A DNA stretch of 64,000 nt, from the IMG/VR virus record IMGVR_UViG_3300025167_000005. The stretch is one strand, 5' to 3'. Made by a program: the position numbers and the translations under genes. The notes beneath the pieces were generated by a model, which was given only the letters and a program-made list of their open reading frames with translations, made no database searches and was not told where the DNA came from. Below are positions 1 to 64,000 of the stretch, one piece after another. How positions within the stretch are numbered: position 1 is the first letter of the stretch; each line of letters opens with the position of its first letter. Source of the DNA: an uncultured virus (IMG/VR IMGVR_UViG_3300025167_000005). Taxonomy: Duplodnaviria; Heunggongvirae; Uroviricota; Caudoviricetes.

Positions 1-1
1 T

Positions 2-1393
2 GCCGGAGACCTCCACCGTGGCAACTTCAAGCTGGTGTTCATCGATGAAATCCGCAACCTTCCGTCGCACATCGCCGTGGAGATGCTGACCGCCATGGAG
101 GACGGTGAGACGCCTATCAAGGCACACAGCGGCGGGGGCATGGGGAACACAGAGTCGTCCTCCATCCTTGCCGTGGCCACCCAGGACCCCGTGGAGTGCA
201 ACGTGTTGCTTATCGCCGCTGGAAACATGGACTTGCTGACCTCGCCAGAGTCCGTGCTGCGTCGGGTTCCTGCGTTCCGGGACAGGTTCCAGTACGGAGA
301 CATCATCTACTTCGACACCCACATGGACGCGACGCCGATGAACGAGGTCAAGATTGCTCAGGTGGTGACCGACGAAATCTATCGGTTTGGTCTCCGTCCA
401 ATGACCAAGGACGGATTGCGTCGGCTCGTGGAGTACATGCGTTCGAGGGCTGCGAACAACCAGCGGTTCCGGGTCATGTGGCGGTTTGCCATCAAAGCTA
501 TCATCAAGGCGCACGAGCTTGCCCTGGAGAACGGAAGTCCCATGATTGGTGTAGAAGAGATGGACCAGGCCATCAACGTGTTCTGTCGGTCCATCGAGCA
601 GCAGGCACTGGAGGAATACCTGATAAACAGGCGGCCTTTCAGCATTGTTCCGTCCGTGGACCATCCCGAGGTAGGTGTGGTCAAGGGCCTCGCGGTCATC
701 GGTTCTGTGAACAACGAGCCTGGTGCCGGGGTGATGGGGGTTGTTGTGGCCAATACGTACCCCGTAGACGACCTCAAGTTGGGTGACTTCGTGGTCACTG
801 GGGTCACCAAGGCACAGGAATCCTGGGTCCAGGACAGCATTCGCACCGTGCGAACGGCAATCCGACGGCTCTACGGCGTGGATATCGCCAAGCAGTATTA
901 CACCCAAATCCAGTTCGCCCAGACCAAGGATGTCGAGGGGCCGAGTGCTGGGGTCACGATGACGCTGGCCTTGATGTCGTTGCTTGGGGACCCGAGACTG
1001 TCCAAAGAACGGAGGAAGCCGATTCCCATCCGTCAGGACGTTGCGGTGACGGGGACCATAGAGCTGATTCCTTCTGCCGACTCTGAGAAGAGTGGAGACA
1101 TCCGCGTTGGAGCCATCGGAGGCGTTGCGGAGAAGGTGCAGGGAGCCGCAGACGCGGGATGCAGATTTGTCGTTGTCCCGATGGAGAACTTCGAGCACTC
1201 TCTCACTCAGGAGAGATATCCTGCTCGCGTTTTTGGCGCTGACAGCGTGCTCGGATACTTTGACCTCGTCCGCGACGATAACAAGCTCATCGAGGGGCTT
1301 CTCTCCACTGGAACAGATGGAGGGATGACGGAAGAGGACGTGAGGATATGGGCCGAACGGGCTGAGAGGAGGAAGGGCGATGCCAGACTTTGA
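2..1393 (+). CDS. lonB: Archaeal-type Lon (LonB-like) ATP-dependent protease, 5' partial
   Basis: Frame is open from the window edge: AGDLHRGNFKLVFIDEI (Walker B region). S16 catalytic dyad in VEGPSAG (Ser) and IGGVAEKV (Lys). Confidence 0.9.
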   Translation, partial: AGDLHRGNFKLVFIDEIRNLPSHIAVEMLTAMEDGETPIKAHSGGGMGNTESSSILAVATQDPVECNVLLIAAGNMDLLTSPESVLRRVPAFRDRFQYGDIIYFDTHMDATPMNEVKIAQVVTDEIYRFGLRPMTKDGLRRLVEYMRSRAANNQRFRVMWRFAIKAIIKAHELALENGSPMIGVEEMDQAINVFCRSIEQQALEEYLINRRPFSIVPSVDHPEVGVVKGLAVIGSVNNEPGAGVMGVVVANTYPVDDLKLGDFVVTGVTKAQESWVQDSIRTVRTAIRRLYGVDIAKQYYTQIQFAQTKDVEGPSAGVTMTLALMSLLGDPRLSKERRKPIPIRQDVAVTGTIELIPSADSEKSGDIRVGAIGGVAEKVQGAADAGCRFVVVPMENFEHSLTQERYPARVFGADSVLGYFDLVRDDNKLIEGLLSTGTDGGMTEEDVRIWAERAERRKGDARL

Positions 1394-1658
1394 GATATTC
1401 GCGTTTTTCATCTTCCTTGTCTTGTCGTTTCTTGTCGTTTCGGTCATCGTCTTCATTCTGAGAAAGGCCAAGAAGTTCATCCAGCACGTCATTTGGATGC
1501 GTCGCCGGGCCGGTGGCACCCTGGCCGAGGATGCCGAGGCGCATGCCTGGGCTAAGCTTATTGACAGGCCGGACTATCGTCCGGTCTGGAGATGGTACTA
1601 CGCGGAAAAGTGGAAAGACAAGTGGCCACCGCAGGGCGGGCAAGATGGCCCATCGTAA
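1380..1658 (+). CDS. Small membrane protein
   Basis: N-terminal hydrophobic helix; overlaps the lon stop. Confidence 0.6.
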   Translation: MPDFEIFAFFIFLVLSFLVVSVIVFILRKAKKFIQHVIWMRRRAGGTLAEDAEAHAWAKLIDRPDYRPVWRWYYAEKWKDKWPPQGGQDGPS

Positions 1659-2280
1659 GCCTCGCCGCGAGGAAAGGGCCTCTGCGGGGGTTGGCGCGAG
1701 GAAACGGTATCGCGCACCGATAGCTTTCTCTGCACTGACTGCGGCCATCGTGGTGTTTTCAGCTATCGCGTTCCAGGCGCCCCCAGTCTACGTGGCCTGC
1801 ATTGAGACGCCGTTCCAGAAGGTCCAGGACATCAGTTGGCAGTTGTATATCCAGGTCGGTGAGAGGAGCGGCCAGCTCAATATCTCGTTCATCCGGCTTC
1901 CTGAGGGGTTGGGCGTCAAGGCATCTTGTCGATGGCCCATCTACGTAACGGGGAACCCGGGGGACCGGGGGGCATATTACACCATGGTACAGGTAGAATC
2001 GCCCTATGACTATTCCTATACTCTCGGGGACTTCTTCAAGATGTGGGGAGCCTGGTACGGTTATCCGGCTCCGGTATACTTTGAGCAGGACGGGGTCAGC
2101 TTCTACAGGAACACCACGGTATCTCTTCTGGTGCACAGGGGCTGGGCAGACCCGTTCAACAATACCTATGAGTTCACCTTCGAGAACCTGGGCTACGGGC
2201 GCTACGTGCCTTCCAATGGGGACTGGGTAGAACTTATCATCCATGACCCTTACACGACGTTTTCCACCCCTCACTATTAA
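1645..2280 (+). CDS. Membrane-anchored hypothetical protein
   Basis: ATG at 1645, basic N-terminus, one TM helix, then VESP..YTLGDFFKMWG. Confidence 0.65.
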   Translation: MAHRKPRREERASAGVGARKRYRAPIAFSALTAAIVVFSAIAFQAPPVYVACIETPFQKVQDISWQLYIQVGERSGQLNISFIRLPEGLGVKASCRWPIYVTGNPGDRGAYYTMVQVESPYDYSYTLGDFFKMWGAWYGYPAPVYFEQDGVSFYRNTTVSLLVHRGWADPFNNTYEFTFENLGYGRYVPSNGDWVELIIHDPYTTFSTPHY

Positions 2281-2307
2281 ATACGTCCGCCCCCATGAGA
2301 GAGTGAC

Positions 2308-4638
2308 ATGGTCAAGGTCTATCACGTAGATTGGACGAAGGTGGCCGAGCAGCCTAAGGCAAGGTTGTGGGTAGCTACTGATGAGGGGAAGAGGTTGCCA
2401 CCCGTTGTCGTGGACCTTCCGGTGTCTCCCTACTTCTTTGCGAACGCTGAGGAGGCCAAGCGGTTGCCACCGGGGTCCGCAGCGCTGGAGCCTGGGTTCA
2501 TTGGTCCGGACGGGGCTCCTGCGGTCAGGGTGGTGGTAGACTCTCCCGACCTCATACAGGACCTGAGCGCGTTTCTCGGTGAAGACAAGTCGTTCGAGGC
2601 GGACGTGCCTTACGCCCGCAGGGTGTTGATGGACTCTGGGTTGGAGTTGTCTCTTCCGAGCTATATCCATGTGGACATTGAGACGGACCCATCCGGTGGC
2701 GTCCCGGACGAGAAGCTGGCGGAGAAGCGGATTCTTTCCATCGCCGCGAAGGATGACCGTGGAAAGGAGTTCTTCTTCTGTGATGAAGACGAGAGCAAGA
2801 TGATTTCTCAGTTTCTTCTACTCGTGGACCGCTACCCCGTCGTGGCTACATTCAATGGGAACCACTTTGATTGGCCGTATCTCGTCAACCGGTGTAAGCG
2901 GCTCGGCATCGAATATTGGTGGGATGCCCACATCCACGTAGACCTTCTCGCCGTCTACAAGTTCGTTCTCCAGGTCCGCCAGGACCGGTATGCCCTGGGG
3001 TATCTTGCCGAGAAAGAGGAACTCTCGGTACGGAAGCGCACCATCGATATCTCCAAGCTTCTCTGGTATTTCATTAACGACAGGGATACTCTCCGAGAGT
3101 ACAATTTGGATGATGTGCGCGTGACCTTTGAATTGGACCATAAGCGTCACATGGTCGAGATTGTATTCAACATCGCCAACATCAGTCACGTCCCGGTTAA
3201 AGATTTGTTGCGAGTGCATGAGGAGAGCCACAAGGAATATAACACGTCTGCTGCTGTGGACGGCATGGTTCTCGGTCTGTCGGCGCAGCAGTCCCCCCGC
3301 GTGCTGTGGAGGACTAAGAAGTACGACAAGGAGAAGAAGTGTGAAATCTGCGGCGAAAAAATTCCTTCGGTACGTCGCGGAAAGCGACGCATATCGCCGA
3401 CCGCGTGTCCAGCGTGCCATACTCCAGTAGACGATGACTATTCTGGTGCTCTGGTCATTTCTCCTATTCCCGGGGTGCATCGCAACGTCATCATGCTCGA
3501 CGTTCATTCACTGTATCCCACCATCATCCGGTCGTTCAACATTGGCCCGGAGACTTTCCGACCGGATGGTTCCGGAGACATCCGGTCTCCCGTTGGACGG
3601 GGAACTTTCGTCTCGACTCCGAAGAGCATTTTCTCCAGGGCACTGGAGCAGGTCATGGCGGTTCGTGCCGAGTACAAGAAGGCGATGAAGGCCTTGGACC
3701 CTTCGACGCAGGCGTGGAAGGAAGCGTTTTCCATGGACTATGCTTATAAGGTCCTGGCTAATGCGTTCTACGGAGTGATTGGAAGCAAGTTTGGCAGATA
3801 CTATAACAAGGACGTGGCCGAGAACATCACGCTGACTGGGCAGAACGCGCTTCAGTTTTTCAAACAGTCTCTGGAAGGACTTGGAATGGTGGTAGTCCTT
3901 GGAGATACGGACAGTGTGGCCTTCTGGGTCCAGGACGAGCTGTTCACGGTTTCTTTTGCGGAGGAGATAGCACATCGGCTTACTGACATGGCCAAGGACC
4001 ACTTTCAGGAGCTTTCCGGGGTGCGTCCGGACCTCCTTCGTCTGGAGCCCGACAAGCTATGCTCTTCCATGTTCATCCCGAAGTCCGAGAAGACCGGAGG
4101 GACGAAGAAAAGGTATGCGGCCCTGGTTACCTGGGACGGTGTTCCTACATTTCACCAGATGGTCAAGGGGTTTGAGGCGGCTCGTCACGACAGCAGCGAC
4201 GCTCAGAAGGACTTTCAGAAGCAGGGCCTGATGATTCGGCTCGCCGGGGATGAGAGCGGGGCTTCCGGGTTCCTTGAAGACTGGCGCCAGAGGCTGTTGA
4301 AAGGGGAACTCGATGAGCGTATCGTCATCTACAAGTCTCTGGGCAAGGCCCCGGACGAGTACAAGGTCATGACACCCTTTCTCAGAGTAGGCAAGCAACT
4401 GGAGGCCGATGGGCGGGCTGTCCTACATCGTGGCGACAAGATAGCCTATATCAAGTTCGGCTCGAAACCTGAGAATGTGGTCGGAGTCCTGCCCGGGGAA
4501 AATCCCGTGTTGACTCCGGAAATGTATGAGTACATCTGGGAGGCACAGTTTCTACGGATTGCCGGGCGGCTCGGGTTGGTTCCTGAAGGTTTAAGTAGTT
4601 CCGCCCCCAAGGAGAAGACGCATGATGAGTCCGCGTGA
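2308..4638 (+). CDS. polB: Family B DNA polymerase with a Zn-ribbon insertion
   Basis: ExoI DIET, ExoII FNGNHFDWPYL, ExoIII YNLDD; polymerase motifs DVHSLYP, KVLANAFYG, GDTDS, KKRYA. Confidence 0.95.
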   Translation: MVKVYHVDWTKVAEQPKARLWVATDEGKRLPPVVVDLPVSPYFFANAEEAKRLPPGSAALEPGFIGPDGAPAVRVVVDSPDLIQDLSAFLGEDKSFEADVPYARRVLMDSGLELSLPSYIHVDIETDPSGGVPDEKLAEKRILSIAAKDDRGKEFFFCDEDESKMISQFLLLVDRYPVVATFNGNHFDWPYLVNRCKRLGIEYWWDAHIHVDLLAVYKFVLQVRQDRYALGYLAEKEELSVRKRTIDISKLLWYFINDRDTLREYNLDDVRVTFELDHKRHMVEIVFNIANISHVPVKDLLRVHEESHKEYNTSAAVDGMVLGLSAQQSPRVLWRTKKYDKEKKCEICGEKIPSVRRGKRRISPTACPACHTPVDDDYSGALVISPIPGVHRNVIMLDVHSLYPTIIRSFNIGPETFRPDGSGDIRSPVGRGTFVSTPKSIFSRALEQVMAVRAEYKKAMKALDPSTQAWKEAFSMDYAYKVLANAFYGVIGSKFGRYYNKDVAENITLTGQNALQFFKQSLEGLGMVVVLGDTDSVAFWVQDELFTVSFAEEIAHRLTDMAKDHFQELSGVRPDLLRLEPDKLCSSMFIPKSEKTGGTKKRYAALVTWDGVPTFHQMVKGFEAARHDSSDAQKDFQKQGLMIRLAGDESGASGFLEDWRQRLLKGELDERIVIYKSLGKAPDEYKVMTPFLRVGKQLEADGRAVLHRGDKIAYIKFGSKPENVVGVLPGENPVLTPEMYEYIWEAQFLRIAGRLGLVPEGLSSSAPKEKTHDESA

Positions 4639-4759
4639 ATGGGAGCGTCTTCAGATTCAGGATGGCCAGGTTCAGAAAGTGCGACAGAGGATTGTAGAGC
4701 TGCTTAGAACGCTTCCAAGAGCCGAGACCTCTGCTTTCCTGAGAGAGAAACATGATTGA
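4622..4759 (+). CDS. Small hypothetical protein (45 aa)
   Basis: MMSPREWERLQ...; fills the gap between polB and the next gene, overlapping both. Confidence 0.4.
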   Translation: MMSPREWERLQIQDGQVQKVRQRIVELLRTLPRAETSAFLREKHD

Positions 4760-4979
4760 CCTGGCAACTGCTGCGGTCATCGTCTGGACAGTGTTTACGG
4801 GGGTAGCAACTGCATATTACTACTGGAAAAGGTTGGGAATCGAGGAGACGCGCTCCGTGTCTCTTGAGGAGCAGAAGGGGACTCTTCAAAGGTACTATGA
4901 CCAGCGTCTTAGCGTGGAGAAAGCGAAGCTCGATGTGGAGACGAAGAAGCTGGACTTGCGTAAGAGGAATGGGCAATGA
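4752..4979 (+). CDS. Small membrane protein with coiled-coil-like tail
   Basis: N-terminal TM helix; ATGA overlap with the next gene. Confidence 0.6.
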   Translation: MIDLATAAVIVWTVFTGVATAYYYWKRLGIEETRSVSLEEQKGTLQRYYDQRLSVEKAKLDVETKKLDLRKRNGQ

Positions 4980-5368
4980 GCTTCTGGGACTTGGTTCTTG
5001 CTGGGGCGAACATTCTTGCCATCTTTGCGCTTCTTCCCGGACTGGTGGGAAGTATTCGCAAGCGACAGGGATTCTCGGTCGTTACCTGCGGGTCCTTCGG
5101 CATTCTGCTCGCCGTGATGGCGGTCGCTGTGTGGAATCTCGGAGCGCCCATATCAACGGCGGCCCTCCTGGTTCAGTCCACGCTCTGGGGTGTCCTCCTG
5201 GTCTATACGCTCCGGCTGAAGGTCGAGATGCAAGAAGAGGCGGCCGAGAGGGAAATCCGGGATATGTTACCTCTTAAGACGTGTGACCGTTGCGAGTGCG
5301 AGCTGCCGTCTGGTCGTCGTGGGCTTTGCCATTCCTGTCTCTCGCTCGCCGAGGTGACAGAGCGATGA
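4976..5368 (+). CDS. Three-TM membrane protein with C-terminal CxxC..CxxC
   Basis: Three hydrophobic segments; CDRCEC..CHSC. Confidence 0.65.
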   Translation: MSFWDLVLAGANILAIFALLPGLVGSIRKRQGFSVVTCGSFGILLAVMAVAVWNLGAPISTAALLVQSTLWGVLLVYTLRLKVEMQEEAAEREIRDMLPLKTCDRCECELPSGRRGLCHSCLSLAEVTER

Positions 5369-5952
5369 CGATGCGCGTGGCAGTTGACTTCGATGACACG
5401 CTTTGTGAGACTCAGCCCATGCTGGTGGCGCTGACCAATTTCAAGCATGGGACCTCGCACACTCCAGAGAGCATTTCTTCCTGGGACTGGTGGAGAACCC
5501 AGGGGTCTGAGCTGGAGAAGACGTTCTGGGACATGTACAATCTGTTCGATTCGACTCACCTTCGCAGAGCCTTTCCTCCGGTTCCGTTCGCCACGGAAAC
5601 GGTCAAGGAGCTGATACGTCGTGGAAACGAAGTCGCTGTCGTCACCATGAACAAGTCGGAGGCGTTGAAGTCGATTCGGTCCTGGCTTTGGGCACATGGA
5701 CTGGAAGAGATTCCAATCCGGTGTCTCCAGAGAAAGTCTCCCACTGAGAAACTCCGGCTGCGCTACGACATCTTCATCGACGACAGCCCCAAGCTCATCG
5801 AGGCCATGCGCCATGCGCCGACGCGGCGGTTGATATTGCTCCAGCGTCCGTGGAATGCCAGCGTCGATGCCCAGGCGAAGAACATCTTTAGAGCCCGAGA
5901 CTGGCGCGAGGTCTACGACATCCTGAAGAGGCTCGGAGCGGACCTGCCATGA
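5365..5952 (+). CDS. HAD-family 5'(3')-deoxyribonucleotidase-like protein (untagged copy)
   Basis: VAVDFDDTL motif I, VVT motif II, DIFIDDSP, RPWN. Confidence 0.85.
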   Translation: MTMRVAVDFDDTLCETQPMLVALTNFKHGTSHTPESISSWDWWRTQGSELEKTFWDMYNLFDSTHLRRAFPPVPFATETVKELIRRGNEVAVVTMNKSEALKSIRSWLWAHGLEEIPIRCLQRKSPTEKLRLRYDIFIDDSPKLIEAMRHAPTRRLILLQRPWNASVDAQAKNIFRARDWREVYDILKRLGADLP

Positions 5953-6491
5953 CCGTCATCATTGCGCTTAGCGGGAAAAAGAGAGCGGGCAAGAACAGCG
6001 TATATTTCTTGCTTAAGTTGCTCCTCGACGAGGACGATGCCGGTGTGGTGGCCAGGGTTGGCTTTGCCGACGCTCTCAAGGAGATGGCCTGCCACAAGGG
6101 GTGGGATGGCTCGAAGACTGGAGCCGGACGCAAGTTGCTTCAGGACTTGGGGATGTCCAAGCGAAAGGAGGACCTCGACTTCTGGGTCAAGAAGGCCATG
6201 GAAGCCATCGATGACATGACCGAAGGAGATTTTCCGCGGGTTGTTGTGGTGACAGACACGCGCTTTCCGAACGAGGTCGAGGCACTGAAGAAGCGTGGTG
6301 CTCTCTTGTGGCGCATCCGTCGTCCCGCAAAGGAGACTTCGGTTCGAGACCTGCATCCTTCGGAGACCGCACTTGATGACTATAGGGATTGGGACGCCAT
6401 CCTTGTAGCCAATGACCTTGCCGAACTGCTTGAACAGGTTAAGGTGAATCTCTCCAGGCTGGGGCTCTATGAGGGTGAAACTTCAGCATGA
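5949..6491 (+). CDS. Deoxynucleoside monophosphate kinase-like P-loop kinase
   Basis: SGKKRAGKN P-loop, FADALKE, RKLLQDLG, DTRFPNE, HPSE. Confidence 0.85.
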   Translation: MTVIIALSGKKRAGKNSVYFLLKLLLDEDDAGVVARVGFADALKEMACHKGWDGSKTGAGRKLLQDLGMSKRKEDLDFWVKKAMEAIDDMTEGDFPRVVVVTDTRFPNEVEALKKRGALLWRIRRPAKETSVRDLHPSETALDDYRDWDAILVANDLAELLEQVKVNLSRLGLYEGETSA

Positions 6492-6870
6492 GGTGGACCA
6501 TTGTTATGGTCCGTTTGGGTATCTTCCCAGAAGTCACAGAAAGCGTCTTCTTGGAGAAACGACCTTTCCAAACCGTCAACTTGTCAAGGTCCGTATAGAC
6601 TTTGGTGTAAACTGGTTCGTGTCCAAGAAGGCGGCCAAGCTGTGGAAGAAGAACTCCTTCGAGACCTTTCTTGATGGTCTCATTATGGTGACACTACACG
6701 AGTTTTATCATGCTTTCGAGCCTCTCTATACGCGGTATAGGAAGGCGGAGAGGGGAGCGGACCTTTTTGCCTACTACGGTCTTATGACCAGAAAGAGAAA
6801 GGGAGAAGGCAGTCTGGCGAAGGCAGTCTGGCTGTGTTCGTTTAGAACCAGACGCCGTATTTCTTCTTGA
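6469..6870 (+). CDS. Putative HExxH zinc metallopeptidase
   Basis: TLHEFYHA followed by AERGADLFA. Confidence 0.55.
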   Translation: MRVKLQHEVDHCYGPFGYLPRSHRKRLLGETTFPNRQLVKVRIDFGVNWFVSKKAAKLWKKNSFETFLDGLIMVTLHEFYHAFEPLYTRYRKAERGADLFAYYGLMTRKRKGEGSLAKAVWLCSFRTRRRISS

Positions 6871-7210
6871 GGGCCCGAAGGTTCTCTTTGGCGTCCCGGA
6901 AGTCTACGGCAGACTTCTGGACGGAGACCTTTGCCTCGGCGATGTTTGCCTTGGACTCGTCGATGACCTGCCTCAGTTCGACGCGCTTGTGACGCAGGTC
7001 TTCTCCCGCGTCCTTCAGCTTGGCTTTGGAGGCTTGCAGAGACTCTTTCTTGCCGGGCTGGTCTCCAGGGGCGACAAACCGTGGCTGTCGGCCTCCCGCG
7101 GGCTTGGGCGGCGTGGTCACGAACGAATAGGGGGACCGGAAGCCTGGTTCTTCCTCCGTCGCCGTGCGACGAAGGTATCTGCGCACGGGCACTGCTTTGT
7201 TGCCGGTCAT
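6842..7210 (-). CDS. Basic coiled-coil protein with N-terminal Arg tag
   Basis: MTGNKAVPVRRYLRR; ATGA overlap with the upstream ORF. Confidence 0.7.
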   Translation of the reverse strand: MTGNKAVPVRRYLRRTATEEEPGFRSPYSFVTTPPKPAGGRQPRFVAPGDQPGKKESLQASKAKLKDAGEDLRHKRVELRQVIDESKANIAEAKVSVQKSAVDFRDAKENLRALKKKYGVWF

Positions 7211-7377
7211 GAGGTCGTCATGTCCTTGGGCAACCAGCCTACTTTCTTGGCCCACTTCCGAAGACCTCGTTTCAGTTGCGGAGGAGTCTTCCTGGATTCA
7301 AGCGACTTAAGGACTCCTTCCTTGCGTTCGGCTTTGGTGAGGACGTGGCGTCTGCGGACGTAACGACGGACGTACAT
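7207..7377 (-). CDS. Small basic protein (56 aa) with N-terminal Arg tag
   Basis: MYVRRYVRRRHVLTKAERK..., not in the ORF track; TATA CTTTAAATAC about 25 nt upstream. Confidence 0.65.
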   Translation of the reverse strand: MYVRRYVRRRHVLTKAERKEGVLKSLESRKTPPQLKRGLRKWAKKVGWLPKDMTTS

Positions 7378-7400
7378 CTGTCTGAATTTTGCTTAACGCA

Positions 7401-7457
7401 GTATTTAAAGGTTATCTCTGACCTTGCTTCGACCCGAACTGGCAACCTTTATATTTC
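7401..7457. promoter_or_regulatory. Divergent archaeal TATA promoters
   Basis: CTTTAAATAC on the minus strand (7401-7410) and CCTTTATATT on the plus strand (about 7447-7456), each 25-30 nt upstream of a start codon. Confidence 0.65.
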
Positions 7458-7480
7458 TGTTGCTCCACATAGAGATAGAC

Positions 7481-8554
7481 ATGCGTGTAGTTCAGCTTGT
7501 TCCTGCCAGAGCCGTGGACGATTACAACACTCGACAAGAGGCCGAGGCTCTCGCCGAGGCGGGACACGAAGTCACTGTCATCGGTCCCGCGCGTCACCAG
7601 CAAGAGTTCGAGCGCAGTGGGGTCCTGTACCGGCTTCTCAAGGTACGCGGGCTGACTCGGGCGGGACGGGCTTTGGAGTTCCAGAAGTTGTCCAGGCGAG
7701 AGACTCTCAAGTTCGTGCCCGATGTCGTGTCGTGCCGCGACCTGGACACATTGGCCGCAGGAGTCTGGGTCAAGCGGGCTATGGCCTGCCCGCTCATCTA
7801 CGACATGCACGAGGTCTTTTCCTGGATGGTAAATCTTCCCCTGGTGTCGCCGGTCATCGACCGTCATGAGCGCAAACTGCTGTCCGAGGTGGACCTTGCC
7901 GTTGTCTGCAACGAGAAGTCTGCCGAATGGCTTTGGCACTATGGAACTGGGAAGTTGCCCACTTACATTGTCCGGAACTGTCGTAACCCCGACCCCGTCT
8001 GGCAGCCGCCACGGGGCGAAGGCAATTTGTGGTATATGGGTACGCTTCACGACAGCAGGTTTGTTCCGGAGATGGTTAGAGCTATGGACCGCATCGATGG
8101 CCACCTTTACATTGCTGCGCCGAAGACGGAGAGCGTATGGTGGAACTGGTTGTCCTCGCATCCGTCCGACAGGATTACCTTCTGCGGGACCTTGCCCTAC
8201 GAGTCGTGCCGCGAGCTGCTTCGGTCCTCGGACCTGGCCATCATGATGGGGGACCCAAGGGTGCGCATCAACACGCTTGGTCCATACAACCGGCTCTACG
8301 ATGCCATGGCCGTGGGGCGTCCATCTATAGGGACTGCGGGGACATCGAATGGGGACCTGATTTCAGAACTCGAAATAGGGCTGCCTTTGCCTTACCATAT
8401 TGATGATTATACCCTTGGAGTGACCGCCTTGCTTACCCAGAAAAACAGGCTGATGAGGCTCGGGAAGAACGCCTATGAGGCCTGCAAGGCGGTGTACAAT
8501 TGGGATGTCCAAGCCAGGGTCCTGAAAGAGGCCTACGCGAGGCTTGAGGCATGA
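7481..8554 (+). CDS. Glycosyltransferase, GT4 (GT-B) family
   Basis: MRVVQL start, ALAEAGHEVTVI, LIYDMHE, NRLYDAMAVGRP, YNWD. Confidence 0.9.
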   Translation: MRVVQLVPARAVDDYNTRQEAEALAEAGHEVTVIGPARHQQEFERSGVLYRLLKVRGLTRAGRALEFQKLSRRETLKFVPDVVSCRDLDTLAAGVWVKRAMACPLIYDMHEVFSWMVNLPLVSPVIDRHERKLLSEVDLAVVCNEKSAEWLWHYGTGKLPTYIVRNCRNPDPVWQPPRGEGNLWYMGTLHDSRFVPEMVRAMDRIDGHLYIAAPKTESVWWNWLSSHPSDRITFCGTLPYESCRELLRSSDLAIMMGDPRVRINTLGPYNRLYDAMAVGRPSIGTAGTSNGDLISELEIGLPLPYHIDDYTLGVTALLTQKNRLMRLGKNAYEACKAVYNWDVQARVLKEAYARLEA

Positions 8555-9306
8555 GAGAAGGTCCGCTGCTGTCGGTCATCATTCCGGTGTACAACGGGGC
8601 CCCATTTATCCAGCATGCTTTGAACAGTCTCAGAAATCAGACATTCCAGAACTGGGAGTGCTTCGTCGTTGATGACGGGTCTACGGATGACACGGTAGCC
8701 ATTGTGCGCCATCTTGGCAGTCTTGATGACAGAATTGTTCTGGTGCCGTCTACCGGAAAGAATGAAGGCGCTGGAGCTGCTTTCAATCGGGGGCTGCTTG
8801 CTACCAGAGGAAACTACATAGCCTATCTTGCCGCGGATGACTGGTGGCATCCATGGATGGCAGATGATGCCGCGGAGTGTTTGGAAAAGACGCCAGGGGC
8901 ATTTGGAGTCTACACAGATTTTCAGACCGCTGGAATGGACGGGTTCAAGAGGATTCGCCTTCCGGATTTCGACAAGAAGCTCCTCTGGAGACGTTGTTAC
9001 ATTAACCTGTCTGCCGTGGTCTTTCGGTTTGACGTTGCGATTCCACTGTTTCACCCAACTTCCGGAGCCGCTGACTGGGACTTCCTCCTGAAGACCATGG
9101 ACCTGTACGATGGCTACGTGCATCTCCCACGAGCATTGTCCTATCGTAGGGTCCACCCCGGACAGTTGAGCGTGGCGCGGTCCGGGAAGGTCTGGCTGGA
9201 TTCGCTGAAGGTGCTTTGGAACAACTCTCCGTCCTATGCCCTGGGCACTACCCGGGTTCTCCGCCGTGTGGCGGAGAAAGTGATGGTGGGACTTGTCGGA
9301 GCATAA
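8551..9306 (+). CDS. Glycosyltransferase, GT2 (GT-A) family
   Basis: SVIIPVYN, VVDDGSTD, AFNRGL, YLAADD, DWDF. Confidence 0.92.
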   Translation: MREGPLLSVIIPVYNGAPFIQHALNSLRNQTFQNWECFVVDDGSTDDTVAIVRHLGSLDDRIVLVPSTGKNEGAGAAFNRGLLATRGNYIAYLAADDWWHPWMADDAAECLEKTPGAFGVYTDFQTAGMDGFKRIRLPDFDKKLLWRRCYINLSAVVFRFDVAIPLFHPTSGAADWDFLLKTMDLYDGYVHLPRALSYRRVHPGQLSVARSGKVWLDSLKVLWNNSPSYALGTTRVLRRVAEKVMVGLVGA

Positions 9307-9371
9307 TCAGTAGCAGTTCGGCATAGCGCCCCCGTTACCTTTATATAGTGTCCTGGCACGTCTACTTGCGA

Positions 9372-10532
9372 ATGGCTCCTATTCCGAAGCCTGCCCGTAG
9401 CGGTATCCTGGTCATCGCGGCTGTTGTCATCGCTGTAGTCGTGGCCTTTGCCGTGCTTCGACCGGGATTCGAGGATGTGACCGGAGACGGTCTGCCGGAC
9501 GCCGTCGTCACCTTCGACCAGGCATCGGACACGAACGACGACGGTATCGGAGACAACGTAGACCCGAGGAATGGACCTCCCGCGGGGAACGATTACGACT
9601 TCGACAATGACGGCATTCCAGACCCAGATGACCCCGATGATGACAACGATGGAATCCCGGACATCTCCGACCCCGATGATGACAACGATGGAATCCAGGA
9701 CATCTCCGACCCCGATGATGACAATGACGGTGTGCTCGATACCGTGGACTATGGCATTCCTCCCACGACCTTGAAGGGTATTCTGGCTTTGAACGCCCGT
9801 CTCGACTGGGTCAGCGGAGATGACACTGAATTCACACGGGCGCAGCCCCTGTCCGTGTATGACATCACCAGCGGGCGCGAATTGACTGGTTACATCTATA
9901 CTCCTCAGGTCAAGTTTGACCTGAACCGGGTGTTCGTGGTCGTTGTCAGCCATCTAACCATCCTCATCGAAGTGTCCTGGAAAGACCCGAGCGACCCCGT
10001 GGACGGATTGGACGTACACGAGGTCTTGTCTGTCGATATTCCCCTGAACTCTATCGTCATCTACTCTCAAATAACTCCCTCTCCGACCGGAGGGCATTCC
10101 ACGGACTGGAAACCCTTGGGTAGCGTGGTGGTTGTGTCGGCGAACGACATCGAGGATGCCATCCTGAGTCGGCAGACCTTTAGTCTTCGTGCCGGAGACA
10201 CGGTCTGGGTAACCACAAAGATGGCGGCAGAGTTCCAAGTATATGCCCGGCTTGCTGAGTATCCGGACCTGATTGGTGTATCGCTTGGTAGTCGTGTCCT
10301 CCAGGTATCGTGGCCAACGTTCGCTCTCTGTTGGGACTACTATGAGACCGGGGCCTGTCTCTCCGCGGGCGGTGGTGGCGGCGGTGGAGGTGGTGGAGGG
10401 GACTGTTTTGGGAAACCTGGACCCTGTGACCCGATGCCCATGTCTATCCTCCAGTTGGACAACTCTATCCGTACCAAATATGACAACGAGGACTTTCCCT
10501 CAACTCAGGACCTTCTCAACTGGAGAGGGTGA
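9372..10532 (+). CDS. Membrane-anchored surface protein with thrombospondin type 3-like Ca-binding repeats
   Basis: N-terminal TM helix, repeated DDDNDGIPDISDP, poly-Gly linker; TATA CTTTATATAG upstream. Confidence 0.8.
   Translation: MAPIPKPARSGILVIAAVVIAVVVAFAVLRPGFEDVTGDGLPDAVVTFDQASDTNDDGIGDNVDPRNGPPAGNDYDFDNDGIPDPDDPDDDNDGIPDISDPDDDNDGIQDISDPDDDNDGVLDTVDYGIPPTTLKGILALNARLDWVSGDDTEFTRAQPLSVYDITSGRELTGYIYTPQVKFDLNRVFVVVVSHLTILIEVSWKDPSDPVDGLDVHEVLSVDIPLNSIVIYSQITPSPTGGHSTDWKPLGSVVVVSANDIEDAILSRQTFSLRAGDTVWVTTKMAAEFQVYARLAEYPDLIGVSLGSRVLQVSWPTFALCWDYYETGACLSAGGGGGGGGGGGDCFGKPGPCDPMPMSILQLDNSIRTKYDNEDFPSTQDLLNWRG
9595..9745 (+). repeat. 39-bp tandem repeat encoding D-x-D-N-D-G-I/V-x-D units
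   Basis: CCCCGATGATGACAACGATGGAATCC.GGACATCTCCGA repeated, with degenerate flanking copies. Confidence 0.85.
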
Positions 10533-10535
10533 CCC

Positions 10536-10757
10536 ATGGCCTGTCCAATAGGGGACTTTGGATGCTACGCTGTTGAAGGCATCTTCGGGGTCCTGGCCAC
10601 CTACGTCATTCCTATCGTCCTGGTCCTGGTGGCTCTGTTTGTCTTCCCCCGGATTGGAAAGCACGGATGGATTCTTTCGCTCATCGTCATCGCTGGCGTA
10701 GTTGTGTGGTTCGTCGGAATTCCGGGCCTGGTTCTGCCGGTGAGGGAGATGTTCTGA
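10536..10757 (+). CDS. Small two-TM membrane protein
   Basis: Two hydrophobic helices; GGAG-type RBS. Confidence 0.7.
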   Translation: MACPIGDFGCYAVEGIFGVLATYVIPIVLVLVALFVFPRIGKHGWILSLIVIAGVVVWFVGIPGLVLPVREMF

Positions 10758-10897
10758 TGGGAAGAAGTCTTCTCTATGATGAGGCTATTCGGCGTTCGGG
10801 GGCTTCTGGTCTACGACAGGACAGCGGACCACATCGCAGAGACGTGGGTCTTTTTCGTGGGCAGATTCATGTTCGGTCCCACCGGAGGCGAGCATGA
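10757..10897 (+). CDS. Small protein with C-terminal Arg tag
   Basis: MGRSLLY...QIHVRSHRRRA; TGATG coupling. Confidence 0.55.
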   Translation: MGRSLLYDEAIRRSGASGLRQDSGPHRRDVGLFRGQIHVRSHRRRA

Positions 10898-11046
10898 CCT
10901 CCGTGCCTGTTCGTCGTCATATTCGTCGAGTGAACTGCCTACCGAAGAAAGAGGACATGCTTACGCTCAAGAAAGATAAGGAGGTGGAAGATGAAAAGGA
11001 CAATCCTCGTGAAGAGGTATCTGAGACGGCATCCGACGACGCCTAA
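10894..11046 (+). CDS. Small protein (50 aa) with N-terminal Arg tag and acidic tail
   Basis: MTSVPVRRHIRR...EEVSETASDDA; ATGA coupling; not in the ORF track. Confidence 0.5.
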   Translation: MTSVPVRRHIRRVNCLPKKEDMLTLKKDKEVEDEKDNPREEVSETASDDA

Positions 11047-11455
11047 GCAGACCGTTCTGAACGCGGTTGGTGTCTTGAAGAAACTCGATGCCGATGACAA
11101 CCTGAAGCATCTCTGCTACGTCCAGGTCTCTGATATGGACTCTCAGGTCATTCCGTCGAAGGCGGGCTTCCGTCGTGGAGCCTGTACTGTAGCCAATATA
11201 GAGATGGCCGATGTCCACGACGTAGTCGAAGCCGCTACGACTCTTTACCATGAGGCGTTGCACTCCAGAGACATCGCCGTTCGGGGCGTCGAGGGTGTTG
11301 GCAAAGAAAACGAAGTGGCTGCGCATCGGGAGACCGTTCACTTTCTCAGGGATTGGTTGGCCAAAGAGAAAGACAAGGCCACCCGAGCGCGTATCCGGGA
11401 GGAGATTGATGAAGAGTTCATGTCTATTCGCGTGCTGGGCATGGAAGAGGACTGA
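10991..11455 (+). CDS. HExxH metallopeptidase-like protein with N-terminal Arg tag
   Basis: MKRTILVKRYLRR; TLYHEALH..ENEVAAH; AGGAGGTG RBS. Confidence 0.7.
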   Translation: MKRTILVKRYLRRHPTTPKQTVLNAVGVLKKLDADDNLKHLCYVQVSDMDSQVIPSKAGFRRGACTVANIEMADVHDVVEAATTLYHEALHSRDIAVRGVEGVGKENEVAAHRETVHFLRDWLAKEKDKATRARIREEIDEEFMSIRVLGMEED

Positions 11456-11460
11456 GGACC

Positions 11461-12360
11461 GTGCTCTGGTCCTCCAAACTCCCCCAGGACGCCGACTTCG
11501 GGTCGTGGAAGGATGACGACTACCCGAAAACGCCCAAGGGATGGCGCAGACAAGACCTCGGCACGGTTGTTGTCCTATGGCCAAAACGCTCTTCGAGTGT
11601 CGAGCAACGTGCAAAGGAGGTCTACGCCGAGGCCGTGGCTCCCGCCTGGAAGGCCTACGAAGAGACCGAGGCTTCTGCCGAGAAGGTCTACGGCGAGGCT
11701 GTGGTTCCTGCCGAGAAGGTCTTCGACGAGGCCGTGGCTTTCGCCTGGAAGGTCCGCGACAAGGCTGTGGCTCTTGCCCAGAAGGCTTACTACGAGGCCG
11801 TGGCTCCCGCCCTGAAGGTCTACCGCGAGACCGTGGCTTCCGCCCGGAAGGCCCGCGACGAGGTCATAATTTCCGCCCGGAAGGCCCAGGCCGAGGCCGA
11901 GGCTCTCGCCCAGAAGGTCTACGTCGAGGCCGAGGCTCCCGCCCGGAAGGTCTACGACGAGGCCACGGCTCCCGCCCGGAAGGTCTTCGACGAGGCTACG
12001 GCTCCCGCCCGGAAAGCCCGTGAAGAGGCCGAGGCTCCTGCCTGGAAGGTCTACGAAGAGGCCATGGCTCTCGCCGGAATCGACTACAACCTCGTTCTCG
12101 CCGAGAACCTGCCTCTTCTTCTCGACCCTCCACCTTCCCGAATTGTCCTCTACAATGCCAATACCGACAAGTGGGTGGAAACCCCAGACCCGCAGGAAGC
12201 TTCCAAGTTTGCGAGCCTGGCGGTGTGGGAAGGTCAGAAGTTCGCGGAGAAGTTGATTGAGGGGCGGAAAGAAGTCCGGAAGGCGTTCGAAGGCGGAGAG
12301 CTTGTACGATTTGGTCGGCGCAGGACGGTCTTCGTTAGGAACTACCGGAGGAGACGATGA
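11461..12360 (+). CDS. 11-residue (hendecad) repeat protein with C-terminal Arg tag; paralog of 59867-60646
   Basis: EAVAPAWKVYD-type repeats; ends VFVRNYRRRR. Confidence 0.85.
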   Translation: MLWSSKLPQDADFGSWKDDDYPKTPKGWRRQDLGTVVVLWPKRSSSVEQRAKEVYAEAVAPAWKAYEETEASAEKVYGEAVVPAEKVFDEAVAFAWKVRDKAVALAQKAYYEAVAPALKVYRETVASARKARDEVIISARKAQAEAEALAQKVYVEAEAPARKVYDEATAPARKVFDEATAPARKAREEAEAPAWKVYEEAMALAGIDYNLVLAENLPLLLDPPPSRIVLYNANTDKWVETPDPQEASKFASLAVWEGQKFAEKLIEGRKEVRKAFEGGELVRFGRRRTVFVRNYRRRR

Positions 12361-12830
12361 TTTTCAACGCTCGAATCTTGAAACTCTTACTGGCCATCGG
12401 GGCTATGGGGGTCATCGTGTCTCATCCGGCCCTCCTGGGCTGGCTGGGTAGTAGCCCTCCCTGGTATGCTTTTGCGCTCTGGTATGTCATCTTCTTCCTG
12501 TTTGTTTCCTTCATCGGCGTATCCGTGTTTCCGGGCAAGTTTCGGCTGAGGCATGCCGTTGGCATCGTGGTGCTCTGGTTTGCTCTTTCGCCGGTTCTGG
12601 GCTGGGTGAACAATCCGGTCTTCTCGGAGCAACTGACCGGGGCGACGGTAACTGGTGTGGAGGCTGGACCCGAGGAGACTATCCTGACTTGGGCCTGGAT
12701 GACGTTCACGACGGACTCAGGCATCCTCATCTTCCTGGTCTACATACTTGCGCCAATTCTGCTAACCACGCTGGCCGTGTTCATCTTGAGGCCAGGACCG
12801 TTCATGCGCGAGTTTAAACGGATGTTCTGA
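12357..12830 (+). CDS. Four-TM membrane protein
   Basis: Four hydrophobic segments; ATGA overlap. Confidence 0.75.
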   Translation: MIFNARILKLLLAIGAMGVIVSHPALLGWLGSSPPWYAFALWYVIFFLFVSFIGVSVFPGKFRLRHAVGIVVLWFALSPVLGWVNNPVFSEQLTGATVTGVEAGPEETILTWAWMTFTTDSGILIFLVYILAPILLTTLAVFILRPGPFMREFKRMF

Positions 12831-12983
12831 GGAGATTCTGCCGCAGCAGACCTTTCCGAGGATAACCTTTATAGGGCAGTTGCCCTATGAAAATTGTCGA
12901 TGGCGTGTTCCAGACAGTTCGCGGCCTGCTTTCAGGAGTTCAGGTGCTCGATGTCGCAGATGGCCGAGTCTTTCCGTAGAGCC

Positions 12984-13325
12984 ATGAAGTATGACAAGAC
13001 GCTGAGCCCCGTGAAGCTCTATCCCTACGTATGGAGCACAACCTCACCCGATTCCATCCAATTGGATATGGGCACTGGGCCCGATGGGGTTTTTGCGGTA
13101 GCCACGTTCACGTTCGATGTGCAGGTCCTCGGCGTCGTTGTCCACGTCTGCATCTGGGAAGTCACTCGACCAGATATCTCTGAGCAATGGTCTGCACAAC
13201 CTGTCCACGACCAGCCGAGGTATGAGTTGGCTCTCTCTCAGTTCAAGGCTTGCCTGCTTCGCCAGTCGATGGAGCACGTTATTCTCGTTCCAGAGAATGT
13301 TCCTCCTCCGCCTGAGGATGCTTGA
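12984..13325 (+). CDS. Hypothetical protein
   Basis: MKYDKTLSP...; its stop overlaps the recombinase start. Confidence 0.55.
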   Translation: MKYDKTLSPVKLYPYVWSTTSPDSIQLDMGTGPDGVFAVATFTFDVQVLGVVVHVCIWEVTRPDISEQWSAQPVHDQPRYELALSQFKACLLRQSMEHVILVPENVPPPPEDA

Positions 13326-14038
13326 TGCGTCTGGCCGGGTACATCCGGGTTAGCACCGAAGACCAGGCAAAGGAAGGGTTCTCCTTGGAGAACCAAAGAG
13401 ACAAAGAGAGTCAGTTTTGTTCTTCAAAAAGCATGCCCGAGGACCCCTGGGTCTTGGTTGAAATCTACCAGGACGACAGCACGGGCAGGAACGTGGACCG
13501 TCCAGGCTACCAGAGGATGCTCGCCGAGCGTGACAAGTGGGATGCCATCGTCGTAGTGAAGCTGGACCGCATCCACCGCAACCAGAAGAACTTTGTCTCC
13601 ATGATGGAAGACCTGGAGCGATGGGGTAAGAAGTTCGTGTCCGTGCAGGATTCGCTCGACACGAGTACGGCCATGGGCCGATTCGTGATGTATATCATCA
13701 TGCAGATTGCCCAGTTGGAGAGTGAGCAGATTGGAGAGCGTGTTGAGCCTTCGATGGCCCTTGCCAAGAAGAAGGGGTTGCACGTTGGCAGGCCTCCGGT
13801 CGGATTCTCCTGGTCGAAAAGTGAGGTCAAGTTCTCTTTGACTGCGTGGGCGAAGAAACTCATTGAGGACGTTGCGGCGTATGGAGTTGTCGAGGCCGGG
13901 CGCATGAATCCATATGTGTCTGGGAAGAAGACCAAGGGAAAGCCGGTGAGCGAGAGTGCGGTCCGACGCATCCTGGAAAATTTCAGGATGTTCGAGGCTG
14001 GCACACTGAAGCCGAACAGCAAGACCCAGCAAGCCTGA
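13325..14038 (+). CDS. Small serine recombinase (resolvase/invertase family)
   Basis: YIRVSTEDQ (catalytic Ser), RPGYQRML, KLDRIHR, DTSTAMGRF, GRPPVG. Confidence 0.93.
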   Translation: MRLAGYIRVSTEDQAKEGFSLENQRDKESQFCSSKSMPEDPWVLVEIYQDDSTGRNVDRPGYQRMLAERDKWDAIVVVKLDRIHRNQKNFVSMMEDLERWGKKFVSVQDSLDTSTAMGRFVMYIIMQIAQLESEQIGERVEPSMALAKKKGLHVGRPPVGFSWSKSEVKFSLTAWAKKLIEDVAAYGVVEAGRMNPYVSGKKTKGKPVSESAVRRILENFRMFEAGTLKPNSKTQQA

Positions 14039-14075
14039 CCCAAAGCTTTATTAGGCCCCGGAGGACGGTCGAGGC

Positions 14076-14693
14076 GTGCCTAAGCTGACTCCGCTCATTG
14101 CTCCCAATCTACAGAAGATGGCGTTGCCAGTCATCACCCTGTCGATTATCGTCTTCTTTCTCATCCAGGGTCCGGTCCTCTTTCCCAACCAGTGGGGGCA
14201 GTGGCAGACTATCACTATCATCTATGCCCTGATGGTCATGATTAGCCTTGTCCGTGCGCCAGCTTCGTTTGAGTTTCCGGCGTGGAAGGTGTTACTCTGG
14301 TTTGCGGCTGCGTTCGGCATTGGCACGGTGCTTTTCAAGGTCCTGTTCTCTGGGTTTACCTACTCGCCTGGGTTCCCGAGCGGGGACTTTATTCCCACGG
14401 CAGTCTTCCAGCTTGTGGTCATCTCCTACAGCGAGGAGTCGTTTTTCCGAGGGTTCCTCTCGGGGTTCGGCAAGGGTGGAGTTGGTCTTGGCGTTCTTCC
14501 GTCGGCCCTCCTGTTCGCGGTCTTCCATCTTGCAGCTTACTCGGTTGGTGGGTTCAATTACATGGCTTTCGTTGTTGCGTTTGTGATGGGGATTGCGTTT
14601 GCGTATACCTACCATTCGACCAAGAGCTTCTCGGCCATCGGGGTTGTTTGGGGCCTGCACGCTGCGTGGAACGTCGTATTGCTGTTCGGGTAG
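14076..14693 (+). CDS. CPBP (CAAX/Abi) intramembrane metalloprotease
   Basis: EESFFRG, FAVFH, GLHAAWN motifs in a multi-TM protein. Confidence 0.88.
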   Translation: MPKLTPLIAPNLQKMALPVITLSIIVFFLIQGPVLFPNQWGQWQTITIIYALMVMISLVRAPASFEFPAWKVLLWFAAAFGIGTVLFKVLFSGFTYSPGFPSGDFIPTAVFQLVVISYSEESFFRGFLSGFGKGGVGLGVLPSALLFAVFHLAAYSVGGFNYMAFVVAFVMGIAFAYTYHSTKSFSAIGVVWGLHAAWNVVLLFG

Positions 14694-14701
14694 GGGGTCT
14701 C

Positions 14702-15286
14702 ATGGTACGAATGATACCTGTCCGTAGATACCTTCGTCGAAAGCGCGGAAAGCAGCGTCAGAGGTTGCCGCCTATCCCGCCTGCGGGAACTCCACTCTTT
14801 GACTGGAATGAGATAGCTCCGGGCCTGCTGGACGAGGTCCTGGAAAGGGCCAAAGGACGAACCGAGAAATCCTGGAGCATTCTGCCAGATGGTAACGTGG
14901 AGACGTGCGAGGGAGGACCGACCTCGTGCATCGTGAGCCAGGCAGCCGTGTACGTCTTCCACACTCATCCCGCTTCTCCATACGACACAGAGTCACGCCC
15001 GCCCAGTGTGAGAGACGTGCTTTCGCTCTATAGGCATCCAATGATGAAGGCCAGCATTGTCGTGGATGGCCATGGGAACGTCTGGGGGATGCGTAAGACC
15101 ACAGAGACTTCCACCCGGTCGCCGTGGAAATTGATGCGAGATTATAAGGGGCTTGAAGAACTTTTTGGAAGCGAGATGTGGAGCGAGAAGTTCGCCCGCG
15201 AGCTGGGCATCGAGGTCGTTCAACTTAGGAGCCAATGGGACCCTCCGGCGGTATCCTTTTGGGACGACGTTGGCCCTAACCTTTAA
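14702..15286 (+). CDS. JAB/MPN-like domain protein with N-terminal Arg tag
   Basis: MVRMIPVRRYLRR; upstream E, FHTHP, PPSVRD (HxH-x(n)-S-x2-D). Confidence 0.7.
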   Translation: MVRMIPVRRYLRRKRGKQRQRLPPIPPAGTPLFDWNEIAPGLLDEVLERAKGRTEKSWSILPDGNVETCEGGPTSCIVSQAAVYVFHTHPASPYDTESRPPSVRDVLSLYRHPMMKASIVVDGHGNVWGMRKTTETSTRSPWKLMRDYKGLEELFGSEMWSEKFARELGIEVVQLRSQWDPPAVSFWDDVGPNL

Positions 15287-15312
15287 ATACTCTTAGCCCA
15301 AATCCTACTTCA

Positions 15313-15693
15313 GTGACCAAGAACGGTTCCGTGGTCTACGCCAGCGGGGTCCGGCCCAGGACGGACCGCATCATCCGGGCGTTCGCGGCCAAGAACGACC
15401 TGACCCTTGCCCAGCTCATGGACATCCTGGCCCACGTTGTCTGTGCCTACGATACGATGCGATTGTTCAGTGGAAAGCTCGGAGAGTACAATCCGAACTT
15501 CTCCAGGTTCGACAGGCTCGTGCGGGACTACATGGAGACAAACACGCCAGAGCAGTACAGGAAGGCCCCTTTCATCCAGAGGATGTTCGGCACGATGTTC
15601 AAACCGGTCACCCGACGTGAACTGGAGATGATTGACAAGGAGCTGGAGGAAGAGGAAAAGCTTCCCGTCATCCCCGAGGTGACTGCGGAATGA
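15313..15693 (+). CDS. Hypothetical protein (possible ribbon-helix-helix N-terminus)
   Basis: TATA CCTTTAAATAC about 25 nt upstream; beta-alpha-alpha-like pattern by eye. Confidence 0.65.
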   Translation: MTKNGSVVYASGVRPRTDRIIRAFAAKNDLTLAQLMDILAHVVCAYDTMRLFSGKLGEYNPNFSRFDRLVRDYMETNTPEQYRKAPFIQRMFGTMFKPVTRRELEMIDKELEEEEKLPVIPEVTAE

Positions 15694-16277
15694 GGGTTCT
15701 TGGTCTGCTGGCGACCTCCTTTTTGCTTCTGGTCCTCCTGATTCCGGCCTCCGCGTCGGCAGTGACTTATGACATGTACCTCTGGAGCACGGACTATCAA
15801 CCTGGACACGTCATCTATGTCAACATGACCGGGCAGGCTAACATGTCGGTCAGCATCAAGATTACCGATGACGCGAAGGACATCGTGGCGGGGCGGGATG
15901 CCATACTGGATGTGTCTGGCAACTACTCGTTCGACTGGAGCCCATCCCAAGAGGGGAATTACAATGTCACCGTGACCTTTGCGACTGGGTTATCCATCAC
16001 TCGTCCTGTTCTCATCCAATCCAAGGTGACGCCTATCCAGATTGGAGAAATTTACCGGTCCATCTTTGGGGTTGAGAGCAGGTTGACTGCACTCATCAAG
16101 GACCAGGGAGGACTCGTTGTAGGTGCGTTGGCACTTGGGGGAATTGCGGTTGCTATTTCGAGTTACATGGGCTGGTACGTGAAGAAGAAGGCCTCGCCCG
16201 CGGAGACCGAGTTCGAGCGGTTCCTGAAAAGTGACGTGGAAGGCGTCCTCGGCAAGTTCTTGGAGAAGGGGAAGTAG
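15690..16277 (+). CDS. Secreted/membrane protein
   Basis: Signal peptide (ASASA), beta-rich domain with N-x-S/T sequons, C-terminal TM helix. Confidence 0.8.
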   Translation: MRVLGLLATSFLLLVLLIPASASAVTYDMYLWSTDYQPGHVIYVNMTGQANMSVSIKITDDAKDIVAGRDAILDVSGNYSFDWSPSQEGNYNVTVTFATGLSITRPVLIQSKVTPIQIGEIYRSIFGVESRLTALIKDQGGLVVGALALGGIAVAISSYMGWYVKKKASPAETEFERFLKSDVEGVLGKFLEKGK

Positions 16278-16281
16278 TCTC

Positions 16282-17976
16282 ATGCGATGCGGCAGTCTGG
16301 CCGTGGTCTTGATTCTGCTTGCTTCTTCGGTTGTGGTTCTGCCTCCAGTGACCGCGGACCCGCCCCTGGTGAGCTGGACGACGGCTTCAGACTTCGATTC
16401 GGGGACCAAGTCGCAGCCGAGTCCCGTTGATGGAAACTACGAGGTAGAGACGAATACGGACAGTCCAGTTGTTTCTTCTGGAGCGTTGTCTTTGGCCAGG
16501 CGATACGGCGACCGATTTTCTTTGGACAGTAGCGACGATTGTGCGTTTTCGGACGAAGTGACGTGGAAGTGGGTCTGTGTTCCTACCGGAGTAGTTACTG
16601 CGGATGCTGACGTGACTGCTGGCGTATTCCGACTTCAGGCGCAAACAACGACTCCTGGAACTGGAACTGTTCAAGTTTTTCACAATGTAAACATCGATAC
16701 CACCTCATTGGATATCGACATCCGGGCAAAGTTCGTGCGACAAACACATAGCTTGGTAGTTAACACAAGCGTCTATCTCGTCCTGGGGACTTCTTGTGTT
16801 CTGCTTTGGACGTGCGGGGCAGGAGCAGATTATGCCTTTTACCGTATTAGCGTTTCTGGAGGTGACTATGTACTGCAAGCAGTTAAGAGCCAGGACCTTG
16901 TGGACACGCAAGTAGGCTCTGATACCGTGCTGCCGTACAATCCAATCTATCTCAGAGTTCAGACTCCGGGAGGAGGTTCGTGGAGTCTTTCCTACTACTA
17001 TTCGCAGGACGGGGAAACGTGGACTCTTGACGAATCTACTACGCTTACTCAGTCGTCTGCGGCAACTTCCATGGTTTTAGGAGTACAGATGGCGGGGATT
17101 GGAACGACGGTAAATTATGACTTCGACGATGCAGGCGTTTTCGCAGGAACCCTGATAGCGGCCCCAGTAGCCGCGTTCCGAGCGTTGGGCTCTTGGACCT
17201 CTCCCCAGGTCGGAACCACGAACTGGGGGAATACCCTCTTGGCCATCTATCACTCTGGGCTGAGCGCATCTGCTTACCTGGACCGGGTAGAGGTTTTGGA
17301 AGGGACGACCATGGTCTGGAGCACGGATGTAGATTCCACGAGCGGGCCGTACTCGGCATACGACATCGGAGCCGTGATTCCGACGACACAGATTGTCCTC
17401 TATCTTGCTGGTGACGGGACCACGTCTCCGACCATCGAAGAAGTCCGCCTGGACGTGCTGACTACTGGCGGTGGGGGAGGCGGGAGCGGTGGAGGTGGCG
17501 GTCTTCCCAAGGACTTCATCGACATAGACTATCCAAGGTTCTTTCGTTGTCAAAACGTGACGTTCTCGGACAACCGACCCGAGGCGGCTTTAGCCATTCT
17601 CTATATCTGGAGCTTCGGTGACGGGACGGCAGAGTTCACCACCGAGCCCACGGTCAACCACACTTATCGGGAGGAAGGCCTCTATGTAGTCACTGTCCGT
17701 GTCCAGTATCGCGGCGGAGGAATCGATATCGCCACGTCCTGGGTGGATACGCGAGGATTCAACTGCGTCCTCGCCAAGTTCATTGAACTCATCTTCCCCA
17801 TCCTGGCCATGCTCGGCGGCCTGATGGCGCTGACTGCGTTCTTCGTCTATCAGTCCAGGCTGCCCAAGAAGAAGCGGGAGCGGTTGATGCGGGCGTTCCT
17901 TGCCGTGTCGTTGGGATGCTTCGGAGTAATTGTCGCGGTGACCCTTTACGCGACGTTTGTTGGGTTGCCGGTTTAA
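16282..17976 (+). CDS. Large surface protein with PKD domain and C-terminal membrane anchor
   Basis: Signal peptide, beta-rich body, Gly linker, PKD motif YIWSFGDGT..HTY..G.Y.VTV, two terminal TM helices. Confidence 0.85.
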   Translation: MRCGSLAVVLILLASSVVVLPPVTADPPLVSWTTASDFDSGTKSQPSPVDGNYEVETNTDSPVVSSGALSLARRYGDRFSLDSSDDCAFSDEVTWKWVCVPTGVVTADADVTAGVFRLQAQTTTPGTGTVQVFHNVNIDTTSLDIDIRAKFVRQTHSLVVNTSVYLVLGTSCVLLWTCGAGADYAFYRISVSGGDYVLQAVKSQDLVDTQVGSDTVLPYNPIYLRVQTPGGGSWSLSYYYSQDGETWTLDESTTLTQSSAATSMVLGVQMAGIGTTVNYDFDDAGVFAGTLIAAPVAAFRALGSWTSPQVGTTNWGNTLLAIYHSGLSASAYLDRVEVLEGTTMVWSTDVDSTSGPYSAYDIGAVIPTTQIVLYLAGDGTTSPTIEEVRLDVLTTGGGGGGSGGGGGLPKDFIDIDYPRFFRCQNVTFSDNRPEAALAILYIWSFGDGTAEFTTEPTVNHTYREEGLYVVTVRVQYRGGGIDIATSWVDTRGFNCVLAKFIELIFPILAMLGGLMALTAFFVYQSRLPKKKRERLMRAFLAVSLGCFGVIVAVTLYATFVGLPV

Positions 17977-18128
17977 AAGAGGGCGAACCGCTTAGACAGA
18001 GGGGTCGGTTAGCCTCTCCGGCTGAGCGTGTTCTGTGCGATGAGTGTCGCTACCGGAACCACCCGGCTTATTTCACTCCTCTTGCCGTCGCACCGACTTA
18101 CTGGTCACGGCGCCATAGAGCCAGTGAG
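17976..18128 (-). ncRNA. Candidate structured non-coding RNA (about 150 nt)
   Basis: Class-II promoter directly upstream, no usable ORF, nested stems, terminal hairpin plus TTTT. Confidence 0.45.
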
Positions 18129-18184
18129 GCTACTATGGGTTTGGTGGTATATAAACATTGCCTGTCGCCTATCGAAGTAGTCCT

Positions 18185-18454
18185 TTAGAACCGGATGGCA
18201 CCAGTTGTGCTCACGACCAGGAAGATGAAACTGAGCATGAGCATGTAGGCCAGGAACGACCCTGAAGTGGCCGCCAGTGACACGTTGCCGAGCTTTCTGG
18301 CGACAAGGAACATGGTCAAGAACACGAGCAAGGTCAGCCCAAGCACCGGCAGCAGGGAGAAAATGCCGTTCATGGCGGCCATCCAGAGAACGATAACGGC
18401 GACAACGAGTCCTGCTGTGAGACTCCACTTGTTGAACTTGGGCAGCTTGGGCAC
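18185..18454 (-). CDS. Three-TM membrane protein
   Basis: Hydrophobic segments; TATA CTTTATAAG upstream. Confidence 0.7.
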   Translation of the reverse strand: MPKLPKFNKWSLTAGLVVAVIVLWMAAMNGIFSLLPVLGLTLLVFLTMFLVARKLGNVSLAATSGSFLAYMLMLSFIFLVVSTTGAIRF

Positions 18455-18573
18455 GACAAGGAATGGTCTGAAGTGCCTTATAAAGCTTTCTGACCAACTA
18501 TTGAGTGGCCTGCTATCAAAGCGCTGAGAATGCCTTCGAAACCCTTAAATAGCCCTGAGGAGATGCTAATAGC

Positions 18574-19776
18574 GTGCCCGAATACAAGCAACAGTGGCAG
18601 GTCTCATCGAGCGACGGAGAGCGCGCGTACACGGTCTCTGTCACGTTTGATGACGTGTGGTCGTGTTCATGTGTTGGATGGACGCGCCACATGCCTCGTC
18701 ACGACTGCAAGCACGTCAAGGGCAAGAAAGTCCAATTCCAGTCTTCCTCACAAAGCCCACGAAAGACCACTGAACATTCGGAAGGTGCCAGCGGATGGCC
18801 CGTTGATTCTGCGCCAACGGCTGCGAGCGCAGTGAAAGCCGGAGCGAGCAAGGAAGAGGCCGCGGATGTTGCACGAGTGAAGCGGGAAGAGGTTCAGGCA
18901 AAGAAGGACGCCAAGCTCGGTAAGATTCGATTTGGGTTTCAATTGGCGCACAAGTATGAGCCATCCGACCTAAACATCGGGAAGTGGGTAGCGGAAGTGA
19001 AATATGATGGCGAGCTTGGGATGCTTATCGATGGAAGAATCATCAACAGGTCTGGCCGCGATGTGACTCACAGATTCCCGGAGATTGGGGTCATCGGTGA
19101 CGCGGTCCTCGTTGGTGAGATAGTCATTCTTGACGAGAGCGGTTTCTCGTGCTTCAACAAAATTCAGGAGCGCAACACGGACGACTTGCTCAAGATTCAA
19201 ATGGCAGCAAGGACTTCGCCTGCGACGTTCGTGGCATTCGATATGCTTGAAGATTCGAGTGGCCGCAATTTGACGGGGTTACCTCTCTCGGAGCGACGTG
19301 TGGCAATGGAAATCTACTTCCAAGGTCCTGGCACATTCTTGGGGCGCAGGGGTGTGAAGCTTTCGGAGCAAATTCCAATCGAGAACGATACCGATGTGCA
19401 GATTCTGGTCAACAGATGCCGTGAGCTTGGGACGGAAGGCATCATGCTCAAGAACATGGGCTCGGCCTACGTTGCCAAGCGTGGACGGAACTGGGTCAAG
19501 GCCAAGACGTGGCAAGAAACCGAATTACCGGTCCTACGCTACGAAGATACCGGCGTTGGCGATGGTTTTGTTATCTACGTGCAACTGACCACCGGACGAG
19601 AGCAGCGTGTAGTCGTTAACGGATTCCGGGACCGGGAAGCTCTCAAATCTGGTCTCGCGGCTGGTAAAGTCATGGCCGAAATCAAGTTCTTGAGCGCGTC
19701 GAAGGAAGATGGGGCATTGCGATTTCCGAGCTTCCGGCGGTTGGTCGAAGTCGCTGGTCGAAGGTTGATTCCATGA
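18574..19776 (+). CDS. lig: ATP-dependent DNA ligase with N-terminal SWIM Zn finger
   Basis: WSCSC..CKH (SWIM); EVKYDG motif I, NRSGR, GEIV, FDML, EGIMLK, WVKAK, LRFPSF. Confidence 0.9.
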   Translation: MPEYKQQWQVSSSDGERAYTVSVTFDDVWSCSCVGWTRHMPRHDCKHVKGKKVQFQSSSQSPRKTTEHSEGASGWPVDSAPTAASAVKAGASKEEAADVARVKREEVQAKKDAKLGKIRFGFQLAHKYEPSDLNIGKWVAEVKYDGELGMLIDGRIINRSGRDVTHRFPEIGVIGDAVLVGEIVILDESGFSCFNKIQERNTDDLLKIQMAARTSPATFVAFDMLEDSSGRNLTGLPLSERRVAMEIYFQGPGTFLGRRGVKLSEQIPIENDTDVQILVNRCRELGTEGIMLKNMGSAYVAKRGRNWVKAKTWQETELPVLRYEDTGVGDGFVIYVQLTTGREQRVVVNGFRDREALKSGLAAGKVMAEIKFLSASKEDGALRFPSFRRLVEVAGRRLIP

Positions 19777-19829
19777 AGTGCATAACGCCGAGCAAATCCA
19801 GCAACCTGTAAAGGGTTGAACGAAACGAA

Positions 19830-20879
19830 CTATCGAAGGTCCACGAGCCACCAGTGCGCCAGGGGCCGCTTGTCGGAGATGCTGAAGAGAAGCTGGCTTG
19901 GGAACCCGTCGAAAGCCAGGTTCATCGTGTAGTCGTCGGCGCTGCCGAACAGGGCACCGTTGTAGGCGATAGGGACCCCGTTGAAGTTCTCGAATCGGGC
20001 GTTGTGATAGTGGCCCGTGAGGAAGGCATCGACGCCGAAGCGTTGTAGCCAGCCTCCGAACTTGGAACGTCCCGCCGCGGTCTGTGGGTGCTGTGGCGTC
20101 TTGTGCATGAGGAAGAATTTGTGTTCGTCCTTGCTCTTGTATTTGGGGATGCGAGCGATGTGCAGTTGGTCGTATCCGATGTCGAAGAACACGTTGTCCA
20201 GGGAGCTGCATCCGAACTCCAGCATTTTGGCCAACAGGGTGTCGAAGTTGGTCTGCCAATGGAAGGCCGTTGAACCTCCACTGGTTCGAATCTCTCCATG
20301 ATTTCCTTGGACACTGTGGACCCAAACATTGGAAAACTCCTTGGAAGCCCAGGCCAGGAGATTGGTTTTGAGCACCTCGGCTGCAAGGGAGACTTGCTTG
20401 ATGACGGGAAGCTCGGAGTTCCAGGTCTGCGTGGCATAGATTTGCTCGCCGTCGATGATGTCGCCGACCAGGAACAGGTGGATGTCTTCGATGTGGTGGA
20501 CCTCGCGCATGTAGTCGTCCCAGAGGTGACGGGCGTTCTGCACGATTTGTTTGATACGCTGGATAGCAATATCGACGGAAAAGACAACCTCATTATCAAT
20601 TTCGGCGAACTTGCCTACATGTAAGTCGCTTAGTAGTATGCCAAGGGCTTCGTCGGTCGTCCGATGGACGCTGCGTGGAATTTTCCTGGGGATGGGGTGG
20701 CTCTTTCCCAGGTCGGTCAGGGCTTTGGCCATCTCGTTGTAGGCCTCGGTCTTGCCTTCTCTGCGAACTTTGAGGGCTCCGATAGGCATGGTCATGCCTT
20801 CAGGACGGGCATTCTTATGGTTGGCAAGGCAGTTTTTGGCTACTGTCCGGTAGGTGTCGAACGTCTTCTTGTAGACCAT
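19830..20879 (-). CDS. Calcineurin-like metallophosphoesterase
   Basis: SDLHVG, GDIIDG, GNHG, MHK, GHYH. Confidence 0.88.
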   Translation of the reverse strand: MVYKKTFDTYRTVAKNCLANHKNARPEGMTMPIGALKVRREGKTEAYNEMAKALTDLGKSHPIPRKIPRSVHRTTDEALGILLSDLHVGKFAEIDNEVVFSVDIAIQRIKQIVQNARHLWDDYMREVHHIEDIHLFLVGDIIDGEQIYATQTWNSELPVIKQVSLAAEVLKTNLLAWASKEFSNVWVHSVQGNHGEIRTSGGSTAFHWQTNFDTLLAKMLEFGCSSLDNVFFDIGYDQLHIARIPKYKSKDEHKFFLMHKTPQHPQTAAGRSKFGGWLQRFGVDAFLTGHYHNARFENFNGVPIAYNGALFGSADDYTMNLAFDGFPSQLLFSISDKRPLAHWWLVDLR

Positions 20880-20902
20880 CTGGAATCTCTTTGGTGGAAG
20901 AG

Positions 20903-21556
20903 CTATTTCAACCTTACCCGTCTGAGGTGTCGTCTAACTTCCACGGTGCGGATGCCTTCTCGCGCACCTCGCGGTGCGTGTCTATGTCCAAACGGACTGG
21001 ACCGAGGCAAGATGGCTTCCATGAGATTTTTGATGCGCTTGACGTTTTCTCGTTCTGGCACGTCGCGGTTCCATGGCTGGTCGCGTAGGACCATTAGACG
21101 CTGCGATGGGATTTCTGTGGCGAGTGAGGGGTTGTCATCGATGAACACGTCGTAGTCGAGGGTCGCCTTACTGTCTCTCATACCTTTCGGGAAGTGTACA
21201 AGATTGTCATAGGGGATATCGTTCTCGGCGAGCCAGCGTCGCAGGGTTTCCGTCTTGGCCAACGTTTTTGTTACAACATCAACGCGATGCCCGTCTTGTC
21301 GCAAGCGGTGCATCATTGTAGATGCGTTGGAATCTGGTTTGACCTCGCCAGCTTCCCAGACCGCTTCCATTGTACGGAGAACCTTGTCACGCTGTTTGCT
21401 CCTTGGAAGCGCGGCAAGCTCGGAGAACAGGTTCCAGAAGTTCCAGGCCGTAACATCCTCTTTCCCGTAATGTGAGCCCCATTCTCTGTTCAGACGGTCC
21501 AGGACAGGTGAAATGGCCTCGGCCAGCACCCCATCAATGTCTACGGCATACTTCAT
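20903..21556 (-). CDS. HAD 5'(3')-nucleotidase-like protein with C-terminal Arg tag
   Basis: VDIDGVL, VVT, FIDDNP, QPWN; ends VEVRRHLRRVRLK. Confidence 0.85.
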   Translation of the reverse strand: MKYAVDIDGVLAEAISPVLDRLNREWGSHYGKEDVTAWNFWNLFSELAALPRSKQRDKVLRTMEAVWEAGEVKPDSNASTMMHRLRQDGHRVDVVTKTLAKTETLRRWLAENDIPYDNLVHFPKGMRDSKATLDYDVFIDDNPSLATEIPSQRLMVLRDQPWNRDVPERENVKRIKNLMEAILPRSSPFGHRHAPRGAREGIRTVEVRRHLRRVRLK

Positions 21557-22227
21557 CAGCGCTGCCTTCGTCTATGAGCATGCACATGTACGTTGGGAGC
21601 GGCACGCCTGAATGGGCCGAAGGCAGCCATCTCCTCCTTAGTGCTCGTGCGCAGATAGGGAGGGATTTCGGGGAACGTGGCAACCGAGGCTCGCCGCGGG
21701 AGACCCGGGGGCATTTCCGAGGTCGGTACGTCGTTAAGGGTCTCCCATGTCCCCGTCTTTCCGTCGATGACGCCAATGGGGGTCATCTCGGTGACCTTGA
21801 CGGCGCAGACGCAGGGCTTCGAGTAGACCACGGCGCGATTGGCTCCCTCGTCGAGGAGCATAACGATGAGCCAACCCTTTAGCCCCTTGGCTGTGAGCCA
21901 GGCCTCGATGGCAGACAGCTTCTCGTGCTCTGGCCCGATGATGCGGGTCTTCCCCCGGAAGGACACGAACCCATAGTCACCGCTGAACTTGATGCGCTTG
22001 TTCGGGTCGGTGACCACTTTGACCTGGTAACCAATGTGATGACGGTGGTCGATGACATCGACAGGAGGCCCAGGTCTGATGCTCCAACTGGGCATGGACT
22101 TCTGTCCGACAAGTTCTCCGGACACGATTTTTGCCCAGATGGCTTCGCCTGCATGGCCCATCTCGCCCTTGAGCCGCGTGCCCATGGCCCTCTGGATGGG
22201 TCCGCCCACGGACTGCTGGTGGACCAT
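21556..22227 (-). CDS. Possible PD-(D/E)xK nuclease-fold protein with C-terminal Arg tag
   Basis: GHAGE..PVDVI..YQVK pattern; ends VHVHAHRRRQR. Confidence 0.55.
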   Translation of the reverse strand: MVHQQSVGGPIQRAMGTRLKGEMGHAGEAIWAKIVSGELVGQKSMPSWSIRPGPPVDVIDHRHHIGYQVKVVTDPNKRIKFSGDYGFVSFRGKTRIIGPEHEKLSAIEAWLTAKGLKGWLIVMLLDEGANRAVVYSKPCVCAVKVTEMTPIGVIDGKTGTWETLNDVPTSEMPPGLPRRASVATFPEIPPYLRTSTKEEMAAFGPFRRAAPNVHVHAHRRRQR

Positions 22228-22544
22228 CAGAGTTCTCCTTTGGCTTTCTTGCGCTCGAAGTCCTTGATGGACATCTCTCCGCCCCAACCTACGCAGACAA
22301 TGGGAAGGGTGGTCTTGAAATAGCTCATCCAGTCTGCGGGCATCGGATGGTCTTTCTCGTCCAGGTACTCGTAGTCGTGGACCACCAGATAGGTTTTGAA
22401 CTCGGTCTGGAGTATCTCAACGATGACCGGATTGTGGAGACGTGTGTTTGGCGGCAGAGCCAGTTCGTCTTCTACGATGGCCGCCCGGAACTTGCGGAAG
22501 TCTCCCTGTCCTGCCCATGAAAGGAGCAGGTAGAAGTGCATCAT
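22227..22544 (-). CDS. Hypothetical protein
   Basis: Coupled to both neighbours (ATGA and TGATG). Confidence 0.65.
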   Translation of the reverse strand: MMHFYLLLSWAGQGDFRKFRAAIVEDELALPPNTRLHNPVIVEILQTEFKTYLVVHDYEYLDEKDHPMPADWMSYFKTTLPIVCVGWGGEMSIKDFERKKAKGEL

Positions 22545-23041
22545 TCTTGTCGCCTCCGTATATGCGCAGAGACCTTGACCGCCCTTCGTCTCACCGGGCG
22601 ATGGACGATGTAACGCAACGGGCAGCCGGTCTCCAGCGTCGTGTCTCTTTGAACGTGCGGATTGGCTCGCGTGATGGATTCCCACACACGGTCGGATTCC
22701 GCATTACGAGACGTGTCGGAGCAGACAGGAGTCCGTCCGGCCTTGAGCATGTCGTTGATGGCTTCGACGTACAGCCAGCGTCCCACCCGCCTGCGGACCA
22801 GGCGGGTGCTGCGGAGAGAAAAATCGATGAGGCTCAACAAGACCTCCCACCGGTCGCCGCGCCGTGTGAACACGATTCGACCAAGGTCTTCTCCCAGGTC
22901 GTCGCGTATCATGTATTCTGCGTTGCCCGCTGCGACGAAACTGCGGACCAGGTGGAGGCGCCTTCCCTCGATGATGTTGAAAGAGATGAGGGTTTCGTCC
23001 GGATAGACGGAGACTCGTGAGTAGCGGGGTCCAAGGGTCAT
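22541..23041 (-). CDS. GNAT-like protein with C-terminal Arg tag
   Basis: RRRVGRWLY..SDTSRN..DRVWESI resembles the motif-A region; ends VKVSAHIRRRQE. Confidence 0.55.
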   Translation of the reverse strand: MTLGPRYSRVSVYPDETLISFNIIEGRRLHLVRSFVAAGNAEYMIRDDLGEDLGRIVFTRRGDRWEVLLSLIDFSLRSTRLVRRRVGRWLYVEAINDMLKAGRTPVCSDTSRNAESDRVWESITRANPHVQRDTTLETGCPLRYIVHRPVRRRAVKVSAHIRRRQE

Positions 23042-23538
23042 TAAATCCTCTTCAACAGTCCAAGTCGGATGCGGTTCACGGTCTTCGACCGGTGACAGAG
23101 GCAAGATTTGGATGGGTGGCGCAGGTGACGGCGGACCCGGGTGCGGAGGGATGCCTTGAATTGACGGGTTGCTCTCCGTCGCAACACTCTCCTATGGCGA
23201 GGTGCGGGAGCTTCTTCCAGGAACTCATCTCGGGTCATGTCATAGATGTTGATTTCGGTGTCTCCAGAAATACCTGCTGTGCGAGGAACGTCAATAACCA
23301 CCTGCTTGTAGGCTCCTTTCATCCAAGCATCGAGCTTGTCTCGGATGGAGAAGATGGTGTCGGGATATCCTTCGAGGTTCAATTCGATACCGCGGAGGCC
23401 TCGAACGCGGACCCATCCGGCGTTCAACGCATCTTCTGGAAACAGACCGTGTGACTCAAGAAGCTCCATATGAGTGTTCATTAGGTGGGGGTCGCTGACC
23501 CGGATAATTTCTCCTGATGGAGCGAACCAGGCAATCAT
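23041..23538 (-). CDS. Hypothetical protein with near-terminal Arg tag; related to 58898-59365
   Basis: W.xPxGE..H..WVRV shared with 58898; TRVRRHLR near the C-terminus. Confidence 0.7.
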   Translation of the reverse strand: MIAWFAPSGEIIRVSDPHLMNTHMELLESHGLFPEDALNAGWVRVRGLRGIELNLEGYPDTIFSIRDKLDAWMKGAYKQVVIDVPRTAGISGDTEINIYDMTRDEFLEEAPAPRHRRVLRRRATRQFKASLRTRVRRHLRHPSKSCLCHRSKTVNRIRLGLLKRI

Positions 23539-23990
23539 GCTCTCTTCCGTCTGTAAGACCTCACGAACGTATCCAGCGTGAACGCTCTCCGTCTCAGTCC
23601 AGGCGGACCTCGGTCAGGTCGCACCGTGATATGTTCCTCGGGCTCGTAGAACTTGCGGCTGGCCGGAAACCAGACCTCGGGGACTGCTGAGAACTGGTCT
23701 GCGGTGATGTCGAGGACTGCGTTGTCGTGCTGAGGGAACTCAATCCAGACATGAACCAGGTCGGCCAGATTACTGGGGTCGAGTTCCGGGTCCTCGACAG
23801 GACCGTGCCAGGTGCCGCTCACGATGCGATGCGGGATTCCTGCGGCTTGGAGTTTCTGGGACAAGGCGATGGTGGCATTGAAGCACTCGCCGGTCGGCGT
23901 ACAGTAGAGCAACTGCTCGTTGAGCGTCTTGCGGACAGACGTGGCAATGCCGAGGATGCGCCTTCGCGTAGTCTTGGAGGGAGGAGCCAT
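23535..23990 (-). CDS. Papain/transglutaminase-like C-H-D protein with C-terminal Arg tag
   Basis: GECFNA, HVWIE, LDITADQF; ends TFVRSYRRKRA. Confidence 0.75.
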   Translation of the reverse strand: MAPPSKTTRRRILGIATSVRKTLNEQLLYCTPTGECFNATIALSQKLQAAGIPHRIVSGTWHGPVEDPELDPSNLADLVHVWIEFPQHDNAVLDITADQFSAVPEVWFPASRKFYEPEEHITVRPDRGPPGLRRRAFTLDTFVRSYRRKRA

Positions 23991-24071
23991 CGCATGATTC
24001 CTTGTTTGTGCAGGCTTATAAGCCTTTGTGAGGCGATAGCTTTATATGCGCCAGCATCTCAGAAGAAAGTC

Positions 24072-24212
24072 GTGCCAGTTCCCCGCCTGGTCAAGTCACC
24101 CTACGTCGTGGTCAAGGAGCACTACCGGGCCAAGCCCGGCGAGGGGCGCCAGGAAGCCCGTCGGAGACCCAAGAAGAAGCGGAAGCGTCGCGGCGCGGTT
24201 TCTTACATCTGA
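24072..24212 (+). CDS. Small highly basic protein (46 aa) with tag-like motif
   Basis: GTG start about 25 nt after TTTATATG; VVVKEHYR..RRRPKKKRKRR. Confidence 0.55.
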   Translation: MPVPRLVKSPYVVVKEHYRAKPGEGRQEARRRPKKKRKRRGAVSYI

Positions 24213-24266
24213 GCAAGGCTCCAAGCAACCTTTAAATACCCGACCTGGTCATCCATCTCCGACTCA

Positions 24267-24959
24267 ATGGTCGCCGCAGAAATCATCCTTGGCATAGGCA
24301 TCCTGGCCTTTGTGATTGCCCTTGCAGTAAAAGGAACCAGCCAGAAGAGGGTGCTCGCTCTTGCCGGAGGGATTCTCGTCATCTTTTCTGCTGCGGCGGG
24401 TGGTCTCGCGTTTGTCGGGATTGAGGGCATCATTGACCTGGAACCCAAGACTCCGCCCAAGGCGAATTCCTTGTTCTCGGCATCCATCCTGTATAGCTCG
24501 GATACGGACCGGACCGAGGTTGGCGAGACCGTCAGTACGGACGGGCACACCATCACCTACTCGATGGCCGATGCCCAGATGGATGGACTCGGTGATGTCA
24601 ATCTGGATGTCCGGGTGACCAACCAGAACATAGGAATTGTGGACGACATCTGGGCGTTCTCCGCGATAATCACGGAGATGAGCACCATCGGGACTCCGGC
24701 CAATCCGATTCTCAACCAGACCGACTCGGCGTCTCGTTGGGACGTGTCCTGGACGCTAACCGACGCCGGGTCGCCTACGTTGAGCCAGTCCGGTGACCAG
24801 GCATCTTCGAACGACTGGAAGACGGGGTTGAGCGACGTGCTCAACATTGATATGGCAGTCAACCCGGGAGCCGCGGACGACATCACGTCCGGACAGTACA
24901 TCCATGTAGACTTCCTGGTCGGAGGCGTCACGCTTTCCGTGGTCCTGCTGGAGCAGTGA
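24267..24959 (+). CDS. Two-TM acidic beta-rich protein, paralog A (candidate structural protein)
   Basis: Own TATA promoter; SDTDRTE..DGHTI.Y..ADAQMDGLGDV shared with 25223. Confidence 0.85.
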   Translation: MVAAEIILGIGILAFVIALAVKGTSQKRVLALAGGILVIFSAAAGGLAFVGIEGIIDLEPKTPPKANSLFSASILYSSDTDRTEVGETVSTDGHTITYSMADAQMDGLGDVNLDVRVTNQNIGIVDDIWAFSAIITEMSTIGTPANPILNQTDSASRWDVSWTLTDAGSPTLSQSGDQASSNDWKTGLSDVLNIDMAVNPGAADDITSGQYIHVDFLVGGVTLSVVLLEQ

Positions 24960-24962
24960 GGA

Positions 24963-25106
24963 ATGCCGTCCACGGAAAAAGTTTATATTGCGTTGTTGGG
25001 CGGGCTGGCCGCAGCAGGAGCCGCAGCGGCCGTGGGAGTTCTCCTCGCAGGCGCGGTCTTGCTTGGGGCACTGACGGTTGGATTTCTTTTCGTCTTTCTT
25101 AACTGA
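24963..25106 (+). CDS. Small hydrophobic membrane peptide (47 aa)
   Basis: MPSTEKVYIALLGGLAAAGAAAAVGVLL...; GAGGA RBS. Confidence 0.55.
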   Translation: MPSTEKVYIALLGGLAAAGAAAAVGVLLAGAVLLGALTVGFLFVFLN

Positions 25107-25222
25107 AGCGTGTCATAGTCATCTACATATTCGCCCTCCAACCTTTAAATACTCGAATATGACCTCACCTCCTTGCATGGAAACTAAGCCGGTCGCCACA
25201 TCGGCAGGAGGTGTGATGTAAC

Positions 25223-25936
25223 ATGGTATCTTTCGTTGAGGTCTTGACGGTTCTCGCTCTCATCGCCGTGGGGGCTGCCTTCGTCGTGAAGGGCATGGAC
25301 AAGAAAATGAAGAAGAAAGTCGTGATTGGCGGACTCGTTGTCGCGTTCCTTGGCTCCGCAGCGGGCGGACTCGCGTTCGCGGGCGTTCCGGCCTATCTGA
25401 CCCTCGGTCCTTCGACGGGCATTGAGCCCAAGGCTGGGGCTCTCTGGATTGTCACGTTCAACAGTGGGTCGGACACCGACCGCACTGAGACGGAGACTAT
25501 CTCGGCCGATGGCCACACCATTGACTACTACCTGGCCGATGCCCAGATGGACGGTCTGGGTGACGTGGACCTGGAGGCTGACGTGGCCAACAAGAACCAG
25601 GGCTTGAACACGGAGAACTGGGGTCCGCTGGAGGTCAGTATCGCCTCGGTCGGTACGGTGCTCGTGAGCGCCATTCCGACGCCTGTGGCGAACTACACCG
25701 CGGACAGGACTCGGTTCAACGTTGCGTACTCCCTGACAACTGCGGGAGCACCGACGTTGGTTCAGGTCTTCGACTACGCTTACTCTACTGACTGGGTAAG
25801 TGGCGCGACGGACGAGGTCAACATGGACATGCCGATTGACCCGACTGTCGCGGACGACCTGCCCGCGGGCGGGAGCTTCTCGCTTGCCTACTCGGTGGGT
25901 GGAATCCTCCTGACTGCCAACCTGCGCGAACCGTAG
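25223..25936 (+). CDS. Two-TM acidic beta-rich protein, paralog B (candidate major structural protein)
   Basis: TATA at about 25143, AGGAGGTG RBS, followed by a terminator. Confidence 0.88.
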   Translation: MVSFVEVLTVLALIAVGAAFVVKGMDKKMKKKVVIGGLVVAFLGSAAGGLAFAGVPAYLTLGPSTGIEPKAGALWIVTFNSGSDTDRTETETISADGHTIDYYLADAQMDGLGDVDLEADVANKNQGLNTENWGPLEVSIASVGTVLVSAIPTPVANYTADRTRFNVAYSLTTAGAPTLVQVFDYAYSTDWVSGATDEVNMDMPIDPTVADDLPAGGSFSLAYSVGGILLTANLREP

Positions 25937-25952
25937 GCCAACCGGACTCACT

Positions 25953-25995
25953 GGAGGCGCACGAAAACGGTGCGTCTCCCCTTCTTTCTTTTTGT
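25953..25995 (+). terminator. Hairpin plus pyrimidine/T tract terminator
   Basis: GGAGGCGCAC-GAAAACG-GTGCGTCTCC followed by CTTCTTTCTTTTT. Confidence 0.75.
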
Positions 25996-26020
25996 TCTGA
26001 ACCTTTGGGTCTCGGCCAAC

Positions 26021-26266
26021 CTACAGGTTTCCGTCGCGGAGTAGAATCTTCAGAAGTCGTTGAGATTCTGGAAGCTCCTTCTGGGCCTTGCGCGCAGCTC
26101 TCACGAGTTGGGCTCGTGTTTGCCAGTCAAGTGTCGAGTGGAAGATGGCATCACGCATGTAGTCCTCGATTTCCTTTGCCTCGGACGACGTGCATCCAGT
26201 TGCCTCGACGATGAGGTCTGTATAACGAGTTCTCCGTGTCTGCCCATCGGTCTTGTCGGTTGCCAT
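26021..26266 (-). CDS. Small hypothetical protein under a class-II promoter
   Basis: MATDKTDGQ...; TATATAAA-N9-CCATAGTAG upstream. Confidence 0.7.
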   Translation of the reverse strand: MATDKTDGQTRRTRYTDLIVEATGCTSSEAKEIEDYMRDAIFHSTLDWQTRAQLVRAARKAQKELPESQRLLKILLRDGNL

Positions 26267-26300
26267 GTTCCTACTATGGCGTCCTTCCTTTATATACCTT
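26267..26300 (-). promoter_or_regulatory. Class-II promoter (TATA-N9-CCATAGTAG)
   Basis: GGTATATAAAGGAAGGACGCCATAGTAGGAACATG. Confidence 0.75.
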
Positions 26301-26345
26301 CGTCGTTCCGAGTCTTTAAATACTTCCGGTGCCTGGTAAGAACCG

Positions 26346-26813
26346 ATGACCACCCTTGGCAAGTTGGCCTGGCACGTACACCACACGCAACTTGTCGAAC
26401 GGCTGACCGAGGGTGGGCTTACCGCCCGTCGGAAGTACATCCAGGAGAACAAGCCCGAGAGCGAGATTGAGACTCGTCTGCGGTTGCTCAAGCTGGTCAA
26501 GGACCAGAAGACGATGGGTCACATCTCGAAGACCTACGAAGAGGCCGAGGCTTTCGCCTGGAAGGTCTACGAGGAAGCCGTGGCTCTCGCCCAGAAGGCC
26601 TACGCCGAGGCCAAGGCTTCCGCCTACGAGGAGGCCGAGGCTTCTGCCTGGAAGGTCTACTATGAGGTTGTTGTTCCCGCCAGGAAGGTCCGCGCCAAGG
26701 CCATGGATTCCGCCGGGAAGGTCTACGACGAGGCCTTGGACCGGTTGCATAAGAAGGAGTGCAGGAACTGTCCGTGGAACGGGAAGACCATCTTTCCCGG
26801 GGGAAACAGATGA
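26346..26813 (+). CDS. MTTLGK-family hendecad-repeat protein, copy 1
   Basis: WHVHH N-domain, 11-aa repeats, HKKECRNCPWNGKTIFP end. Confidence 0.85.
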   Translation: MTTLGKLAWHVHHTQLVERLTEGGLTARRKYIQENKPESEIETRLRLLKLVKDQKTMGHISKTYEEAEAFAWKVYEEAVALAQKAYAEAKASAYEEAEASAWKVYYEVVVPARKVRAKAMDSAGKVYDEALDRLHKKECRNCPWNGKTIFPGGNR

Positions 26814-26902
26814 CTTGCTCTGTTTGCTTGTTCTTTCTGTCTGAGTCTGGGATGTGTACCGGTTGCAACGAGCCAGAATATGGCTGCGGGTGCGACCGAT
26901 GA
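26810..26902 (+). CDS. Cys-rich micro-protein (30 aa)
   Basis: MTCSVC...CTGC...CGCDR; ATGA overlaps at both ends. Confidence 0.45.
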   Translation: MTCSVCLFFLSESGMCTGCNEPEYGCGCDR

Positions 26903-27210
26903 GCAGTGCCATCGAGGCTCAACTTGAGACGGCCTTGAAGCGTATCCGGCAGTTCCAGAAGGAACTCGGGATGCTTCACGTTATGAACCAGACCCTTGTT
27001 CTGCGTAACGATGAGCGCAACAGGCATGTTGCCGAGCTGGTCGAGGCCAAGGTCGCCTTCGTGGTGAAGTCTGCAAGAGCTGAAGCACGGGTCTTGATGC
27101 TGGAGACTCTCCTGGAAACACACTATCCGTACTGGGAAACCTGTCCTTGTAAGACGTGCAAGAATGCGGTAAAAGAGTATGATGTGGCTCTTGGGAGGAT
27201 TCTGGTATGA
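26899..27210 (+). CDS. Coiled-coil protein with CxCxxC
   Basis: MSSAIEAQLE..., CPCKTC. Confidence 0.65.
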   Translation: MSSAIEAQLETALKRIRQFQKELGMLHVMNQTLVLRNDERNRHVAELVEAKVAFVVKSARAEARVLMLETLLETHYPYWETCPCKTCKNAVKEYDVALGRILV

Positions 27211-28160
27211 AGACCGCTCTCATCGTCACGGTCAAAAACGAGGCCAAGGATATTACGACCTTCCTGACCTCCATCCTCTACCAGACGCTGCCTCCAGACC
27301 TGGTGGTCATCGTGGACGGGGGTTCTACTGATGACACCCTGGTAAAACTCTGGAAGTTCGTGCGCACAAATCCGCACCAGGTCGTGGTGCTTATCGACGA
27401 TGGCTCGAATCGGTCCGAGGGCAGGAATACAGCAATCAAGCATGCTATGCTTCGAGGAGCCCAGGTCATCGCCTGTACCAATGTCTGCCAACTTTCTAAG
27501 AAGTGGTTTGAACGGGTCACGGAGCCTATCCGAAATGAAGATGCTGATGTCGTGAAGGGCGTCTACATCCTTCATACAGAGGAGAGTACGGAAAGGGCCA
27601 TGGCGTTGGTCACTCAGTTCACAGAGGAAGACGTGCTCTCGGGCAAGGCGCCGGGGTCGGCCGTCAGCATGGCTCTTTCCGCGGAAGCTTGTCGGATGCT
27701 GTGGACGGGCAACGGACCATTTCGAGAGGACCTGGAAGTTTCCGAAGACACGGAACTTTTTGACCGCATCGAGCGGTCGCCCCTGATGGTGACAACCGCG
27801 CCGAAGGCTATTGTCACTTGGAAGCCTGGCACGCTCTCTGTCGAGAGCGCTTATAGGACCTTCCGGGAGTATGCCATCTACGACGCTAAGGCAAGAGTCC
27901 GCACCTGGCAGTATCTGGCGACCTATCTCGGATACGCCTTTGTGTTCTTGACCACGCTTGGAACGGAAGCGATGTTTCTTCTTGCTGCTGTGGCTTACCT
28001 GGTGTATCTCGTCTATAGACTGCGCCGGATATTGCCCCGGGGGCTCGTCTCCCTTATCATTGTTCCTTTTGGCCTGGGGGACATCCTGTACTGTATCTAT
28101 GCTGTGGTGGTCGTTGACGTGGCTCGGATGGTCGGATATGCCCGGGGGGTCTTCCGATGA
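27207..28160 (+). CDS. Glycosyltransferase GT2 with C-terminal TM helices
   Basis: IVTVKNE, IVDGGSTDDT, GRNTAI, SEDTE. Confidence 0.88.
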   Translation: MKTALIVTVKNEAKDITTFLTSILYQTLPPDLVVIVDGGSTDDTLVKLWKFVRTNPHQVVVLIDDGSNRSEGRNTAIKHAMLRGAQVIACTNVCQLSKKWFERVTEPIRNEDADVVKGVYILHTEESTERAMALVTQFTEEDVLSGKAPGSAVSMALSAEACRMLWTGNGPFREDLEVSEDTELFDRIERSPLMVTTAPKAIVTWKPGTLSVESAYRTFREYAIYDAKARVRTWQYLATYLGYAFVFLTTLGTEAMFLLAAVAYLVYLVYRLRRILPRGLVSLIIVPFGLGDILYCIYAVVVVDVARMVGYARGVFR

Positions 28161-29326
28161 CCAAGCAGGCTGTTCTCCTGGTCTCCGGAGACCCGTTCGG
28201 GTCAAAGCCCAATCTGCGGGCCTTGCGACAGGCCGACTCGTTAGTCGGAGCCGGGTGGAACGTCACATTCGTCGCCTGGGACAGGACCGGTCGAACAGGG
28301 TCTCAGTTCTATCCATGCGAACGAGTGTACTTTCCAATTTCTACGTCATCCATCTTCGACAAAGGTCTTGGCGTCCGACGGGCTGCCAAGCGTCTATCTG
28401 AGGTCGTGGTAGACAACCGGCCAGACCTCATCATCGCTCACGACATCGAGACGTTGTGGGCGGGCGCCTTGGCCAGGAAGAAGTTGCCCGATGCGAGCTT
28501 GTTCTACGACAGCCATGAGTCTTGGCCAGACCTTATCGCAGAACACAGCCGCATTGAAGCCCTGCTTGCGTCGTGGTTGGAACGTCACTGCGTCGAGCAG
28601 CTCGATGGAGTCCTGGTTCCGAGCCCGTCTATCGCCAAGCGGTTCAAGGGCCTTGGACTTCCTACTCTGGTAACCTATAACGCGGGTCGGAGAAACGACT
28701 TGCTGCCCGTGGCTGATTTTGCCAGGTTGTCGCCGACCTACAACGAGATTATGCGCAATCAGGTCTTCGGAGTGAACGAGAAGAAGTTTGTCGTTGGTTA
28801 CATCGGCGCTCAAGAGCAGTTGGTGAAGGGAGACGTGGGCAAGGTCCTCTTCGACGCCATGGACCGTCTTAAAGACAAGGTTCTCCTGGTTGTAGGTGTG
28901 GACTATACCGACACGACGAAACTGGGCCTGGTGAGGGAAAACGTCTTCGTGTGCCCGAGGATGCTGATGAAAGACCTCATTCCGTTTTATGCTTCGCTTG
29001 ACTTGGGCCTGGTGTTACTTGCTTCGCGGAAGAACTACATGAAATCGCTACCAAACAAGTTGTTCCACTACATGGCGGCCGGAGTCCCCATTCTGGCTTC
29101 GGGCTATCCGGACATCGTTGACGTGCTCTACGAGTCTGAAGCTGGTTGGCATGTTGGGAAAGAGCCACTCGATGCCGGTTGGCTGGCTGACCACATTCGG
29201 GAGAAAGCCGATTGGCTTCAGGCGAGTGCTCTGGCTAACGCAGGCCGAGCTGGGCGCAAGGCGTTCGAAGACCGCTACTGTTGGGATGTTCAGGAGCCGA
29301 AGTTCCTGGAGTTCGTGGGCATCTAA
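28157..29326 (+). CDS. Glycosyltransferase GT4
   Basis: AHDIET, YDSHE, PNKLFHYMAAGVP, YCWD. Confidence 0.9.
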   Translation: MTKQAVLLVSGDPFGSKPNLRALRQADSLVGAGWNVTFVAWDRTGRTGSQFYPCERVYFPISTSSIFDKGLGVRRAAKRLSEVVVDNRPDLIIAHDIETLWAGALARKKLPDASLFYDSHESWPDLIAEHSRIEALLASWLERHCVEQLDGVLVPSPSIAKRFKGLGLPTLVTYNAGRRNDLLPVADFARLSPTYNEIMRNQVFGVNEKKFVVGYIGAQEQLVKGDVGKVLFDAMDRLKDKVLLVVGVDYTDTTKLGLVRENVFVCPRMLMKDLIPFYASLDLGLVLLASRKNYMKSLPNKLFHYMAAGVPILASGYPDIVDVLYESEAGWHVGKEPLDAGWLADHIREKADWLQASALANAGRAGRKAFEDRYCWDVQEPKFLEFVGI

Positions 29327-29390
29327 GAGATGCTGACCGTGATGCCCAGGTTCTGAGCCTTTAAATACCTCCGGTGCCTGGTAAAGGCCG

Positions 29391-29630
29391 ATGACCACCC
29401 TTGGCAAGTGGGCCTGGCATGTACACCACGGTCAACTCGTTGAACAGTTGACCGGCGGACTGACCGTTCGCTGGAAGTACATCCAGGAGAACAAGCCTGA
29501 GAGCGAGGTCGAGACCCGCTTGCGGTTGCTCAATCTGGTCAAGGACCAGAAGGCAATGAGTCGCATCTCGAAGGTTTTCGACGAGGCCGTGGCTTCCGCC
29601 GGGAAGGTTCGGGAGACCATCTTTCCATGA
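29391..29630 (+). CDS. MTTLGK-family copy 2, internally deleted
   Basis: Same N-domain and promoter as 26346, about one repeat, lacks the Cys motif but keeps TIFP. Confidence 0.7.
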   Translation: MTTLGKWAWHVHHGQLVEQLTGGLTVRWKYIQENKPESEVETRLRLLNLVKDQKAMSRISKVFDEAVASAGKVRETIFP

Positions 29631-30577
29631 GAATCGCCCACCTGCCCGTTAACCCGGCGAATCAGGCCTGGACTTTGGCCAAGGCGCAGCGGCGACTCGG
29701 GCACGAGGCCACCGTGTTTTCCAGGGACAATCCCTGGAAGTTTTCGCGTGACATAGTCTTGCCTGACACAAGGGGACCGTTTCAGGTCAACGTAGGCCTG
29801 CTACAGCTCTGGAAGCAATTGCAAGATTTCGATGTACTCCATGTTCACGGAGGAATCCGACGGGGGTCTGTCTTCTATCCGCTCTTCAAGAAGATGTCTG
29901 GACGCGAGCTGGTCATCCACTATCATGGGTCAGAGACCCGGAATGGGACAGGTCTCTACTGGCAGAATACCGCAGATGCCCTCTTCTACACGCCTCCGGA
30001 CATCAAGTTCTATCTGCCTGAGAGGGCCCGATGGTTACCCCAGGCCGTGGACATGGATGGTGCGCTGCACGCTCCAGAACCGAGACCTGTCAACAGCAAA
30101 CGCAGGCCGGTCATCGTCCACTTTAGCACGAACGAGGCCAACAAGGGCACGACGAACGTGGTTCGGCTCTTCGAGGAAACGTTTCCTGAGTCGTTCGGGG
30201 AGCATGGTCCGGACTGTTCCTGTTACCATGGTGGCGATGGGAGTGCAGTGCTTTGGGTGTTCCGGAAGCCGCTGGACAGGACTCGTGCTCTGTCCATCAT
30301 GCAGAATGCGGATATCATCATCGACCAGGTGACCTCGTTCGGTATCTACGGAGCTGTTGCTGCGGAGGCCATGGCCCTTGGTCGGCCGGTGATGGCTTCG
30401 TCGAATCAAGGATTCTACGGACGCGATTGTCCGGTCTTCTGGCCATCTCCGACCATGCTGGAGAAGTTGGTCAGAGACTCAGACCTTCGGTTCAGGGCGA
30501 GCCTGGAAGGCATGGAGTACGCGAAGAGGGTCCACGACCCGCTGGTCGTGGCTCAGCGGGCTTTGGATGCCTACTGA
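29627..30577 (+). CDS. Glycosyltransferase GT4-like
   Basis: DVLHVH, HYHGSE, KGT, DIIIDQ..YGAVAAEAMALGRPV. Confidence 0.85.
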   Translation: MRIAHLPVNPANQAWTLAKAQRRLGHEATVFSRDNPWKFSRDIVLPDTRGPFQVNVGLLQLWKQLQDFDVLHVHGGIRRGSVFYPLFKKMSGRELVIHYHGSETRNGTGLYWQNTADALFYTPPDIKFYLPERARWLPQAVDMDGALHAPEPRPVNSKRRPVIVHFSTNEANKGTTNVVRLFEETFPESFGEHGPDCSCYHGGDGSAVLWVFRKPLDRTRALSIMQNADIIIDQVTSFGIYGAVAAEAMALGRPVMASSNQGFYGRDCPVFWPSPTMLEKLVRDSDLRFRASLEGMEYAKRVHDPLVVAQRALDAY

Positions 30578-30618
30578 AATCCGAACCTTCAAGTAGGTCT
30601 GACCCCAGAAGATTCTTG

Positions 30619-31182
30619 ATGAAGCCTGACAGGGCTGGAAAGGCCGCGGCTGCGGTTGGAGGCGGCATCGTTGTTGCCGTTCTTGTTCTGGCCGTGTTCT
30701 ATTACTTCTTCCTGCTTCCGGGTTCTCAGCCCGATGAGCTGGATACCTCGACGAGGAGTTATGAGGTGGCCGGGTACTATGGACGTGGCTTGTTCACCGG
30801 GGACCTACTTCAGTCGGACCGCATCTTGATAAATGTCACCAACGGTCTGTCTCAAAGTATTGCCGTCCAGGGGGAGATATGCGTCAGAGTCCCGGGACAG
30901 GGGCAGGTCTTCTTTTCTGGGTCCAAGTCCACAGAGCCCGATGCCGTTTACAAGGTCTATTTCAACGGAGTACTGACGCAGTCCTATACCATGGAGCTGG
31001 GAAGTAATTCTGCCCTGGAAGGAGGAAGATGTTTCGAGCTTCCGTTGAAGGACTTCGTTCTGACGAACGCTACAACAGGGTCCATCAAGGTCGAGATGGT
31101 TGTCTATGTGTTCAGTTTTGAGCGCCAGGCCGGTGCCTACGAGGTTCTGGCGGTGGACCAGGCCAAGGTAGTTGATGTCTGA
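30619..31182 (+). CDS. Membrane-anchored beta-rich protein
   Basis: N-terminal TM helix; NVT and NAT sequons. Confidence 0.75.
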   Translation: MKPDRAGKAAAAVGGGIVVAVLVLAVFYYFFLLPGSQPDELDTSTRSYEVAGYYGRGLFTGDLLQSDRILINVTNGLSQSIAVQGEICVRVPGQGQVFFSGSKSTEPDAVYKVYFNGVLTQSYTMELGSNSALEGGRCFELPLKDFVLTNATTGSIKVEMVVYVFSFERQAGAYEVLAVDQAKVVDV

Positions 31183-31511
31183 TGGTAGAGAAGCGAATCA
31201 CCGAGACGAAGACCTTTTGTGACCGGTGTGGGAATGAAGAGACGAGCCTGACCTATGACTGCCGGGTCTGTGGCCGGGAGGTTTGCATGAATTGCCACTG
31301 CGCGGCCGTTCTTGGGTGCATGGTTCGTGTGGTTCTATGTGTCGATTGTGCTGACATGTCTTTTGTCGCCGAGGTCGTTGAGAAGGCTGGTAAGGAAATC
31401 GAGCCCATCGTGCGGCGTCGGGAGGTCTCTCTTGCTGCGCTTCGGCGGAAGGCGAAGGCCGCCATCACAAAGGCCAGAGCGGCTGGAACAACAGTACACA
31501 AGAGGCTGTGA
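31182..31511 (+). CDS. Zn-finger protein
   Basis: CDRC, CRVC, CMNC, CVDC. Confidence 0.7.
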   Translation: MVEKRITETKTFCDRCGNEETSLTYDCRVCGREVCMNCHCAAVLGCMVRVVLCVDCADMSFVAEVVEKAGKEIEPIVRRREVSLAALRRKAKAAITKARAAGTTVHKRL

Positions 31512-31590
31512 CTCCCTCCCGGACGGGTCATATCAGGCCGTGGTCACCTCCAAGGACCCGAGCAAGCTTTAAATAGTCCTCCAGGAAGGC

Positions 31591-31833
31591 ATGGACGTGG
31601 AAGTTATCGTCAAGCGACACCTTCGTAGGCGGAAGCCTGGTAGAACAGCGGACGTGGCCGCTCTCCTGGGCATCGAGAATCCAACGGTGAACGTGAGGCC
31701 GTTCCGACGCAAGCGGCCTGGAACCAAGTACCGTCATCGGGACGATGGCACGTACTGCGGCGACGTGCTTAAAGAGGAACGAATGTTCCTACCGGACAAG
31801 TGTCCGCATGGTAGGCCGGTGGACCTGGTATGA
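31591..31833 (+). CDS. Small protein with two Arg-tag copies
   Basis: VIVKRHLRRRKPG and VNVRPFRRKRPG; TATA CTTTAAATAG upstream. Confidence 0.75.
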   Translation: MDVEVIVKRHLRRRKPGRTADVAALLGIENPTVNVRPFRRKRPGTKYRHRDDGTYCGDVLKEERMFLPDKCPHGRPVDLV

Positions 31834-32363
31834 AGGTTATCGTCCGTCGTCATCTGCGCCGGAAACCGGGTCAGTTTGGAGACTTGCGCTCTTCGGTACG
31901 TCAGGCAGGTGTGCCTGAAATCACGTTTCCGATGACGTTGTCGAGCAAGACCGACAACGGGACACCTTTACGTGTCGAGGTCAGTTCTACGGGCATTTTT
32001 GCCTACCGGACAGACCAAGCTCAGATACTGTCTACTGGGTATGAGTACGATGAAGAAGGCAAAGTTAAGAAAGCCCACATACAGGTTGAGGAAGAGTTGT
32101 CGATGGCCATGTCGCGTGAACCTGTCATGAGCATTATCTGGGTAGGTCCAGGCCGGTATGTTGTGGACTTTGACGCTGGATTCCAGAGGGGTCGTACCAC
32201 TGTGGGTATCGATGAACTTTGCAAGCGTTCCTATTTCCCCCAGCCCGGCAAAGCTTACTTGAAATGGATTGGGTTGTCTTGTACAAATCCTGTTATCCGG
32301 CGCTGGCTTGAGGCTCACAAGGAGCTTGAAGAGGACCGCACCGCGGAGGCAGGACGGTCGTGA
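31830..32363 (+). CDS. Hypothetical protein with N-terminal Arg tag
   Basis: MKVIVRRHLRRKPGQFGDLRSSV. Confidence 0.8.
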   Translation: MKVIVRRHLRRKPGQFGDLRSSVRQAGVPEITFPMTLSSKTDNGTPLRVEVSSTGIFAYRTDQAQILSTGYEYDEEGKVKKAHIQVEEELSMAMSREPVMSIIWVGPGRYVVDFDAGFQRGRTTVGIDELCKRSYFPQPGKAYLKWIGLSCTNPVIRRWLEAHKELEEDRTAEAGRS

Positions 32364-33277
32364 AGGTCATCGTCCGTCGTCACTTGCGCCGAAAGCCAGA
32401 TTTCGGAGACTTGCGTTCTTCGGTGCCTCCCGGGACCAAGGTGCCGCGTCGAGGTAAGGAGGTCTGGAAAGACCCGGTTACTGGAAAGTATACCACTGAG
32501 AAGAAGGAATCCTGGCAGATTGCCGAGGAACTTCTGGAGAAGTATGGGGGGCCGGGGGAAGGTAGTACTGCCATGTGGAAGGCCGAGGAGCAGGCAGAGA
32601 AACTCGGCCTGCATGAAGTGACACGGGCCTTGGAACTCATTCGAGACGAAGACGAACCAGCGGTTACCCTCCAGTATGGCAGTGATGAGGACGAGGACAT
32701 CCGCGAGATTAAGACTTGGTCTAACAATACGGACGGCGACTTCGAGGCGCACTGGGTTTCTACCGATGCCTGGCGTGGATATTATGAAGTCAAAGCAGAC
32801 CCGAGGATGTGGACCAAGGTACACGAGGATACTGTTCTTGCCATGAGTGAGGATGAACAGAACTTGATGGCGTTCGATGAAGTCGTGCGTAAGGCCATGG
32901 ACCAGGCCAAAATCCGGTACGTGCGGGCAGTTTCTCGAACGAGTAACCTGTTCAGTGCTGGCTATGACCTTTTCGTCGAGGCCGACCAGGCCGAGCGCAT
33001 TGAGTCTCTCATCAATATCCTGGGTCCCGTCTATCGAGACCCGAAAAGGGTCTACGCCACGGCCATGACCGGAAAAGACCCGCGGAACATCACCCGGTCG
33101 GACGTTGCTGTGTTGAACATTGCCGGAATCCTTTTGGGCACGGGGAAATCCGAACCCGAAGAGAACAAGCGCGAGATGGTCCGTGAGCAATTCGAATTGG
33201 CCGGAATGGACCCAAGTGGAGCGGACAATCTTATTAAGATGATGAAGGACCGCACTAAGGAGGCAGGACAGTCGTGA
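32360..33277 (+). CDS. Hypothetical protein with N-terminal Arg tag
   Basis: MKVIVRRHLRRKPDFGDLRSSV. Confidence 0.85.
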   Translation: MKVIVRRHLRRKPDFGDLRSSVPPGTKVPRRGKEVWKDPVTGKYTTEKKESWQIAEELLEKYGGPGEGSTAMWKAEEQAEKLGLHEVTRALELIRDEDEPAVTLQYGSDEDEDIREIKTWSNNTDGDFEAHWVSTDAWRGYYEVKADPRMWTKVHEDTVLAMSEDEQNLMAFDEVVRKAMDQAKIRYVRAVSRTSNLFSAGYDLFVEADQAERIESLINILGPVYRDPKRVYATAMTGKDPRNITRSDVAVLNIAGILLGTGKSEPEENKREMVREQFELAGMDPSGADNLIKMMKDRTKEAGQS

Positions 33278-33750
33278 AGGTCATCGTCCGTCGTCATTTC
33301 CGACGCCATCCTCGCTCGGTTCTCGGAGTTGAACGCGATGCCTCGCAGAAGGAGATTAAGTCGGCGTACAGAAAGCGTGCCAAGGAACTACATCCAGATG
33401 TTACCGGTGGAGATAAAGAAAAGGAAGAAGAATTGAAACAGGTGAACTTGGCCTACGAGGCATTGACCGGTGCAGTGGCGATTCTGCCGGGGGCTACGAC
33501 CCCTGGGGGACCACGGCCAACAGTTGTGCAGAACGCACCACCGAAAGCAGACTTGGTGAGCCTGATAATGGAGTACGAGCAGGGACAGCTTGATGATGAG
33601 GCGACGTTAGAACTGTTCAGTGACCTTGTCAGAACTGGGATGGCCTGGACTTTGCAGGGAAGTTATGGCCGAACTGCTGCCAGCCTGATAGAGGCGGGGT
33701 ACATCGAAGCCAGAACGGGCAAGATTCTGAAGTACCCGGGACAGGACTGA
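33274..33750 (+). CDS. DnaJ (J-domain) protein with N-terminal Arg tag and small C-terminal domain
   Basis: VLGV..ASQKEIKSAYRKRAKELHPD..QVNLAYEAL. Confidence 0.88.
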   Translation: MKVIVRRHFRRHPRSVLGVERDASQKEIKSAYRKRAKELHPDVTGGDKEKEEELKQVNLAYEALTGAVAILPGATTPGGPRPTVVQNAPPKADLVSLIMEYEQGQLDDEATLELFSDLVRTGMAWTLQGSYGRTAASLIEAGYIEARTGKILKYPGQD

Positions 33751-33754
33751 TAAC

Positions 33755-34726
33755 ATGGGCGTCGTGATTAACTACGAGATGGTCGTCCGGACTTCGGATG
33801 TTTCCGCGCTGGCCGACCGCATGGAGAAGGAGGCCAGGACCCGAGGGATGGCCGTTCTCGACAAGGGGAAGAATCTCAGGGCCGATGGCGACCGGGGCGA
33901 TGGCATTGTCATCCTGCCTGCCAGGGGGTCGGGGACGTTCTCTCTTCTTTTTGTCCCTTACTCGAAGGAGGCCAAGGACCGAATGGAGAAGGAGTATCTT
34001 AGCGTTGTTGCTGGTCTTACAAGACCAAGCGAACGTTGGAACCCTTACATCATTAAGCTTGAAGAGGTAAAGCTGCCCCTGGTTGAAGCTTATGATTCAT
34101 GGGGTAAGAAATGGACAATGATGGCCGTCACCGATGCAAGGGAGCATGGATATGCCTATGTCGAATCTCTTGATTCCTCTGGTCCGGTGCTTGGATTTGA
34201 AGCTTCTCCCATCCAGATGCGAAAATATGGGAAGCTTGGAACCGTGAAAGGGTATCGCGTCTGGCGGTCAGTCGTCCCCAAGAAGGTCTGGGATGCCTGG
34301 CAACCTGGAACTTCCATGCTCGTACCGACGTACACCAAGACCCAGTTCGCGGACAATAAGGTCAATACGCATATTGGAGTTGTAGAGTTGCTGGACATCT
34401 TGAAAGAGGAGTATGCCGTGATTCTGGTTGCGGGTGATGACGGGAAGTATTGGGAAACAAGGAGTGAAAACACTCTTGCAAAGGCCTTTGGCGCGACAGA
34501 AGAGTTGTTAGACACTTTCGCAGGCCAACTTCAGCCCATGGCGGTCGCCGCTGGACTGGACCTGCTTGTTGGTGGTCAACGAGTGACTCCTCCGGTTGAT
34601 GATTCCAAGGACCCTCCCAGCGTGACCCCGGACCCCACCGTCAAACCTGCGCAACGCACGTTGAAAGAGTTCACTTCCAGACGGTCTGTACCCGTGCGAA
34701 GCCATCTTCGCCGGAGGCAAGCATGA
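33755..34726 (+). CDS. Hypothetical protein with C-terminal Arg tag
   Basis: TKTQFA..H..DDGKYWETR; ends VPVRSHLRRRQA. Confidence 0.8.
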   Translation: MGVVINYEMVVRTSDVSALADRMEKEARTRGMAVLDKGKNLRADGDRGDGIVILPARGSGTFSLLFVPYSKEAKDRMEKEYLSVVAGLTRPSERWNPYIIKLEEVKLPLVEAYDSWGKKWTMMAVTDAREHGYAYVESLDSSGPVLGFEASPIQMRKYGKLGTVKGYRVWRSVVPKKVWDAWQPGTSMLVPTYTKTQFADNKVNTHIGVVELLDILKEEYAVILVAGDDGKYWETRSENTLAKAFGATEELLDTFAGQLQPMAVAAGLDLLVGGQRVTPPVDDSKDPPSVTPDPTVKPAQRTLKEFTSRRSVPVRSHLRRRQA

Positions 34727-34902
34727 CTCCTGAGCAAGAGATGGAGACCCAAAAACGTCGCAAGAAGAAGACTGACTCCAAGCTTCAGTTTGACCCGGGT
34801 AAGGTCTTTACCCCGGGCAAGGAGGAAGACTTCGAGCTTGACCTGGAAACGGCCCACTACAAGGCCAGACATGGTCAGGGCGGAGACCGGAGGGGGAAAT
34901 AG
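34723..34902 (+). CDS. Small hypothetical protein (59 aa)
   Basis: MTPEQEMETQKRRKKK...; ATGA overlap. Confidence 0.5.
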   Translation: MTPEQEMETQKRRKKKTDSKLQFDPGKVFTPGKEEDFELDLETAHYKARHGQGGDRRGK

Positions 34903-34906
34903 AGGT

Positions 34907-35464
34907 ATGCCAAGAGTGGACTGGGACAAACTTCTTCCTCCCAAGGAGGCCCGCGGCATCCCAGGCGTGCCGGTTCCGGTTTTCATTGGTCCGTTTCCTT
35001 TAAAAGACCTGATTGACGTGGATGAACTTGTCACGAGACACAAGACCGATTTGTCGAGAATAAAGGTCTATCTGGATTCAGGCATAACAGCTTCGGCAGT
35101 TGCCGAACCATGGAAAATGGTGCTGTCCATCAATCCATATGCTGTCATGTCCTGGAGGATTATTTGGGGAGAGTCTGCAAATGAACTGCTATACATTCTC
35201 TTGGCTCATGAAACGGCCCATCTAACACAGCCAGCGCATATCTTATATCCAGAAGAAGTTCCGTCCCATCATGCTGACCGAAAGGCCGAGATGGATGCCA
35301 CGTATTGGGAAGGTTTGCAAGCCGCTAAGTTTGGTTGGAGCCGTGAAAAGATGGACAAGGTGTTGCGGATGTTCGGACCGGCAAGGGAAAGGGCAAAATG
35401 GGCTACATTGCCTGCTATGTCGCGTCGCGCGGTTCGGGTCCACGCCTACCGGAGGCATCGATGA
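34907..35464 (+). CDS. HExxH metallopeptidase-like family member with C-terminal Arg tag
   Basis: LLAHETAH..E.DA.YWEGLQAAKFGW; ends VRVHAYRRHR. Confidence 0.8.
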   Translation: MPRVDWDKLLPPKEARGIPGVPVPVFIGPFPLKDLIDVDELVTRHKTDLSRIKVYLDSGITASAVAEPWKMVLSINPYAVMSWRIIWGESANELLYILLAHETAHLTQPAHILYPEEVPSHHADRKAEMDATYWEGLQAAKFGWSREKMDKVLRMFGPARERAKWATLPAMSRRAVRVHAYRRHR

Positions 35465-35727
35465 TTAGCTGGAAGGTTGTCGCTGCTGGAAGTCTGACTT
35501 CAAGCGTTAGCACCTGGCTTGCGAACACGTCTCACTCGCCGTTTGTCATCTACAATCTTCCCTGGCTTGCGTCGGGATTGACGGCCATGTTTCCTCTTCT
35601 GGTCATTCTTGCCATCGTCGGAGCGTTCACCATCGCGTTCGGTCTGCTTTGGGGCAGATGGTATTGGGCCGCCTTCATCGGGACCTTGTTTTCCATTGCT
35701 GCCCTGATTGTCTCGTTCTGGCGGTAG
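35461..35727 (+). CDS. Small membrane protein
   Basis: Hydrophobic helices; ATGA overlap; lies antisense to the tfb tail. Confidence 0.65.
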   Translation: MISWKVVAAGSLTSSVSTWLANTSHSPFVIYNLPWLASGLTAMFPLLVILAIVGAFTIAFGLLWGRWYWAAFIGTLFSIAALIVSFWR

Positions 35728-36684
35728 GTCCCGCATGATTTCCGAGGACAAGACTTCACCAGCCCCGCGTAGGGGCGTGTCCAGCCGGTCTTTTCCGAGT
35801 TCAGACATCCAAGTCCGTAGCGAGATTTCGGAGATGTGGACGATTTCCCGGCAATACCGGTTCTGGGACAGCAAATTCCCGTGTTCCTTCAGGGAGATAA
35901 ACAGGGATGCAGCGGCCACACAATGGGGGGCTGCGTTCATTCGGACGTTCTTCTGAGACACTTCGACTGCCCTGCCAATGGCGAGTCCGTTCACGCCAAC
36001 CTTGCCCGCAAAGTAGACAATGTAGTCTTTGACGGAGGACCGGAGTGGTTTCAGGGACAGACCCCGGCAGACGAGTGTATTGTAGTGGAAGATGTTCGAC
36101 TTGTGCCGCTGCTTGTCTTTCCAGCTCAACGGGTCCACGGCGGGATGGTTCTGGATGAGGTCATCGATGGGCATTACCCGGCCAAACTCGCGGCACGAGG
36201 CCAGGAGTAATGCCAGGGCCCAATCGTTCAATCCAGGCCTGCGGATGACCTGTTCCTTCTTGCTCTGGCGGAAGAGGTAGACCGACCGCTCTGTGATGTC
36301 GTGTGGGAGCCCGAGGTGGGATGACAACCGGCGGATGCGGGCTTCCATGGACAGCATGTTCCGCTCGTAGGAGCGCAGGCTATAGGTCTGCGCCGTTCTT
36401 CGCAGCACACGGACCACGTTGCCGCGTATAGGCTTTCCGCCCGAGTCCCGTGGAGAGAAGTAGCGCTGCGGCGTCCGCGAGGCGTCGTCTCCGGCTTCTC
36501 GCCCGTAATAAGGCTTCTCGTCTCCACCGGGCCTGTCCCGTCCCGGTAGCACTTGAGAGTCGGCAACGACCAGGGAGCACTCGGAACAAACGACTTCGGC
36601 ATGCTTGTCGTCGAGGATGAGACGACCACGGCACTCCGGACACTGGCTGATGTACTCGACCTCGACGGTGGATAGGGGTTTCAT
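35500..36684 (-). CDS. tfb: Transcription initiation factor B (TFB/TFIIB) homolog
   Basis: Zn ribbon CPECRG..EVVCSECSLV; cyclin repeats LGLP..ASCRE, PHCVAAASLF, SEISLR. Confidence 0.9.
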   Translation of the reverse strand: MKPLSTVEVEYISQCPECRGRLILDDKHAEVVCSECSLVVADSQVLPGRDRPGGDEKPYYGREAGDDASRTPQRYFSPRDSGGKPIRGNVVRVLRRTAQTYSLRSYERNMLSMEARIRRLSSHLGLPHDITERSVYLFRQSKKEQVIRRPGLNDWALALLLASCREFGRVMPIDDLIQNHPAVDPLSWKDKQRHKSNIFHYNTLVCRGLSLKPLRSSVKDYIVYFAGKVGVNGLAIGRAVEVSQKNVRMNAAPHCVAAASLFISLKEHGNLLSQNRYCREIVHISEISLRTWMSELGKDRLDTPLRGAGEVLSSEIMRDLPPERDNQGSNGKQGPDEGGPIPSAPKQTERDGERSDDGKNDQKRKHGRQSRRKPGKIVDDKRRVRRVRKPGANA

Positions 36685-37568
36685 GCCTGCTCCGGGGGAG
36701 GAAGGGTCTTTACCCACTCCAGGGTTCTTCGCATGCCTTCTTCCAGAGAGACCTCTGGGGTCCATCCAATGGTTCGCAGTTTTTGCATGGACAGGTTCTT
36801 GACCCGGGTCCTATAGCCCGGAGGCTCCCGCAGTTCGATAAGATTCTTCGGTGCTCCAGCAAGTTCGCAGGCAGCTTTTGCGATTTCGAGGACAGTCATC
36901 AACTGGTCATCGCGGCCTACGTTCCAGATTCCGGTGCGGTTCGTCTCTGCCAGCATCCGGATGGCTCTGACCGTGTCGCCTATCCAGCATAAAGAGCGTT
37001 CAGAACCAAGGTGGACTGGCATCGGCTGGCGATGGAGTGCCTGCCAGAGGAAGTTGATGACAGCAGCCCGATGTCTCACGAGCCGTGGCGATGTCGTTGT
37101 CTCCTGGAGGGGACCGTAAGGCATGGATAGGCGCAGGATGAGGGGGTCCTTCGTGTACAGGAAGCAGGCTTGCTCGCCCCATAACTTGGTTAGGGCGTAA
37201 AGGTTGAGTGGTTTTCCAAGAGGACCATCCTCCGAGCAAGGAAGGCCCAGACGGTCCCCATAGACCTCAGACGTACTCGCGTAGACCAGCCGGATTCCAC
37301 GGTGGCCGCATTCTCGGGCTACAAGAGAGGTCATCCCTGCATTGCTCACAACCGCGGCGAAGGGGTTCTCTTCGCAATAGAGCACGCTGGCCTGGGCGGC
37401 GAGGTGGATTACTACGTCTGGATGCAAGGCGTCGAGCTGTGCCGTGAAGACTCTGGGAACGGTCAAGTCTCCGTCCTGCTTGTCCACTCCGACCACGTCA
37501 TGGTCCTTTAGCTCCCGGACCAACCAATGGCCTATGAATCCGCGTGCCCCGGTGACCAGGATTTTCAT
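36681..37568 (-). CDS. NAD-dependent epimerase/dehydratase (extended SDR)
   Basis: MKILVTGARGFIG, HLAA, STSEVYG, YALTK. Confidence 0.93.
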   Translation of the reverse strand: MKILVTGARGFIGHWLVRELKDHDVVGVDKQDGDLTVPRVFTAQLDALHPDVVIHLAAQASVLYCEENPFAAVVSNAGMTSLVARECGHRGIRLVYASTSEVYGDRLGLPCSEDGPLGKPLNLYALTKLWGEQACFLYTKDPLILRLSMPYGPLQETTTSPRLVRHRAAVINFLWQALHRQPMPVHLGSERSLCWIGDTVRAIRMLAETNRTGIWNVGRDDQLMTVLEIAKAACELAGAPKNLIELREPPGYRTRVKNLSMQKLRTIGWTPEVSLEEGMRRTLEWVKTLPPPEQA

Positions 37569-38050
37569 TGAACTCCCTGATAGGCTGGTAGGTCTCGGAT
37601 GTCTCCGCGTATCCTGGCGGGATTACCGAACGCGATGGCGAAGCTGGGAACGTCCTTGGTCACCACGGACCCGGCGCCGATAAGGGCATGCCTGCCGATG
37701 TGCACTCCCGGGAGCAGGGTGACATTGGCTCCAATTTTCACATCGTCTTCGATGGTGCAGCCCTGGGGAGCGAGATACTTTTCGTCCGTGGCTCGCGGGA
37801 AGGACACGTTGGTTATCACGCATCCAGGTCCTACGAAGACCCGGTCACCCACGGTAGTTCCTTTAGAGATGTGGACGTTGGAATGGAATCGGCAATAACG
37901 TCCTATCTTGCAGTCTCCCATAAGCTGGGCGTGGTCCCCGATGTGTGTGCCGGTTCCGATGACGGTGTTGGGCCGTATCAGGGAAAATGGACCGATGAAA
38001 ACATCGTGTCCGAATTCAACCGGATTCTGGACGATGACGTAAGGCCTCAG
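37565..38050 (-). CDS. Hexapeptide-repeat (left-handed beta-helix) sugar acetyltransferase; start uncertain
   Basis: IGTGTHIG, VFVGPG, IGANVTLLPGVHIG, GSVVTKDVP, GNPAR. Confidence 0.88.
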   Translation of the reverse strand: MRPYVIVQNPVEFGHDVFIGPFSLIRPNTVIGTGTHIGDHAQLMGDCKIGRYCRFHSNVHISKGTTVGDRVFVGPGCVITNVSFPRATDEKYLAPQGCTIEDDVKIGANVTLLPGVHIGRHALIGAGSVVTKDVPSFAIAFGNPARIRGDIRDLPAYQGVQ

Positions 38051-38772
38051 CTCACTTTCAGGACTCGTCTCAGGTTCCCCCCCATGAAATCCTTGTTGTG
38101 GTTCAGCTTGGCCAGCCGGATGCAATAGGCGTTCATCCGGGAGTCGGTGAACGGCAGGTCGGACCCGTACATCACCTTGTCATTTCCGTAGTGGTCCACC
38201 GCACGCGCCAGCAGGTCCGGATGCCTGGCTGTGGAACTTTCCACGTACACGTTCTTGGGCAGACCCCCAGAGAACAGTTGCATGGTCTCCAGGATACGGT
38301 CCACTGCGTTTCCTCCAAGGTGAGCCAGGATGAACGCGACCCGGGGATAGGAATCTGCAATCTCTCGCACAGAATCCGGCCAGCTTATCTGGGTCCTGCC
38401 GCAGTGGACGAGCAGGGGCCAGTCACGTTGGCTTGCCAGCTCCAGGTAGGGCGTCATCTGTTTGTCTCCGACGGACATCCTGCTGATGGATGGGTGGAAC
38501 TTCAGCCCGCGAATGGGTTTCTGGTCATCTTCGAGGAACTGAATGCTGACCGAGCCAGGATGGACCCAGGCGAAGAAGTACAGGTTCTTCTCTCCCCGGA
38601 GAAGGTCCAAGGTCTCTGCGTTTAATACGGTGGGATTTCCCCACAACGCAGGTGCGACCACGGCACCGCCGATTTTGTACTGGTATAGGGTCTGTTTCAG
38701 GTTCCGGAGGCCGAATGTCAATCCCCAGCGTGGCCAGGACCCAAGGTGGACGTGGGCGTCCAGGGCTGTCAT
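38047..38772 (-). CDS. Amidohydrolase-family metal-dependent hydrolase
   Basis: DAHVH, GLKFHP, VHCG, LAHLGG, YGSDLP. Confidence 0.9.
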   Translation of the reverse strand: MTALDAHVHLGSWPRWGLTFGLRNLKQTLYQYKIGGAVVAPALWGNPTVLNAETLDLLRGEKNLYFFAWVHPGSVSIQFLEDDQKPIRGLKFHPSISRMSVGDKQMTPYLELASQRDWPLLVHCGRTQISWPDSVREIADSYPRVAFILAHLGGNAVDRILETMQLFSGGLPKNVYVESSTARHPDLLARAVDHYGNDKVMYGSDLPFTDSRMNAYCIRLAKLNHNKDFMGGNLRRVLKVS

Positions 38773-39074
38773 GCGACCTCGGAAGGCTCTCCCTTCCTCT
38801 TGAGAGGTGGTTTGGCCAAGGTGAGAGGAACTGGGCCGTGGAGGTTTTTCGGGATGTCCTTGATGGTACAAAGGGTCTGGATGACGGGGAGGTATGTGGG
38901 CTGCCCGAGGTCATCCTTTCGCTCGTCGCAGCGCAGGACGCGGAGTACGTTGAGGGTGACCGTCATCCTGGACCCGTCGCTCAAGTCCAATTCTACTGTT
39001 CTTGATGACCCGCCGACGACGCTTAGCTCCTCGGTTTCGACGATGGTTCCATCCCTGAGCCTATACCGTGACAC
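38769..39074 (-). CDS. Hypothetical protein
   Basis: First gene of the minus-strand operon; ATGA overlap. Confidence 0.6.
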   Translation of the reverse strand: MSRYRLRDGTIVETEELSVVGGSSRTVELDLSDGSRMTVTLNVLRVLRCDERKDDLGQPTYLPVIQTLCTIKDIPKNLHGPVPLTLAKPPLKRKGEPSEVA

Positions 39075-39198
39075 GATGCATCCTTCAACTCTCTTTGGGA
39101 CCGGAGCTATTTGAACCTTCCGGCAGATTTAAGTATGTTGCGAGTACATTTCCAAGTTGACAAGCGGAGGGCCAAAGTGGGCATCTCGACAGGACAGC

Positions 39199-39233
39199 GA
39201 AGGTATATAAAGGGGGGACGCCATAGTAGGGGT
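39199..39233 (+). promoter_or_regulatory. Class-II promoter
   Basis: GGTATATAAAGGGGGGACGCCATAGTAGGGGT-ATG. Confidence 0.75.
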
Positions 39234-39848
39234 ATGACCGGACAGACGGACGGACAAGAGACGAATGAGCCTCCTTACGACAGCAAAGAGGGCGCCACGA
39301 CCGGAGGACCCGAGCGGTCCTGGCAGGTCGGCGATGAGGTTCGCATCTGGAGAAACCAGGGCTGGCGCTACGGAGTGGTTGTAGCGGTTCGTGGTGGCAA
39401 GTACCCGTACCGGGTGCGGTATTCGACACGTACCCGCGGAGACAAGGAGGTTTGGGCCTTCCGGACTGAGTTGTACGTCTACTCTACACAGCCTCGAACC
39501 GAGTTGGTATCTGCCGGGGACATTGCGGTGAAGATTGCCAGCGGTCAGTATCTGACCAGAGAAGAGTTTCTCGTGGCAAAGGCCGCCAGGTTCTATGACA
39601 GTCGTCTGACTTACGAGATTTTCACGGTTACCTTCTACGCCGGAGGGGGATACCTGTGTCCTCGCGTTGCCGAGACCAGGACCGAGACCGGTAAGGAGTT
39701 CTGTACCTGGGGTGTCCACGCGAGCGAGGTGGACCCGGCGAAGCTCACGCCCGAGCAGGTCACGTTCTTCCTGGACCGTGGATGGTCGAAGGAGCAGCTT
39801 GGTAGTGGAGACCAGTATCAAGTTCCTGCTGGGAAGGTGGTCCGGTGA
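39234..39848 (+). CDS. Hypothetical protein with SH3/Tudor-like N-domain
   Basis: WQVGDEVRI..W..GVVV..YRVRY. Confidence 0.75.
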   Translation: MTGQTDGQETNEPPYDSKEGATTGGPERSWQVGDEVRIWRNQGWRYGVVVAVRGGKYPYRVRYSTRTRGDKEVWAFRTELYVYSTQPRTELVSAGDIAVKIASGQYLTREEFLVAKAARFYDSRLTYEIFTVTFYAGGGYLCPRVAETRTETGKEFCTWGVHASEVDPAKLTPEQVTFFLDRGWSKEQLGSGDQYQVPAGKVVR

Positions 39849-40141
39849 CCTGTCCCAAGGATTGCAAGCCCGAGTTCCCGGACTGTGGCTGCCACTATAC
39901 CATTGACGACGATGGCATCCACTTCTGTTCGCTCCACCGGGCCGCGGCCGACCAGGTTCGCGTGAACAAGAACCTGAACGCGGAGCTGTTGAAGAAGGAC
40001 GCAGTCATAGTCAACCTCTCGGCCGAGGTCCTTCTTACCGCTTGCTCTGGAGAGCATCCCGGTCTTTGTCCAGGATTCCACGAGCAGACACTGTCTGGGC
40101 TCCGAGCGGTGACTGCTGCCTTCCGGAGGGCGAGCAAGTGA
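39845..40141 (+). CDS. Cys/His-rich hypothetical protein
   Basis: CGC..FCSLH; GTGA coupling. Confidence 0.65.
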   Translation: MTCPKDCKPEFPDCGCHYTIDDDGIHFCSLHRAAADQVRVNKNLNAELLKKDAVIVNLSAEVLLTACSGEHPGLCPGFHEQTLSGLRAVTAAFRRASK

Positions 40142-40332
40142 AGGTTGTCGTGACGCTGGCCCAGGGCGACCTCCCGCAGACTAAAGGATTGAATCCTGCC
40201 GCTCGGCTCTACGTCATCAAGGGGGCCATGGAAGATGTCGTCCGCAAGCGACTTGAGCTTCGGAAGGACGACTGGGTAGTTGTCAAGGTTCCCAATCTTC
40301 AAATATCTCCGGTTCCTGATGAGGACCGATGA
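40138..40332 (+). CDS. Small hypothetical protein
   Basis: Coupled on both sides. Confidence 0.55.
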   Translation: MKVVVTLAQGDLPQTKGLNPAARLYVIKGAMEDVVRKRLELRKDDWVVVKVPNLQISPVPDEDR

Positions 40333-40772
40333 CTACCCTCGGCAAGTGGGCCTGGCATGTACACCACGGTCAACTCGTTGAACGGCTGACCGAAGGCGGG
40401 CTAACCGCCCGCCGGAAGTACATCCAGGAGAACAAGCCCGAGAGCGAGATTGAGACCCGCTTGCGGTTGCTCAATCTGGTCAAGGACCAGAAGGCAATGA
40501 GTCGCATCTCGAAGGTCTACAACGAGACCATGGCTTCCGCCCGGGAAGTCTATGACGAGGCCGTGGCTCCCGCCTGGAAGGTCTACCGCGAGGCCGTGGC
40601 TCCCGCCTGGAAGGTCTACCGCGAGGCCGTGGCTCCAGCCTGGAAGGTTTACGACAAGGCCGTGGCTTCCGCCCGGAAGGCCCTTGGCGAGGCCGTGGAC
40701 CGGTTGCATAAGAAGGAGTGCAGGAACTGTCCGTGGAACGGGAAGACCATCTTTCCAGAAGAGAGGATGTAA
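40329..40772 (+). CDS. MTTLGK-family hendecad-repeat protein, copy 3
   Basis: Near-identical ends to 26346; EAVAPAWKVY(R/D) x3. Confidence 0.85.
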   Translation: MTTLGKWAWHVHHGQLVERLTEGGLTARRKYIQENKPESEIETRLRLLNLVKDQKAMSRISKVYNETMASAREVYDEAVAPAWKVYREAVAPAWKVYREAVAPAWKVYDKAVASARKALGEAVDRLHKKECRNCPWNGKTIFPEERM

Positions 40773-40774
40773 AG

Positions 40775-40963
40775 ATGCCCCGTTGCGTGTTCCACGACAA
40801 GTGGTGCAAATATGACGGGCCGCACGAAGGCATGTGTGTTCACTATGGGAAAGGCGGACGAGCAGTTCACTACTTCTCGAACGACAAGTACTCGGACGAA
40901 TACGCAGGCGGGCATCGGATTCGGCCGACTTTGGCTCCAGGAATCTACCGGGTCTTGCCATGA
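40775..40963 (+). CDS. Small Cys/His protein
   Basis: MPRCVFHDKWC..HEGMC. Confidence 0.5.
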   Translation: MPRCVFHDKWCKYDGPHEGMCVHYGKGGRAVHYFSNDKYSDEYAGGHRIRPTLAPGIYRVLP

Positions 40964-41199
40964 GGAACCTCGATGACTTCACTTCCAGGAACGGCATCCT
41001 GGCGCTTCCAGTCCAGGGCGCCAGCGTTGTATCCGTCTCTGTGATGGGGGGAAGCGCAACGCTTGTCGAGCTGCGTCCGGGAGGTCGTGTCATTGTGCTC
41101 GCTGCCTCAGGACGGCTAAAGAAGAAAGCCCTCCAAGCCTGGTTCGATGCCAAGGACACGTTCAAAGGGGACCTGCCCGGTTTGGAGGCCTTACCGTGA
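40960..41199 (+). CDS. Hypothetical protein
   Basis: ATGA and GTGA coupling. Confidence 0.55.
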   Translation: MRNLDDFTSRNGILALPVQGASVVSVSVMGGSATLVELRPGGRVIVLAASGRLKKKALQAWFDAKDTFKGDLPGLEALP

Positions 41200-41573
41200 G
41201 GGTCATCGTCGAGCTGATGCCAGAAGAGCTTCCGGTCCCACCGGGGCCGAAGGAGGGACCTGGCCTGTTCACCGGGAACAATCGTCCTGCGTGGGAAAGC
41301 GGCGTATGTCAGACCATGGCGCTCGAAATCCGGAAGCGATTGCAACTCCGAAGCAATGACATGGTCGAAGTCCGGCTCCTGCCGAGCGGTTCCTACGGAA
41401 AGTGTACCTATCACCACAACGTTGGTTCTGACCTTGTACTCATCGAGTTGACTTCAGATGGCGGAAAAACCTGGCAGCAACGGGGTCTTGTCTGTAGCGA
41501 ATGCCGGGAAGGTCTCCAGGGACACTTCCGATACGTGACCTGGTCTGAACCTTCAAATAGGTCTGGACGATAG
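41196..41573 (+). CDS. Hypothetical protein
   Basis: Operon context; CSEC. Confidence 0.6.
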   Translation: MRVIVELMPEELPVPPGPKEGPGLFTGNNRPAWESGVCQTMALEIRKRLQLRSNDMVEVRLLPSGSYGKCTYHHNVGSDLVLIELTSDGGKTWQQRGLVCSECREGLQGHFRYVTWSEPSNRSGR

Positions 41574-41576
41574 GAG

Positions 41577-41924
41577 ATGACGATGAAGGTTGAGAACGTC
41601 GTGATGGAGATGAGCAAAGAGGCCGACAAGTTTGAAGCGTACAACAAGCTCACCAGCCTGACGATAGAAGCCTCGGGGAGTAGGATGGAGGTCTCGGGGA
41701 GGTGGTCCGCATATCGAGAATTTCCTATTCGTGTCCGGCTTTTTTGCCAACGGTGGGACACAGAAAAACCGGTACGCGATGCCTTTCTTTATGATGCCTG
41801 GATAGTCGAAGTAACCTACCGGGGATTGACTTGGGAGGTTGCCAAATTCCATCCTGAAGACCTGGCGAAGGCCAAGGACTACTTCAGCAGGTTCATCACT
41901 GTCTACGGGCTGAAGGTGTCCTGA
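41577..41924 (+). CDS. Hypothetical protein
   Basis: AGGAG RBS-like site. Confidence 0.65.
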   Translation: MTMKVENVVMEMSKEADKFEAYNKLTSLTIEASGSRMEVSGRWSAYREFPIRVRLFCQRWDTEKPVRDAFLYDAWIVEVTYRGLTWEVAKFHPEDLAKAKDYFSRFITVYGLKVS

Positions 41925-42100
41925 TGCCTTCGTCGGAACTGCGACCTAACGAACGCTGGCTTGTTGTGACAGCCCATGTAGTCTATGATTTCGCCACGCT
42001 GTTTCGCACTGAGCGCGAAGCGCGGAAGGCGGCCAGGAACAATCCCGGGTCGGAAGTCTACATCGTTTCCGTACCGTCCCGAAGGAGGAAGGTACGATGA
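41924..42100 (+). CDS. Small hypothetical protein (58 aa)
   Basis: MPSSELRPNE...; TGATG and ATGA coupling. Confidence 0.5.
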   Translation: MPSSELRPNERWLVVTAHVVYDFATLFRTEREARKAARNNPGSEVYIVSVPSRRRKVR

Positions 42101-42405
42101 AGGCAATAAAAGAACGACCGGCCTGGGGAGTTGTCGCATGTGCCATCTTTGTCAACGTGGGCATGGTATTCACAATTTTCTTCGTCTCTGCTTTGCCGCC
42201 TCTGGTTCATTGCGAACTCAATTCCGTAGAAGGAAAGATTGTCGATGTTGAATATGTGGGGAGGTACGGGCAGACCACGGTCATCACTTTTGACGACGGG
42301 AGGGTCCAGCCGATGGGATATGCCGATGGACTCCGTCTCGGAGATGCCTATAGGTTCGAGTGGGGATGCAACGGAAACATGGTGACAGTCACGAGGCTGG
42401 GATGA
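42097..42405 (+). CDS. Membrane-anchored small protein
   Basis: N-terminal TM helix, OB-like beta domain by eye. Confidence 0.65.
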   Translation: MKAIKERPAWGVVACAIFVNVGMVFTIFFVSALPPLVHCELNSVEGKIVDVEYVGRYGQTTVITFDDGRVQPMGYADGLRLGDAYRFEWGCNGNMVTVTRLG

Positions 42406-42623
42406 CGATGAAGTATCCAGCCGTCATCGTTGTCGCCGAAGGTCAGCATACCCGGTTTGGCTATGAACAGCAGGCTCGCATCCTCGACCACGGTACGCAG
42501 CCCGTTCAGTGCGCCACGAAGCATCCGGCAGGGACCGAGGGTCAGGCCGAGTATCGGACCAGCGCGACCTGGGGACTCTGGTTTTTTGTTCCGAATGCCT
42601 CTGGAGGAGGGAGGGTCCGGTGA
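42402..42623 (+). CDS. Small hypothetical protein
   Basis: MTMKYPAVIVV...; coupled. Confidence 0.55.
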   Translation: MTMKYPAVIVVAEGQHTRFGYEQQARILDHGTQPVQCATKHPAGTEGQAEYRTSATWGLWFFVPNASGGGRVR

Positions 42624-42937
42624 CCGACACTACATTCTCGCATGGGCAACCAATCCTTTGTCCTGAATGCCCGTCGCAGCTACGAAACGGAAGACCCGTC
42701 GGACCCTGGCTCTATGTCGTCGAAACCAACTACAGCGGGTGTTCTGTGGACTATGGAAACTGTCCCGACTGCGGGAAGGGATTCTGCATCTCCTACAAGG
42801 TCGCTTCTATTAAGCGAGACTATGAATGGGACACTAAACCGCTTGAGGTGTTGGAGGCTGAAGAAGCCCAAGCGAAACTGGAAATAAAGCGGAAAGAGTA
42901 TGAGAAATTGAAGGCGAAGTTCGAGAGAAGTGCATGA
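42620..42937 (+). CDS. Zn-ribbon protein
   Basis: CPEC..CPDCGK, coiled-coil end. Confidence 0.65.
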   Translation: MTDTTFSHGQPILCPECPSQLRNGRPVGPWLYVVETNYSGCSVDYGNCPDCGKGFCISYKVASIKRDYEWDTKPLEVLEAEEAQAKLEIKRKEYEKLKAKFERSA

Positions 42938-43116
42938 CCATGTCGCTGGCAAGTTGTGTCGTTTGCGGAGGAAATGGTCGAGTCAGACGGGTACGAGGAA
43001 CGCTTCCCGTGACCAACGTCTACGAAATCTGCTCCAGGTGCAAGGGGTCCGGCAAAGTTGAAATTTCTCCACCCTCTTCCATCCCGCCACCGATTCCTGG
43101 CCTGGGACTGTTCTGA
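42934..43116 (+). CDS. Small DnaJ-type Zn finger (CxxCxGxG) protein
   Basis: CVVCGGNG..CSRCKGSG. Confidence 0.65.
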   Translation: MTMSLASCVVCGGNGRVRRVRGTLPVTNVYEICSRCKGSGKVEISPPSSIPPPIPGLGLF

Positions 43117-43376
43117 TGCACTACGCCATGCCGCCCGGGCCCGGGGCTATACAACATGAGTTGAAGCCGCCCGTGCTACAGCGTGGCTTGCCCTGGCTGA
43201 TGCAGCTCTTCATGTTCCTGGCTCGGTTGAATCTGCTTCTCCTTCTTATGGTGTTCCTGCTTGGAATCCCATTCGTCTCCCTTGTCCTCTTCTTCTCTTA
43301 CTTCATGGAAGGGACTCGGTTTGATGTCATTACCCGACCGGCCTATCTCCTCTTCGGTAGGATGGTGAGTTCATGA
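43116..43376 (+). CDS. Small membrane protein
   Basis: Long hydrophobic stretch. Confidence 0.55.
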   Translation: MHYAMPPGPGAIQHELKPPVLQRGLPWLMQLFMFLARLNLLLLLMVFLLGIPFVSLVLFFSYFMEGTRFDVITRPAYLLFGRMVSS

Positions 43377-43936
43377 CCCGGAACCTCGTCCTTGATGCAG
43401 CCTTTTTTGCCTTTCATGCCCATCGCGGGCAGTTCCGCAAGTGGGCCGCGTCGGCGGTCCCTTACGTGATGCACCCTTACCGTGTCGCCATGGAAGTCGC
43501 CAGCGGCCCGGAATGTTCCGACACCCTGGTCGCTGCGGCCTGGCTACACGATGTCCTGGAAGATGCACCTGAGCCGTTCCATGCTACCCTGATGGACTTC
43601 TTCCCGAAGAAGGTGACCGACCTGGTCGTCGAGCTGACGAACACGTCGAAGAAGAGCCATCCCGACCTGGTCCGGGCCGCTCGGAAGAAGATGGACCACG
43701 AACGGCTGGCCATGGTCAGCAATGAGGCCAAGCTCATCAAACTCTGCGACCGGTTGGACAACCTTAAGGATATGGCAGGCGCTCCAGACGATTTTGTCTT
43801 CCTTTACCTCACGGAGACCCGGGACCTGCTCCGGGTCATCGGGGGCGTCCATCCCTGGCTGGATAAGACCATCTTCCGACAACTCGGACGGCTCTACGCG
43901 GAGTGCAACCTCGACCGGTTTGAATCTACGACGTGA
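43373..43936 (+). CDS. HD-domain RelA/SpoT-type hydrolase (small alarmone hydrolase/Mesh1-like)
   Basis: AHRGQFRK, PYVMHP, AAWLHDVLED, IKLCDRLDNL. Confidence 0.9.
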   Translation: MTRNLVLDAAFFAFHAHRGQFRKWAASAVPYVMHPYRVAMEVASGPECSDTLVAAAWLHDVLEDAPEPFHATLMDFFPKKVTDLVVELTNTSKKSHPDLVRAARKKMDHERLAMVSNEAKLIKLCDRLDNLKDMAGAPDDFVFLYLTETRDLLRVIGGVHPWLDKTIFRQLGRLYAECNLDRFESTT

Positions 43937-43997
43937 GAGATTCTTCTGGTCCAGGCAGGCCATAAGCCATTGGTCGATGTTGTTGAACCCTTGCTAA

Positions 43998-44030
43998 AGG
44001 TTTATAAGGGACGAAGGCCATAGTAGAAGT
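43998..44030 (+). promoter_or_regulatory. Class-II promoter
   Basis: GGTTTATAAGGGACGAAGGCCATAGTAGAAGT-ATG. Confidence 0.7.
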
Positions 44031-44636
44031 ATGACCGGAAAGACTGACGCGACCAAGAAACAGATTGCTCAGAAAACCTTCGACGAGGCCGTGGCTTCCG
44101 CTCGGAAGGTCTACGACGAGGCCGTGGCTCCCGCCTGGAAGGTCTACAATGAGGCTCTGGCCTCCGCCTGGAAGGTCTACGACGAGGCCGTGGCTTCCGC
44201 CTACAAGGTCGAGGCTTCCGCCCGGAAAGCCCGCGAAGAGGCCGTGGCTTCCGCCCAGAAGGTCTACGGCGAGGCCGTGGCTCCCGCCTGGAAGGTCCTC
44301 GACGAGGCCGTGGCTCCCGCTCGGAAGGTCCTCGACGAGGCCATGGCTCCCGCTCGGAAGGTCTACGATGAGGCCGTGGCTCCCGCCTGGAAGGTCTATA
44401 ATGAGGCTCTGGCCTCCGCCTGGAAGGTCTACGACGAGGCCGTGGCTTCCGCCTACAAGGTCGAGGCTTCCGCCCGGAAAGCCCGCGAAGAGGCCATGGC
44501 TCCCGCTCGGAAGGTCTACGCCGAGGCCAAGGCTTCTGCCGAGGAGGCCTACCACGAGGCCGTGGCTCCCGTCCTGAAGGTCTACGACGAGGCCGTGGCT
44601 TCCGCCCGGAAGGTCTACGACGAGGCCGTGGCCTGA
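44031..44636 (+). CDS. Protein made almost entirely of 11-aa repeats
   Basis: About 17 (D/N)EAVA(P/S)A(W/R)KVY units. Confidence 0.85.
   Translation: MTGKTDATKKQIAQKTFDEAVASARKVYDEAVAPAWKVYNEALASAWKVYDEAVASAYKVEASARKAREEAVASAQKVYGEAVAPAWKVLDEAVAPARKVLDEAMAPARKVYDEAVAPAWKVYNEALASAWKVYDEAVASAYKVEASARKAREEAMAPARKVYAEAKASAEEAYHEAVAPVLKVYDEAVASARKVYDEAVA
44078..44633 (+). repeat. 33-bp tandem repeat array with a higher-order 144-bp duplication
   Basis: GACGAGGCCGTGGCTCCCGCCTGGAAGGTCTAC unit; a 48-codon block starts at 44100 and again at 44352. Confidence 0.9.
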
Positions 44637-44680
44637 GGCCGACCATCGGTTACCTGTTTGCCAAAACGCTCTGGCAGTTG

Positions 44681-45103
44681 TCAACCTGTGAGAAGTTCGA
44701 CCAGGAACTGCCAGGGGCTTTTCTGACCCAGACAGACCATGGGCCACTGGTCGATGTTGTCGAGTGCATGAGACGTGTACTCTCCGAACTCCCTGGTCAA
44801 TACGTGGTGCAGGGTTTCATGAGACAGGGCGACCACCATCTCGAACCGGTCTCTTTCCGCAAAGGACGGGAGGACAGCGATGCGAAAGGTCGTGCTGACG
44901 TAGTAGGCGAGGGCGTCAGGATGGCCTTTACCGATGGTCACGTCCGGGTCACGTCGGCGTTGCCACCAGGACGTTCGGGTGGCTCGGTCGGCTTTGGCGA
45001 AGCACTTGGGACAGAAAACCTGGAGGAAAGGTCCACTTGACAACTTAAGCAGAACGTGGCAGTTTCCCGGACCAGGGCGGTTGCATTTCTGACAAGGTTT
45101 CAT
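44681..45103 (-). CDS. Zn-finger plus HExxH protein
   Basis: CQKC..CPKC; LSHETLHHVL. Confidence 0.6.
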   Translation of the reverse strand: MKPCQKCNRPGPGNCHVLLKLSSGPFLQVFCPKCFAKADRATRTSWWQRRRDPDVTIGKGHPDALAYYVSTTFRIAVLPSFAERDRFEMVVALSHETLHHVLTREFGEYTSHALDNIDQWPMVCLGQKSPWQFLVELLTG

Positions 45104-45339
45104 TCGCGGATTCTGCATATCGCTTCCATCAGGACTCCGACTCCGAGCGCGAGGAGGCCTATCATTGCCAGCGAGGGCAGCAACGTGAGAACGCTCACTG
45201 CGCAGTGCCGGTTTCCGCCGCAGGTCAATTGGACACCGTCTTCAGTCATCGCCTCGACCATGCCCACGAGGAGGAAGAAGGCTGCCGCGGCCTGGATGGC
45301 CCGGGCTGCAATGACTGCTTTCCAGACGTAGACCTTCAC
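45100..45339 (-). CDS. Two-TM membrane protein
   Basis: Hydrophobic helices; TATA CTTTATAG upstream. Confidence 0.6.
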   Translation of the reverse strand: MKVYVWKAVIAARAIQAAAAFFLLVGMVEAMTEDGVQLTCGGNRHCAVSVLTLLPSLAMIGLLALGVGVLMEAICRIRE

Positions 45340-45384
45340 TGGTTCTCTCCAGGAGTCTTTTGCCTATAAAGGTTTCCAACAGCG

Positions 45385-45418
45385 AAGGTATATAAGGGAC
45401 CACAGCCATAGAGTAGCC
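45385..45418 (+). promoter_or_regulatory. Class-II promoter
   Basis: GGTATATAAGGGACCACAGCCATAGAGTAGCC-ATG. Confidence 0.7.
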
Positions 45419-46150
45419 ATGGCAAACATTGAGGCCGATATCGAGATGTACAAGAAGAGCATCGCGGCGTGGAAGGCGGAACTGGAAGCCTTGAACTCGG
45501 ACCCGGACCGGATGGTCCGGATTGCCGAGCTTCAGGCGAAGATGGACGCGCTGAGACCCCAGGTTGAAGCCGCACAGAAGAAGGTTGCCAACATTAGGGT
45601 CGCCATCCGCGAGTCTCTCGGCCTTGTCGCTGTCAAAGGCATCTTTCAGGAGGTCGCTACGCCGAAGGCCATCGCCCTCTTGGAGCATGAAACCGGGTTG
45701 ACTTGGAACGAGGCTGCCCTTGTTGTAAGACGCCCGGACACCATGAAGTTCTTCGAAGGCCATCCCTTCGACGTGCTCGCCAGGAATGAGGAGTTCCGGC
45801 TATTGGACAGCGACCCGGATTACATCTTCGCCACGAAGGAACTGCGCGACCTTGCTGCGCAGGTGAACCTCGTCGAGTGCGGAGCCTCGAACGAAAGCCC
45901 CGGTCTCCGGGTACTGCGCAATCAGACTTACCGGATGGCGCGCGACATCCTCGGCGAGGAGCTGGCGCTGGCCAACCTGGAGAGCAGGAAGCAGGCCCGC
46001 GACGAGGCCGCCGTGTCCCAGAAGAATCCGAGCGCCCAGGACGAGGCCCGCCGTGAGAGGGAACTCCAGAAGCGACTTAAGGCGGGACGGGTCGTCATCG
46101 GCGAACTGCTCACCGGGAAACGGACGCTTGACTTGGGGGGAGCGCAGTGA
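45419..46150 (+). CDS. Coiled-coil hypothetical protein
   Basis: Long ORF with its own promoter. Confidence 0.8.
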   Translation: MANIEADIEMYKKSIAAWKAELEALNSDPDRMVRIAELQAKMDALRPQVEAAQKKVANIRVAIRESLGLVAVKGIFQEVATPKAIALLEHETGLTWNEAALVVRRPDTMKFFEGHPFDVLARNEEFRLLDSDPDYIFATKELRDLAAQVNLVECGASNESPGLRVLRNQTYRMARDILGEELALANLESRKQARDEAAVSQKNPSAQDEARRERELQKRLKAGRVVIGELLTGKRTLDLGGAQ

Positions 46151-46548
46151 TGCTGTCCTACCACATCGAGCACTGGTACGGCGCGCTCCGAATCCGCGGG
46201 TGGAAAATGGGCATCGTCGAACCCGAGGAGAAGCGGGAAGCCGAGTTCGTTGTCTCCCTCTGGGAGAAGGCTCTCGCCCTCGAAGCCCGCGTGAATCTCA
46301 TCAACACTTTAGAGGAAGCCGAAGTAAAAGGTTTCTCAGGTTGGAAGGCCCGCGCGGAGAAGCTGGAGGCTCTCCTAGAGGAGTGGCTGGAAGCGCCCTA
46401 CTTCCAGACGGAAGCGACATGGAGAGCGTGGCGCGATGCCTTCGCGAGCAAGGTCTACGCCGCCGCCCTCCGCGCCGCCGACGCCGCTCGCGCCCGCTTC
46501 AACGTCGCCGTCCACGCCTGCCCAGCCTGCCAGGAGGAGAGCGCATGA
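46150..46548 (+). CDS. Hypothetical protein with Ala-rich helix and CPAC
   Basis: Coupled; ends HACPACQEESA. Confidence 0.65.
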   Translation: MLSYHIEHWYGALRIRGWKMGIVEPEEKREAEFVVSLWEKALALEARVNLINTLEEAEVKGFSGWKARAEKLEALLEEWLEAPYFQTEATWRAWRDAFASKVYAAALRAADAARARFNVAVHACPACQEESA

Positions 46549-46769
46549 CCCGCCACACCTGCATCCCGGCGCTCAATGCCTACCTCGACGCCGCCCGCGC
46601 CGACGCCGTCCGCGCCATCGCCGCCTACGAGGCCGCCACCCGCTCCGCCATCGCCGCCATTGCCGCCCGCGATGCCGCTGAGGCCTGCCCCGCGTGCAAG
46701 GAGGGAGTGAGCCGTGACGCTTTTTCTCCGAAGCCTGTGAACGGCGGGATAAGTCAGGCCATGGCTTAG
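46545..46769 (+). CDS. Ala-rich small protein with HTC..CPAC
   Basis: MTRHTCIPAL...EACPACKE. Confidence 0.55.
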   Translation: MTRHTCIPALNAYLDAARADAVRAIAAYEAATRSAIAAIAARDAAEACPACKEGVSRDAFSPKPVNGGISQAMA

Positions 46770-46930
46770 TCATCGGCGGAGCAATGTTCTTTATGCCCTC
46801 GTAACTCGCCCTACTACATGGTCTGGGTTCCCAAGACTATTACCGCGAAAAACATGGACGTGTCGGTTCGTTTGAACTAACCTCGTTGCTCTGGTCAACC
46901 TTTAAATAGGTCCGGTCCGTTGGATGGGAC

Positions 46931-47344
46931 ATGATGTGGCCCTGGAGCAAGAAGAAACTGAAATCCATCGTTGTCGAACAGAAGCCCATTGACGACATCC
47001 AGGCGGCTTTGGACAACGCCGCTGAGAGGGCCGCAGAAGAAGAAGTTCAGTCCAGAACCATGAGAGCCTGGGGCACGGTCAGCGGGAAGCACGTTGTAGT
47101 TACCTTGACAATTGGTGAGGCGTGGCATTACACGGAGTTGGGAAGTTACAGTAACCCGTGTTGGGAAGGTATTATCACTGTGAACAAAAAGGTAACCGGG
47201 AGGTATACTTTCGAGTTCGACAAGTACGACCGGGTTCAGCGTCTTGCGAAGTTCGATGAGGCCCGGGCCTGGTTCAAGGAGCAGGTGTCTCGTTATCCGG
47301 AACTTCAAAGTCCGGGATGGGACGAGGTCAAGCACTCGGTCTAA
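46931..47344 (+). CDS. Hypothetical protein
   Basis: TATA CCTTTAAATAG upstream; converges on the tagged array. Confidence 0.7.
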   Translation: MMWPWSKKKLKSIVVEQKPIDDIQAALDNAAERAAEEEVQSRTMRAWGTVSGKHVVVTLTIGEAWHYTELGSYSNPCWEGIITVNKKVTGRYTFEFDKYDRVQRLAKFDEARAWFKEQVSRYPELQSPGWDEVKHSV

Positions 47345-47766
47345 GGCCGGATGGCCTGCAAGTCTTCTGGTAGCTCACTGGCGTCTGCGTAGACCCATCG
47401 CGTGGGCAGGTTTGCGGCCTTCTTTCTGGCGTACAAGATGACCGGGACCTCGGCAATGCCCAGCCGTTTCGCGGCGCTGGCGCGGTGGCGGCCTTCCTGG
47501 CTCATGATGCGACCATCCTCCACGTCGATTTCCAGGAAAAGCGGGTCTATCTCCAGACCCTTTCGCATGCGCTTCATCAGGTGTCCTATCTGGACCAGGT
47601 CCTCTCCGACCCAATGCTCTTCGTCGCCTTCGACTACTCCGACCAGGCGCAGGTACTTGTCCGGGTTCATCCAGACCAGCTTCTGGGACTCGGGATGGTA
47701 TTTGAACAGTTCTGGGGCCTTGGCTGGGACGAATCGACGGCGCAAGTGACGGCGGACCCGAATCAT
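47341..47766 (-). CDS. ParB/Srx-like domain protein with N-terminal Arg tag
   Basis: MIRVRRHLRRR; IDPLFL..EGRHRASAAKRLG..VPV. Confidence 0.8.
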   Translation of the reverse strand: MIRVRRHLRRRFVPAKAPELFKYHPESQKLVWMNPDKYLRLVGVVEGDEEHWVGEDLVQIGHLMKRMRKGLEIDPLFLEIDVEDGRIMSQEGRHRASAAKRLGIAEVPVILYARKKAANLPTRWVYADASELPEDLQAIRP

Positions 47767-48341
47767 GCAGGCCGCCTCTCTGCGAGCCAGTCGAGGAAGT
47801 CCGTGACGGATTTTGGATGTTTTCCGATGAAAGAGTAAGCCCATGGAGCACTTGCATGAGTTGCGTGAATCATGTTGTCGATGGCGATTATCCTTTTGGG
47901 AAAGGACATGCTTTTTCTGGCCGAATGAATATGGTCGATGGCGGTGAGAAGGTCTCGGTCTGGAGGAACTTCTTCAAAGTCTCCAGGGCCAATCATGTCT
48001 CCGTACTGGATATCATATTGGTCTGCGAGAGTATCTACCTGACGCAGGTTAAACGTCCTGATGCGACGAGCCACATTCAAAGCAGCGGTCAGTTCTGCTC
48101 TGGCCAATAGTTTGGATTCGACTTCTTCCAGGAGGTCCAAGTCCTCTATCCCGGAGGCATAATGAGTGTAAAGCCTTGTAATCTCGCTCTGAGAGACCTT
48201 GGGAACTTCTGTAGGATGGGGAGGAGACCGCAGGATGGATTCGGCCGCCTTCCATGGGTCCCAGAGTCCTCCGCTGTCTATGTCGATTGACTGGACGTGT
48301 GTCTTCCTCCGTCTTAGGTGTCTCCGGACGTGAACGGTCAC
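47763..48341 (-). CDS. Tagged hypothetical protein; paralog of 53378
   Basis: MTVHVRRHLRRRK; DLLEEVESKL.ARAE and AID..H..H shared with 53378. Confidence 0.8.
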   Translation of the reverse strand: MTVHVRRHLRRRKTHVQSIDIDSGGLWDPWKAAESILRSPPHPTEVPKVSQSEITRLYTHYASGIEDLDLLEEVESKLLARAELTAALNVARRIRTFNLRQVDTLADQYDIQYGDMIGPGDFEEVPPDRDLLTAIDHIHSARKSMSFPKRIIAIDNMIHATHASAPWAYSFIGKHPKSVTDFLDWLAERRPA

Positions 48342-48907
48342 AGATTTCTCCTTATCATGACAGGGCCCAAATGCGCAGCCAGCCCAGAGCGACCAATCAG
48401 CTCCTTGGCAAGAGCAGGGTCATTCCGGGCAACGAACATGGCGAGTCCTTTCATCTGTTCCGCGAGTTCGGTTGCCTGAGGGTCCTCGTTATGGATGTTC
48501 AGGAGATATTCCAACGTCTCGATAGCGCTCTTCCTGTCTGTTCTTCTGTATTGGACCCACGCTTTGTCAACCTTTCTTCCAAGGATGGTATGCTTGTCTT
48601 GTGTGAGGAAGGCAAAGACCGCGTCCTCGTCTGGAATCAGGCAAGTTTCGTCCACGGTTACCTCGAAAACCTCTCCAGGAATCTGCCGATATCGTCCCGT
48701 CCTGTCCCGTCTCGATTCCGTGGCATAGAATTGGGCGGTCTGGAGGTCTGTAGTTATGTAAACAGCGTCGGCGCGAGGCACGTCCTGGTGGAAGCGTGTT
48801 ACTTGACCTGGAAGTATTTTGCCTATTTTCTGGATTCGTTTTACGCTCTGCGGAGGAGCGCCATGAAACCACTTTCGTCTCAGATGTCTCCGGACGTGAA
48901 CGGTCAT
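48338..48907 (-). CDS. ADP-ribosyltransferase-like (H-Y clade) protein with N-terminal Arg tag
   Basis: WFHGA..AVYITT..AQFYA..VFEV..PDED. Confidence 0.7.
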   Translation of the reverse strand: MTVHVRRHLRRKWFHGAPPQSVKRIQKIGKILPGQVTRFHQDVPRADAVYITTDLQTAQFYATESRRDRTGRYRQIPGEVFEVTVDETCLIPDEDAVFAFLTQDKHTILGRKVDKAWVQYRRTDRKSAIETLEYLLNIHNEDPQATELAEQMKGLAMFVARNDPALAKELIGRSGLAAHLGPVMIRRNL

Positions 48908-49035
48908 CGGTTTCCTCCTGAAAGGTCGGAGGTTACGTACTCGTCCAGTTGTCTCTGAAGTTCATTGATAGCCCGGACCAGGGCTTCCGTCCTGTTTGGC
49001 TTCCCGTGGACTACCGAGACTGTAGCGACTCCCAT
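48904..49035 (-). CDS. Small hypothetical protein
   Basis: Coupled on both sides. Confidence 0.5.
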   Translation of the reverse strand: MGVATVSVVHGKPNRTEALVRAINELQRQLDEYVTSDLSGGNR

Positions 49036-49208
49036 CACCGGCTTGCCTCCAGCAACGAGGCGGGTAACGGGTCCTGGATGGGAAACCCGCACTGGGAGCA
49101 CACGCTTCCCGTCCGGCTGTAGCGGAAGGCCGGGTTCCCGCAGTTGCCGCAGCAGAGGCGCGTCGTCCCATTGGCCTGGACGTGTTGCTCGATGGGGATG
49201 ACGGTCAT
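49035..49208 (-). CDS. Small Zn-ribbon protein
   Basis: CCGNCG..CSQCG. Confidence 0.55.
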   Translation of the reverse strand: MTVIPIEQHVQANGTTRLCCGNCGNPAFRYSRTGSVCSQCGFPIQDPLPASLLEASR

Positions 49209-49969
49209 GGGTCTCTTTCCTGCTTGATGTCCTTTGCAAACTCCTTGCTCCATCCGAGGTCCTCTATCCGCGGAGGCACATTGACGTAGTCAGACCAGTG
49301 TATCAACGTCTCTCCGATGCCGACCAGCTCGTCTGCGGAAGGCCTGTAGATGAACTCTCCCTCGCTCGAAGGGATGGATATCGTAGGCCCGCCTCCGTAG
49401 AACAATGGGTCGTTTCCCCCAAGGACGACTCCGGCGGTACGATATTGAGGTGGGATGGAGTCCACGTCCACCAGGACATTTTTGCGCTTTGGCTTGAACA
49501 CCAGGTAATACCCTGACATGAAGGACAGCTCGTGGGCGAACTTCTTGGCAATGGAAACGCGATTGCTTGTGCTTACCATGTCTTGGCCAAGAATCTTCGT
49601 CATGGCATTTCGAAGAGGACTAAAGTCAATCTGCCCGGAATCAAGCTCCCGAGGCCTGTCTTCTCCCCGGTAGTAGAAATTGGCAACCCCCTTGTACAGG
49701 TACTCTGGCATCTTCCTCGGGCCAAAGTACTTTATCAGCGGCGCAAGGTCCTGGACCGTCAGTCCGTGCTCGATGTCTCCCCGTGTCCACCGGATGACTT
49801 TTTGGATGGCCTTCTCCACGGCGTCCCGTCCGAACTCCTCTACAGCCAGGGCCATCTTTTCTTCCCCGGTGTAGGACTTCTTTCCAGGTGATGGCAAGTT
49901 GACGACCTTTCCCCACCCAGGCAAGACAATGGTGCGACGCCTTAGGTGCTTCCGGACGTGGACGGTCAT
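49205..49969 (-). CDS. ADP-ribosyltransferase-like (R-S-E clade pattern) protein with N-terminal Arg tag
   Basis: MTVHVRKHLRRR; LYKGV, VSTS, SEGEF. Confidence 0.65.
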   Translation of the reverse strand: MTVHVRKHLRRRTIVLPGWGKVVNLPSPGKKSYTGEEKMALAVEEFGRDAVEKAIQKVIRWTRGDIEHGLTVQDLAPLIKYFGPRKMPEYLYKGVANFYYRGEDRPRELDSGQIDFSPLRNAMTKILGQDMVSTSNRVSIAKKFAHELSFMSGYYLVFKPKRKNVLVDVDSIPPQYRTAGVVLGGNDPLFYGGGPTISIPSSEGEFIYRPSADELVGIGETLIHWSDYVNVPPRIEDLGWSKEFAKDIKQERDP

Positions 49970-50337
49970 CGGCGTCTCCGGTAGGAGCGAACAGCCACAA
50001 ATCTTTGTCGTCGGCGAGGTTCTGCATAGGGGTCGCCCAAGTGTCGCTTGCCACAGGAGCGACAAACAGGACACGACTTGAAGAGAGGAAGGTCCATCCA
50101 GTTGTCTACTCCGTCCGGGGTTTCTGCATCATAGTGTTTACCCAGATATTCTACCCATATGTGGTAGGGAATCTCGGGCCAGTCTGTTTCGTACTCTTCG
50201 GATACATGAACGACAGAGCCCGGTAAAAGTTCGTACAGGCGGTCAGCAAACTCGTCGCATCGTCCATTGTTGATACCTTCTGGTGACTCTTTGAATTGAG
50301 TGCGAACATAAACCACGGCAGCATGTGGATGCATCAT
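49966..50337 (-). CDS. Papain-like C-H-D protein with C-terminal Arg tag
   Basis: INNGRCDEFA, YHIWVE, HYDAE; ends VAVRSYRRRR. Confidence 0.72.
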   Translation of the reverse strand: MMHPHAAVVYVRTQFKESPEGINNGRCDEFADRLYELLPGSVVHVSEEYETDWPEIPYHIWVEYLGKHYDAETPDGVDNWMDLPLFKSCPVCRSCGKRHLGDPYAEPRRRQRFVAVRSYRRRR

Positions 50338-50897
50338 CGACGCCTCCGGTGAGAGCCAACGTGGACCCGACGGCGCATCGGACCTTTGGCCTTGTAACCG
50401 CGGGCCGTCTTCTCGATTTTTTCGGGGAACTTCCTGTACAGGGAGTCCCAGAGGGCCTCAGCATCACGCGACCTTGGTTTGATGGAGAGAAGGCTCTTGC
50501 CATACGAATGAGCGTCGTTAACCGCGAACCGGTAGAGGAATGTCCCCAGTCCCTTTCTCTCCCAACCATTGGCGACTTGGGCACTGCCAATGACCCAGGT
50601 AGACTCGTCCTCAATATAAATGGAAAGCATTCCCACGACCATGTATTCTTTTTCGAATTCCGCAAGCAGGAGATACAGCCAGTGCCGGTCCGTTGCATAC
50701 CCGTGCTCGGGCGTTCTGACCACGAATACCTTATGGTAGAGTCCGGGTCTGGAAGGAGAGACGACGGAGATGAATTGGTCGGAAAGTATCGGTTTGGTTT
50801 CTTCCTTGGTCAACATTTTCCACGTACTGCCCATGACAATTTTTTCCCAGCGCGTCTCGTGATGCGGCATACTTGGAATCGGGTTCTCGTCGGTCAT
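50334..50897 (-). CDS. GNAT-like protein, copy 1, C-terminal Arg tag
   Basis: VANGWERKGLGTFLY (motif A-like), SRDAEALW; ends VHVGSHRRRR. Confidence 0.75.
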   Translation of the reverse strand: MTDENPIPSMPHHETRWEKIVMGSTWKMLTKEETKPILSDQFISVVSPSRPGLYHKVFVVRTPEHGYATDRHWLYLLLAEFEKEYMVVGMLSIYIEDESTWVIGSAQVANGWERKGLGTFLYRFAVNDAHSYGKSLLSIKPRSRDAEALWDSLYRKFPEKIEKTARGYKAKGPMRRRVHVGSHRRRR

Positions 50898-51604
50898 CGT
50901 CTCCTCCGGTGGGCTTTGACACGGCATTGCCTTCGTCTCCGGTAAGACCTGACGTTGACCTGGGCTCTGCGGAACAGTCGATTCTCAGCCGTAAAGATGG
51001 CTTGGCGCTTCGTCCGGTCGAACTTGTACGCGCCTCGAACGGGCAGCGAACCGAGGTGAGATATGTTGGCTCCCCTCCTTATCATATCGATTTTCAGCCA
51101 GTCCGGCAGGTGCTTTAGAAGTCGCTTTCCAATGTGGGACAGCCAGATTGCTTCTCCATCCTTTGCGCGCCAAAGCTGTCTTTCTGTAAGATAGTGCGTA
51201 TACCCCCGCAGTTGAGCACGGAAGGCCTGGTCACTGTCAAGGGATTTGAAGACGTGAGTATCGTTAAGGGCATCGTACATCATGTCGCCCACGCTGTCTT
51301 CGTCCGGTTGGATATCCACAAAGTCTTGGCCATCGACCAGGAAGACATAGCCATGCCTGCCCGTGGAAAATCCTCTGACGACATCGGGTCCTGGGCAGAG
51401 AATGCCTCCCATTGCATATATCGCGGCTTCCTGCTCGGTCCTCGCTACATAGACCCTTCCTTTTATCGGAGACTGGAACGCTTTTCCCGGGTCTGCCCGG
51501 GGACGGATGTATCTATCCTTGAGAATGGCTTCTCCGGCCTCCTCGACGCAGGTTGCGTGATAGTAGGTCTTGGACCGAATGTCTTCTGGAATCTCGGAGA
51601 CCAT
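50894..51604 (-). CDS. ADP-ribosyltransferase-like protein with double C-terminal Arg tag
   Basis: YYHAT..GRVYVA..AIYA..PDED; ends VNVRSYRRRRQCRVKAHRRRR. Confidence 0.7.
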   Translation of the reverse strand: MVSEIPEDIRSKTYYHATCVEEAGEAILKDRYIRPRADPGKAFQSPIKGRVYVARTEQEAAIYAMGGILCPGPDVVRGFSTGRHGYVFLVDGQDFVDIQPDEDSVGDMMYDALNDTHVFKSLDSDQAFRAQLRGYTHYLTERQLWRAKDGEAIWLSHIGKRLLKHLPDWLKIDMIRRGANISHLGSLPVRGAYKFDRTKRQAIFTAENRLFRRAQVNVRSYRRRRQCRVKAHRRRR

Positions 51605-52362
51605 CAGCGTTTCCTCCGGTAAGAGCTGACATGCACCGGCCTGCGTCTCACGGGCTTCCCGGCCCTGCCGGGGACGGCGTCTCCGGACACCATGGGGCGG
51701 GCGACCGGGGGGAGCGGGGCCAGACCGGCATCCCTCCGCATGGCGTTGATGATGCCCGAGATTCCAGACATCAACCCGGCGACCTCTTCCTCGGTCGTCT
51801 TCGCGGTGAATCCGGCCCGACTCAGCGTGTCCACGACCTCTGCGGGGACCTGCGAGGTGTCCACCCGGTTCTCCTCGCGGAGGGTCCTCTCCGCAACGCC
51901 CCAGTAGGCCTGGCGCAGGATTTCCGGGTCGTCCTTGGCCACGGACTCCCTCCAGGCCTTCAACAGGTCTTGCTGGCGATGATAGTTGCTTGTCGTGTCG
52001 TCGGTCAGGACGTGGTATTCTCCGCTCTTCCTGGTGATGAGGACGCTCGGCGGAGCCCTGTCGATGTTCTGGTACATATTGACGACCCGTATCCTGTTCT
52101 CGGTGACTACAGGCGAGGACCTGCCCTCGACGTGCTCCTGGGCCCACTCGACCGCGGCGTCCTTGGTCGGGAAGGTGGTCACGTAGTAGAACTCGACGCC
52201 GCCCACGAACGCATGGTCCCCGTAGACGTAGCCCTCGCGGCGATGCTTCTCCCAGGGGACCACGTTCAGGGGCGTGGATGGGTTGATACGTTCGACCACC
52301 TTTCCGAACCTCTGGGAGAATCCCTTCGGATTTTCGAGGATGCCATGGCGGGAGACGGTCAT
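51604..52362 (-). CDS. Hypothetical protein with C-terminal Arg tag
   Basis: Ends VHVSSYRRKR. Confidence 0.8.
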   Translation of the reverse strand: MTVSRHGILENPKGFSQRFGKVVERINPSTPLNVVPWEKHRREGYVYGDHAFVGGVEFYYVTTFPTKDAAVEWAQEHVEGRSSPVVTENRIRVVNMYQNIDRAPPSVLITRKSGEYHVLTDDTTSNYHRQQDLLKAWRESVAKDDPEILRQAYWGVAERTLREENRVDTSQVPAEVVDTLSRAGFTAKTTEEEVAGLMSGISGIINAMRRDAGLAPLPPVARPMVSGDAVPGRAGKPVRRRPVHVSSYRRKR

Positions 52363-52811
52363 CGATGTCTTCTCCGATAGGAGTTGATGTGAACCCGCAC
52401 ACCGGTCCAGGCCTGACGCCTAACGTCGCGCGACCTCAGAGTCTTTAAGACTGTTCCAGGGAGTCTGGCGTGCTTGTCTGGATGCGTTTCAGGAGCATAA
52501 TAATAGTGCTCTTCGTCCGCTGGGAACCAAACCTGGGGAAAGTCCTTGCCGAACTGGTCAGCAGTGATATCAACGATTCGTCCATCGTCAAGTTCGACCC
52601 AAGTATGCCCCCAATCCCGATACCGCTTTTTTGAAGGCCCTGCCCAGTCTCCGTAGAGGACATCGTTGTCGATACCAGAGGCACTAAGCCGTTGCGAAAG
52701 CAGTTCAGACGCCCAATTACACAGTCCTCTCGTCTTGCCGCCGCACTCTCGTTCGACAATCTTGCGGACCGTCGCGGCGATGGACCTTATCTGTTCATCT
52801 TTCTTGGTCAT
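52359..52811 (-). CDS. Papain-like C-H-D protein; paralog of 23535
   Basis: GLCNWAS, GHTWVE, VDITADQF; ends VHINSYRRRHR. Confidence 0.78.
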   Translation of the reverse strand: MTKKDEQIRSIAATVRKIVERECGGKTRGLCNWASELLSQRLSASGIDNDVLYGDWAGPSKKRYRDWGHTWVELDDGRIVDITADQFGKDFPQVWFPADEEHYYYAPETHPDKHARLPGTVLKTLRSRDVRRQAWTGVRVHINSYRRRHR

Positions 52812-53044
52812 CGGGTCCGCCTCCTGTGAGAACGGACCTGGACGTGTTTCGGACGACGCAAGAACTCGCGCATGCGGGTGGGATATTGTCTGCCAGAAGT
52901 CATTGCCATGGCCAACTGGAGTGTCCTCTCGGGGTAGGTCACCGCGTCACTGGGCGGACCATGGTTCATCGCAATTTCCTCCGGTGGCCTCGCACGCGGA
53001 CTCCGAGCTTGCAGATATTTAATATCAGCGGCATCAGGCACCAC
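52808..53044 (-). CDS. Small protein with C-terminal Arg tag
   Basis: Ends VQVRSHRRRTR. Confidence 0.6.
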   Translation of the reverse strand: MVPDAADIKYLQARSPRARPPEEIAMNHGPPSDAVTYPERTLQLAMAMTSGRQYPTRMREFLRRPKHVQVRSHRRRTR

Positions 53045-53381
53045 TTCCCGGCGGGCTCGGTCCCCCGGGCAGCTCCTCCCAGGGGTCTTCCTCGTCGTCC
53101 TCGTCGTCCGACTCGGCCCGCTTCCGCTCGATGTAGGTCGCCAGGCCTTCCCAGGTCGCTCCGAATGCGGCCTTCGGGAAGTGGGGGCTTTGGGCGAGCA
53201 GGGCCAGAGCCAGGTCGAGGAGCACGGCCCGGACGGCCTTCTGGAACGGACTGTCTTCGGGCTTGCGCTGGACGCCGCGAATGGCGTCGGCGAGCTGCTT
53301 CTTGAGGGCGGTCTTCTGCTCGGGCGTCAGCACCTCGTACATCTCGTGCTCGTGTACTTCCGAGATGCGCTCTTCGGTCAA
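53034..53381 (-). CDS. Untagged helical protein with acidic tail
   Basis: TTGA coupling; SDDEDDEED. Confidence 0.7.
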   Translation of the reverse strand: MTEERISEVHEHEMYEVLTPEQKTALKKQLADAIRGVQRKPEDSPFQKAVRAVLLDLALALLAQSPHFPKAAFGATWEGLATYIERKRAESDDEDDEEDPWEELPGGPSPPGSGA

Positions 53382-54007
53382 CTGCGTTCCTCCTGCCCTT
53401 CGTCAGGAGGCAGTCTGCTCCGGGCCGGTACAAGACGACGACTCTTCCCGGCGAGTTCATCCAGGAACGCTACTCCCTCATCGTCGTTATGGATTCCAGA
53501 CACGAACATCCCGACCAGGGAGCCATCATCGTGAAGAACGTGGACAAACATGTCGATGGCCATCATCCTCTTGTTGAAGTCCCTGAAATCCCGGGCGCGT
53601 TGAAGTTTCGTCCACCGCTCGGTAATATCGTTTCCATAGGAGTAAAAAAGGCCTCCGAGGATGTGCTGGGATGCGTCTTCCAACTCGTTGTTGTCTTCTT
53701 CCTCTCCAGTGGCCACGGAGTCGGCGCAATGAACGAACGTCGCGTAAGCCTCGGCGCGGGCGATAAGCTTTGACTCGACTTCCTCCAGCAGGTCCGTATC
53801 CAGCATTCCGCTGACAAAGCTTTTGTAGAGACGGAGCAGTTCGCCTTGTTCGACTTTGGGCATGTCCACTGGTGAAGGGAACTTGTTGCTGCGCAGGCAT
53901 TTCCAGAACCGCTTCACCCGGGGATTCTTCGTATGTATGAGGAGTCGCATGTCCAACTTGACGCCACGCCTTCGCATGTGGCGGTGAACCCTTACTGGTT
54001 TCATCAT
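53378..54007 (-). CDS. Tagged hypothetical protein; paralog of 47763
   Basis: MMKPVRVHRHMRRR. Confidence 0.8.
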   Translation of the reverse strand: MMKPVRVHRHMRRRGVKLDMRLLIHTKNPRVKRFWKCLRSNKFPSPVDMPKVEQGELLRLYKSFVSGMLDTDLLEEVESKLIARAEAYATFVHCADSVATGEEEDNNELEDASQHILGGLFYSYGNDITERWTKLQRARDFRDFNKRMMAIDMFVHVLHDDGSLVGMFVSGIHNDDEGVAFLDELAGKSRRLVPARSRLPPDEGQEERS

Positions 54008-54825
54008 TCCCATCCCCCGGGCCATTCGGCGCGCAGATTCTCCGCCCCGTATCCGCTCAGCGCCGTGATGCGCCAAGAACCCAGGTGCGGCTCGAAATAA
54101 AGACGGTCGTGGATGGTCTCTCCCGGGAAGGCCCGCACGCGGACCTCCACGCCATACAGGATGTCTTCAGGCTTCGCGGCAGGGTCCGGAACGTACCAGA
54201 CATCGGCGTCACTACCGACCTTGTCCCGGTTGTCCAGGCAGCGCCCGTTCGAGCCTTTCAGGCAGGGTGGATAGGCGATGATACGGACGCCTTCCACGAA
54301 TCCAAAGTAGACTCCGCGCCCGCCTCCCCCGGTCACTGCGACCGGTTGGCCTGTCAGTTTGCGCACCTCACCTGCCAAGAGTTCGGCGCCGTCCTTCTCG
54401 AAGTCGGCAAAGTGCCCCCTGGGATGTTCCGGGGGGTTCGGAATGAGAACATCGGCGCCCATCCCGGCGGCAGCGCGGACCCTGGGCATGGTGGCCAGGA
54501 CCTCGGGAGTCGGCGCCACGAATCTCTCCGCGAACGAATAGCTTGGCTCGAAGCTCTTTCCATAAAGTCCGCGGACGGCCTCGACCGCCGCCCGCTGCTC
54601 CGGGGTCAGGTCCTTTCCCAGGAACTGCTCCTCGGCAACGATGCGCTCCTTGGCGTACTCGTTCGGAACGAGGATGCTCCTGCCCACACGGACGGTTCCG
54701 TCGGGAAGCCGTTCCCCCCGGGTCTTCGTCGCAACGTACTTCTCGTCGCCCTTCTTCCTGGAGACCCATCCACCGCCGAGGAAGACCACGCGGCGACGCA
54801 AGTGCCTCCGGACGCGGACATTCAC
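54004..54825 (-). CDS. Hypothetical protein with N-terminal Arg tag
   Basis: GTG start, VNVRVRRHLRRR. Confidence 0.75.
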   Translation of the reverse strand: MNVRVRRHLRRRVVFLGGGWVSRKKGDEKYVATKTRGERLPDGTVRVGRSILVPNEYAKERIVAEEQFLGKDLTPEQRAAVEAVRGLYGKSFEPSYSFAERFVAPTPEVLATMPRVRAAAGMGADVLIPNPPEHPRGHFADFEKDGAELLAGEVRKLTGQPVAVTGGGGRGVYFGFVEGVRIIAYPPCLKGSNGRCLDNRDKVGSDADVWYVPDPAAKPEDILYGVEVRVRAFPGETIHDRLYFEPHLGSWRITALSGYGAENLRAEWPGGWE

Positions 54826-54838
54826 CGGCCCACTTCCA

Positions 54839-55399
54839 TCATCGTCGCCTCCGGTAGGAGCCGACGTGGACCCGACGACGCATTGGACCAATGGTTTCGT
54901 ACCCGCGGGGGGATTTCTTGATTCTTCCAGGGAACTTTCTCTCCAAAGAGTCCCAGAGGGCCTCGGCTTCACGCGACCTTGGACGGACGGAGAGAAGGCT
55001 CTTGCCATACGAATGAGCGTCGTTGACCGCGAACCGGTAGAGGAATGTCCCCAGTCCCTTTCTCTCCCAACCATTGGCGACTTGGGCACTGCCAATGACC
55101 CAGGTAGACTCGTCCTCAACATAAGTGGAAAGCATTCCCACGACCATGTATTCTTTTTCGGATTCCGCAAGCAGGAGATACAGCCAGTGTCTGTCCGTCG
55201 CGTGCATGTGTTCTGGCGTTTTGGCTGCAAACACCTTATAACGAAGTCCGGAGGGAGCTACGACGGAGATGAACTGGTCAGAGAGCACCGGTTCAGCTTC
55301 TTCTTTAGACAGCATTTTATCCCACCAGACGGCTTGTGAGGACTCAATTGCACAGAGGCACGGTAAACAGGGAGCATGTCTCCGGACGTGGACGGTCAT
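54839..55399 (-). CDS. GNAT-like protein, copy 2, with partial N-tag and full C-tag
   Basis: MTVHVRRH...; WERKGLGTFLY; ends VHVGSYRRRR. Confidence 0.75.
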   Translation of the reverse strand: MTVHVRRHAPCLPCLCAIESSQAVWWDKMLSKEEAEPVLSDQFISVVAPSGLRYKVFAAKTPEHMHATDRHWLYLLLAESEKEYMVVGMLSTYVEDESTWVIGSAQVANGWERKGLGTFLYRFAVNDAHSYGKSLLSVRPRSREAEALWDSLERKFPGRIKKSPRGYETIGPMRRRVHVGSYRRRR

Positions 55400-55986
55400 C
55401 GGGATTGCCTCCGATATCTCTTGACATGGACCTTTCGAGGCCTTCGGGACAGGACCGGCAGGGCGGCCCAGGTGCGGTGGGTGATTTCCTCGGGGCGAAT
55501 GTCCATGGGAGGCCGCTCTTCCGTATATCTTCCTGTGGTCTGGATTTTCCCAATGAAACGGCGATAGCGTTCCCGGTCCCATCCGAACCGGGCAGCCTGG
55601 ATAGCTTCCCAGAAGATGGCCCTTTGCTCGGAAGGTCGGTCTACGTGAACACTGTACAGGAACTGTTCCAGAGATATCATTGCTTGCCTTATTGGTTTCA
55701 TAGTCAGGATATCAGCAATATGGTACAACTCGTGGGCCATGACGACATAGAGTTCTTCTGCATCCAACCCGAGGCGACGCACCAAGTCCTTATTGACCGC
55801 GAAAAACGGACCGCCGGGAGTCAGATAAGTCACGCTCACGGAGTTCTCTTTCGTTTCCTCGATGACAGAGACAGGGAACCCCTTCAACAGATGCCGGACG
55901 GGCAGGACATCGAGGTTCACGAACTCTTCCAGGTTTACGGGCTTCTGAGACAGTTTTCCCCAGTTCACCCAAAGTTCCTCGGTCAT
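55396..55986 (-). CDS. HExxH metallopeptidase-like family member, C-tag
   Basis: MAHELYH..EQRAIFWEAIQAARFGW; ends VHVKRYRRQSR. Confidence 0.8.
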   Translation of the reverse strand: MTEELWVNWGKLSQKPVNLEEFVNLDVLPVRHLLKGFPVSVIEETKENSVSVTYLTPGGPFFAVNKDLVRRLGLDAEELYVVMAHELYHIADILTMKPIRQAMISLEQFLYSVHVDRPSEQRAIFWEAIQAARFGWDRERYRRFIGKIQTTGRYTEERPPMDIRPEEITHRTWAALPVLSRRPRKVHVKRYRRQSR

Positions 55987-56555
55987 CGGGTCCTCCGATG
56001 AGTGCGGACGCGGATTGCCCGTCGGGGACGACGGGTGAGCGGGGGCAGAAAAGATGCAAACTCCCTCTTGTCCTCTTCCGAGACAGATATCTTCCTTTCT
56101 CCTTTATACACCCCTTGGACAAAGGTCATCACTCTCCCGCGGGTCCAGCCAAATCTTGCAGCCTGGAGTCCGGCCCAATAATTGGCCTCCTGCTCTCCTG
56201 GCTGGTCTCCGTGGGCAGCCGCATGGGGAAACAGATGCTCTACAGCCTTTCCTCTGAAAGGATGGTATATATGTGTCAGCTCATGGGCCAGGAGCACATA
56301 GAATGCTTCTGGGTCATCCAATGCCGCGTCGAGGACATCAATCCTAATCAATATTTTGGCCGTCTTACCCTGGCCAACTACCCAGGCGGCCTGGGAATGC
56401 GGCGAGGACGCAGCCTGGACAGGAATGTCTTCAACGCGGACTCCGGTTCTCTTTTTAACCTCGTGCCGGTTGACAAGAAGGTTGACATCCACCAGGTCCT
56501 TCAGGAGAACAACCGTTCCGACCCGGAAGCCGATTTCTTTGATGCGCGCGGTCAT
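55983..56555 (-). CDS. HExxH metallopeptidase-like family member, C-tag
   Basis: LAHELTH..EQEANYWAGLQAARFGW; ends IRVRTHRRTR. Confidence 0.8.
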   Translation of the reverse strand: MTARIKEIGFRVGTVVLLKDLVDVNLLVNRHEVKKRTGVRVEDIPVQAASSPHSQAAWVVGQGKTAKILIRIDVLDAALDDPEAFYVLLAHELTHIYHPFRGKAVEHLFPHAAAHGDQPGEQEANYWAGLQAARFGWTRGRVMTFVQGVYKGERKISVSEEDKREFASFLPPLTRRPRRAIRVRTHRRTR

Positions 56556-57103
56556 GCCCGCCTCCTGTGATGGGTCCTGACCTGCACGACACGCCTCCGA
56601 GGCGGCAGCGACGGGAAGGCAGGCCAGGACTCCTGCTCTCGTATCCTTCGAGTACGGAACCCCAGCTTCTTGATAAATGCTCGGTGGGTCTCTCTGTTCC
56701 ATCCCATGCGCGCTGCCTGGAGGCCTTCCCAGTATATGGCATCTTGTTCACATCGTTTATCATGATGGTATACATAACCCTTGCCCTCGTGAGATTGGCA
56801 TAGAGCAGGCAATTGCCAGAAGTGTGCGGTTTCATGAGCTATCAGAACATAGACTTCTTCATCTGATAGCTTGTGGATGTTGGTAAATATTATGACCTTC
56901 TCGTTTATGCGGTCACCGGCGAGGGCATTGGCAACACTGCCCGGGACCAGGTTAAAACCTACCTTGGGCATGAGCCTCCGTTTCCTCAATTCGTGAACGG
57001 TCACCAGCTGGTCAACATCAATCAGGTCGGACAGGGGCTGAGGCTTTATGTTGTAGATGTCAGAAGCCAGCTTGCGGTTCACGGGAAAATCCTCGGAGGT
57101 CAT
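56552..57103 (-). CDS. HExxH metallopeptidase-like family member, C-tag
   Basis: IAHETAH..EQDAIYWEGLQAARMGW; ends VQVRTHHRRRA. Confidence 0.8.
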   Translation of the reverse strand: MTSEDFPVNRKLASDIYNIKPQPLSDLIDVDQLVTVHELRKRRLMPKVGFNLVPGSVANALAGDRINEKVIIFTNIHKLSDEEVYVLIAHETAHFWQLPALCQSHEGKGYVYHHDKRCEQDAIYWEGLQAARMGWNRETHRAFIKKLGFRTRRIREQESWPAFPSLPPRRRVVQVRTHHRRRA

Positions 57104-57651
57104 GCTCTCCGCCTCCGGTGAGAGCCAACATGAACCCGACGACGCATCGGACCTCTGGCCTCGTAACCGCGGAAGGTCTTCAGTACCTTTCCGGGGAACT
57201 TTCTATTCAAAGAGTTCCAGAGGGCTTCGGCTTCCCGCGACCTTGGATGAATGGAATGAAGGACCTTGCCATACGAATGGGCGTCATTGACCGCGAATCG
57301 GTAAAGGAATGTCCCCAATCCCCTTCTGTTCCAACCATCAGCGACTTGGGAACCACCGATGACCCAAGTGGATTCGTCTTCGATGTAGACAGAAAGCATT
57401 CCTACGACGACCATATATTTCCCCTCGTACTCTGCAAGCAGGAGATACAGCCAGTGCCTGTCCGTCGCATACCCGTGCTCTGGCGTCTTGGCCACGAATA
57501 CCTTGTGATAAAGCCCGGAAGGAGCGACAACAGAAACGAACTGGTCAGAGAGCACTGGTTCAGCCTCTTTTGTAGGCACCCACCTACCCATGACACTCTC
57601 TTCTTCCCAGAACGTCTTGCGATGTGGCATGCCGGGAATCGTGTCGGTCAT
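57100..57651 (-). CDS. GNAT-like protein, copy 3, C-tag
   Basis: WNRRGLGTFLY; ends VHVGSHRRRRA. Confidence 0.75.
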   Translation of the reverse strand: MTDTIPGMPHRKTFWEEESVMGRWVPTKEAEPVLSDQFVSVVAPSGLYHKVFVAKTPEHGYATDRHWLYLLLAEYEGKYMVVVGMLSVYIEDESTWVIGGSQVADGWNRRGLGTFLYRFAVNDAHSYGKVLHSIHPRSREAEALWNSLNRKFPGKVLKTFRGYEARGPMRRRVHVGSHRRRRA

Positions 57652-57737
57652 CGGCGCCTCCGATGGGACCCAACGCGAACCGGTCGTCGGGACAAGACGG
57701 GCAAGGCGGCCCGGTCCACCCGGGGCAGATATTTCAC
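57648..57737 (-). pseudogene. Tag-only remnant (29 aa) of an HExxH-family gene
   Basis: MKYLPRVDRAALPVLSRRPVRVGSHRRRR; AALPVLSRRP matches the C-terminus of 55396-55986. Confidence 0.6.
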
Positions 57738-58300
57738 TGGCCATCCCCCGGCTCGACGTTACGGTAGTCCAGGATTTTGACCGTGAACAGCCTCTCGGCC
57801 GCCGACCGTTCCTCGACCGTCAGGTCCGCGGCGTCCAGCAGGCCTTCCCAGTTCCGTTCCAGGTCCTGGCGGGTTCCGATGTACGTGTTCATGCCCACGT
57901 CGTCACTGTGCTGCGCCAGGACGCCGCCGTCCGAGGTGACGACCATGTCATCGATGGCCGGGTCGGTCCACTTCTTGTCGAGCACGTACCCCAGGATGGC
58001 CGCCATCTTCGGACTCATGCCCGGGAACCGGCCCGGGTACAGCTTCTTCTGGAGGTTCTCCAGGTCCTCCGGGCCCATGAGAGCGCCGACGACCGTCGCC
58101 TTGATGGCCCTGTCCTCGGCCTTGGCCTTCGCCACAAAATCTGCAAGACGCCGTTCTTCGTGCCGCTTTTCTTCATATTCCTTCTTGTGCCTGGCGAGGT
58201 CGTCCGAAAGCGGGTAGTCTGCCTTCGTCTTCTTTACGAAGTCATCGAGCGTGACGTGTTTGCGGCGGCGCAAATGAAGACGAACTTTCACTGGCTTCAA
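57734..58300 (-). CDS. Hypothetical protein with N-terminal Arg tag
   Basis: TTG start, KPVKVRLHLRRRK. Confidence 0.8.
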   Translation of the reverse strand: MKPVKVRLHLRRRKHVTLDDFVKKTKADYPLSDDLARHKKEYEEKRHEERRLADFVAKAKAEDRAIKATVVGALMGPEDLENLQKKLYPGRFPGMSPKMAAILGYVLDKKWTDPAIDDMVVTSDGGVLAQHSDDVGMNTYIGTRQDLERNWEGLLDAADLTVEERSAAERLFTVKILDYRNVEPGDGQ

Positions 58301-58328
58301 CGATGAGGCCTCCCGTCTCGGACCAGTT

Positions 58329-58901
58329 TCATGGTGACCGCCTCCGATGCGCTTGCACCCGGACCGGTCGCCTGGACATCCAGGACCGGGCAGCCCAGCC
58401 TCTTCGGACGACCTCTTCTGGAATGGTAGAAGAACGTAGTATGCCGCGTCCTATAGAGTACACCCGTCCCACGTACCGACGATATCTTTCCTGAGTCCAC
58501 CCGAATTTGGAAGCCTGCATCGACTCCCAAAAGATGGCCCGCTGCTCGGAAGGGCGGTCAGAGTGTATGGGGATTTCCATTCGCTCGTCGATGACCCCCC
58601 ACACAGAAGTCTTTCCTGTTCTCACTTCAACTACGTGAGAAATTTCATGGGCCAGCATCACGTAGACCTCTTCCGGGTCGAGTTTGGAAAGATATTCGAC
58701 ATTGACCTGGAGCGTGGTATCTCCAAGAGAAGTCAGTAACGTTGCTATCGACGCGGTTTCCAAGGGAGCGTTGACTATGGTAAGTAGCGAACCATGTTTG
58801 GCCAGAAGACTCCGGTTGACGAGGACCTTAACATCGAAAACCTCGGAGATATTTGCTTGTCTCCAGCGCAAGGCCGTCCAATTCGTCTTCAGCTCGGTCA
58901 T
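58329..58901 (-). CDS. HExxH metallopeptidase-like family member, C-tag
   Basis: LAHEISH..EQRAIFWESMQASKFGW; ends VRVQAHRRRSP. Confidence 0.8.
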   Translation of the reverse strand: MTELKTNWTALRWRQANISEVFDVKVLVNRSLLAKHGSLLTIVNAPLETASIATLLTSLGDTTLQVNVEYLSKLDPEEVYVMLAHEISHVVEVRTGKTSVWGVIDERMEIPIHSDRPSEQRAIFWESMQASKFGWTQERYRRYVGRVYSIGRGILRSSTIPEEVVRRGWAARSWMSRRPVRVQAHRRRSP

Positions 58902-59365
58902 CGGCGTCTCCGATATCCGTGGACCCGCACACCGGCCCTGCGCTGACGGAACCGCTGGAGTTCCTCCGAGAACCCCGAGGGCCGAAGCAGGTAGACCGGG
59001 TCATCGATACTCGCCAGCTTGCCCAGGGCAACGGGGCCGATGCTGCGAAGACGCTTGCCGTGCTCGTCGGTCAAGTCAATGTAGGACTCATAGTCTACTC
59101 CGAGATGCAAGACATCACTCTGAAGAAAATCCACGATACGAGACCAATGCCGTCGGATGTCGTCTGCCTGACCCTCGACGTAACCACTCGACACGCGGAC
59201 CCAGTGATTGGCGAGCAGGGTGACCGAGGGCGTCATGTCGTGTATCCAGGGAGTCCCATAGCCACGGATTCGCACTGCCTGCTCAGCCTGGTCGAGATGG
59301 GTCCCCTCGCGCCCGGCGACCAGGACCTCGTCCTCGCCCTCAGGAGAAATCCAGACGCGGACCAT
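58898..59365 (-). CDS. Hypothetical protein, C-tag; related to 23041
   Basis: WISPEGE..H..WVRV; ends VRVHGYRRRR. Confidence 0.75.
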   Translation of the reverse strand: MVRVWISPEGEDEVLVAGREGTHLDQAEQAVRIRGYGTPWIHDMTPSVTLLANHWVRVSSGYVEGQADDIRRHWSRIVDFLQSDVLHLGVDYESYIDLTDEHGKRLRSIGPVALGKLASIDDPVYLLRPSGFSEELQRFRQRRAGVRVHGYRRRR

Positions 59366-59736
59366 CAGGCGACCTCCATATCTATCCAAAACACGTCTAC
59401 GGGAATGTCGTTCCACCGCCATCCATCAACAGGACGGTACGCCATCCGGTTGTTGTGCCCGATTATTTCAACGTACTTTGAACCCATGAAATCCAGTCCC
59501 ATCGTCTCCAACCGGTCGGTCATGGCCTGCCTGTCTCCGCGGGCTACAATGTCAATGTCGTGCTCGGAGAACTCACGAGCGGTCAGACTGCCATAAAGGG
59601 CATACTTCACGCCGGGCACCGGACCAATCTCGCGGAGCAACCGGGCTGCATCGTCCCGGGTGATATGTGTGCTCCGCCCGGGAGGAATCTCGAACCCCTT
59701 CCTGCGTCGGAGGTGGCGATGGACCTGGACGGTCAT
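59365..59736 (-). CDS. Minimal nucleotidyltransferase (Pol-beta fold) with N-terminal Arg tag
   Basis: MTVQVHRHLRRR; LYGSL..EHDIDI..VDVF. Confidence 0.8.
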   Translation of the reverse strand: MTVQVHRHLRRRKGFEIPPGRSTHITRDDAARLLREIGPVPGVKYALYGSLTAREFSEHDIDIVARGDRQAMTDRLETMGLDFMGSKYVEIIGHNNRMAYRPVDGWRWNDIPVDVFWIDMEVA

Positions 59737-59870
59737 CGGTGTCTCCGCAGGAAGATGGAGAAAACGACCATGATGACCCGGACACCCATGGGCTCAGGAC
59801 CCCGGGCCCTTGCAGCGGCGATTTCAACGGGGTTTGGGATTTCCAATGGAAGATAGGTAGGAGCTATCAT
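59733..59870 (-). CDS. Small coupling ORF ending LRRHR
   Basis: ATGA overlaps at both ends. Confidence 0.45.
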   Translation of the reverse strand: MIAPTYLPLEIPNPVEIAAARARGPEPMGVRVIMVVFSIFLRRHR

Positions 59871-60646
59871 GCCCGCCTCCGATAGTTCCTGACAAAAACA
59901 CTCCGACGCCGACCGAACTGTACCGGCTCTCCACCCTCGAACGCCTTCCGGACCTCTTTCTCCCCCTTGAACAGCTTCTCCATGAACTTCTGGCCCTCCC
60001 ATACGGCCAGGCTCGCAAGCCTGGAAGCTTCCTGCGGGTCCGGGGTTTCCACCCACTTATCGGTATCGGCATTATAGAGAACGATTCGGGAAGGCGGAGG
60101 ATTGAGAAGGAGAGGCAGGTTCTCGGCAAGAGCAAGGTCGAAGTCGATTCTGGCAAAAGCCTTGGCTTCGTCGTAGGCCTTCCCAGCGGGAGCCATGGCC
60201 TCATCGCGGGCCTTCCGGTCGGGAGCCGTGGCCTCGTTATAGGCTTTCTGGGCAGGAGCCATGGCCTCATCGCGGGCCTCGTTATAGGCTTTCTGGGCAG
60301 GAGCCGTGGCCTTGTCGAGGGCCCTCCAGGCGGAAGCCGTGGCCTCAACGAGGGCCTTCCAGGCGGAAGCCGTGGCCTCAACGTAAGCCTTCCGGGCGGG
60401 AGCCGTGGCCTCAACGAAGGCCTTCCAGGCAGAATTCGTGGCCTCAACGTAAGCCTTCCGGACGGGAGTTGTAGCCTCGTAGTAGACCTTCTGTGTTCGG
60501 TTTTCAATCTCCCGAGAGCGCTCCGGCCATAGGATAACGACCGTGCCGAGGCCCTGTCTGCGCCATCCCTTGGGCGTCTTCGGGTAGTTGTCGTCTTTCC
60601 ACGAACCGAAGTCGGCGTCCTGAGGGAGCTTGGAGGACCAGAGCAT
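59867..60646 (-). CDS. Hendecad-repeat protein, C-tag; paralog of 11461
   Basis: Near-identical N- and C-domains; EATA(P/S)A(W/R)KA(Y/F)V repeats. Confidence 0.85.
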   Translation of the reverse strand: MLWSSKLPQDADFGSWKDDNYPKTPKGWRRQGLGTVVILWPERSREIENRTQKVYYEATTPVRKAYVEATNSAWKAFVEATAPARKAYVEATASAWKALVEATASAWRALDKATAPAQKAYNEARDEAMAPAQKAYNEATAPDRKARDEAMAPAGKAYDEAKAFARIDFDLALAENLPLLLNPPPSRIVLYNADTDKWVETPDPQEASRLASLAVWEGQKFMEKLFKGEKEVRKAFEGGEPVQFGRRRSVFVRNYRRRA

Positions 60647-61119
60647 CACCGATGCCTCCGATAGATTCCAACACGAACCGGTCTTCGCCGATTGTTCGCC
60701 GTACGAGCAGCACGAAGACGTGGATAGTAGGTCGTCGCAGCACTCAACGCAAACTGCTTCAAGTCTTCGGGATGAGATTCATATCGGTCTGGCCTGCTCG
60801 GATAAACACGAATTTGTCCTACCGGAATAGTCTTGTCGAACTGGCATTCCGTGGGGTCGATGACGATTCCTTCCTTCGTCTCAAGCCAGCAGTGAAATGA
60901 AAACCACCTGTCGTCGTCATCATAGGTCCCGCAAACAACTCGGGTCCAGATTCCCTTGCTCCTCAGGAAGTCCTTAAGAACGAAGTGACTGGCCGTGTAA
61001 CAGGCAGCCTTAAGCCGCTTCGTTGTGTCGATACCCCCCTCATACGGCCACTTTCTCTCCAACAGTTCCAGGAACTCTTTCGGAGACGGTAACACCGCCT
61101 CGACATCGGAAACGTTCAT
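60646..61119 (-). CDS. Papain-like C-H-D protein, C-tag
   Basis: AACYTAS, FHCWLE, IDPTECQF; ends VRVGIYRRHR. Confidence 0.75.
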   Translation of the reverse strand: MNVSDVEAVLPSPKEFLELLERKWPYEGGIDTTKRLKAACYTASHFVLKDFLRSKGIWTRVVCGTYDDDDRWFSFHCWLETKEGIVIDPTECQFDKTIPVGQIRVYPSRPDRYESHPEDLKQFALSAATTYYPRLRAARTANNRRRPVRVGIYRRHR

Positions 61120-61616
61120 CGGGACCTCCGGTAAGCGCTAACGTGTATTGGTCTCCTCCGAGTCTCCGCGGGACGGCGGAAGCCAAACCGCTCTGAATGA
61201 GCCTTGAACACGGTGCCCACGGCGAAATCCCCCATCAGGCCGTTGCTGTCGTTGAAGACATGCCGTGCAGCATGACGATGGTGGTCCATAGTGTCGTGCG
61301 CCAGGTCCTGTGTGAGTTGCTTCAAAAAGAACTCGTGGCCCCCATACTTCTCGTGGTAATCCGCAAGTCCTCTCTTCAATTCTGCAAGATACTCCCTGGC
61401 CGACTTCAGGCGTTCCAGGAAGAATGCCATGTCCGGGTCCGGGCCGAATCCCCCGATGATGTGGACTTTGCCATCAGCTCCGACCTCAAATCGTTTCGAC
61501 GGAGCGTCCTTGGTAAGAGTACTGGCCAGCAGAGCCAGGTCGTTGAGGACCAGGTTCAAGTTCTGCCAGATGCTGAGCACGTTGCTCGCATCGCGCAACT
61601 GCTGGCCTCCAGTCAT
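61116..61616 (-). CDS. Hypothetical protein, C-tag
   Basis: Ends IHVSAYRRSR. Confidence 0.78.
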   Translation of the reverse strand: MTGGQQLRDASNVLSIWQNLNLVLNDLALLASTLTKDAPSKRFEVGADGKVHIIGGFGPDPDMAFFLERLKSAREYLAELKRGLADYHEKYGGHEFFLKQLTQDLAHDTMDHHRHAARHVFNDSNGLMGDFAVGTVFKAHSERFGFRRPAETRRRPIHVSAYRRSR

Positions 61617-61687
61617 CGGCGCCTCCGCCTCGGCAGGAACCAGAACCGACGAAGGCGGGCTCCCGCTCGGATGTTGATGTCCTTCAT
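61613..61687 (-). CDS. Putative 24-aa Arg-rich leader peptide of the array
   Basis: MKDINIRAGARLRRFWFLPRRRRR; ATGA overlap with the first cargo gene. Confidence 0.45.
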   Translation of the reverse strand: MKDINIRAGARLRRFWFLPRRRRR

Positions 61688-61720
61688 CTGCTCGGACACA
61701 AGCAGAATGAGGTCGGACCA

Positions 61721-61731
61721 GTATATAAAGG
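61721..61731 (-). promoter_or_regulatory. TATA box heading the tagged array
   Basis: CCTTTATATAC on the minus strand, in the only intergenic gap upstream of the array. Confidence 0.6.
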
Positions 61732-61742
61732 CTTCCTTCTGG

Positions 61743-62078
61743 CTATGACCACCGCTCGAAGATGACCTCGCCGCGGTACTCGATGCGAAGCACCTTATAG
61801 TAGGGGATGGTCGCCATTGTCGTGCTGAACGTCTTCCTCCCGAGTTCGACGATGTCGGCCGCCTCGACGACCTTCTCGCCCTCGACGCGGTCCCGGACGG
61901 TGAGCACGGCCTCATCGAGGGACTCTCTAAGCGTCCACTTGAGCCAGTTGAGCACGTCCCGGGCCTTCCTGAACTGTTTCCTCTTCCGGGCCGGGGTCAG
62001 CATCCCGTCGAAGGGGTCGGGAAACCCACTGTCGTCGGGAAGCCGTTCCAGTAGCACGCGAGCTTCCTGTTCGTTCAT
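61743..62078 (-). CDS. Hypothetical protein
   Basis: ATGA coupling. Confidence 0.7.
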   Translation of the reverse strand: MNEQEARVLLERLPDDSGFPDPFDGMLTPARKRKQFRKARDVLNWLKWTLRESLDEAVLTVRDRVEGEKVVEAADIVELGRKTFSTTMATIPYYKVLRIEYRGEVIFERWS

Positions 62079-62404
62079 TGCGCCGGAGCCCCTGTCTTGG
62101 CCTCAAGGTCGGCGCGTTGGAGGAAGTATGCGATGAGCTGCTCGTCTCCGCGTTCGTACATCCGTGCCCGCCTCGCCGAACCGGCCCATGGCGTCATTCC
62201 GACGCCTGCCCACCTCGGCTTCAGGTAGCGCTCCTTGACCCCGTAAGCGATGGCAGCATAAACCTGGGCCCTTGTCAGGTCGCAGATAGCTCGAACCTGC
62301 TCACGAAGTTCGGCGAACTCGTACCAGGACGTGATAGGAAAGCGGGCTTCACGAAGGATACGCGCAAGCCGGAGGGCAACAACTCCAAGGCGACGATAAG
62401 TCAC
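62075..62404 (-). CDS. Hypothetical protein (possible wHTH)
   Basis: LTRAQVYAAIAYGVKERYL pattern. Confidence 0.6.
   Translation of the reverse strand: MTYRRLGVVALRLARILREARFPITSWYEFAELREQVRAICDLTRAQVYAAIAYGVKERYLKPRWAGVGMTPWAGSARRARMYERGDEQLIAYFLQRADLEAKTGAPAQ

Positions 62405-64000: not shown

Follow-up and report, generated by a model that had tools for sequence, protein, structure and literature searches.

A portable arginine-rich terminal peptide on about 40 proteins of a virus-like archaeal element, tentatively read as a shared docking tag

The window analyzed here is a stretch of 64,000 nucleotides from a large uncultured archaeal element that is virus-like, although its status as a virus is not established. 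Judging from the longest contigs bearing its proteins, the element measures at least about 141-145 kb. Sequence searches found no relatives of it among the viral collection, known phages, or plasmids, and the window yielded no Rfam RNA. Our own codon-usage caller, followed by hand corrections, gave 104 gene models, many of which begin or end with the same portable peptide, 10 to 14 residues long and natively spelled V-x-V-x-x-[H/Y]-[L/I]-R-R-R; the C-terminal copies have an extra R-R-R-(P) in front.

A six-frame regex search of the window for the strict form, [VI]x[VI]xx[HY]xRR, returned 35 matches. Mononucleotide shuffling (100 replicates) gave a mean of 0.76 matches and codon-block shuffling (100 replicates) a mean of 0.67, with never more than 3 in a single shuffle; relaxing the last residue of the motif raised the count in the window to 46. 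Seventeen of the 35 strict matches are followed by a stop within 5 residues, 15 have a Met within 6 residues upstream, and the majority of the remainder follow GTG or TTG starts. Tagged proteins make up 39 of the 104 gene models, with the tag no further than a few residues from an end: the N terminus in 16, the C terminus in 23, and both in none (P = 0.013 for none at both). Adding the two variants at 23041-23538 and 23535-23990, together with a pair of tag-only mini-ORFs, brings the total to about 43. The initial annotation had counted about 44 ORFs with a terminal tag, nearly always at one end only, and our figures agree with it on both points; they also bear out the terminal position, to which the peptide is confined, and the motif count far exceeds the roughly 0.7 seen in shuffled sequence. 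The tag is a real, movable protein peptide. It has a net charge of +6 to +9 on bodies that are near neutral (median net charge -1, median pI 6.5), and its aromatic position is H or Y, in the proportion 28 to 17 among C-tags.

The leftmost carrier is an N-tagged protein of 123 aa on the minus strand (6842..7213), with its tag core, AVPVRRYLRR, at 7166-7192. On the plus strand are a C-tagged ORF of 76 aa (10667..10897, IHVRSHRRRA), which overlaps a membrane-protein gene, and an N-tagged ORF of 50 aa (10894..11046, MTSVPVRRHIRR), both among the weaker gene calls; N-tagged proteins of 154 aa (10991..11455, MKRTILVKRYLRRHP) and 191 aa (14711..15286, MIPVRRYLRRKR); and a C-tagged protein of 299 aa with 11-aa tandem repeats (11461..12360, TVFVRNYRRRR). 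The minus strand then carries an NT5C-like nucleotidase of 217 aa (20903..21556), whose C-tag has the N-type spelling TVEVRRHLRRVRLK, a C-tagged protein of 223 aa (21556..22227, NVHVHAHRRRQR) with tagged homologs in L022, L023, and L043, and a C-tagged GNAT-like relative of 166 aa (22541..23041, AVKVSAHIRRRQE). Next to these, also on the minus strand, are the two variants. The first, of 165 aa (23041..23538), has the core RVRRHLRH followed by a C-x-C-H tail of about 25 aa (PSKSCLCHRSKTVNRIR), an extended form shared by L022 and by zincins P0075 and P0081, with no PDB or Pfam match; the second, a transglutaminase-core protein of 151 aa (23535..23990), ends in the borderline C-tag TFVRSYRRKRA. 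Back on the plus strand, N-tagged proteins of 80 aa (31591..31833, MDVEVIVKRHLRRRK), 177 aa (31830..32363, MKVIVRRHLRRKP), and 305 aa with a GTG start (32360..33277, KVIVRRHLRRKP) are followed by an N-tagged DnaJ + DUF7417 protein of 158 aa (33274..33750, KVIVRRHFRRHP), a C-tagged protein of 323 aa (33755..34726, SVPVRSHLRRRQA), and a C-tagged zincin with the HExxH motif (34871..35464, 197 aa, AVRVHAYRRHR).

From 47341 to 61616, every carrier is on the minus strand. Four N-tagged proteins come first, of 141 aa with a weak ParB-like match (47341..47766, MIRVRRHLRRRF), 192 aa (47763..48341, TVHVRRHLRRRK), 189 aa (48338..48907, MTVHVRRHLRRKW), and 254 aa (49205..49969, MTVHVRKHLRRRT). They are followed by C-tagged proteins of 123 aa (49966..50337, FVAVRSYRRRR), 187 aa and GNAT-like (50334..50897, RVHVGSHRRRR), 236 aa with a doubled tag (50894..51604, QVNVRSYRRRRQCRVKAHRRRR), 252 aa (51604..52362, PVHVSSYRRKR), and 150 aa (52359..52811, RVHINSYRRRHR). 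A small C-tagged protein at 52808..53044 (HVQVRSHRRRTR) is a further weaker gene call, whose true start is probably the ATG directly after a tag-only mini-ORF of 22 codons (52966..53034) ending in GVRVRGHRRKLR. The ATG of this mini-ORF overlaps the stop of an acidic protein gene (53034-53381), and the frame either is left over from a body since lost or represents a frameshifted tail. Beyond it are N-tagged proteins of 210 aa (53378..54010, MMKPVRVHRHMRRRG) and 274 aa with a GTG start (54004..54828, VNVRVRRHLRRRV), a C-tagged GNAT-like protein of 158 aa (54839..55315, RVHVGSYRRRR), C-tagged zincins of 196 aa (55396..55986, KVHVKRYRRQSR), 239 aa (55983..56702, AIRVRTHRRTR), and 183 aa (56552..57103, VVQVRTHHRRRA), and a C-tagged GNAT-like protein of 183 aa (57100..57651, RVHVGSHRRRRA). 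The other tag-only frame, a short remnant spanning 36 codons from stop to stop, ends in a tag (57642..57750, RPVRVGSHRRRR). The array is completed by an N-tagged protein of 188 aa (57734..58300, KPVKVRLHLRRRK), a C-tagged zincin of 190 aa (58329..58901, PVRVQAHRRRSP), a C-tagged protein of 163 aa with a tagged homolog in L005 (58898..59389, GVRVHGYRRRR), an N-tagged protein of 123 aa (59365..59736, MTVQVHRHLRRRK), a C-tagged paralog of 11461-12360 (59867..60649, 260 aa, SVFVRNYRRRA), a C-tagged transglutaminase/papain-like core of 157 aa (60646..61119, PVRVGIYRRHR), and a C-tagged protein of 166 aa (61116..61616, PIHVSAYRRSR).

Stripped of their tags, the 39 bodies form 29 BLAST families (E ≤ 1e-3), namely one of five, one of four, three pairs, and 24 singletons, so that the bodies are, as had been claimed, mostly unrelated. 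Confirmed among them are five zincin HExxH peptidases, GNAT-like proteins, two transglutaminase/papain-like cores, NT5C, and DnaJ-DUF7417. Of the polyvalent-type cargo that had been proposed, the zincin, GNAT-like, and papain-like bodies stand, the ParB-like match is weak, and searches of the window proteins found no ART or nucleotidyltransferase body. The tag is restricted to soluble accessory proteins: membrane-like segments occur in none of the 39 tagged proteins vs. 18 of the 65 untagged ones (P = 9e-5). PolB, the ligase, TFB, the resolvase, five glycosyltransferases, and every protein with a membrane-like segment are untagged, as the initial annotation had it; for Lon, which it also listed as untagged, this holds at the C end only. 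The gene in question encodes the C-terminal half of a LonB-type AAA+ protease (35..1393, plus strand; match to 3k1j, E 2e-31) and is truncated by the window start, its N end lying outside the window. The tag itself is predicted to be a flexible tail on either end of the body. In the AF2 model of zincin 55396..55986 (pLDDT 84.9), which has M48/BepA and minigluzincins as its best Foldseek matches, residues 181-196 are coil at pLDDT 68-79, and in that of GNAT-like protein 50334..50897, the tail (176-186) falls below 50.

The tag swaps ends between homologs and moves between bodies. The 47341-47766 body carries it at the N end, as does its L022 homolog, and the L043 homolog (41% identity) has it at the C end; the 47763-48341 and 53378-54010 bodies are N-tagged, and their homolog L022:3452-4246 is C-tagged. 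Of 63 representative clusters in the zincin family, 43 are C-tagged and 2 N-tagged, and distant members are untagged. One NT5C paralog in the window is tagged (20903..21556) and the other is not (5296-5952). All eight full-length metagenomic homologs of 11461..12360 retain the tag, and at least 45 clusters, formed at 50% identity, share its spacing of two valines and one aromatic; conservation of the tag extends over a diverse set of uncultured elements. Outside this group, going by the sequences of the homologs examined, it appears to be absent: all 14 DUF7417 homologs and all 14 archaeal genomic zincin homologs lack it, which answers in the affirmative the question, raised initially, of whether homologs elsewhere are untagged.

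Our preferred reading, held tentatively and with a probability of roughly 35%, is that the tag is a shared address or docking label on some 40 small soluble accessory proteins. Two small hydrophobic anchors, the aromatic, and the arginine cluster would together engage the same acidic site on one common protein reader. Encapsulin cargo-loading peptides offer a parallel. In the available parts of PMC11190991 and PMC7925596, these are described as short, located at the N or C end (LTVGSLRR in M. xanthus), and binding an acidic patch by means of hydrophobic anchors and a basic residue, spaced V-x-x-x-x-R. The likeness to the tag was judged by eye, as a pattern shared over 8 residues, and G-S occupies the matching positions in only 4 window tags. 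No capsid, portal, terminase, scaffold, or conjugation/transfer gene and no tag reader was found within the 64 kb window, which counts against this reading, so that both the protein reader and packaging, with the particle as the destination, are inferred. Also counted against it are the uncertain viral nature of the element, for which no relatives were found and whose PolB shares just 25% identity with its counterparts in haloarchaeal tailed viruses, and the contrast with T4, a case with a cleavage motif, whereas our reading of the window tags found none conserved next to the tag.

The charge of the tag also suits plain nucleic-acid binding, which counts against docking. The arginine cluster and a stacking H or Y could tether the enzymes to the element genome, the host chromosome, or RNA, and so enrich them there, without any protein reader, an explanation we consider possible but doubtful. 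It would fit the near-neutral bodies, the interchangeable H and Y, and the predicted flexibility, and the C-x-C-H of the longer form could be a small metal-binding, nucleic-acid-binding module. However, a fixed valine/aromatic spacing is expected of a peptide that docks in a shaped site more than of a generic polycation, and the strict limit of one tag for each protein disfavors simple charge dosing. The window also lacks any Rfam RNA, and the longer form lacks a PDB or Pfam match.

A candidate reader, relevant only if the tag is a degron, is the LonB-type protease of the element, whose bearing on the tag had not been considered before. Because the element encodes this AAA+ enzyme, a recognition tag is a serious rival to docking, if an unlikely one: the protease or a host unfoldase would recognize the free terminal peptide, for timed removal or unfolding of accessory proteins. 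The tag resembles the AAA+ protease signals in the available part of PMC8138137, which are short, portable, found at either terminus, and can be basic, such as MuA RRKKAI for ClpX and the SulA C terminus for Lon. However, the Lon degrons given in that part of the review are not arginine-rich, the co-occurrence of Lon and the tag is drawn from one element, no Cdc48-like gene was found in the window, and there is no obvious reason to mark about 40% of genes for destruction. It is less likely still that the tag is a short linear motif that docks on a host hub protein and so recruits numerous viral effectors to a single host machine, a reading for which its terminal, flexible, portable, and once-per-protein character and the presence of bodies resembling host-modifying enzymes would speak.

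Codon usage was compared across the window and eight related contigs, which together supplied 18 N-tags and 45 C-tags. In the core, codon positions 1 and 2 carry 1-2 bits of information, whereas position 3 carries 0.04-0.3 bits, and the N-tags employ all six Arg codons. Selection acts on the protein, because the third positions of the core are nearly without information; the claim that codons vary while the residue pattern is kept is thereby upheld. In C-terminal copies, the R-R codons (CGG AGG) double as the Shine-Dalgarno sequence for the gene that follows, a dual coding absent from the initial annotation. GGAGG lies within the last 36 nt of 18 of the 23 C-tagged genes, always in the xGG-AGG frame, which is used by 18 of 19 sites in C-tagged genes and by 5 of the 14 in the remaining genes (P = 4e-4). 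Its position shifts together with the distance to the next ATG, and where the ribosome-binding site is further on, position 7 goes back to L or I, as in N-tags (in 33755..34726, the site is two codons later and position 7 is L). Such sites, and the two tag-only mini-ORFs persisting at junctions, would suit a translational-coupling junction (Shine-Dalgarno plus ATGA overlap) or a cassette recombination joint read as protein, but this is very improbable, as it accounts only for two R codons of C-terminal copies and not for the free third positions of the V-x-V-x-x-[HY] core and flanking arginines, the return of L/I at position 7, or the N-terminal copies, which lie downstream of the start codon and have only 0.09 bits at the third position of the two matching R codons (n = 18), and as joints in contigs from four soil/sediment runs were found only in a 33-nt repeat, with none at tag junctions. 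A DNA-level origin of the core is largely refuted by its third-position freedom.

For the docking label, the composition of the array suggests what it may do for the element. The tagged bodies (five zincins, GNAT-like, papain/transglutaminase-like, and, weakly, ParB-like) are like those of delivered-effector sets, and zincin peptidases are the domain found most often in polyvalent proteins according to the available part of PMC5512222. Many separately encoded enzymes would be gathered at one place, most probably the assembling particle or a transfer complex, and would travel with the DNA. The tagged array would then be a split counterpart of the phage polyvalent proteins, performing through separate pieces the task that these perform as a single fused chain.

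The strict form of the arginine-rich terminal tag, [VI]-x-[VI]-x-x-[HY]-x-R-R, was matched 35 times in a six-frame translation of the window, while shuffled controls of two kinds (100 shuffles each) gave means of 0.76 and 0.67 matches and a maximum of 3. In total, 34 of the 35 matches lay at or beside the end of an open frame, the exception being an antisense match at 15753. Among the 104 gene models, which were produced with a simple codon-usage caller and in which some starts and missed genes were corrected by hand, 39 encode proteins in which the tag lies only a few residues from one end (carriers), 16 at the N-terminus (N-tags) and 23 at the C-terminus (C-tags). No gene model was tagged at both ends, where approximately 3.5 would be expected if the two ends were independent (P = 0.013). 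The initial annotation had described a terminally enriched motif, nearly always at one end only, on about 44 ORFs with unrelated bodies, and these points were borne out. Beyond the 39 carriers there are two variant carriers and two tag-only mini-ORFs, and the tag-stripped bodies fall into 29 BLAST families: one of five zincins, one of four GNAT-like members, three pairs, and 24 singletons. Likewise, the recognizable replication, transcription, and sugar enzymes are all untagged, as had been claimed, and so are the membrane proteins, with a membrane-like segment present in 0/39 carriers versus 18/65 untagged proteins (P = 9e-5). The median length of the carriers is 187 amino acids. The observation of the tag is thus confirmed and strengthened.

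The two tag-only mini-ORFs, at 52966-53034 (-) and about 57642-57750 (-), encode little beyond the tag and the ribosome-binding site of the next gene, and may be remnants left after loss of a body or a change of frame. The only untagged gene in a 14-kb tagged array, 53034-53381 (-), encodes a helical protein of 115 residues whose tail is very acidic and rich in D/E, and contigs from other soil runs diverge at 53085-53121, within this gene. This acidic protein was considered as a dedicated reader of the tag and was dropped, as a tag-only mini-ORF follows it and its own tag may have been lost by a frame change.

Several carrier bodies could be assigned. Five are HExxH zincin peptidases, in which H-E-x-x-H and a downstream E are invariant in the alignment, and for which the top Foldseek matches were BepA/M48 and minigluzincins (E about 3e-3). 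The GNAT-like proteins comprise three close paralogs and a distant one, and the carriers also include two transglutaminase/papain-like cores, one NT5C nucleotidase, and one DnaJ-DUF7417 protein. A ParB-like assignment (47341-47766) is based on a weak match. Except for the DnaJ-DUF7417 protein, each carrier with a family match has a single body domain. The majority of bodies received no family assignment. PDB sequence searches with four large tagged bodies returned nothing usable, and PADLOC, run on 37 proteins, gave one marginal SIR2 match only. The initial annotation had likened this repertoire to the cargo of phage polyvalent proteins; in the polyvalent proteins of phages and plasmids, zincin peptidases are the most frequent domain (PMC5512222). 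We consider the comparison reasonable and only partly verified: the zincin, GNAT-like, and papain-like components were found, the ParB-like one is weak, and no search of the window proteins detected an ADP-ribosyltransferase or nucleotidyltransferase body.

The tag takes two related forms. At the N-terminus it reads M-x-V-x-V-[R/K]-R-H-L-R-R-[R/K], often followed by K/H-P, and at the C-terminus roughly [S/R]-R-R-(P)-V-[R/H]-V-[R]-[S]-[H/Y]-R-R-R-[R/A]-stop, with 7 to 9 arginines within the last ~14 residues. Its charge is +6 to +9 on bodies that are near-neutral. Apart from K/H-P and R-R-R-P, the residues after N-tags and before C-tags have no motif in common, and no conserved protease cut site was seen there. 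In AlphaFold2 models, the last 16 residues of the zincin 55396-55986 are predicted as coil with a pLDDT of 68-79 (84.9 for the whole protein, from a 52-row alignment), and the tail of the GNAT-like protein 50334-50897 falls below 50 (66.8 overall, from a 9-row alignment); neither model gives any sign that the tag belongs to the fold. Some proteins have an extended tag, in which a conserved tail of ~25 residues that includes P-x-K-S-C-x-C-H-R-S-K-T-V-N-R comes after the core. It was seen in 23041-23538 (-), in L022:1111-1683 on a metagenome contig with homologs of window genes, and in P0075 and P0081, zincins from outside the window. A profile of this C-x-C-H tail had no PDB or Pfam match; it may be a small metal-binding module.

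To separate selection on the peptide from selection on the DNA, we can turn to the codons of 18 N-tags and 45 C-tags from the window and eight related contigs, aligned after removal of duplicates. For both valines, the aromatic residue, and the flanking arginines, codon positions 1 and 2 hold 1-2 bits each and position 3 only 0.04-0.3 bits, and N-tags spell arginine with all six codons. This upholds the earlier remark that codons vary while residues hold, and shows selection on the peptide. What the initial annotation overlooked is that the C-terminal R-R is dual-coded with the ribosome-binding site of the next gene. In C-tags, the arginine pair that follows the aromatic residue is almost invariably spelled CGG AGG, with third positions of 1.24 and 1.28 bits (codons +6 and +7). 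This hexamer contains GGAGG, the Shine-Dalgarno site of the next gene, and a CGATGA stop/start overlap then follows. GGAGG occurs within the last 36 nt of 18/23 C-tagged genes, always in the same frame; that frame is used by 18/19 GGAGG sites in this stretch of C-tagged genes versus 5/14 in other genes (P = 4e-4). Where the next start is more distant, GGAGG shifts along with it and motif position 7 reverts to L or I, as in N-tags; such cases are 20903-21556, 22541-23041, and 33755-34726, with others in relatives. The native spelling is therefore V-x-V-x-x-[H/Y]-[L/I]-R-R-R. A pure translational-coupling junction (Shine-Dalgarno site plus ATGA) is excluded as the source of the core, since only C-tag codons +6 and +7 have informative third positions. 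The dual coding places two constraints on six shared bases.

The tag also moves between ends and between proteins. The weakly ParB-like protein 47341-47766 and its L022 homolog are N-tagged, while the homolog on L043, another such contig, is 41% identical, starts right past the would-be tag position, and is C-tagged. Similarly, 47763-48341 and 53378-54010 are N-tagged and their homolog L022:3452-4246 is C-tagged. A zincin-family profile retrieved 63 representative clusters (50% identity level) among 1.84 billion proteins, with the tag at the C end in 43/63 and at the N end in 2/63 (P0098 and P0104), or 45/63 in total; the most distant members (E above 1e-6) are without it. The repeat protein 11461-12360 keeps its C-tag in 8/8 full-length homologs, down to 41% identity. 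One of the two NT5C paralogs is tagged and the other is not. Whether homologs elsewhere lack the tag, a question raised in the initial annotation, was answered in the affirmative: it was absent from 14 other DUF7417 proteins inspected of 23 matches, and from all 14 inspected loci of archaeal zincin relatives. The latter occur in 13/401 and 31/401 genomes of two archaeal phyla (the unpublished genome G199 is included), so that the zincin profile does not single out a host lineage. An Atlas search with the zincin placed its nearest clusters under Uroviricota and Thermoplasmatota (scores 0.92-0.93), which, with low feature sharing, is a lead only.

A search of metagenome contigs with the C-tag DNA pattern gave 41 loci. 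These include nine distinct contigs with a G+C of 0.49 to 0.67 and two to eight tags each, plus three that are near-copies of window parts, and the order of cargo genes differs among the tagged contigs. These contigs indicate that the tag belongs to a diverse uncultured group of elements. In viral contigs, the tag DNA patterns gave chance or internal matches only, and in genome contigs, 21 and then more than 121 loci were single chance matches, mostly in high-G+C bacteria. A possible exception is a 68-codon ORF at 1784-1990 (+) of L072, a contig from a Micrarchaeota metagenome-assembled genome, which has a near-consensus tag at its start, then a very acidic tail, and lies next to a gene for a serine recombinase; a search of that genome for zincin relatives gave none. 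A word-index search with the tag region alone returned 2 matches of no use. Soil and sediment metagenomes contain nearly identical DNA, with 9 DNA runs carrying it (soil, sediment, and one groundwater run with a small share), and no RNA run was listed among the carriers of the element. When contigs of four runs were compared with 47000-62000, joints fell only in the 33-nt repeat at 60202-60593 and none at tag junctions, in thin and fragmented coverage.

The window has 57% G+C, dense genes, and frequent ATGA overlaps. With Pfam and PHROGs, we identified a family B DNA polymerase, an ATP-dependent ligase, an Mre11/SbcD-like exonuclease, a dNMP kinase, two NT5C nucleotidases, an HD hydrolase, a serine recombinase, a divergent TFB/TFIIB-like factor, five glycosyltransferases with a sugar epimerase, and several membrane or surface proteins. 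The first ORF, 35-1393 (+), cut by the window start, encodes the C-terminal half of a LonB-type AAA+ protease (E 2e-31 to 3k1j), the only protease in the window that belongs to a known processing class. It is unusual for a virus-like archaeal element to have a full Lon. The TFB together with the Shine-Dalgarno-coupled genes points to an archaeal affiliation. The closest polymerases among known phages are from haloarchaeal tailed viruses, at 25% identity; polymerase relatives were found in neither viral nor genome contigs, and zincin relatives in none of the viral contigs, genome contigs, phages, or plasmids searched. Contigs that carry proteins of the element reach 141,101 and 144,611 nt, so that the window shows well under half of it. 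Within these 64 kb (of an element of at least ~141 kb), no capsid, portal, terminase, or conjugation genes were found. Pfam and PHROGs gave no capsid or encapsulin family among 100-105 window proteins, no VirD4/TraG-like coupling ATPase or VirB4, and no prohead protease or scaffolding core; a Cdc48-like gene was looked for and not found in the window, which also has 0 Rfam matches and 0 tRNAs.

Several other features of the window can be recorded here. The TFB/TFIIB-like protein, 35500-36684 (-), is divergent and very basic (+21); the Atlas clusters closest to it come from both archaea and giant viruses, which is a lead only. Four strongly acidic, membrane-anchored proteins, 9348-10532, 16303-17976, 24267-24959, and 25223-25936 (+), may belong to the surface or the particle; D-rich, calcium-binding-like repeats occur in one (net charge -44) and a PKD domain in one, and two are paralogs whose homolog adjoins tagged genes in L022 and L032 (both metagenome contigs). 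A 33-nt (11-residue) tandem repeat, approximately K-A/V-Y-D-E-A-V-A-P-A-R, is found at 11618-12079, 26528-26740, 40511-40698, 44081-44632, and 60158-60491, and is common to many metagenomic proteins; its number at 60202-60593 varies among soil-run contigs. The repeat genes 26346-26813, 29391-29630, and 40329-40772 have a common W-H-V-H-H start, and two of these three end in C-x-N-C-P-W-N-G-K-T-I-F-P.

A functional reading of the tag is plausible. Its single copy per protein, flexible end, fixed pattern across diverged elements, and restriction to soluble accessory proteins suggest the behavior of a docking or address peptide. The two small hydrophobics, the aromatic residue, and the arginine cluster would dock at a common acidic site on one reader, and the tagged enzymes would be loaded into a particle or a transfer complex, the likeliest destinations. 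We give this reading a probability of roughly one in three. That no particle genes, transfer genes, or reader were seen in the window is plain evidence against it. A plain nucleic-acid-binding tail is a possible but doubtful explanation, which would suit the charge of the tag and a stacking role for the H/Y position; however, the fixed spacing of the valines and the rule of one tag per protein fit it less well. Recognition by the LonB-type protease or another AAA+ machine appears rather improbable to us. We know of no degron with this spelling. The tag is short, portable, and at a free terminus, and a LonB-type gene is present in the element (35-1393), but the co-occurrence of Lon and tag comes from a single element. 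In the available text of PMC8138137, AAA+ protease signals (ssrA-like, MuA-like, N-motifs, and Lon degrons) are likewise short, portable, at either end, and sometimes basic, a nature with which the tag agrees. Docking to a host hub protein is a still more remote reading of the same peptide, and a by-product at the DNA level, refuted for the core by the free third codon positions, is very improbable.

Returning to a docking peptide, the tag is best filed among the known portable terminal address peptides, and encapsulin cargo loading provides one close parallel. As described in the accessible parts of PMC11190991 and PMC7925596, encapsulin cargo-loading peptides lie at the N or C end and bind by hydrophobic anchors and a basic residue to an acidic patch inside an HK97-fold shell, the Myxococcus xanthus peptide being LTVGSLRR. 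As in Family 1 encapsulins, a short terminal peptide at either end is found on unrelated cargo, here 39 carriers in 29 BLAST families. C-tags such as V-H-V-G-S-H-R-R align by eye with LTVGSLRR, a match that is short and suggestive. The h-x-h-x-x-h-R-R spacing agrees by eye, but position 6 is H/Y and not L, and G-S is not conserved, occurring in only 4 window tags. Furthermore, the tag is much more basic than the encapsulin peptide, the cargo proteins of an encapsulin operon number one to a few rather than about 40, and no shell gene lies beside the carriers (in 64 kb of an element of at least ~141 kb).

Other systems can be compared too. The T4 capsid targeting sequence, per the available text of PMC9958956, is a portable peptide of ~10 residues that brings even foreign proteins into the core of the prohead, from which they are injected together with the DNA, a length and portability shared by the tag. 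However, it is N-terminal only and reported there as conserved in IPII and IPIII, whereas the tag sits at either end (23/39 C-terminal) of about 40 proteins; T4 digests the core with a prohead protease, of which none was found in the window, and the tag is arginine-rich with no adjoining cleavage motif seen. In Agrobacterium VirB/D4 substrates, a C-terminal cluster of positive residues marks unrelated proteins for transfer and works on reporters (PMC10025392, as far as its available text goes). C-tags fit this description, but the 16 N-tags do not; that signal is bacterial, C-terminal only, and a loose arginine consensus without the V-x-V-x-x-H core, and no VirD4- or VirB4-like gene is present in the window. 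Twin-arginine (Tat) signal peptides have R-R and then a hydrophobic h-region at the N-terminus, whereas a hydrophobic stretch of 19 residues occurs in 0/39 carriers and the tag is C-terminal in the majority. The polyvalent proteins of phages and conjugative elements combine 2 to 15 domains in one chain and are presumably delivered along with the DNA, with a paucity in archaea (Iyer et al. 2017; available text of PMC5512222). Their zincin-centered repertoire of conflict domains overlaps the bodies found here (five zincins, GNAT-like, transglutaminase-core, and weakly ParB-like proteins), but in this element the domains are encoded as individual small proteins that are each tagged, and no common terminal motif on polyvalent proteins turned up in that text.

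The docking reading has a bolder version, which we regard as unlikely: an encapsulin-type cargo-loading code in a genuine large archaeal virus, in which a 10-residue address would load some forty small, separately encoded enzymes into the capsid, to be delivered together with the DNA. The address would then be hydrophobic-x-hydrophobic-x-x-aromatic-R-R, and the cargo would include zincin and papain-like peptidases, acetyltransferase-like proteins, and a ParB-like protein. If true, this would be a "polyvalent protein in pieces" and a surviving connection of virus capsids with the cargo loading of encapsulins.

As far as a narrow search shows, such a tag is undescribed in the literature, and several things about it are unusual: it marks about 40% of the genes seen, it can sit at either terminus, it occurs in an archaeal setting, and it is dual-coded with the ribosome-binding site. 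It is also widespread, being present in 45/63 zincin clusters and, with several copies each, on at least nine further metagenome contigs. If the tag addresses ~40% of the window genes to a common site, it would provide a sequence handle with which to list the accessory or "effector" proteome of uncultured archaeal elements. Its reader could be fished with a synthetic peptide, and, being portable, it could be put to use as a tag in archaeal cell biology or in packaging proteins.

Follow-up and report, generated by a model that had tools for sequence, protein, structure and literature searches.

We suggest that a large archaeal virus-like element carries, on the minus strand of the DNA analysed here (a window of 64 kb), a polycistronic unit which is driven from one promoter and coupled in translation, a view that is supported by the arrangement of its genes. 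As far as they can be assigned, mostly on weak matches, its products are small enzymes that make up a diversifying set rich in paralogs, accompanied by many proteins without a family. We read the short peptide which recurs on these proteins as an address label that would bring them to a common destination or partner. The whole of this reading, that is, a coupled operon of diversifying enzymes with a common address peptide, is in our view somewhat better than an even bet.

Re-annotation gives a chain of 33 open reading frames over 14,347 bp, from the first ATG at 61687 to the last stop codon at 47341-47343 (Table 1). Neighbouring frames overlap at all 32 junctions, 29 times by 4 nt (ATGA, GTGA or TTGA) and three times by 1 nt (TGATG), and there is not a single intergenic base. 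The start codons are ATG (26), GTG (5) and TTG (2); the stop codon is TGA in 32 cases and TAG only in ORF 33, the last gene. Such a series of 32 overlapping junctions with one peptide on 26 of the 33 products is far beyond chance. The sequence-only reading had described a gapless overlapping array of about 14.3 kb with 32 ORFs, 25 of them tagged. The array and the tagging stand, but the counts had to be revised to 33 and 26. An 11-nt overlap assumed for a start at ATG 57744 is not needed, since ORF 11 links directly to the GNAT start at 57651. This start agrees with the 183-aa database protein P0002 and with the alignment of the paralogs. A 71-aa frame at 54606-54821 was rejected as spurious; after the GNAT gene at 54839 the chain continues through the bridge ORF 17 to the GTG at 54825. 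We also found the Arg-rich leader ORF at the head of the array and the interleaving of paralogs, as they had been described; the paralogs are four HExxH proteins, three GNATs and the pair at 47763/53378.

Table 1. Promoter, open reading frames and bounding gene of the array (C-tag and N-tag, tag at the respective terminus)
Feature	Position	Strand	Description
Archaeal TATA box	61722..61729	-	TTTATATA; CC and purine-rich BRE-like stretch upstream
ORF 1	61613..61687	-	24 aa; without SD (leader short or absent); Arg run at end
ORF 2	61116..61616	-	166 aa; C-tag; no family match
ORF 3	60646..61119	-	157 aa; C-tag; weak transglutaminase-like core
ORF 4	59867..60649	-	260 aa; C-tag; internal 33-nt (11-aa) tandem repeats
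ORF 5	59733..59870	-	45 aa; degenerate tag-like end; possible remnant
ORF 6	59365..59736	-	123 aa; N-tag; no family match
ORF 7	58898..59365	-	155 aa; C-tag; 1-nt overlap (TGATG)
ORF 8	58329..58901	-	190 aa; C-tag; HExxH zincin-like metalloprotease paralog
ORF 9	58297..58332	-	11-aa bridge ORF from ORF 8 to TTG start of ORF 10
ORF 10	57734..58300	-	188 aa; N-tag; TTG start
ORF 11	57648..57737	-	29 aa; tagged C-terminal remnant of HExxH metalloprotease paralog
ORF 12	57100..57651	-	183 aa; C-tag; GNAT acetyltransferase
ORF 13	56552..57103	-	183 aa; C-tag; HExxH paralog
ORF 14	55983..56555	-	190 aa; C-tag; HExxH paralog
ORF 15	55396..55986	-	196 aa; C-tag; HExxH paralog; used for structure model
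ORF 16	54839..55399	-	186 aa; C-tag; GNAT
ORF 17	54822..54842	-	6-aa bridge ORF
ORF 18	54004..54825	-	273 aa; GTG start; N-tag; no family
ORF 19	53378..54007	-	209 aa; N-tag; paralog of ORF 32 (35% identity, E 1e-16)
ORF 20	53034..53381	-	115 aa; untagged; pI 4.6; acidic tail
ORF 21	52966..53034	-	22 aa; hardly more than tag; remnant or bridge
ORF 22	52808..52969	-	53 aa; C-tag
ORF 23	52359..52811	-	150 aa; C-tag; weak YunG-like match (E 0.01, below cut-off)
ORF 24	51604..52362	-	252 aa; C-tag; no family
ORF 25	50894..51604	-	236 aa; double C-tag; 1-nt overlap
ORF 26	50334..50897	-	187 aa; C-tag; GNAT
ORF 27	49966..50337	-	123 aa; C-tag; weak phage YunG-like match (E 0.06)
ORF 28	49205..49969	-	254 aa; N-tag
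ORF 29	49035..49208	-	57 aa; untagged; Cys4 zinc-ribbon-like (weak)
ORF 30	48904..49038	-	44 aa; untagged
ORF 31	48338..48907	-	189 aa; N-tag
ORF 32	47763..48341	-	192 aa; N-tag; paralog of ORF 19
ORF 33	47341..47766	-	141 aa; N-tag; ParB-like nuclease (phrog_26387, E 1.2e-4)
Convergent gene	46931..47344	+	own TATA (46901); stop overlaps array stop; bounds array

The TATA octamer lies 35 nt upstream of the ATG of ORF 1 and reaches 22.7 bits with the position weight matrix; the window contains 15 exact matches to TTTA[AT]ATA, this one included. Inside the array the best match on the sense strand attains 7.2 bits, compared with 15.3-25.5 bits at the 15 consensus sites. The earlier suggestion of a single operon is thus in line with one promoter at the head, the lack of intergenic DNA and the lack of a consensus-like internal promoter, a support which comes from sequence only. 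Four runs of T5-T6 on the sense strand could attenuate archaeal transcription within the array. The 5′ leader contains a 5-bp inverted repeat.

Shine-Dalgarno motifs precede nearly all overlapped starts: GGAGG at 21 of the 32 junctions, 5-8 nt from the start, GGAG at five, GAGG at one, weaker motifs at four and none at one. The last codons of ORF 1 contain the GGAGG of ORF 2, and ORF 1 is probably a leader for ribosome loading. We suggest that translation proceeds as follows. Ribosomes would load at the nearly leaderless ORF 1. Termination and reinitiation at the NTGA and TGATG overlaps could then pass them from gene to gene, assisted by the GGAGG within the preceding gene, and the tiny bridge ORFs and gene remnants might hold the coupled chain together. 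The same junction types with an upstream Shine-Dalgarno motif occur in termination-reinitiation coupling, as portrayed in two reports (PMC6728339, PMC10666635). The array differs in its scale of 32 coupled junctions in series, in its bridge micro-ORFs and in the systematic encoding of the Shine-Dalgarno motif by an Arg-Arg pair that also belongs to a protein tag.

The enzyme classes in the array are zincin/M48-like metalloproteases, GNATs, a ParB-like nuclease and, weakly, a transglutaminase-like protein (ORF 3; PF13471, E 3.6e-5, 24.1 bits, under the cut-off of 26) and YunG-like proteins (ORFs 23 and 27). Only the GNAT assignment exceeds a Pfam cut-off: the three paralogs score 27.9, 24.9 and 26.8 bits against PF00583 (gathering cut-off 20.7), the 27.9 bits of ORF 12 having been computed on its longer reading 57100-57744. 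The HExxH set in the window comprises the four array paralogs and 34790-35464, and H85, E86, H89 and E120 do not vary across 31 sequences. ORF 13 reaches 18.7 bits against Pfam M48, below the cut-off of 20.3. With the AF2 model of ORF 15 (pLDDT 88.3) Foldseek gave no match at E <= 1e-3; the best was BepA (E 6.8e-3), and the next were further M48, minigluzincin and SprT chains. Structure entries of the atlas for the HExxH proteins point to M48, U49 and SprT with TM 0.40-0.54, under the bar of the tool for naming a family. By eye, a G-S...D-x-D pattern in ORF 6 resembles minimal nucleotidyltransferases, which makes such an activity possible. ORF 4 has a paralog at 11461-12360 on the plus strand (62% identity). 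The N-terminus of ORF 2 weakly resembles the last ORF of the related contig L002.

It had also been proposed that the array behaves like an expandable cassette array. On the evolutionary scale, and only there, this seems justified: the identity that the three GNAT genes share breaks off at the gene junction, remnants and bridge ORFs are present, and related contigs carry the same families in a different order. Rapid flux does not agree with the data: cassette-like turnover is not seen within the sampled population, and in four other runs, from soil or sediment, contigs have the same array sequence, the only structural variant being one joint inside a tandem-repeat gene. Should the DNA of tag and junction then be mainly a module for swapping, duplicating and deleting cassettes? 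Besides the paralog identity that stops at the junction and the changed order in relatives, a [metalloprotease-GNAT] module appears to be duplicated with one copy truncated, and in ORF 16 a partial N-tag and unrelated sequence stand in place of the first ~27 residues, which leaves a recombination scar with a chimeric 5′ end that begins inside the N-tag. However, near-identity of the common DNA extends over no more than about 17 nt, contigs of the four other runs have an identical array, no recombinase adjoins it, and the conservation at the peptide level would be left unexplained. We give this explanation next to no credence; recombination is probably incidental to this DNA rather than its role.

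Like integron arrays, the array holds varied promoter-less genes in one direction behind a single promoter, here the head TATA, with modular gain and loss. Unlike them it has neither IntI, attI, attC nor intergenic DNA, and its genes are chained in translation and tagged with a peptide. Scans of the window ORFs with Pfam, NCBIfam and PHROGs found no integrase, IntI included; their sole recombinase is a serine resolvase at 13322-14038, 33 kb distant. As had been noted before, attC sites are absent between the array genes, and none could follow the cassettes because all 32 junctions overlap without intergenic bases. No structured recombination site is present at the array.

The tag is a motif of 12-15 residues, (R-R-P)-V-x-V-x-x-[H/Y]-(x)-R-R-R. 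A six-frame pattern search together with inspection of the ORF termini located 18 C-terminal and eight N-terminal copies in the array, and at least 12 further tagged genes lie elsewhere in the window, also at operon ends. The two Arg codons after H/Y, CGG-AGG, contain the Shine-Dalgarno motif of the next gene, so that the Arg-rich end of the tag is partly dictated by the embedded motif. The tag could then be a mere by-product of coupling, with CGG-AGG as the cheapest way to place GGAGG before ATGA and the peptide without function. Indeed CGG follows H/Y in 15 of 17 C-tags, with AGG or AGA next, and the junction consensus is conserved among relatives. Yet upstream of the Shine-Dalgarno motif the V-x-V-x-x-[H/Y] core varies synonymously: its Val codons are mixed (GTT, GTC, GTG), and H/Y is encoded in the 17 C-tags by TAC (4), TAT (5), CAT (4) and CAC (4). 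Eight tags are N-terminal, others stand on the last genes of units (35393-35464, 20918-20950), and of the 17 further places in the window where genes overlap, 15 have no tag and encode GGAGG by other codons. Moreover, among remote homologues of the HExxH family in the library, 38 of 45 representatives carry the tag at their end, even at E 1e-5. These observations largely refute the by-product, which we regard as very improbable.

The conservation of the tag as a peptide is shown by this codon variation, the N-terminal copies, the retention in homologues, the untagged junctions and a nuclease that has switched ends: the ParB-like protein is tagged N-terminally here and C-terminally in its L002 ortholog (42% identity, E 4e-23). 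Another switch is seen in the HExxH homologue P0030, where the tag is N-terminal. Few columns of alignment A2 are invariant or almost so, and those of the tag belong to them, alongside the HExxH site; tag and junction code are both kept in relatives with a GC content of 0.60-0.67. The model of ORF 15 predicts a complete zincin-like domain with the tag attached to it as a coil. Double duty as Arg codons and ribosome-binding site is confined to the junction code CGG-AGG-...-NTGA; the remainder of the tag is under selection at the peptide level.

The setting, to judge from the gene content, is archaeal and virus-like, with virus status putative. The window encodes a TFB (E 2.7e-20), a LonB-like protease, a dNMP kinase, NT5C, a ligase, an Mre11-like exonuclease and a PolB whose nearest records are haloarchaeal tailed viruses at ~25% identity. 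In the viral contig collection three queries (GNAT, PolB and the HExxH alignment) found no relatives. The array genes are plausibly cargo.

A first, tentative possibility for the address label is that it loads the proteins into a particle of the element, together with the DNA, for delivery into the next cell. In T4 the capsid-targeting sequence (CTS) sits at the N-terminus and the prohead protease cuts it, and the targeting motif of encapsulins is hydrophobic, of the Gly/Ser/Leu type. The array tag departs from the former in that two thirds of its array copies are C-terminal, it is polybasic, the host is archaeal, and packaging and cleavage are putative here; it departs from the latter in its motif, in a far larger number of cargo genes and in that no shell gene was found in the window. 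The likenesses are nevertheless evident. The CTS of T-even phages, according to PMC3012670, is a short conserved terminal peptide and the sole common part of diverse, fast-evolving accessory and counter-defence proteins, and like our tag a portable terminal address on otherwise unrelated proteins of a large virus or virus-like element. The C-terminal targeting peptides of encapsulins, according to PMC7925596, are likewise short and send unrelated cargo enzymes into a virus-capsid-like shell. The type IV secretion signal of Agrobacterium, as PMC8525350 describes it, citing Vergunst 2005, is hydrophilic, net-positive, Arg-rich, terminal, found on unrelated proteins and transferable to foreign ones; it is bacterial, only C-terminal and loosely defined, whereas the array tag is strict and also N-terminal. 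A secretion ATPase or coupling protein was not found in the 64-kb window. Against packaging speaks that most tags are C-terminal in contrast to the T4 signal, that about 40 tagged proteins in the window are a large cargo list for one particle, and that the N-tagged J-domain protein (33274-33750) fits a location inside the cell no less well than one in a virion.

This J-domain protein would fit an intracellular docking site, and it is conceivable, again only tentatively, that the tag is an Arg-rich nucleic-acid-binding motif which tethers the proteins inside the cell to RNA or DNA of host or element (tRNA, chromatin, the element's genome or transcripts) or to the ribosome, without packaging or delivery. 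The tag is polybasic, has a short beta-strand-like V-x-V core and occurs at either terminus. In other settings GNATs, nucleases, nucleotidyltransferases and nucleotidases can have nucleic acid or the translation machinery as their target, and the tagged classes would match these, as they include GNAT, nuclease, nucleotidase and a possible nucleotidyltransferase. Furthermore, no particle genes were found: the 64-kb window of the roughly 144.6-kb contig gave no hit to a capsid, portal or terminase gene. Nor were export or receptor genes found in it. On the other hand, the core replication and transcription proteins are untagged, among them such workers on nucleic acid as PolB, ligase and TFB, and so is the Mre11-like exonuclease, while accessory enzymes are tagged; and the strict V-x-V-x-x-[H/Y] spacing with the preceding Pro resembles specific protein recognition more than a basic tail. 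Co-packaging with DNA into a particle is slightly favoured, at most, over this tethering.

The remaining weight falls to partners of another kind, for example a protease, an export machine or a chaperone. Proteases of the element itself might recognise or cleave the tag, which would then serve as a degron or pro-peptide and control when the proteins are active or turned over. The window's five HExxH paralogs and LonB-like S16 protease would suit this, as would the removal of the T4 signal by the prohead protease and the spacer between R-R-P and V-x-V in P0015, P0017 and P0019, which suggests a two-part site. The proteases are themselves tagged, though, cleavage is wholly putative, and a degron has no obvious need for strict conservation at both termini. 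We therefore consider a protease signal improbable.

In summary, what deserves most interest in this finding is the tag, which extends beyond the array. It resembles a portable address label of a type that does not seem to have been described before in archaeal mobile elements.

The array is a gapless chain of overlapping ORFs, as is borne out by frame-by-frame analysis of the minus strand, translation of the chain, direct reading of two hard junctions and junction statistics. It extends from an ATG at 61687 to the stop codon at 47341-47343 on the minus strand (14,347 bp). The sequence-only reading had recognized the array and counted 32 ORFs, 25 of them tagged; our recount gives 33 and 26. 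Neighbouring ORFs overlap at all 32 junctions, by 4 nt (NTGA) at 29 and by 1 nt (TGATG) at three, and the stop codon is TGA in 32 ORFs and TAG in the last gene alone. The single overlap of 11 nt that had also been proposed is not needed; it follows if a GNAT gene is made to start at ATG 57744. Alignment of the paralogs and a 183-aa database protein place this start at 57651, and the preceding ORF (57648-57737, 29 aa) is what remains of the C-terminus of a metalloprotease paralog, with its tag. Downstream of the GNAT gene at 54839 a 6-aa bridge ORF is followed by a GTG start at 54825. A 71-aa ORF in a different frame there is spurious. A second bridge ORF is listed in the table.

Within the window the promoter consensus CC-TTTA[AT]ATA is found at 15 sites, typically about 20-35 nt upstream of an ATG (e.g. 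9340+, 24231+, 46901+, 63351- and 61729-). This arrangement is an archaeal BRE/TATA with short or absent leaders. Most units of the window look leaderless or short-leadered, and internal genes use GGAGG. The TATA noticed earlier at the head of the array is indeed a consensus site (61729-61722), located 35 nt 5′ of the first ORF, a 24-aa leader which has no Shine-Dalgarno sequence. Internal promoters, named in the same reading as evidence against a single operon, were not found: with a weight matrix made from the 15 consensus sites, which themselves score 15.3-25.5 bits, the best sense-strand match within the array reaches 7.2 bits. At the 3′ boundary the stop codon is overlapped by a gene that converges from the plus strand and has a TATA of its own at 46901, and 5′ of the array lie three coupled co-directional genes (63213-61743) under a separate promoter at 63351. 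From the consensus promoter at the head, the absence of an internal match and the bounded ends we therefore infer, on good grounds, one transcript for the whole array. As an operon the array is an extreme case of a known kind. Four T5-T6 runs on the sense strand inside the array could attenuate archaeal transcription. The array occurs in eight soil or sediment runs, all of them DNA, with no RNA run among them. A scan for sigma-70 promoters and hairpin terminators is inapplicable to an archaeal element, and its terminator-like sites were about as numerous as in shuffled sequence (15 vs 16.6). Elsewhere in the window, at 26289-26390(+) and 29360-29430(+), two promoters are followed by near-identical 5′ gene segments of about 60 nt, a duplication of promoter and gene start; two TATA boxes lie 26 nt apart at 26289/26315.

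The tag is an Arg-rich terminal peptide of 12-15 aa with the motif (R-R-P)-V-x-V-x-x-[H/Y]-(x)-R-R-R. One copy is present in 26 of the 33 array ORFs, C-terminally in 18 and immediately following the start in eight; one protein has a partial second copy and another a doubled C-terminal copy. The other seven ORFs have no tag: besides the leader and the two bridges these are an acidic 115-aa protein, two small ORFs (57 and 44 aa) and one of 45 aa whose copy is degenerate. At least 12 further tagged genes lie outside the array on both strands of the window (see table). Untagged in the window are the family-B DNA polymerase, ligase, Mre11-like exonuclease, TFIIB-family factor, LonB-like protease and glycosyltransferases. 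The J-domain protein, a tagged Hsp70 co-chaperone, hints at a destination of the tag where chaperones are needed. A second coupled run of four N-tagged genes (31591-33750) is followed, with short gaps, by two C-tagged genes (33755-35464).

Coordinates of the second bridge ORF and of tagged genes outside the array
Feature	Coordinates	Strand	Remark
Second bridge ORF, 11 aa	58297-58332	-	upstream of a TTG-start gene
Tagged region	6842-7409	-	N- or C-tag
Tagged region	10667-12360	+	N- or C-tag
Tagged region	14690-15286	+	N- or C-tag
Tagged region	20903-22612	-	N- or C-tag
Tagged region	31591-35464	+	N- or C-tag
NT5C-type nucleotidase, tagged	20903-21556	-	outside array
J-domain protein, N-tagged	33274-33750	+	DnaJ J-domain E 1.8e-16; DUF7417 E 5e-24
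Fifth HExxH metalloprotease paralog, tagged	34790-35464	+	outside array; last gene of its unit

Could the tag be a mere by-product of the coupling? The DNA at the junctions approximates TAY/CAY-CGG-AGG-CGN-CGA-TGA. Behind H/Y the two Arg codons are CGG-AGG (with CGG at 15 of 17), six bases that include the GGAGG serving the next gene; thus, part of the Arg run has a dual use. Coupling explains the codon choice of these two residues but leaves the peptide itself unexplained. N-terminal tags are unable to act as a downstream ribosome-binding site, and the fifth metalloprotease gene is tagged although it ends its unit. Moreover, at 15 of the 17 other overlapping junctions in the window the upstream gene ends without a tag and GGAGG is provided through other codons. 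Synonymous codons also vary within the tag: both Val positions show a mixture of GTT, GTC and GTG, the four codons TAC, TAT, CAT and CAC are about equally frequent at the H/Y position, and the Arg codons upstream differ as well.

A profile of the five metalloprotease paralogs, the HExxH proteins, was compared with 1.84 billion representative proteins and retrieved 45 proteins in all. The tag is found at the end of 38 of them and N-terminally in one; in two a Cys/His-containing extension of some 30-35 residues comes after it, and four are without a tag by the pattern used, two of these being fragments. In an alignment of 31 sequences the tag columns are among the few (nearly) invariant ones, along with the HExxH site. 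A metagenome scan yielded five contigs, two from the same element and three from relatives with a GC content of 0.60-0.67, in which tagged genes again form overlapping chains and the CGG-AGG...NTGA junction code is kept. The tag can also change its position. The ParB-like nuclease ending the array is N-tagged, and its ortholog on contig L002 (42% identity, E 4e-23) has a C-tag and an untagged start; the NT5C-like nucleotidase and its ortholog on contig L003 (53% identity) both have a C-tag. ORF 15 was modelled with AlphaFold (mean pLDDT 88.3, pTM 0.84), and in the model the tag is a coil added onto a complete domain. From codon variation, portability, conservation and the model combined, the tag emerges as a modular peptide of protein termini that is under selection of its own. 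In the database proteins P0014 and P0022 and in L005:1499-2044(+), on a further contig, an internal tag precedes a conserved extension of about 30-35 aa with a Y-C-x-C-H-R-S-K-like segment, which may be a second module able to follow the tag.

Three GNAT paralogs score above the Pfam cut-off. In the four HExxH paralogs of the array H-E-x-x-H and a downstream Glu are invariant. The fold is weakly nearest to M48, minigluzincin and SprT-type zincins, with M48, U49 and SprT as Atlas structure rows; Foldseek found nothing in the PDB for the HExxH model at E <= 1e-3, the best match being BepA (E 6.8e-3). There are weak hints for transglutaminase-like and YunG-like proteins and for the ParB-like nuclease. 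ORF 6 displays by eye a nucleotidyltransferase-like G-S...D-x-D pattern and has no family match, and the majority of the remaining products are without any family. ORF 4 (59867-60649(-), with the repeats at 60158-60491) and its paralog at 11461-12360(+) contain imperfect 33-nt (11-aa) tandem repeats in a tagged protein.

Paralogs are interleaved in the array, as had been proposed. DNA alignment of the GNAT genes shows that identity stops at the junction, that a metalloprotease-GNAT module appears to have been duplicated with one metalloprotease cut down to the 29-aa remnant, and that the GNAT gene at 54839 has a chimeric 5′ end beginning within an N-tag. An integron array can be dismissed (no IntI, no attC, zero intergenic DNA). 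We also aligned contigs from four further runs to 46800-62200; rare variants are lost from contigs, and none of the pieces listed reaches across the whole array. Of the 32 pieces listed, 30 have no difference to the window, and the two differing ones sit on a GNAT paralog, as cross-mapping would predict. The sole joint, seen in three runs, has 36 other letters in place of 135 nt within the 33-nt repeats of ORF 4, and either a change in repeat number or cross-mapping of the paralog could account for it. The identity of the listed pieces and the lack of a gene-content variant among them argue, though not decisively, against rapid gene flux. The earlier idea of an expandable cassette array is favoured, on an evolutionary scale only, by the ends of GNAT identity and the duplicated module, and finds no gene-content variant in the listed pieces to support it.

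Which type of element carries the array? The window encodes a TFIIB-family factor (NF001658, E 2.7e-20), a LonB-type protease fragment (TIGR00764, E 1.2e-50) and a family-B DNA polymerase whose best matches among sequenced viruses are from haloarchaeal tailed viruses (about 25% identity). Further genes code for an ATP-dependent ligase, an Mre11-like exonuclease, a T4-type dNMP kinase, an HD protein, a serine resolvase, two NT5C nucleotidases and five glycosyltransferases. No capsid, portal, terminase or secretion gene was detected in the 64-kb window. We therefore call it an archaeal virus-like element, which may be a virus. The window has no tRNA gene. Halophily was rejected, since the proteins of the window lack an acidic composition (D+E 12%, K 4.8%, R 9%). 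The nucleotide-metabolism set (NT5C, T4-type dNMP kinase, HD protein) and the five glycosyltransferases, at 5290-6491(+), 7424-9306(+), 28157-30577(+) and 43373-43936(+), may indicate that the DNA is modified or glycosylated, or that surfaces are glycosylated. Immediately downstream of a consensus promoter, 9348-10532(+) specifies an acidic product of 394 aa (pI 4.1), which has a membrane anchor at its N-terminus and Asp-rich repeats of a calcium-binding-like type; further putative surface proteins are encoded at 16231-17976 (with a PKD domain) and at 24267-24959. Two long candidate frames, 40401-41417(-) and 43926-44747(-), consist of a repeat of about 10 aa (G-S-H-G-L-V-V-D-L-P-like) with a weak DUF7161 match and are 62% identical over 78 aa.

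In the protein collection 5-7 contigs carry the same proteins, and the longest measures 144,611 bp. The phage records gave no match in a megablast search with the array or in a tblastn search with the HExxH protein. No relatives of GNAT, PolB or the HExxH alignment were found in the viral contig collection, and none of alignment A1 in the species-representative genome collection. A word-indexed protein search returned the window's own three paralogs only for GNAT, and for the ParB-like nuclease itself and one 119-aa relative. A scan of the genome collection with the degenerate back-translated motif gave at least 121 stretches, nearly all of them single out-of-frame chance matches in high-GC bacteria. 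Among the stretches listed, the sole plausible in-frame match is a 68-aa ORF on a Micrarchaeota MAG contig of 5,476 bp (L010:1784-1990(+)), which has the motif at its start and an acidic tail and adjoins a serine recombinase. The motif scan gives no usable pointer to hosts.

In phages, nanocompartments and secretion systems, many unrelated cargo proteins share a terminal address peptide by which they are handled. To our knowledge, no such peptide is known for archaeal viruses or plasmids. A keyword search of the literature, which is weak evidence, found no description of a comparable archaeal tag, nor did the family libraries used. Judged by sequence features, twin-arginine signals, archaeosortase C-terminal signals and the proteasome HbYX motif do not fit, the tag being without a hydrophobic segment and variable in its last residues. 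The tag would work like known cargo or address peptides, for which encapsulin targeting peptides (PMC7925596) and the C-terminal signal, of net positive charge, on substrates of type IV secretion (PMC8525350) are comparable. However, it differs from them in sequence, in its use of either terminus, in the host domain and in the number of genes marked.

Ribosomes would start on the leader ORF and then be relayed from gene to gene by termination-reinitiation, a process documented at ATGA and TGATG pairs in archaea and bacteria (PMC6728339 and PMC10666635). Bridge ORFs and remnants would be kept in the chain because a break would silence all downstream genes. Less firmly than the relay, we suggest that the tag may send all tagged proteins to one partner. 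On the whole we lean slightly towards reading the tag as an address label. Packaging or delivery as its specific purpose is possible, if doubtful. Equally live is a tag that acts as an Arg-rich nucleic-acid-binding element and tethers its proteins, which we regard as similarly tentative. The full picture, put forward here as a rather unlikely proposal, would be a large archaeal virus or virus-like element with a portable polybasic address code of 12-15 residues that marks about 40% of its genes, 38 or more in 64 kb, for a single destination, e.g. particle loading for co-delivery with the DNA. Much of this tagome would come from a ribosome-relay operon of 33 genes, in which the junction code also supplies codons of the tag, and the code would define a lineage of soil elements absent from the virus and genome collections searched.

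The array would be an extreme natural case of termination-reinitiation, with 32 consecutive coupled junctions and bridge micro-ORFs, in which a single sequence stretch is both ribosome-binding site and part of a protein signal; it offers a test bed for the reach of translational coupling in archaea. A simple sequence rule makes dozens of otherwise unannotatable proteins one class, the tagome, across an uncultivated lineage of soil elements. This opens a route to the receptor, to the prediction of host-interaction effectors of archaeal viruses and possibly to the loading of foreign proteins. If the full picture above holds, archaeal viruses would with this tag have their first known cargo or address signal.
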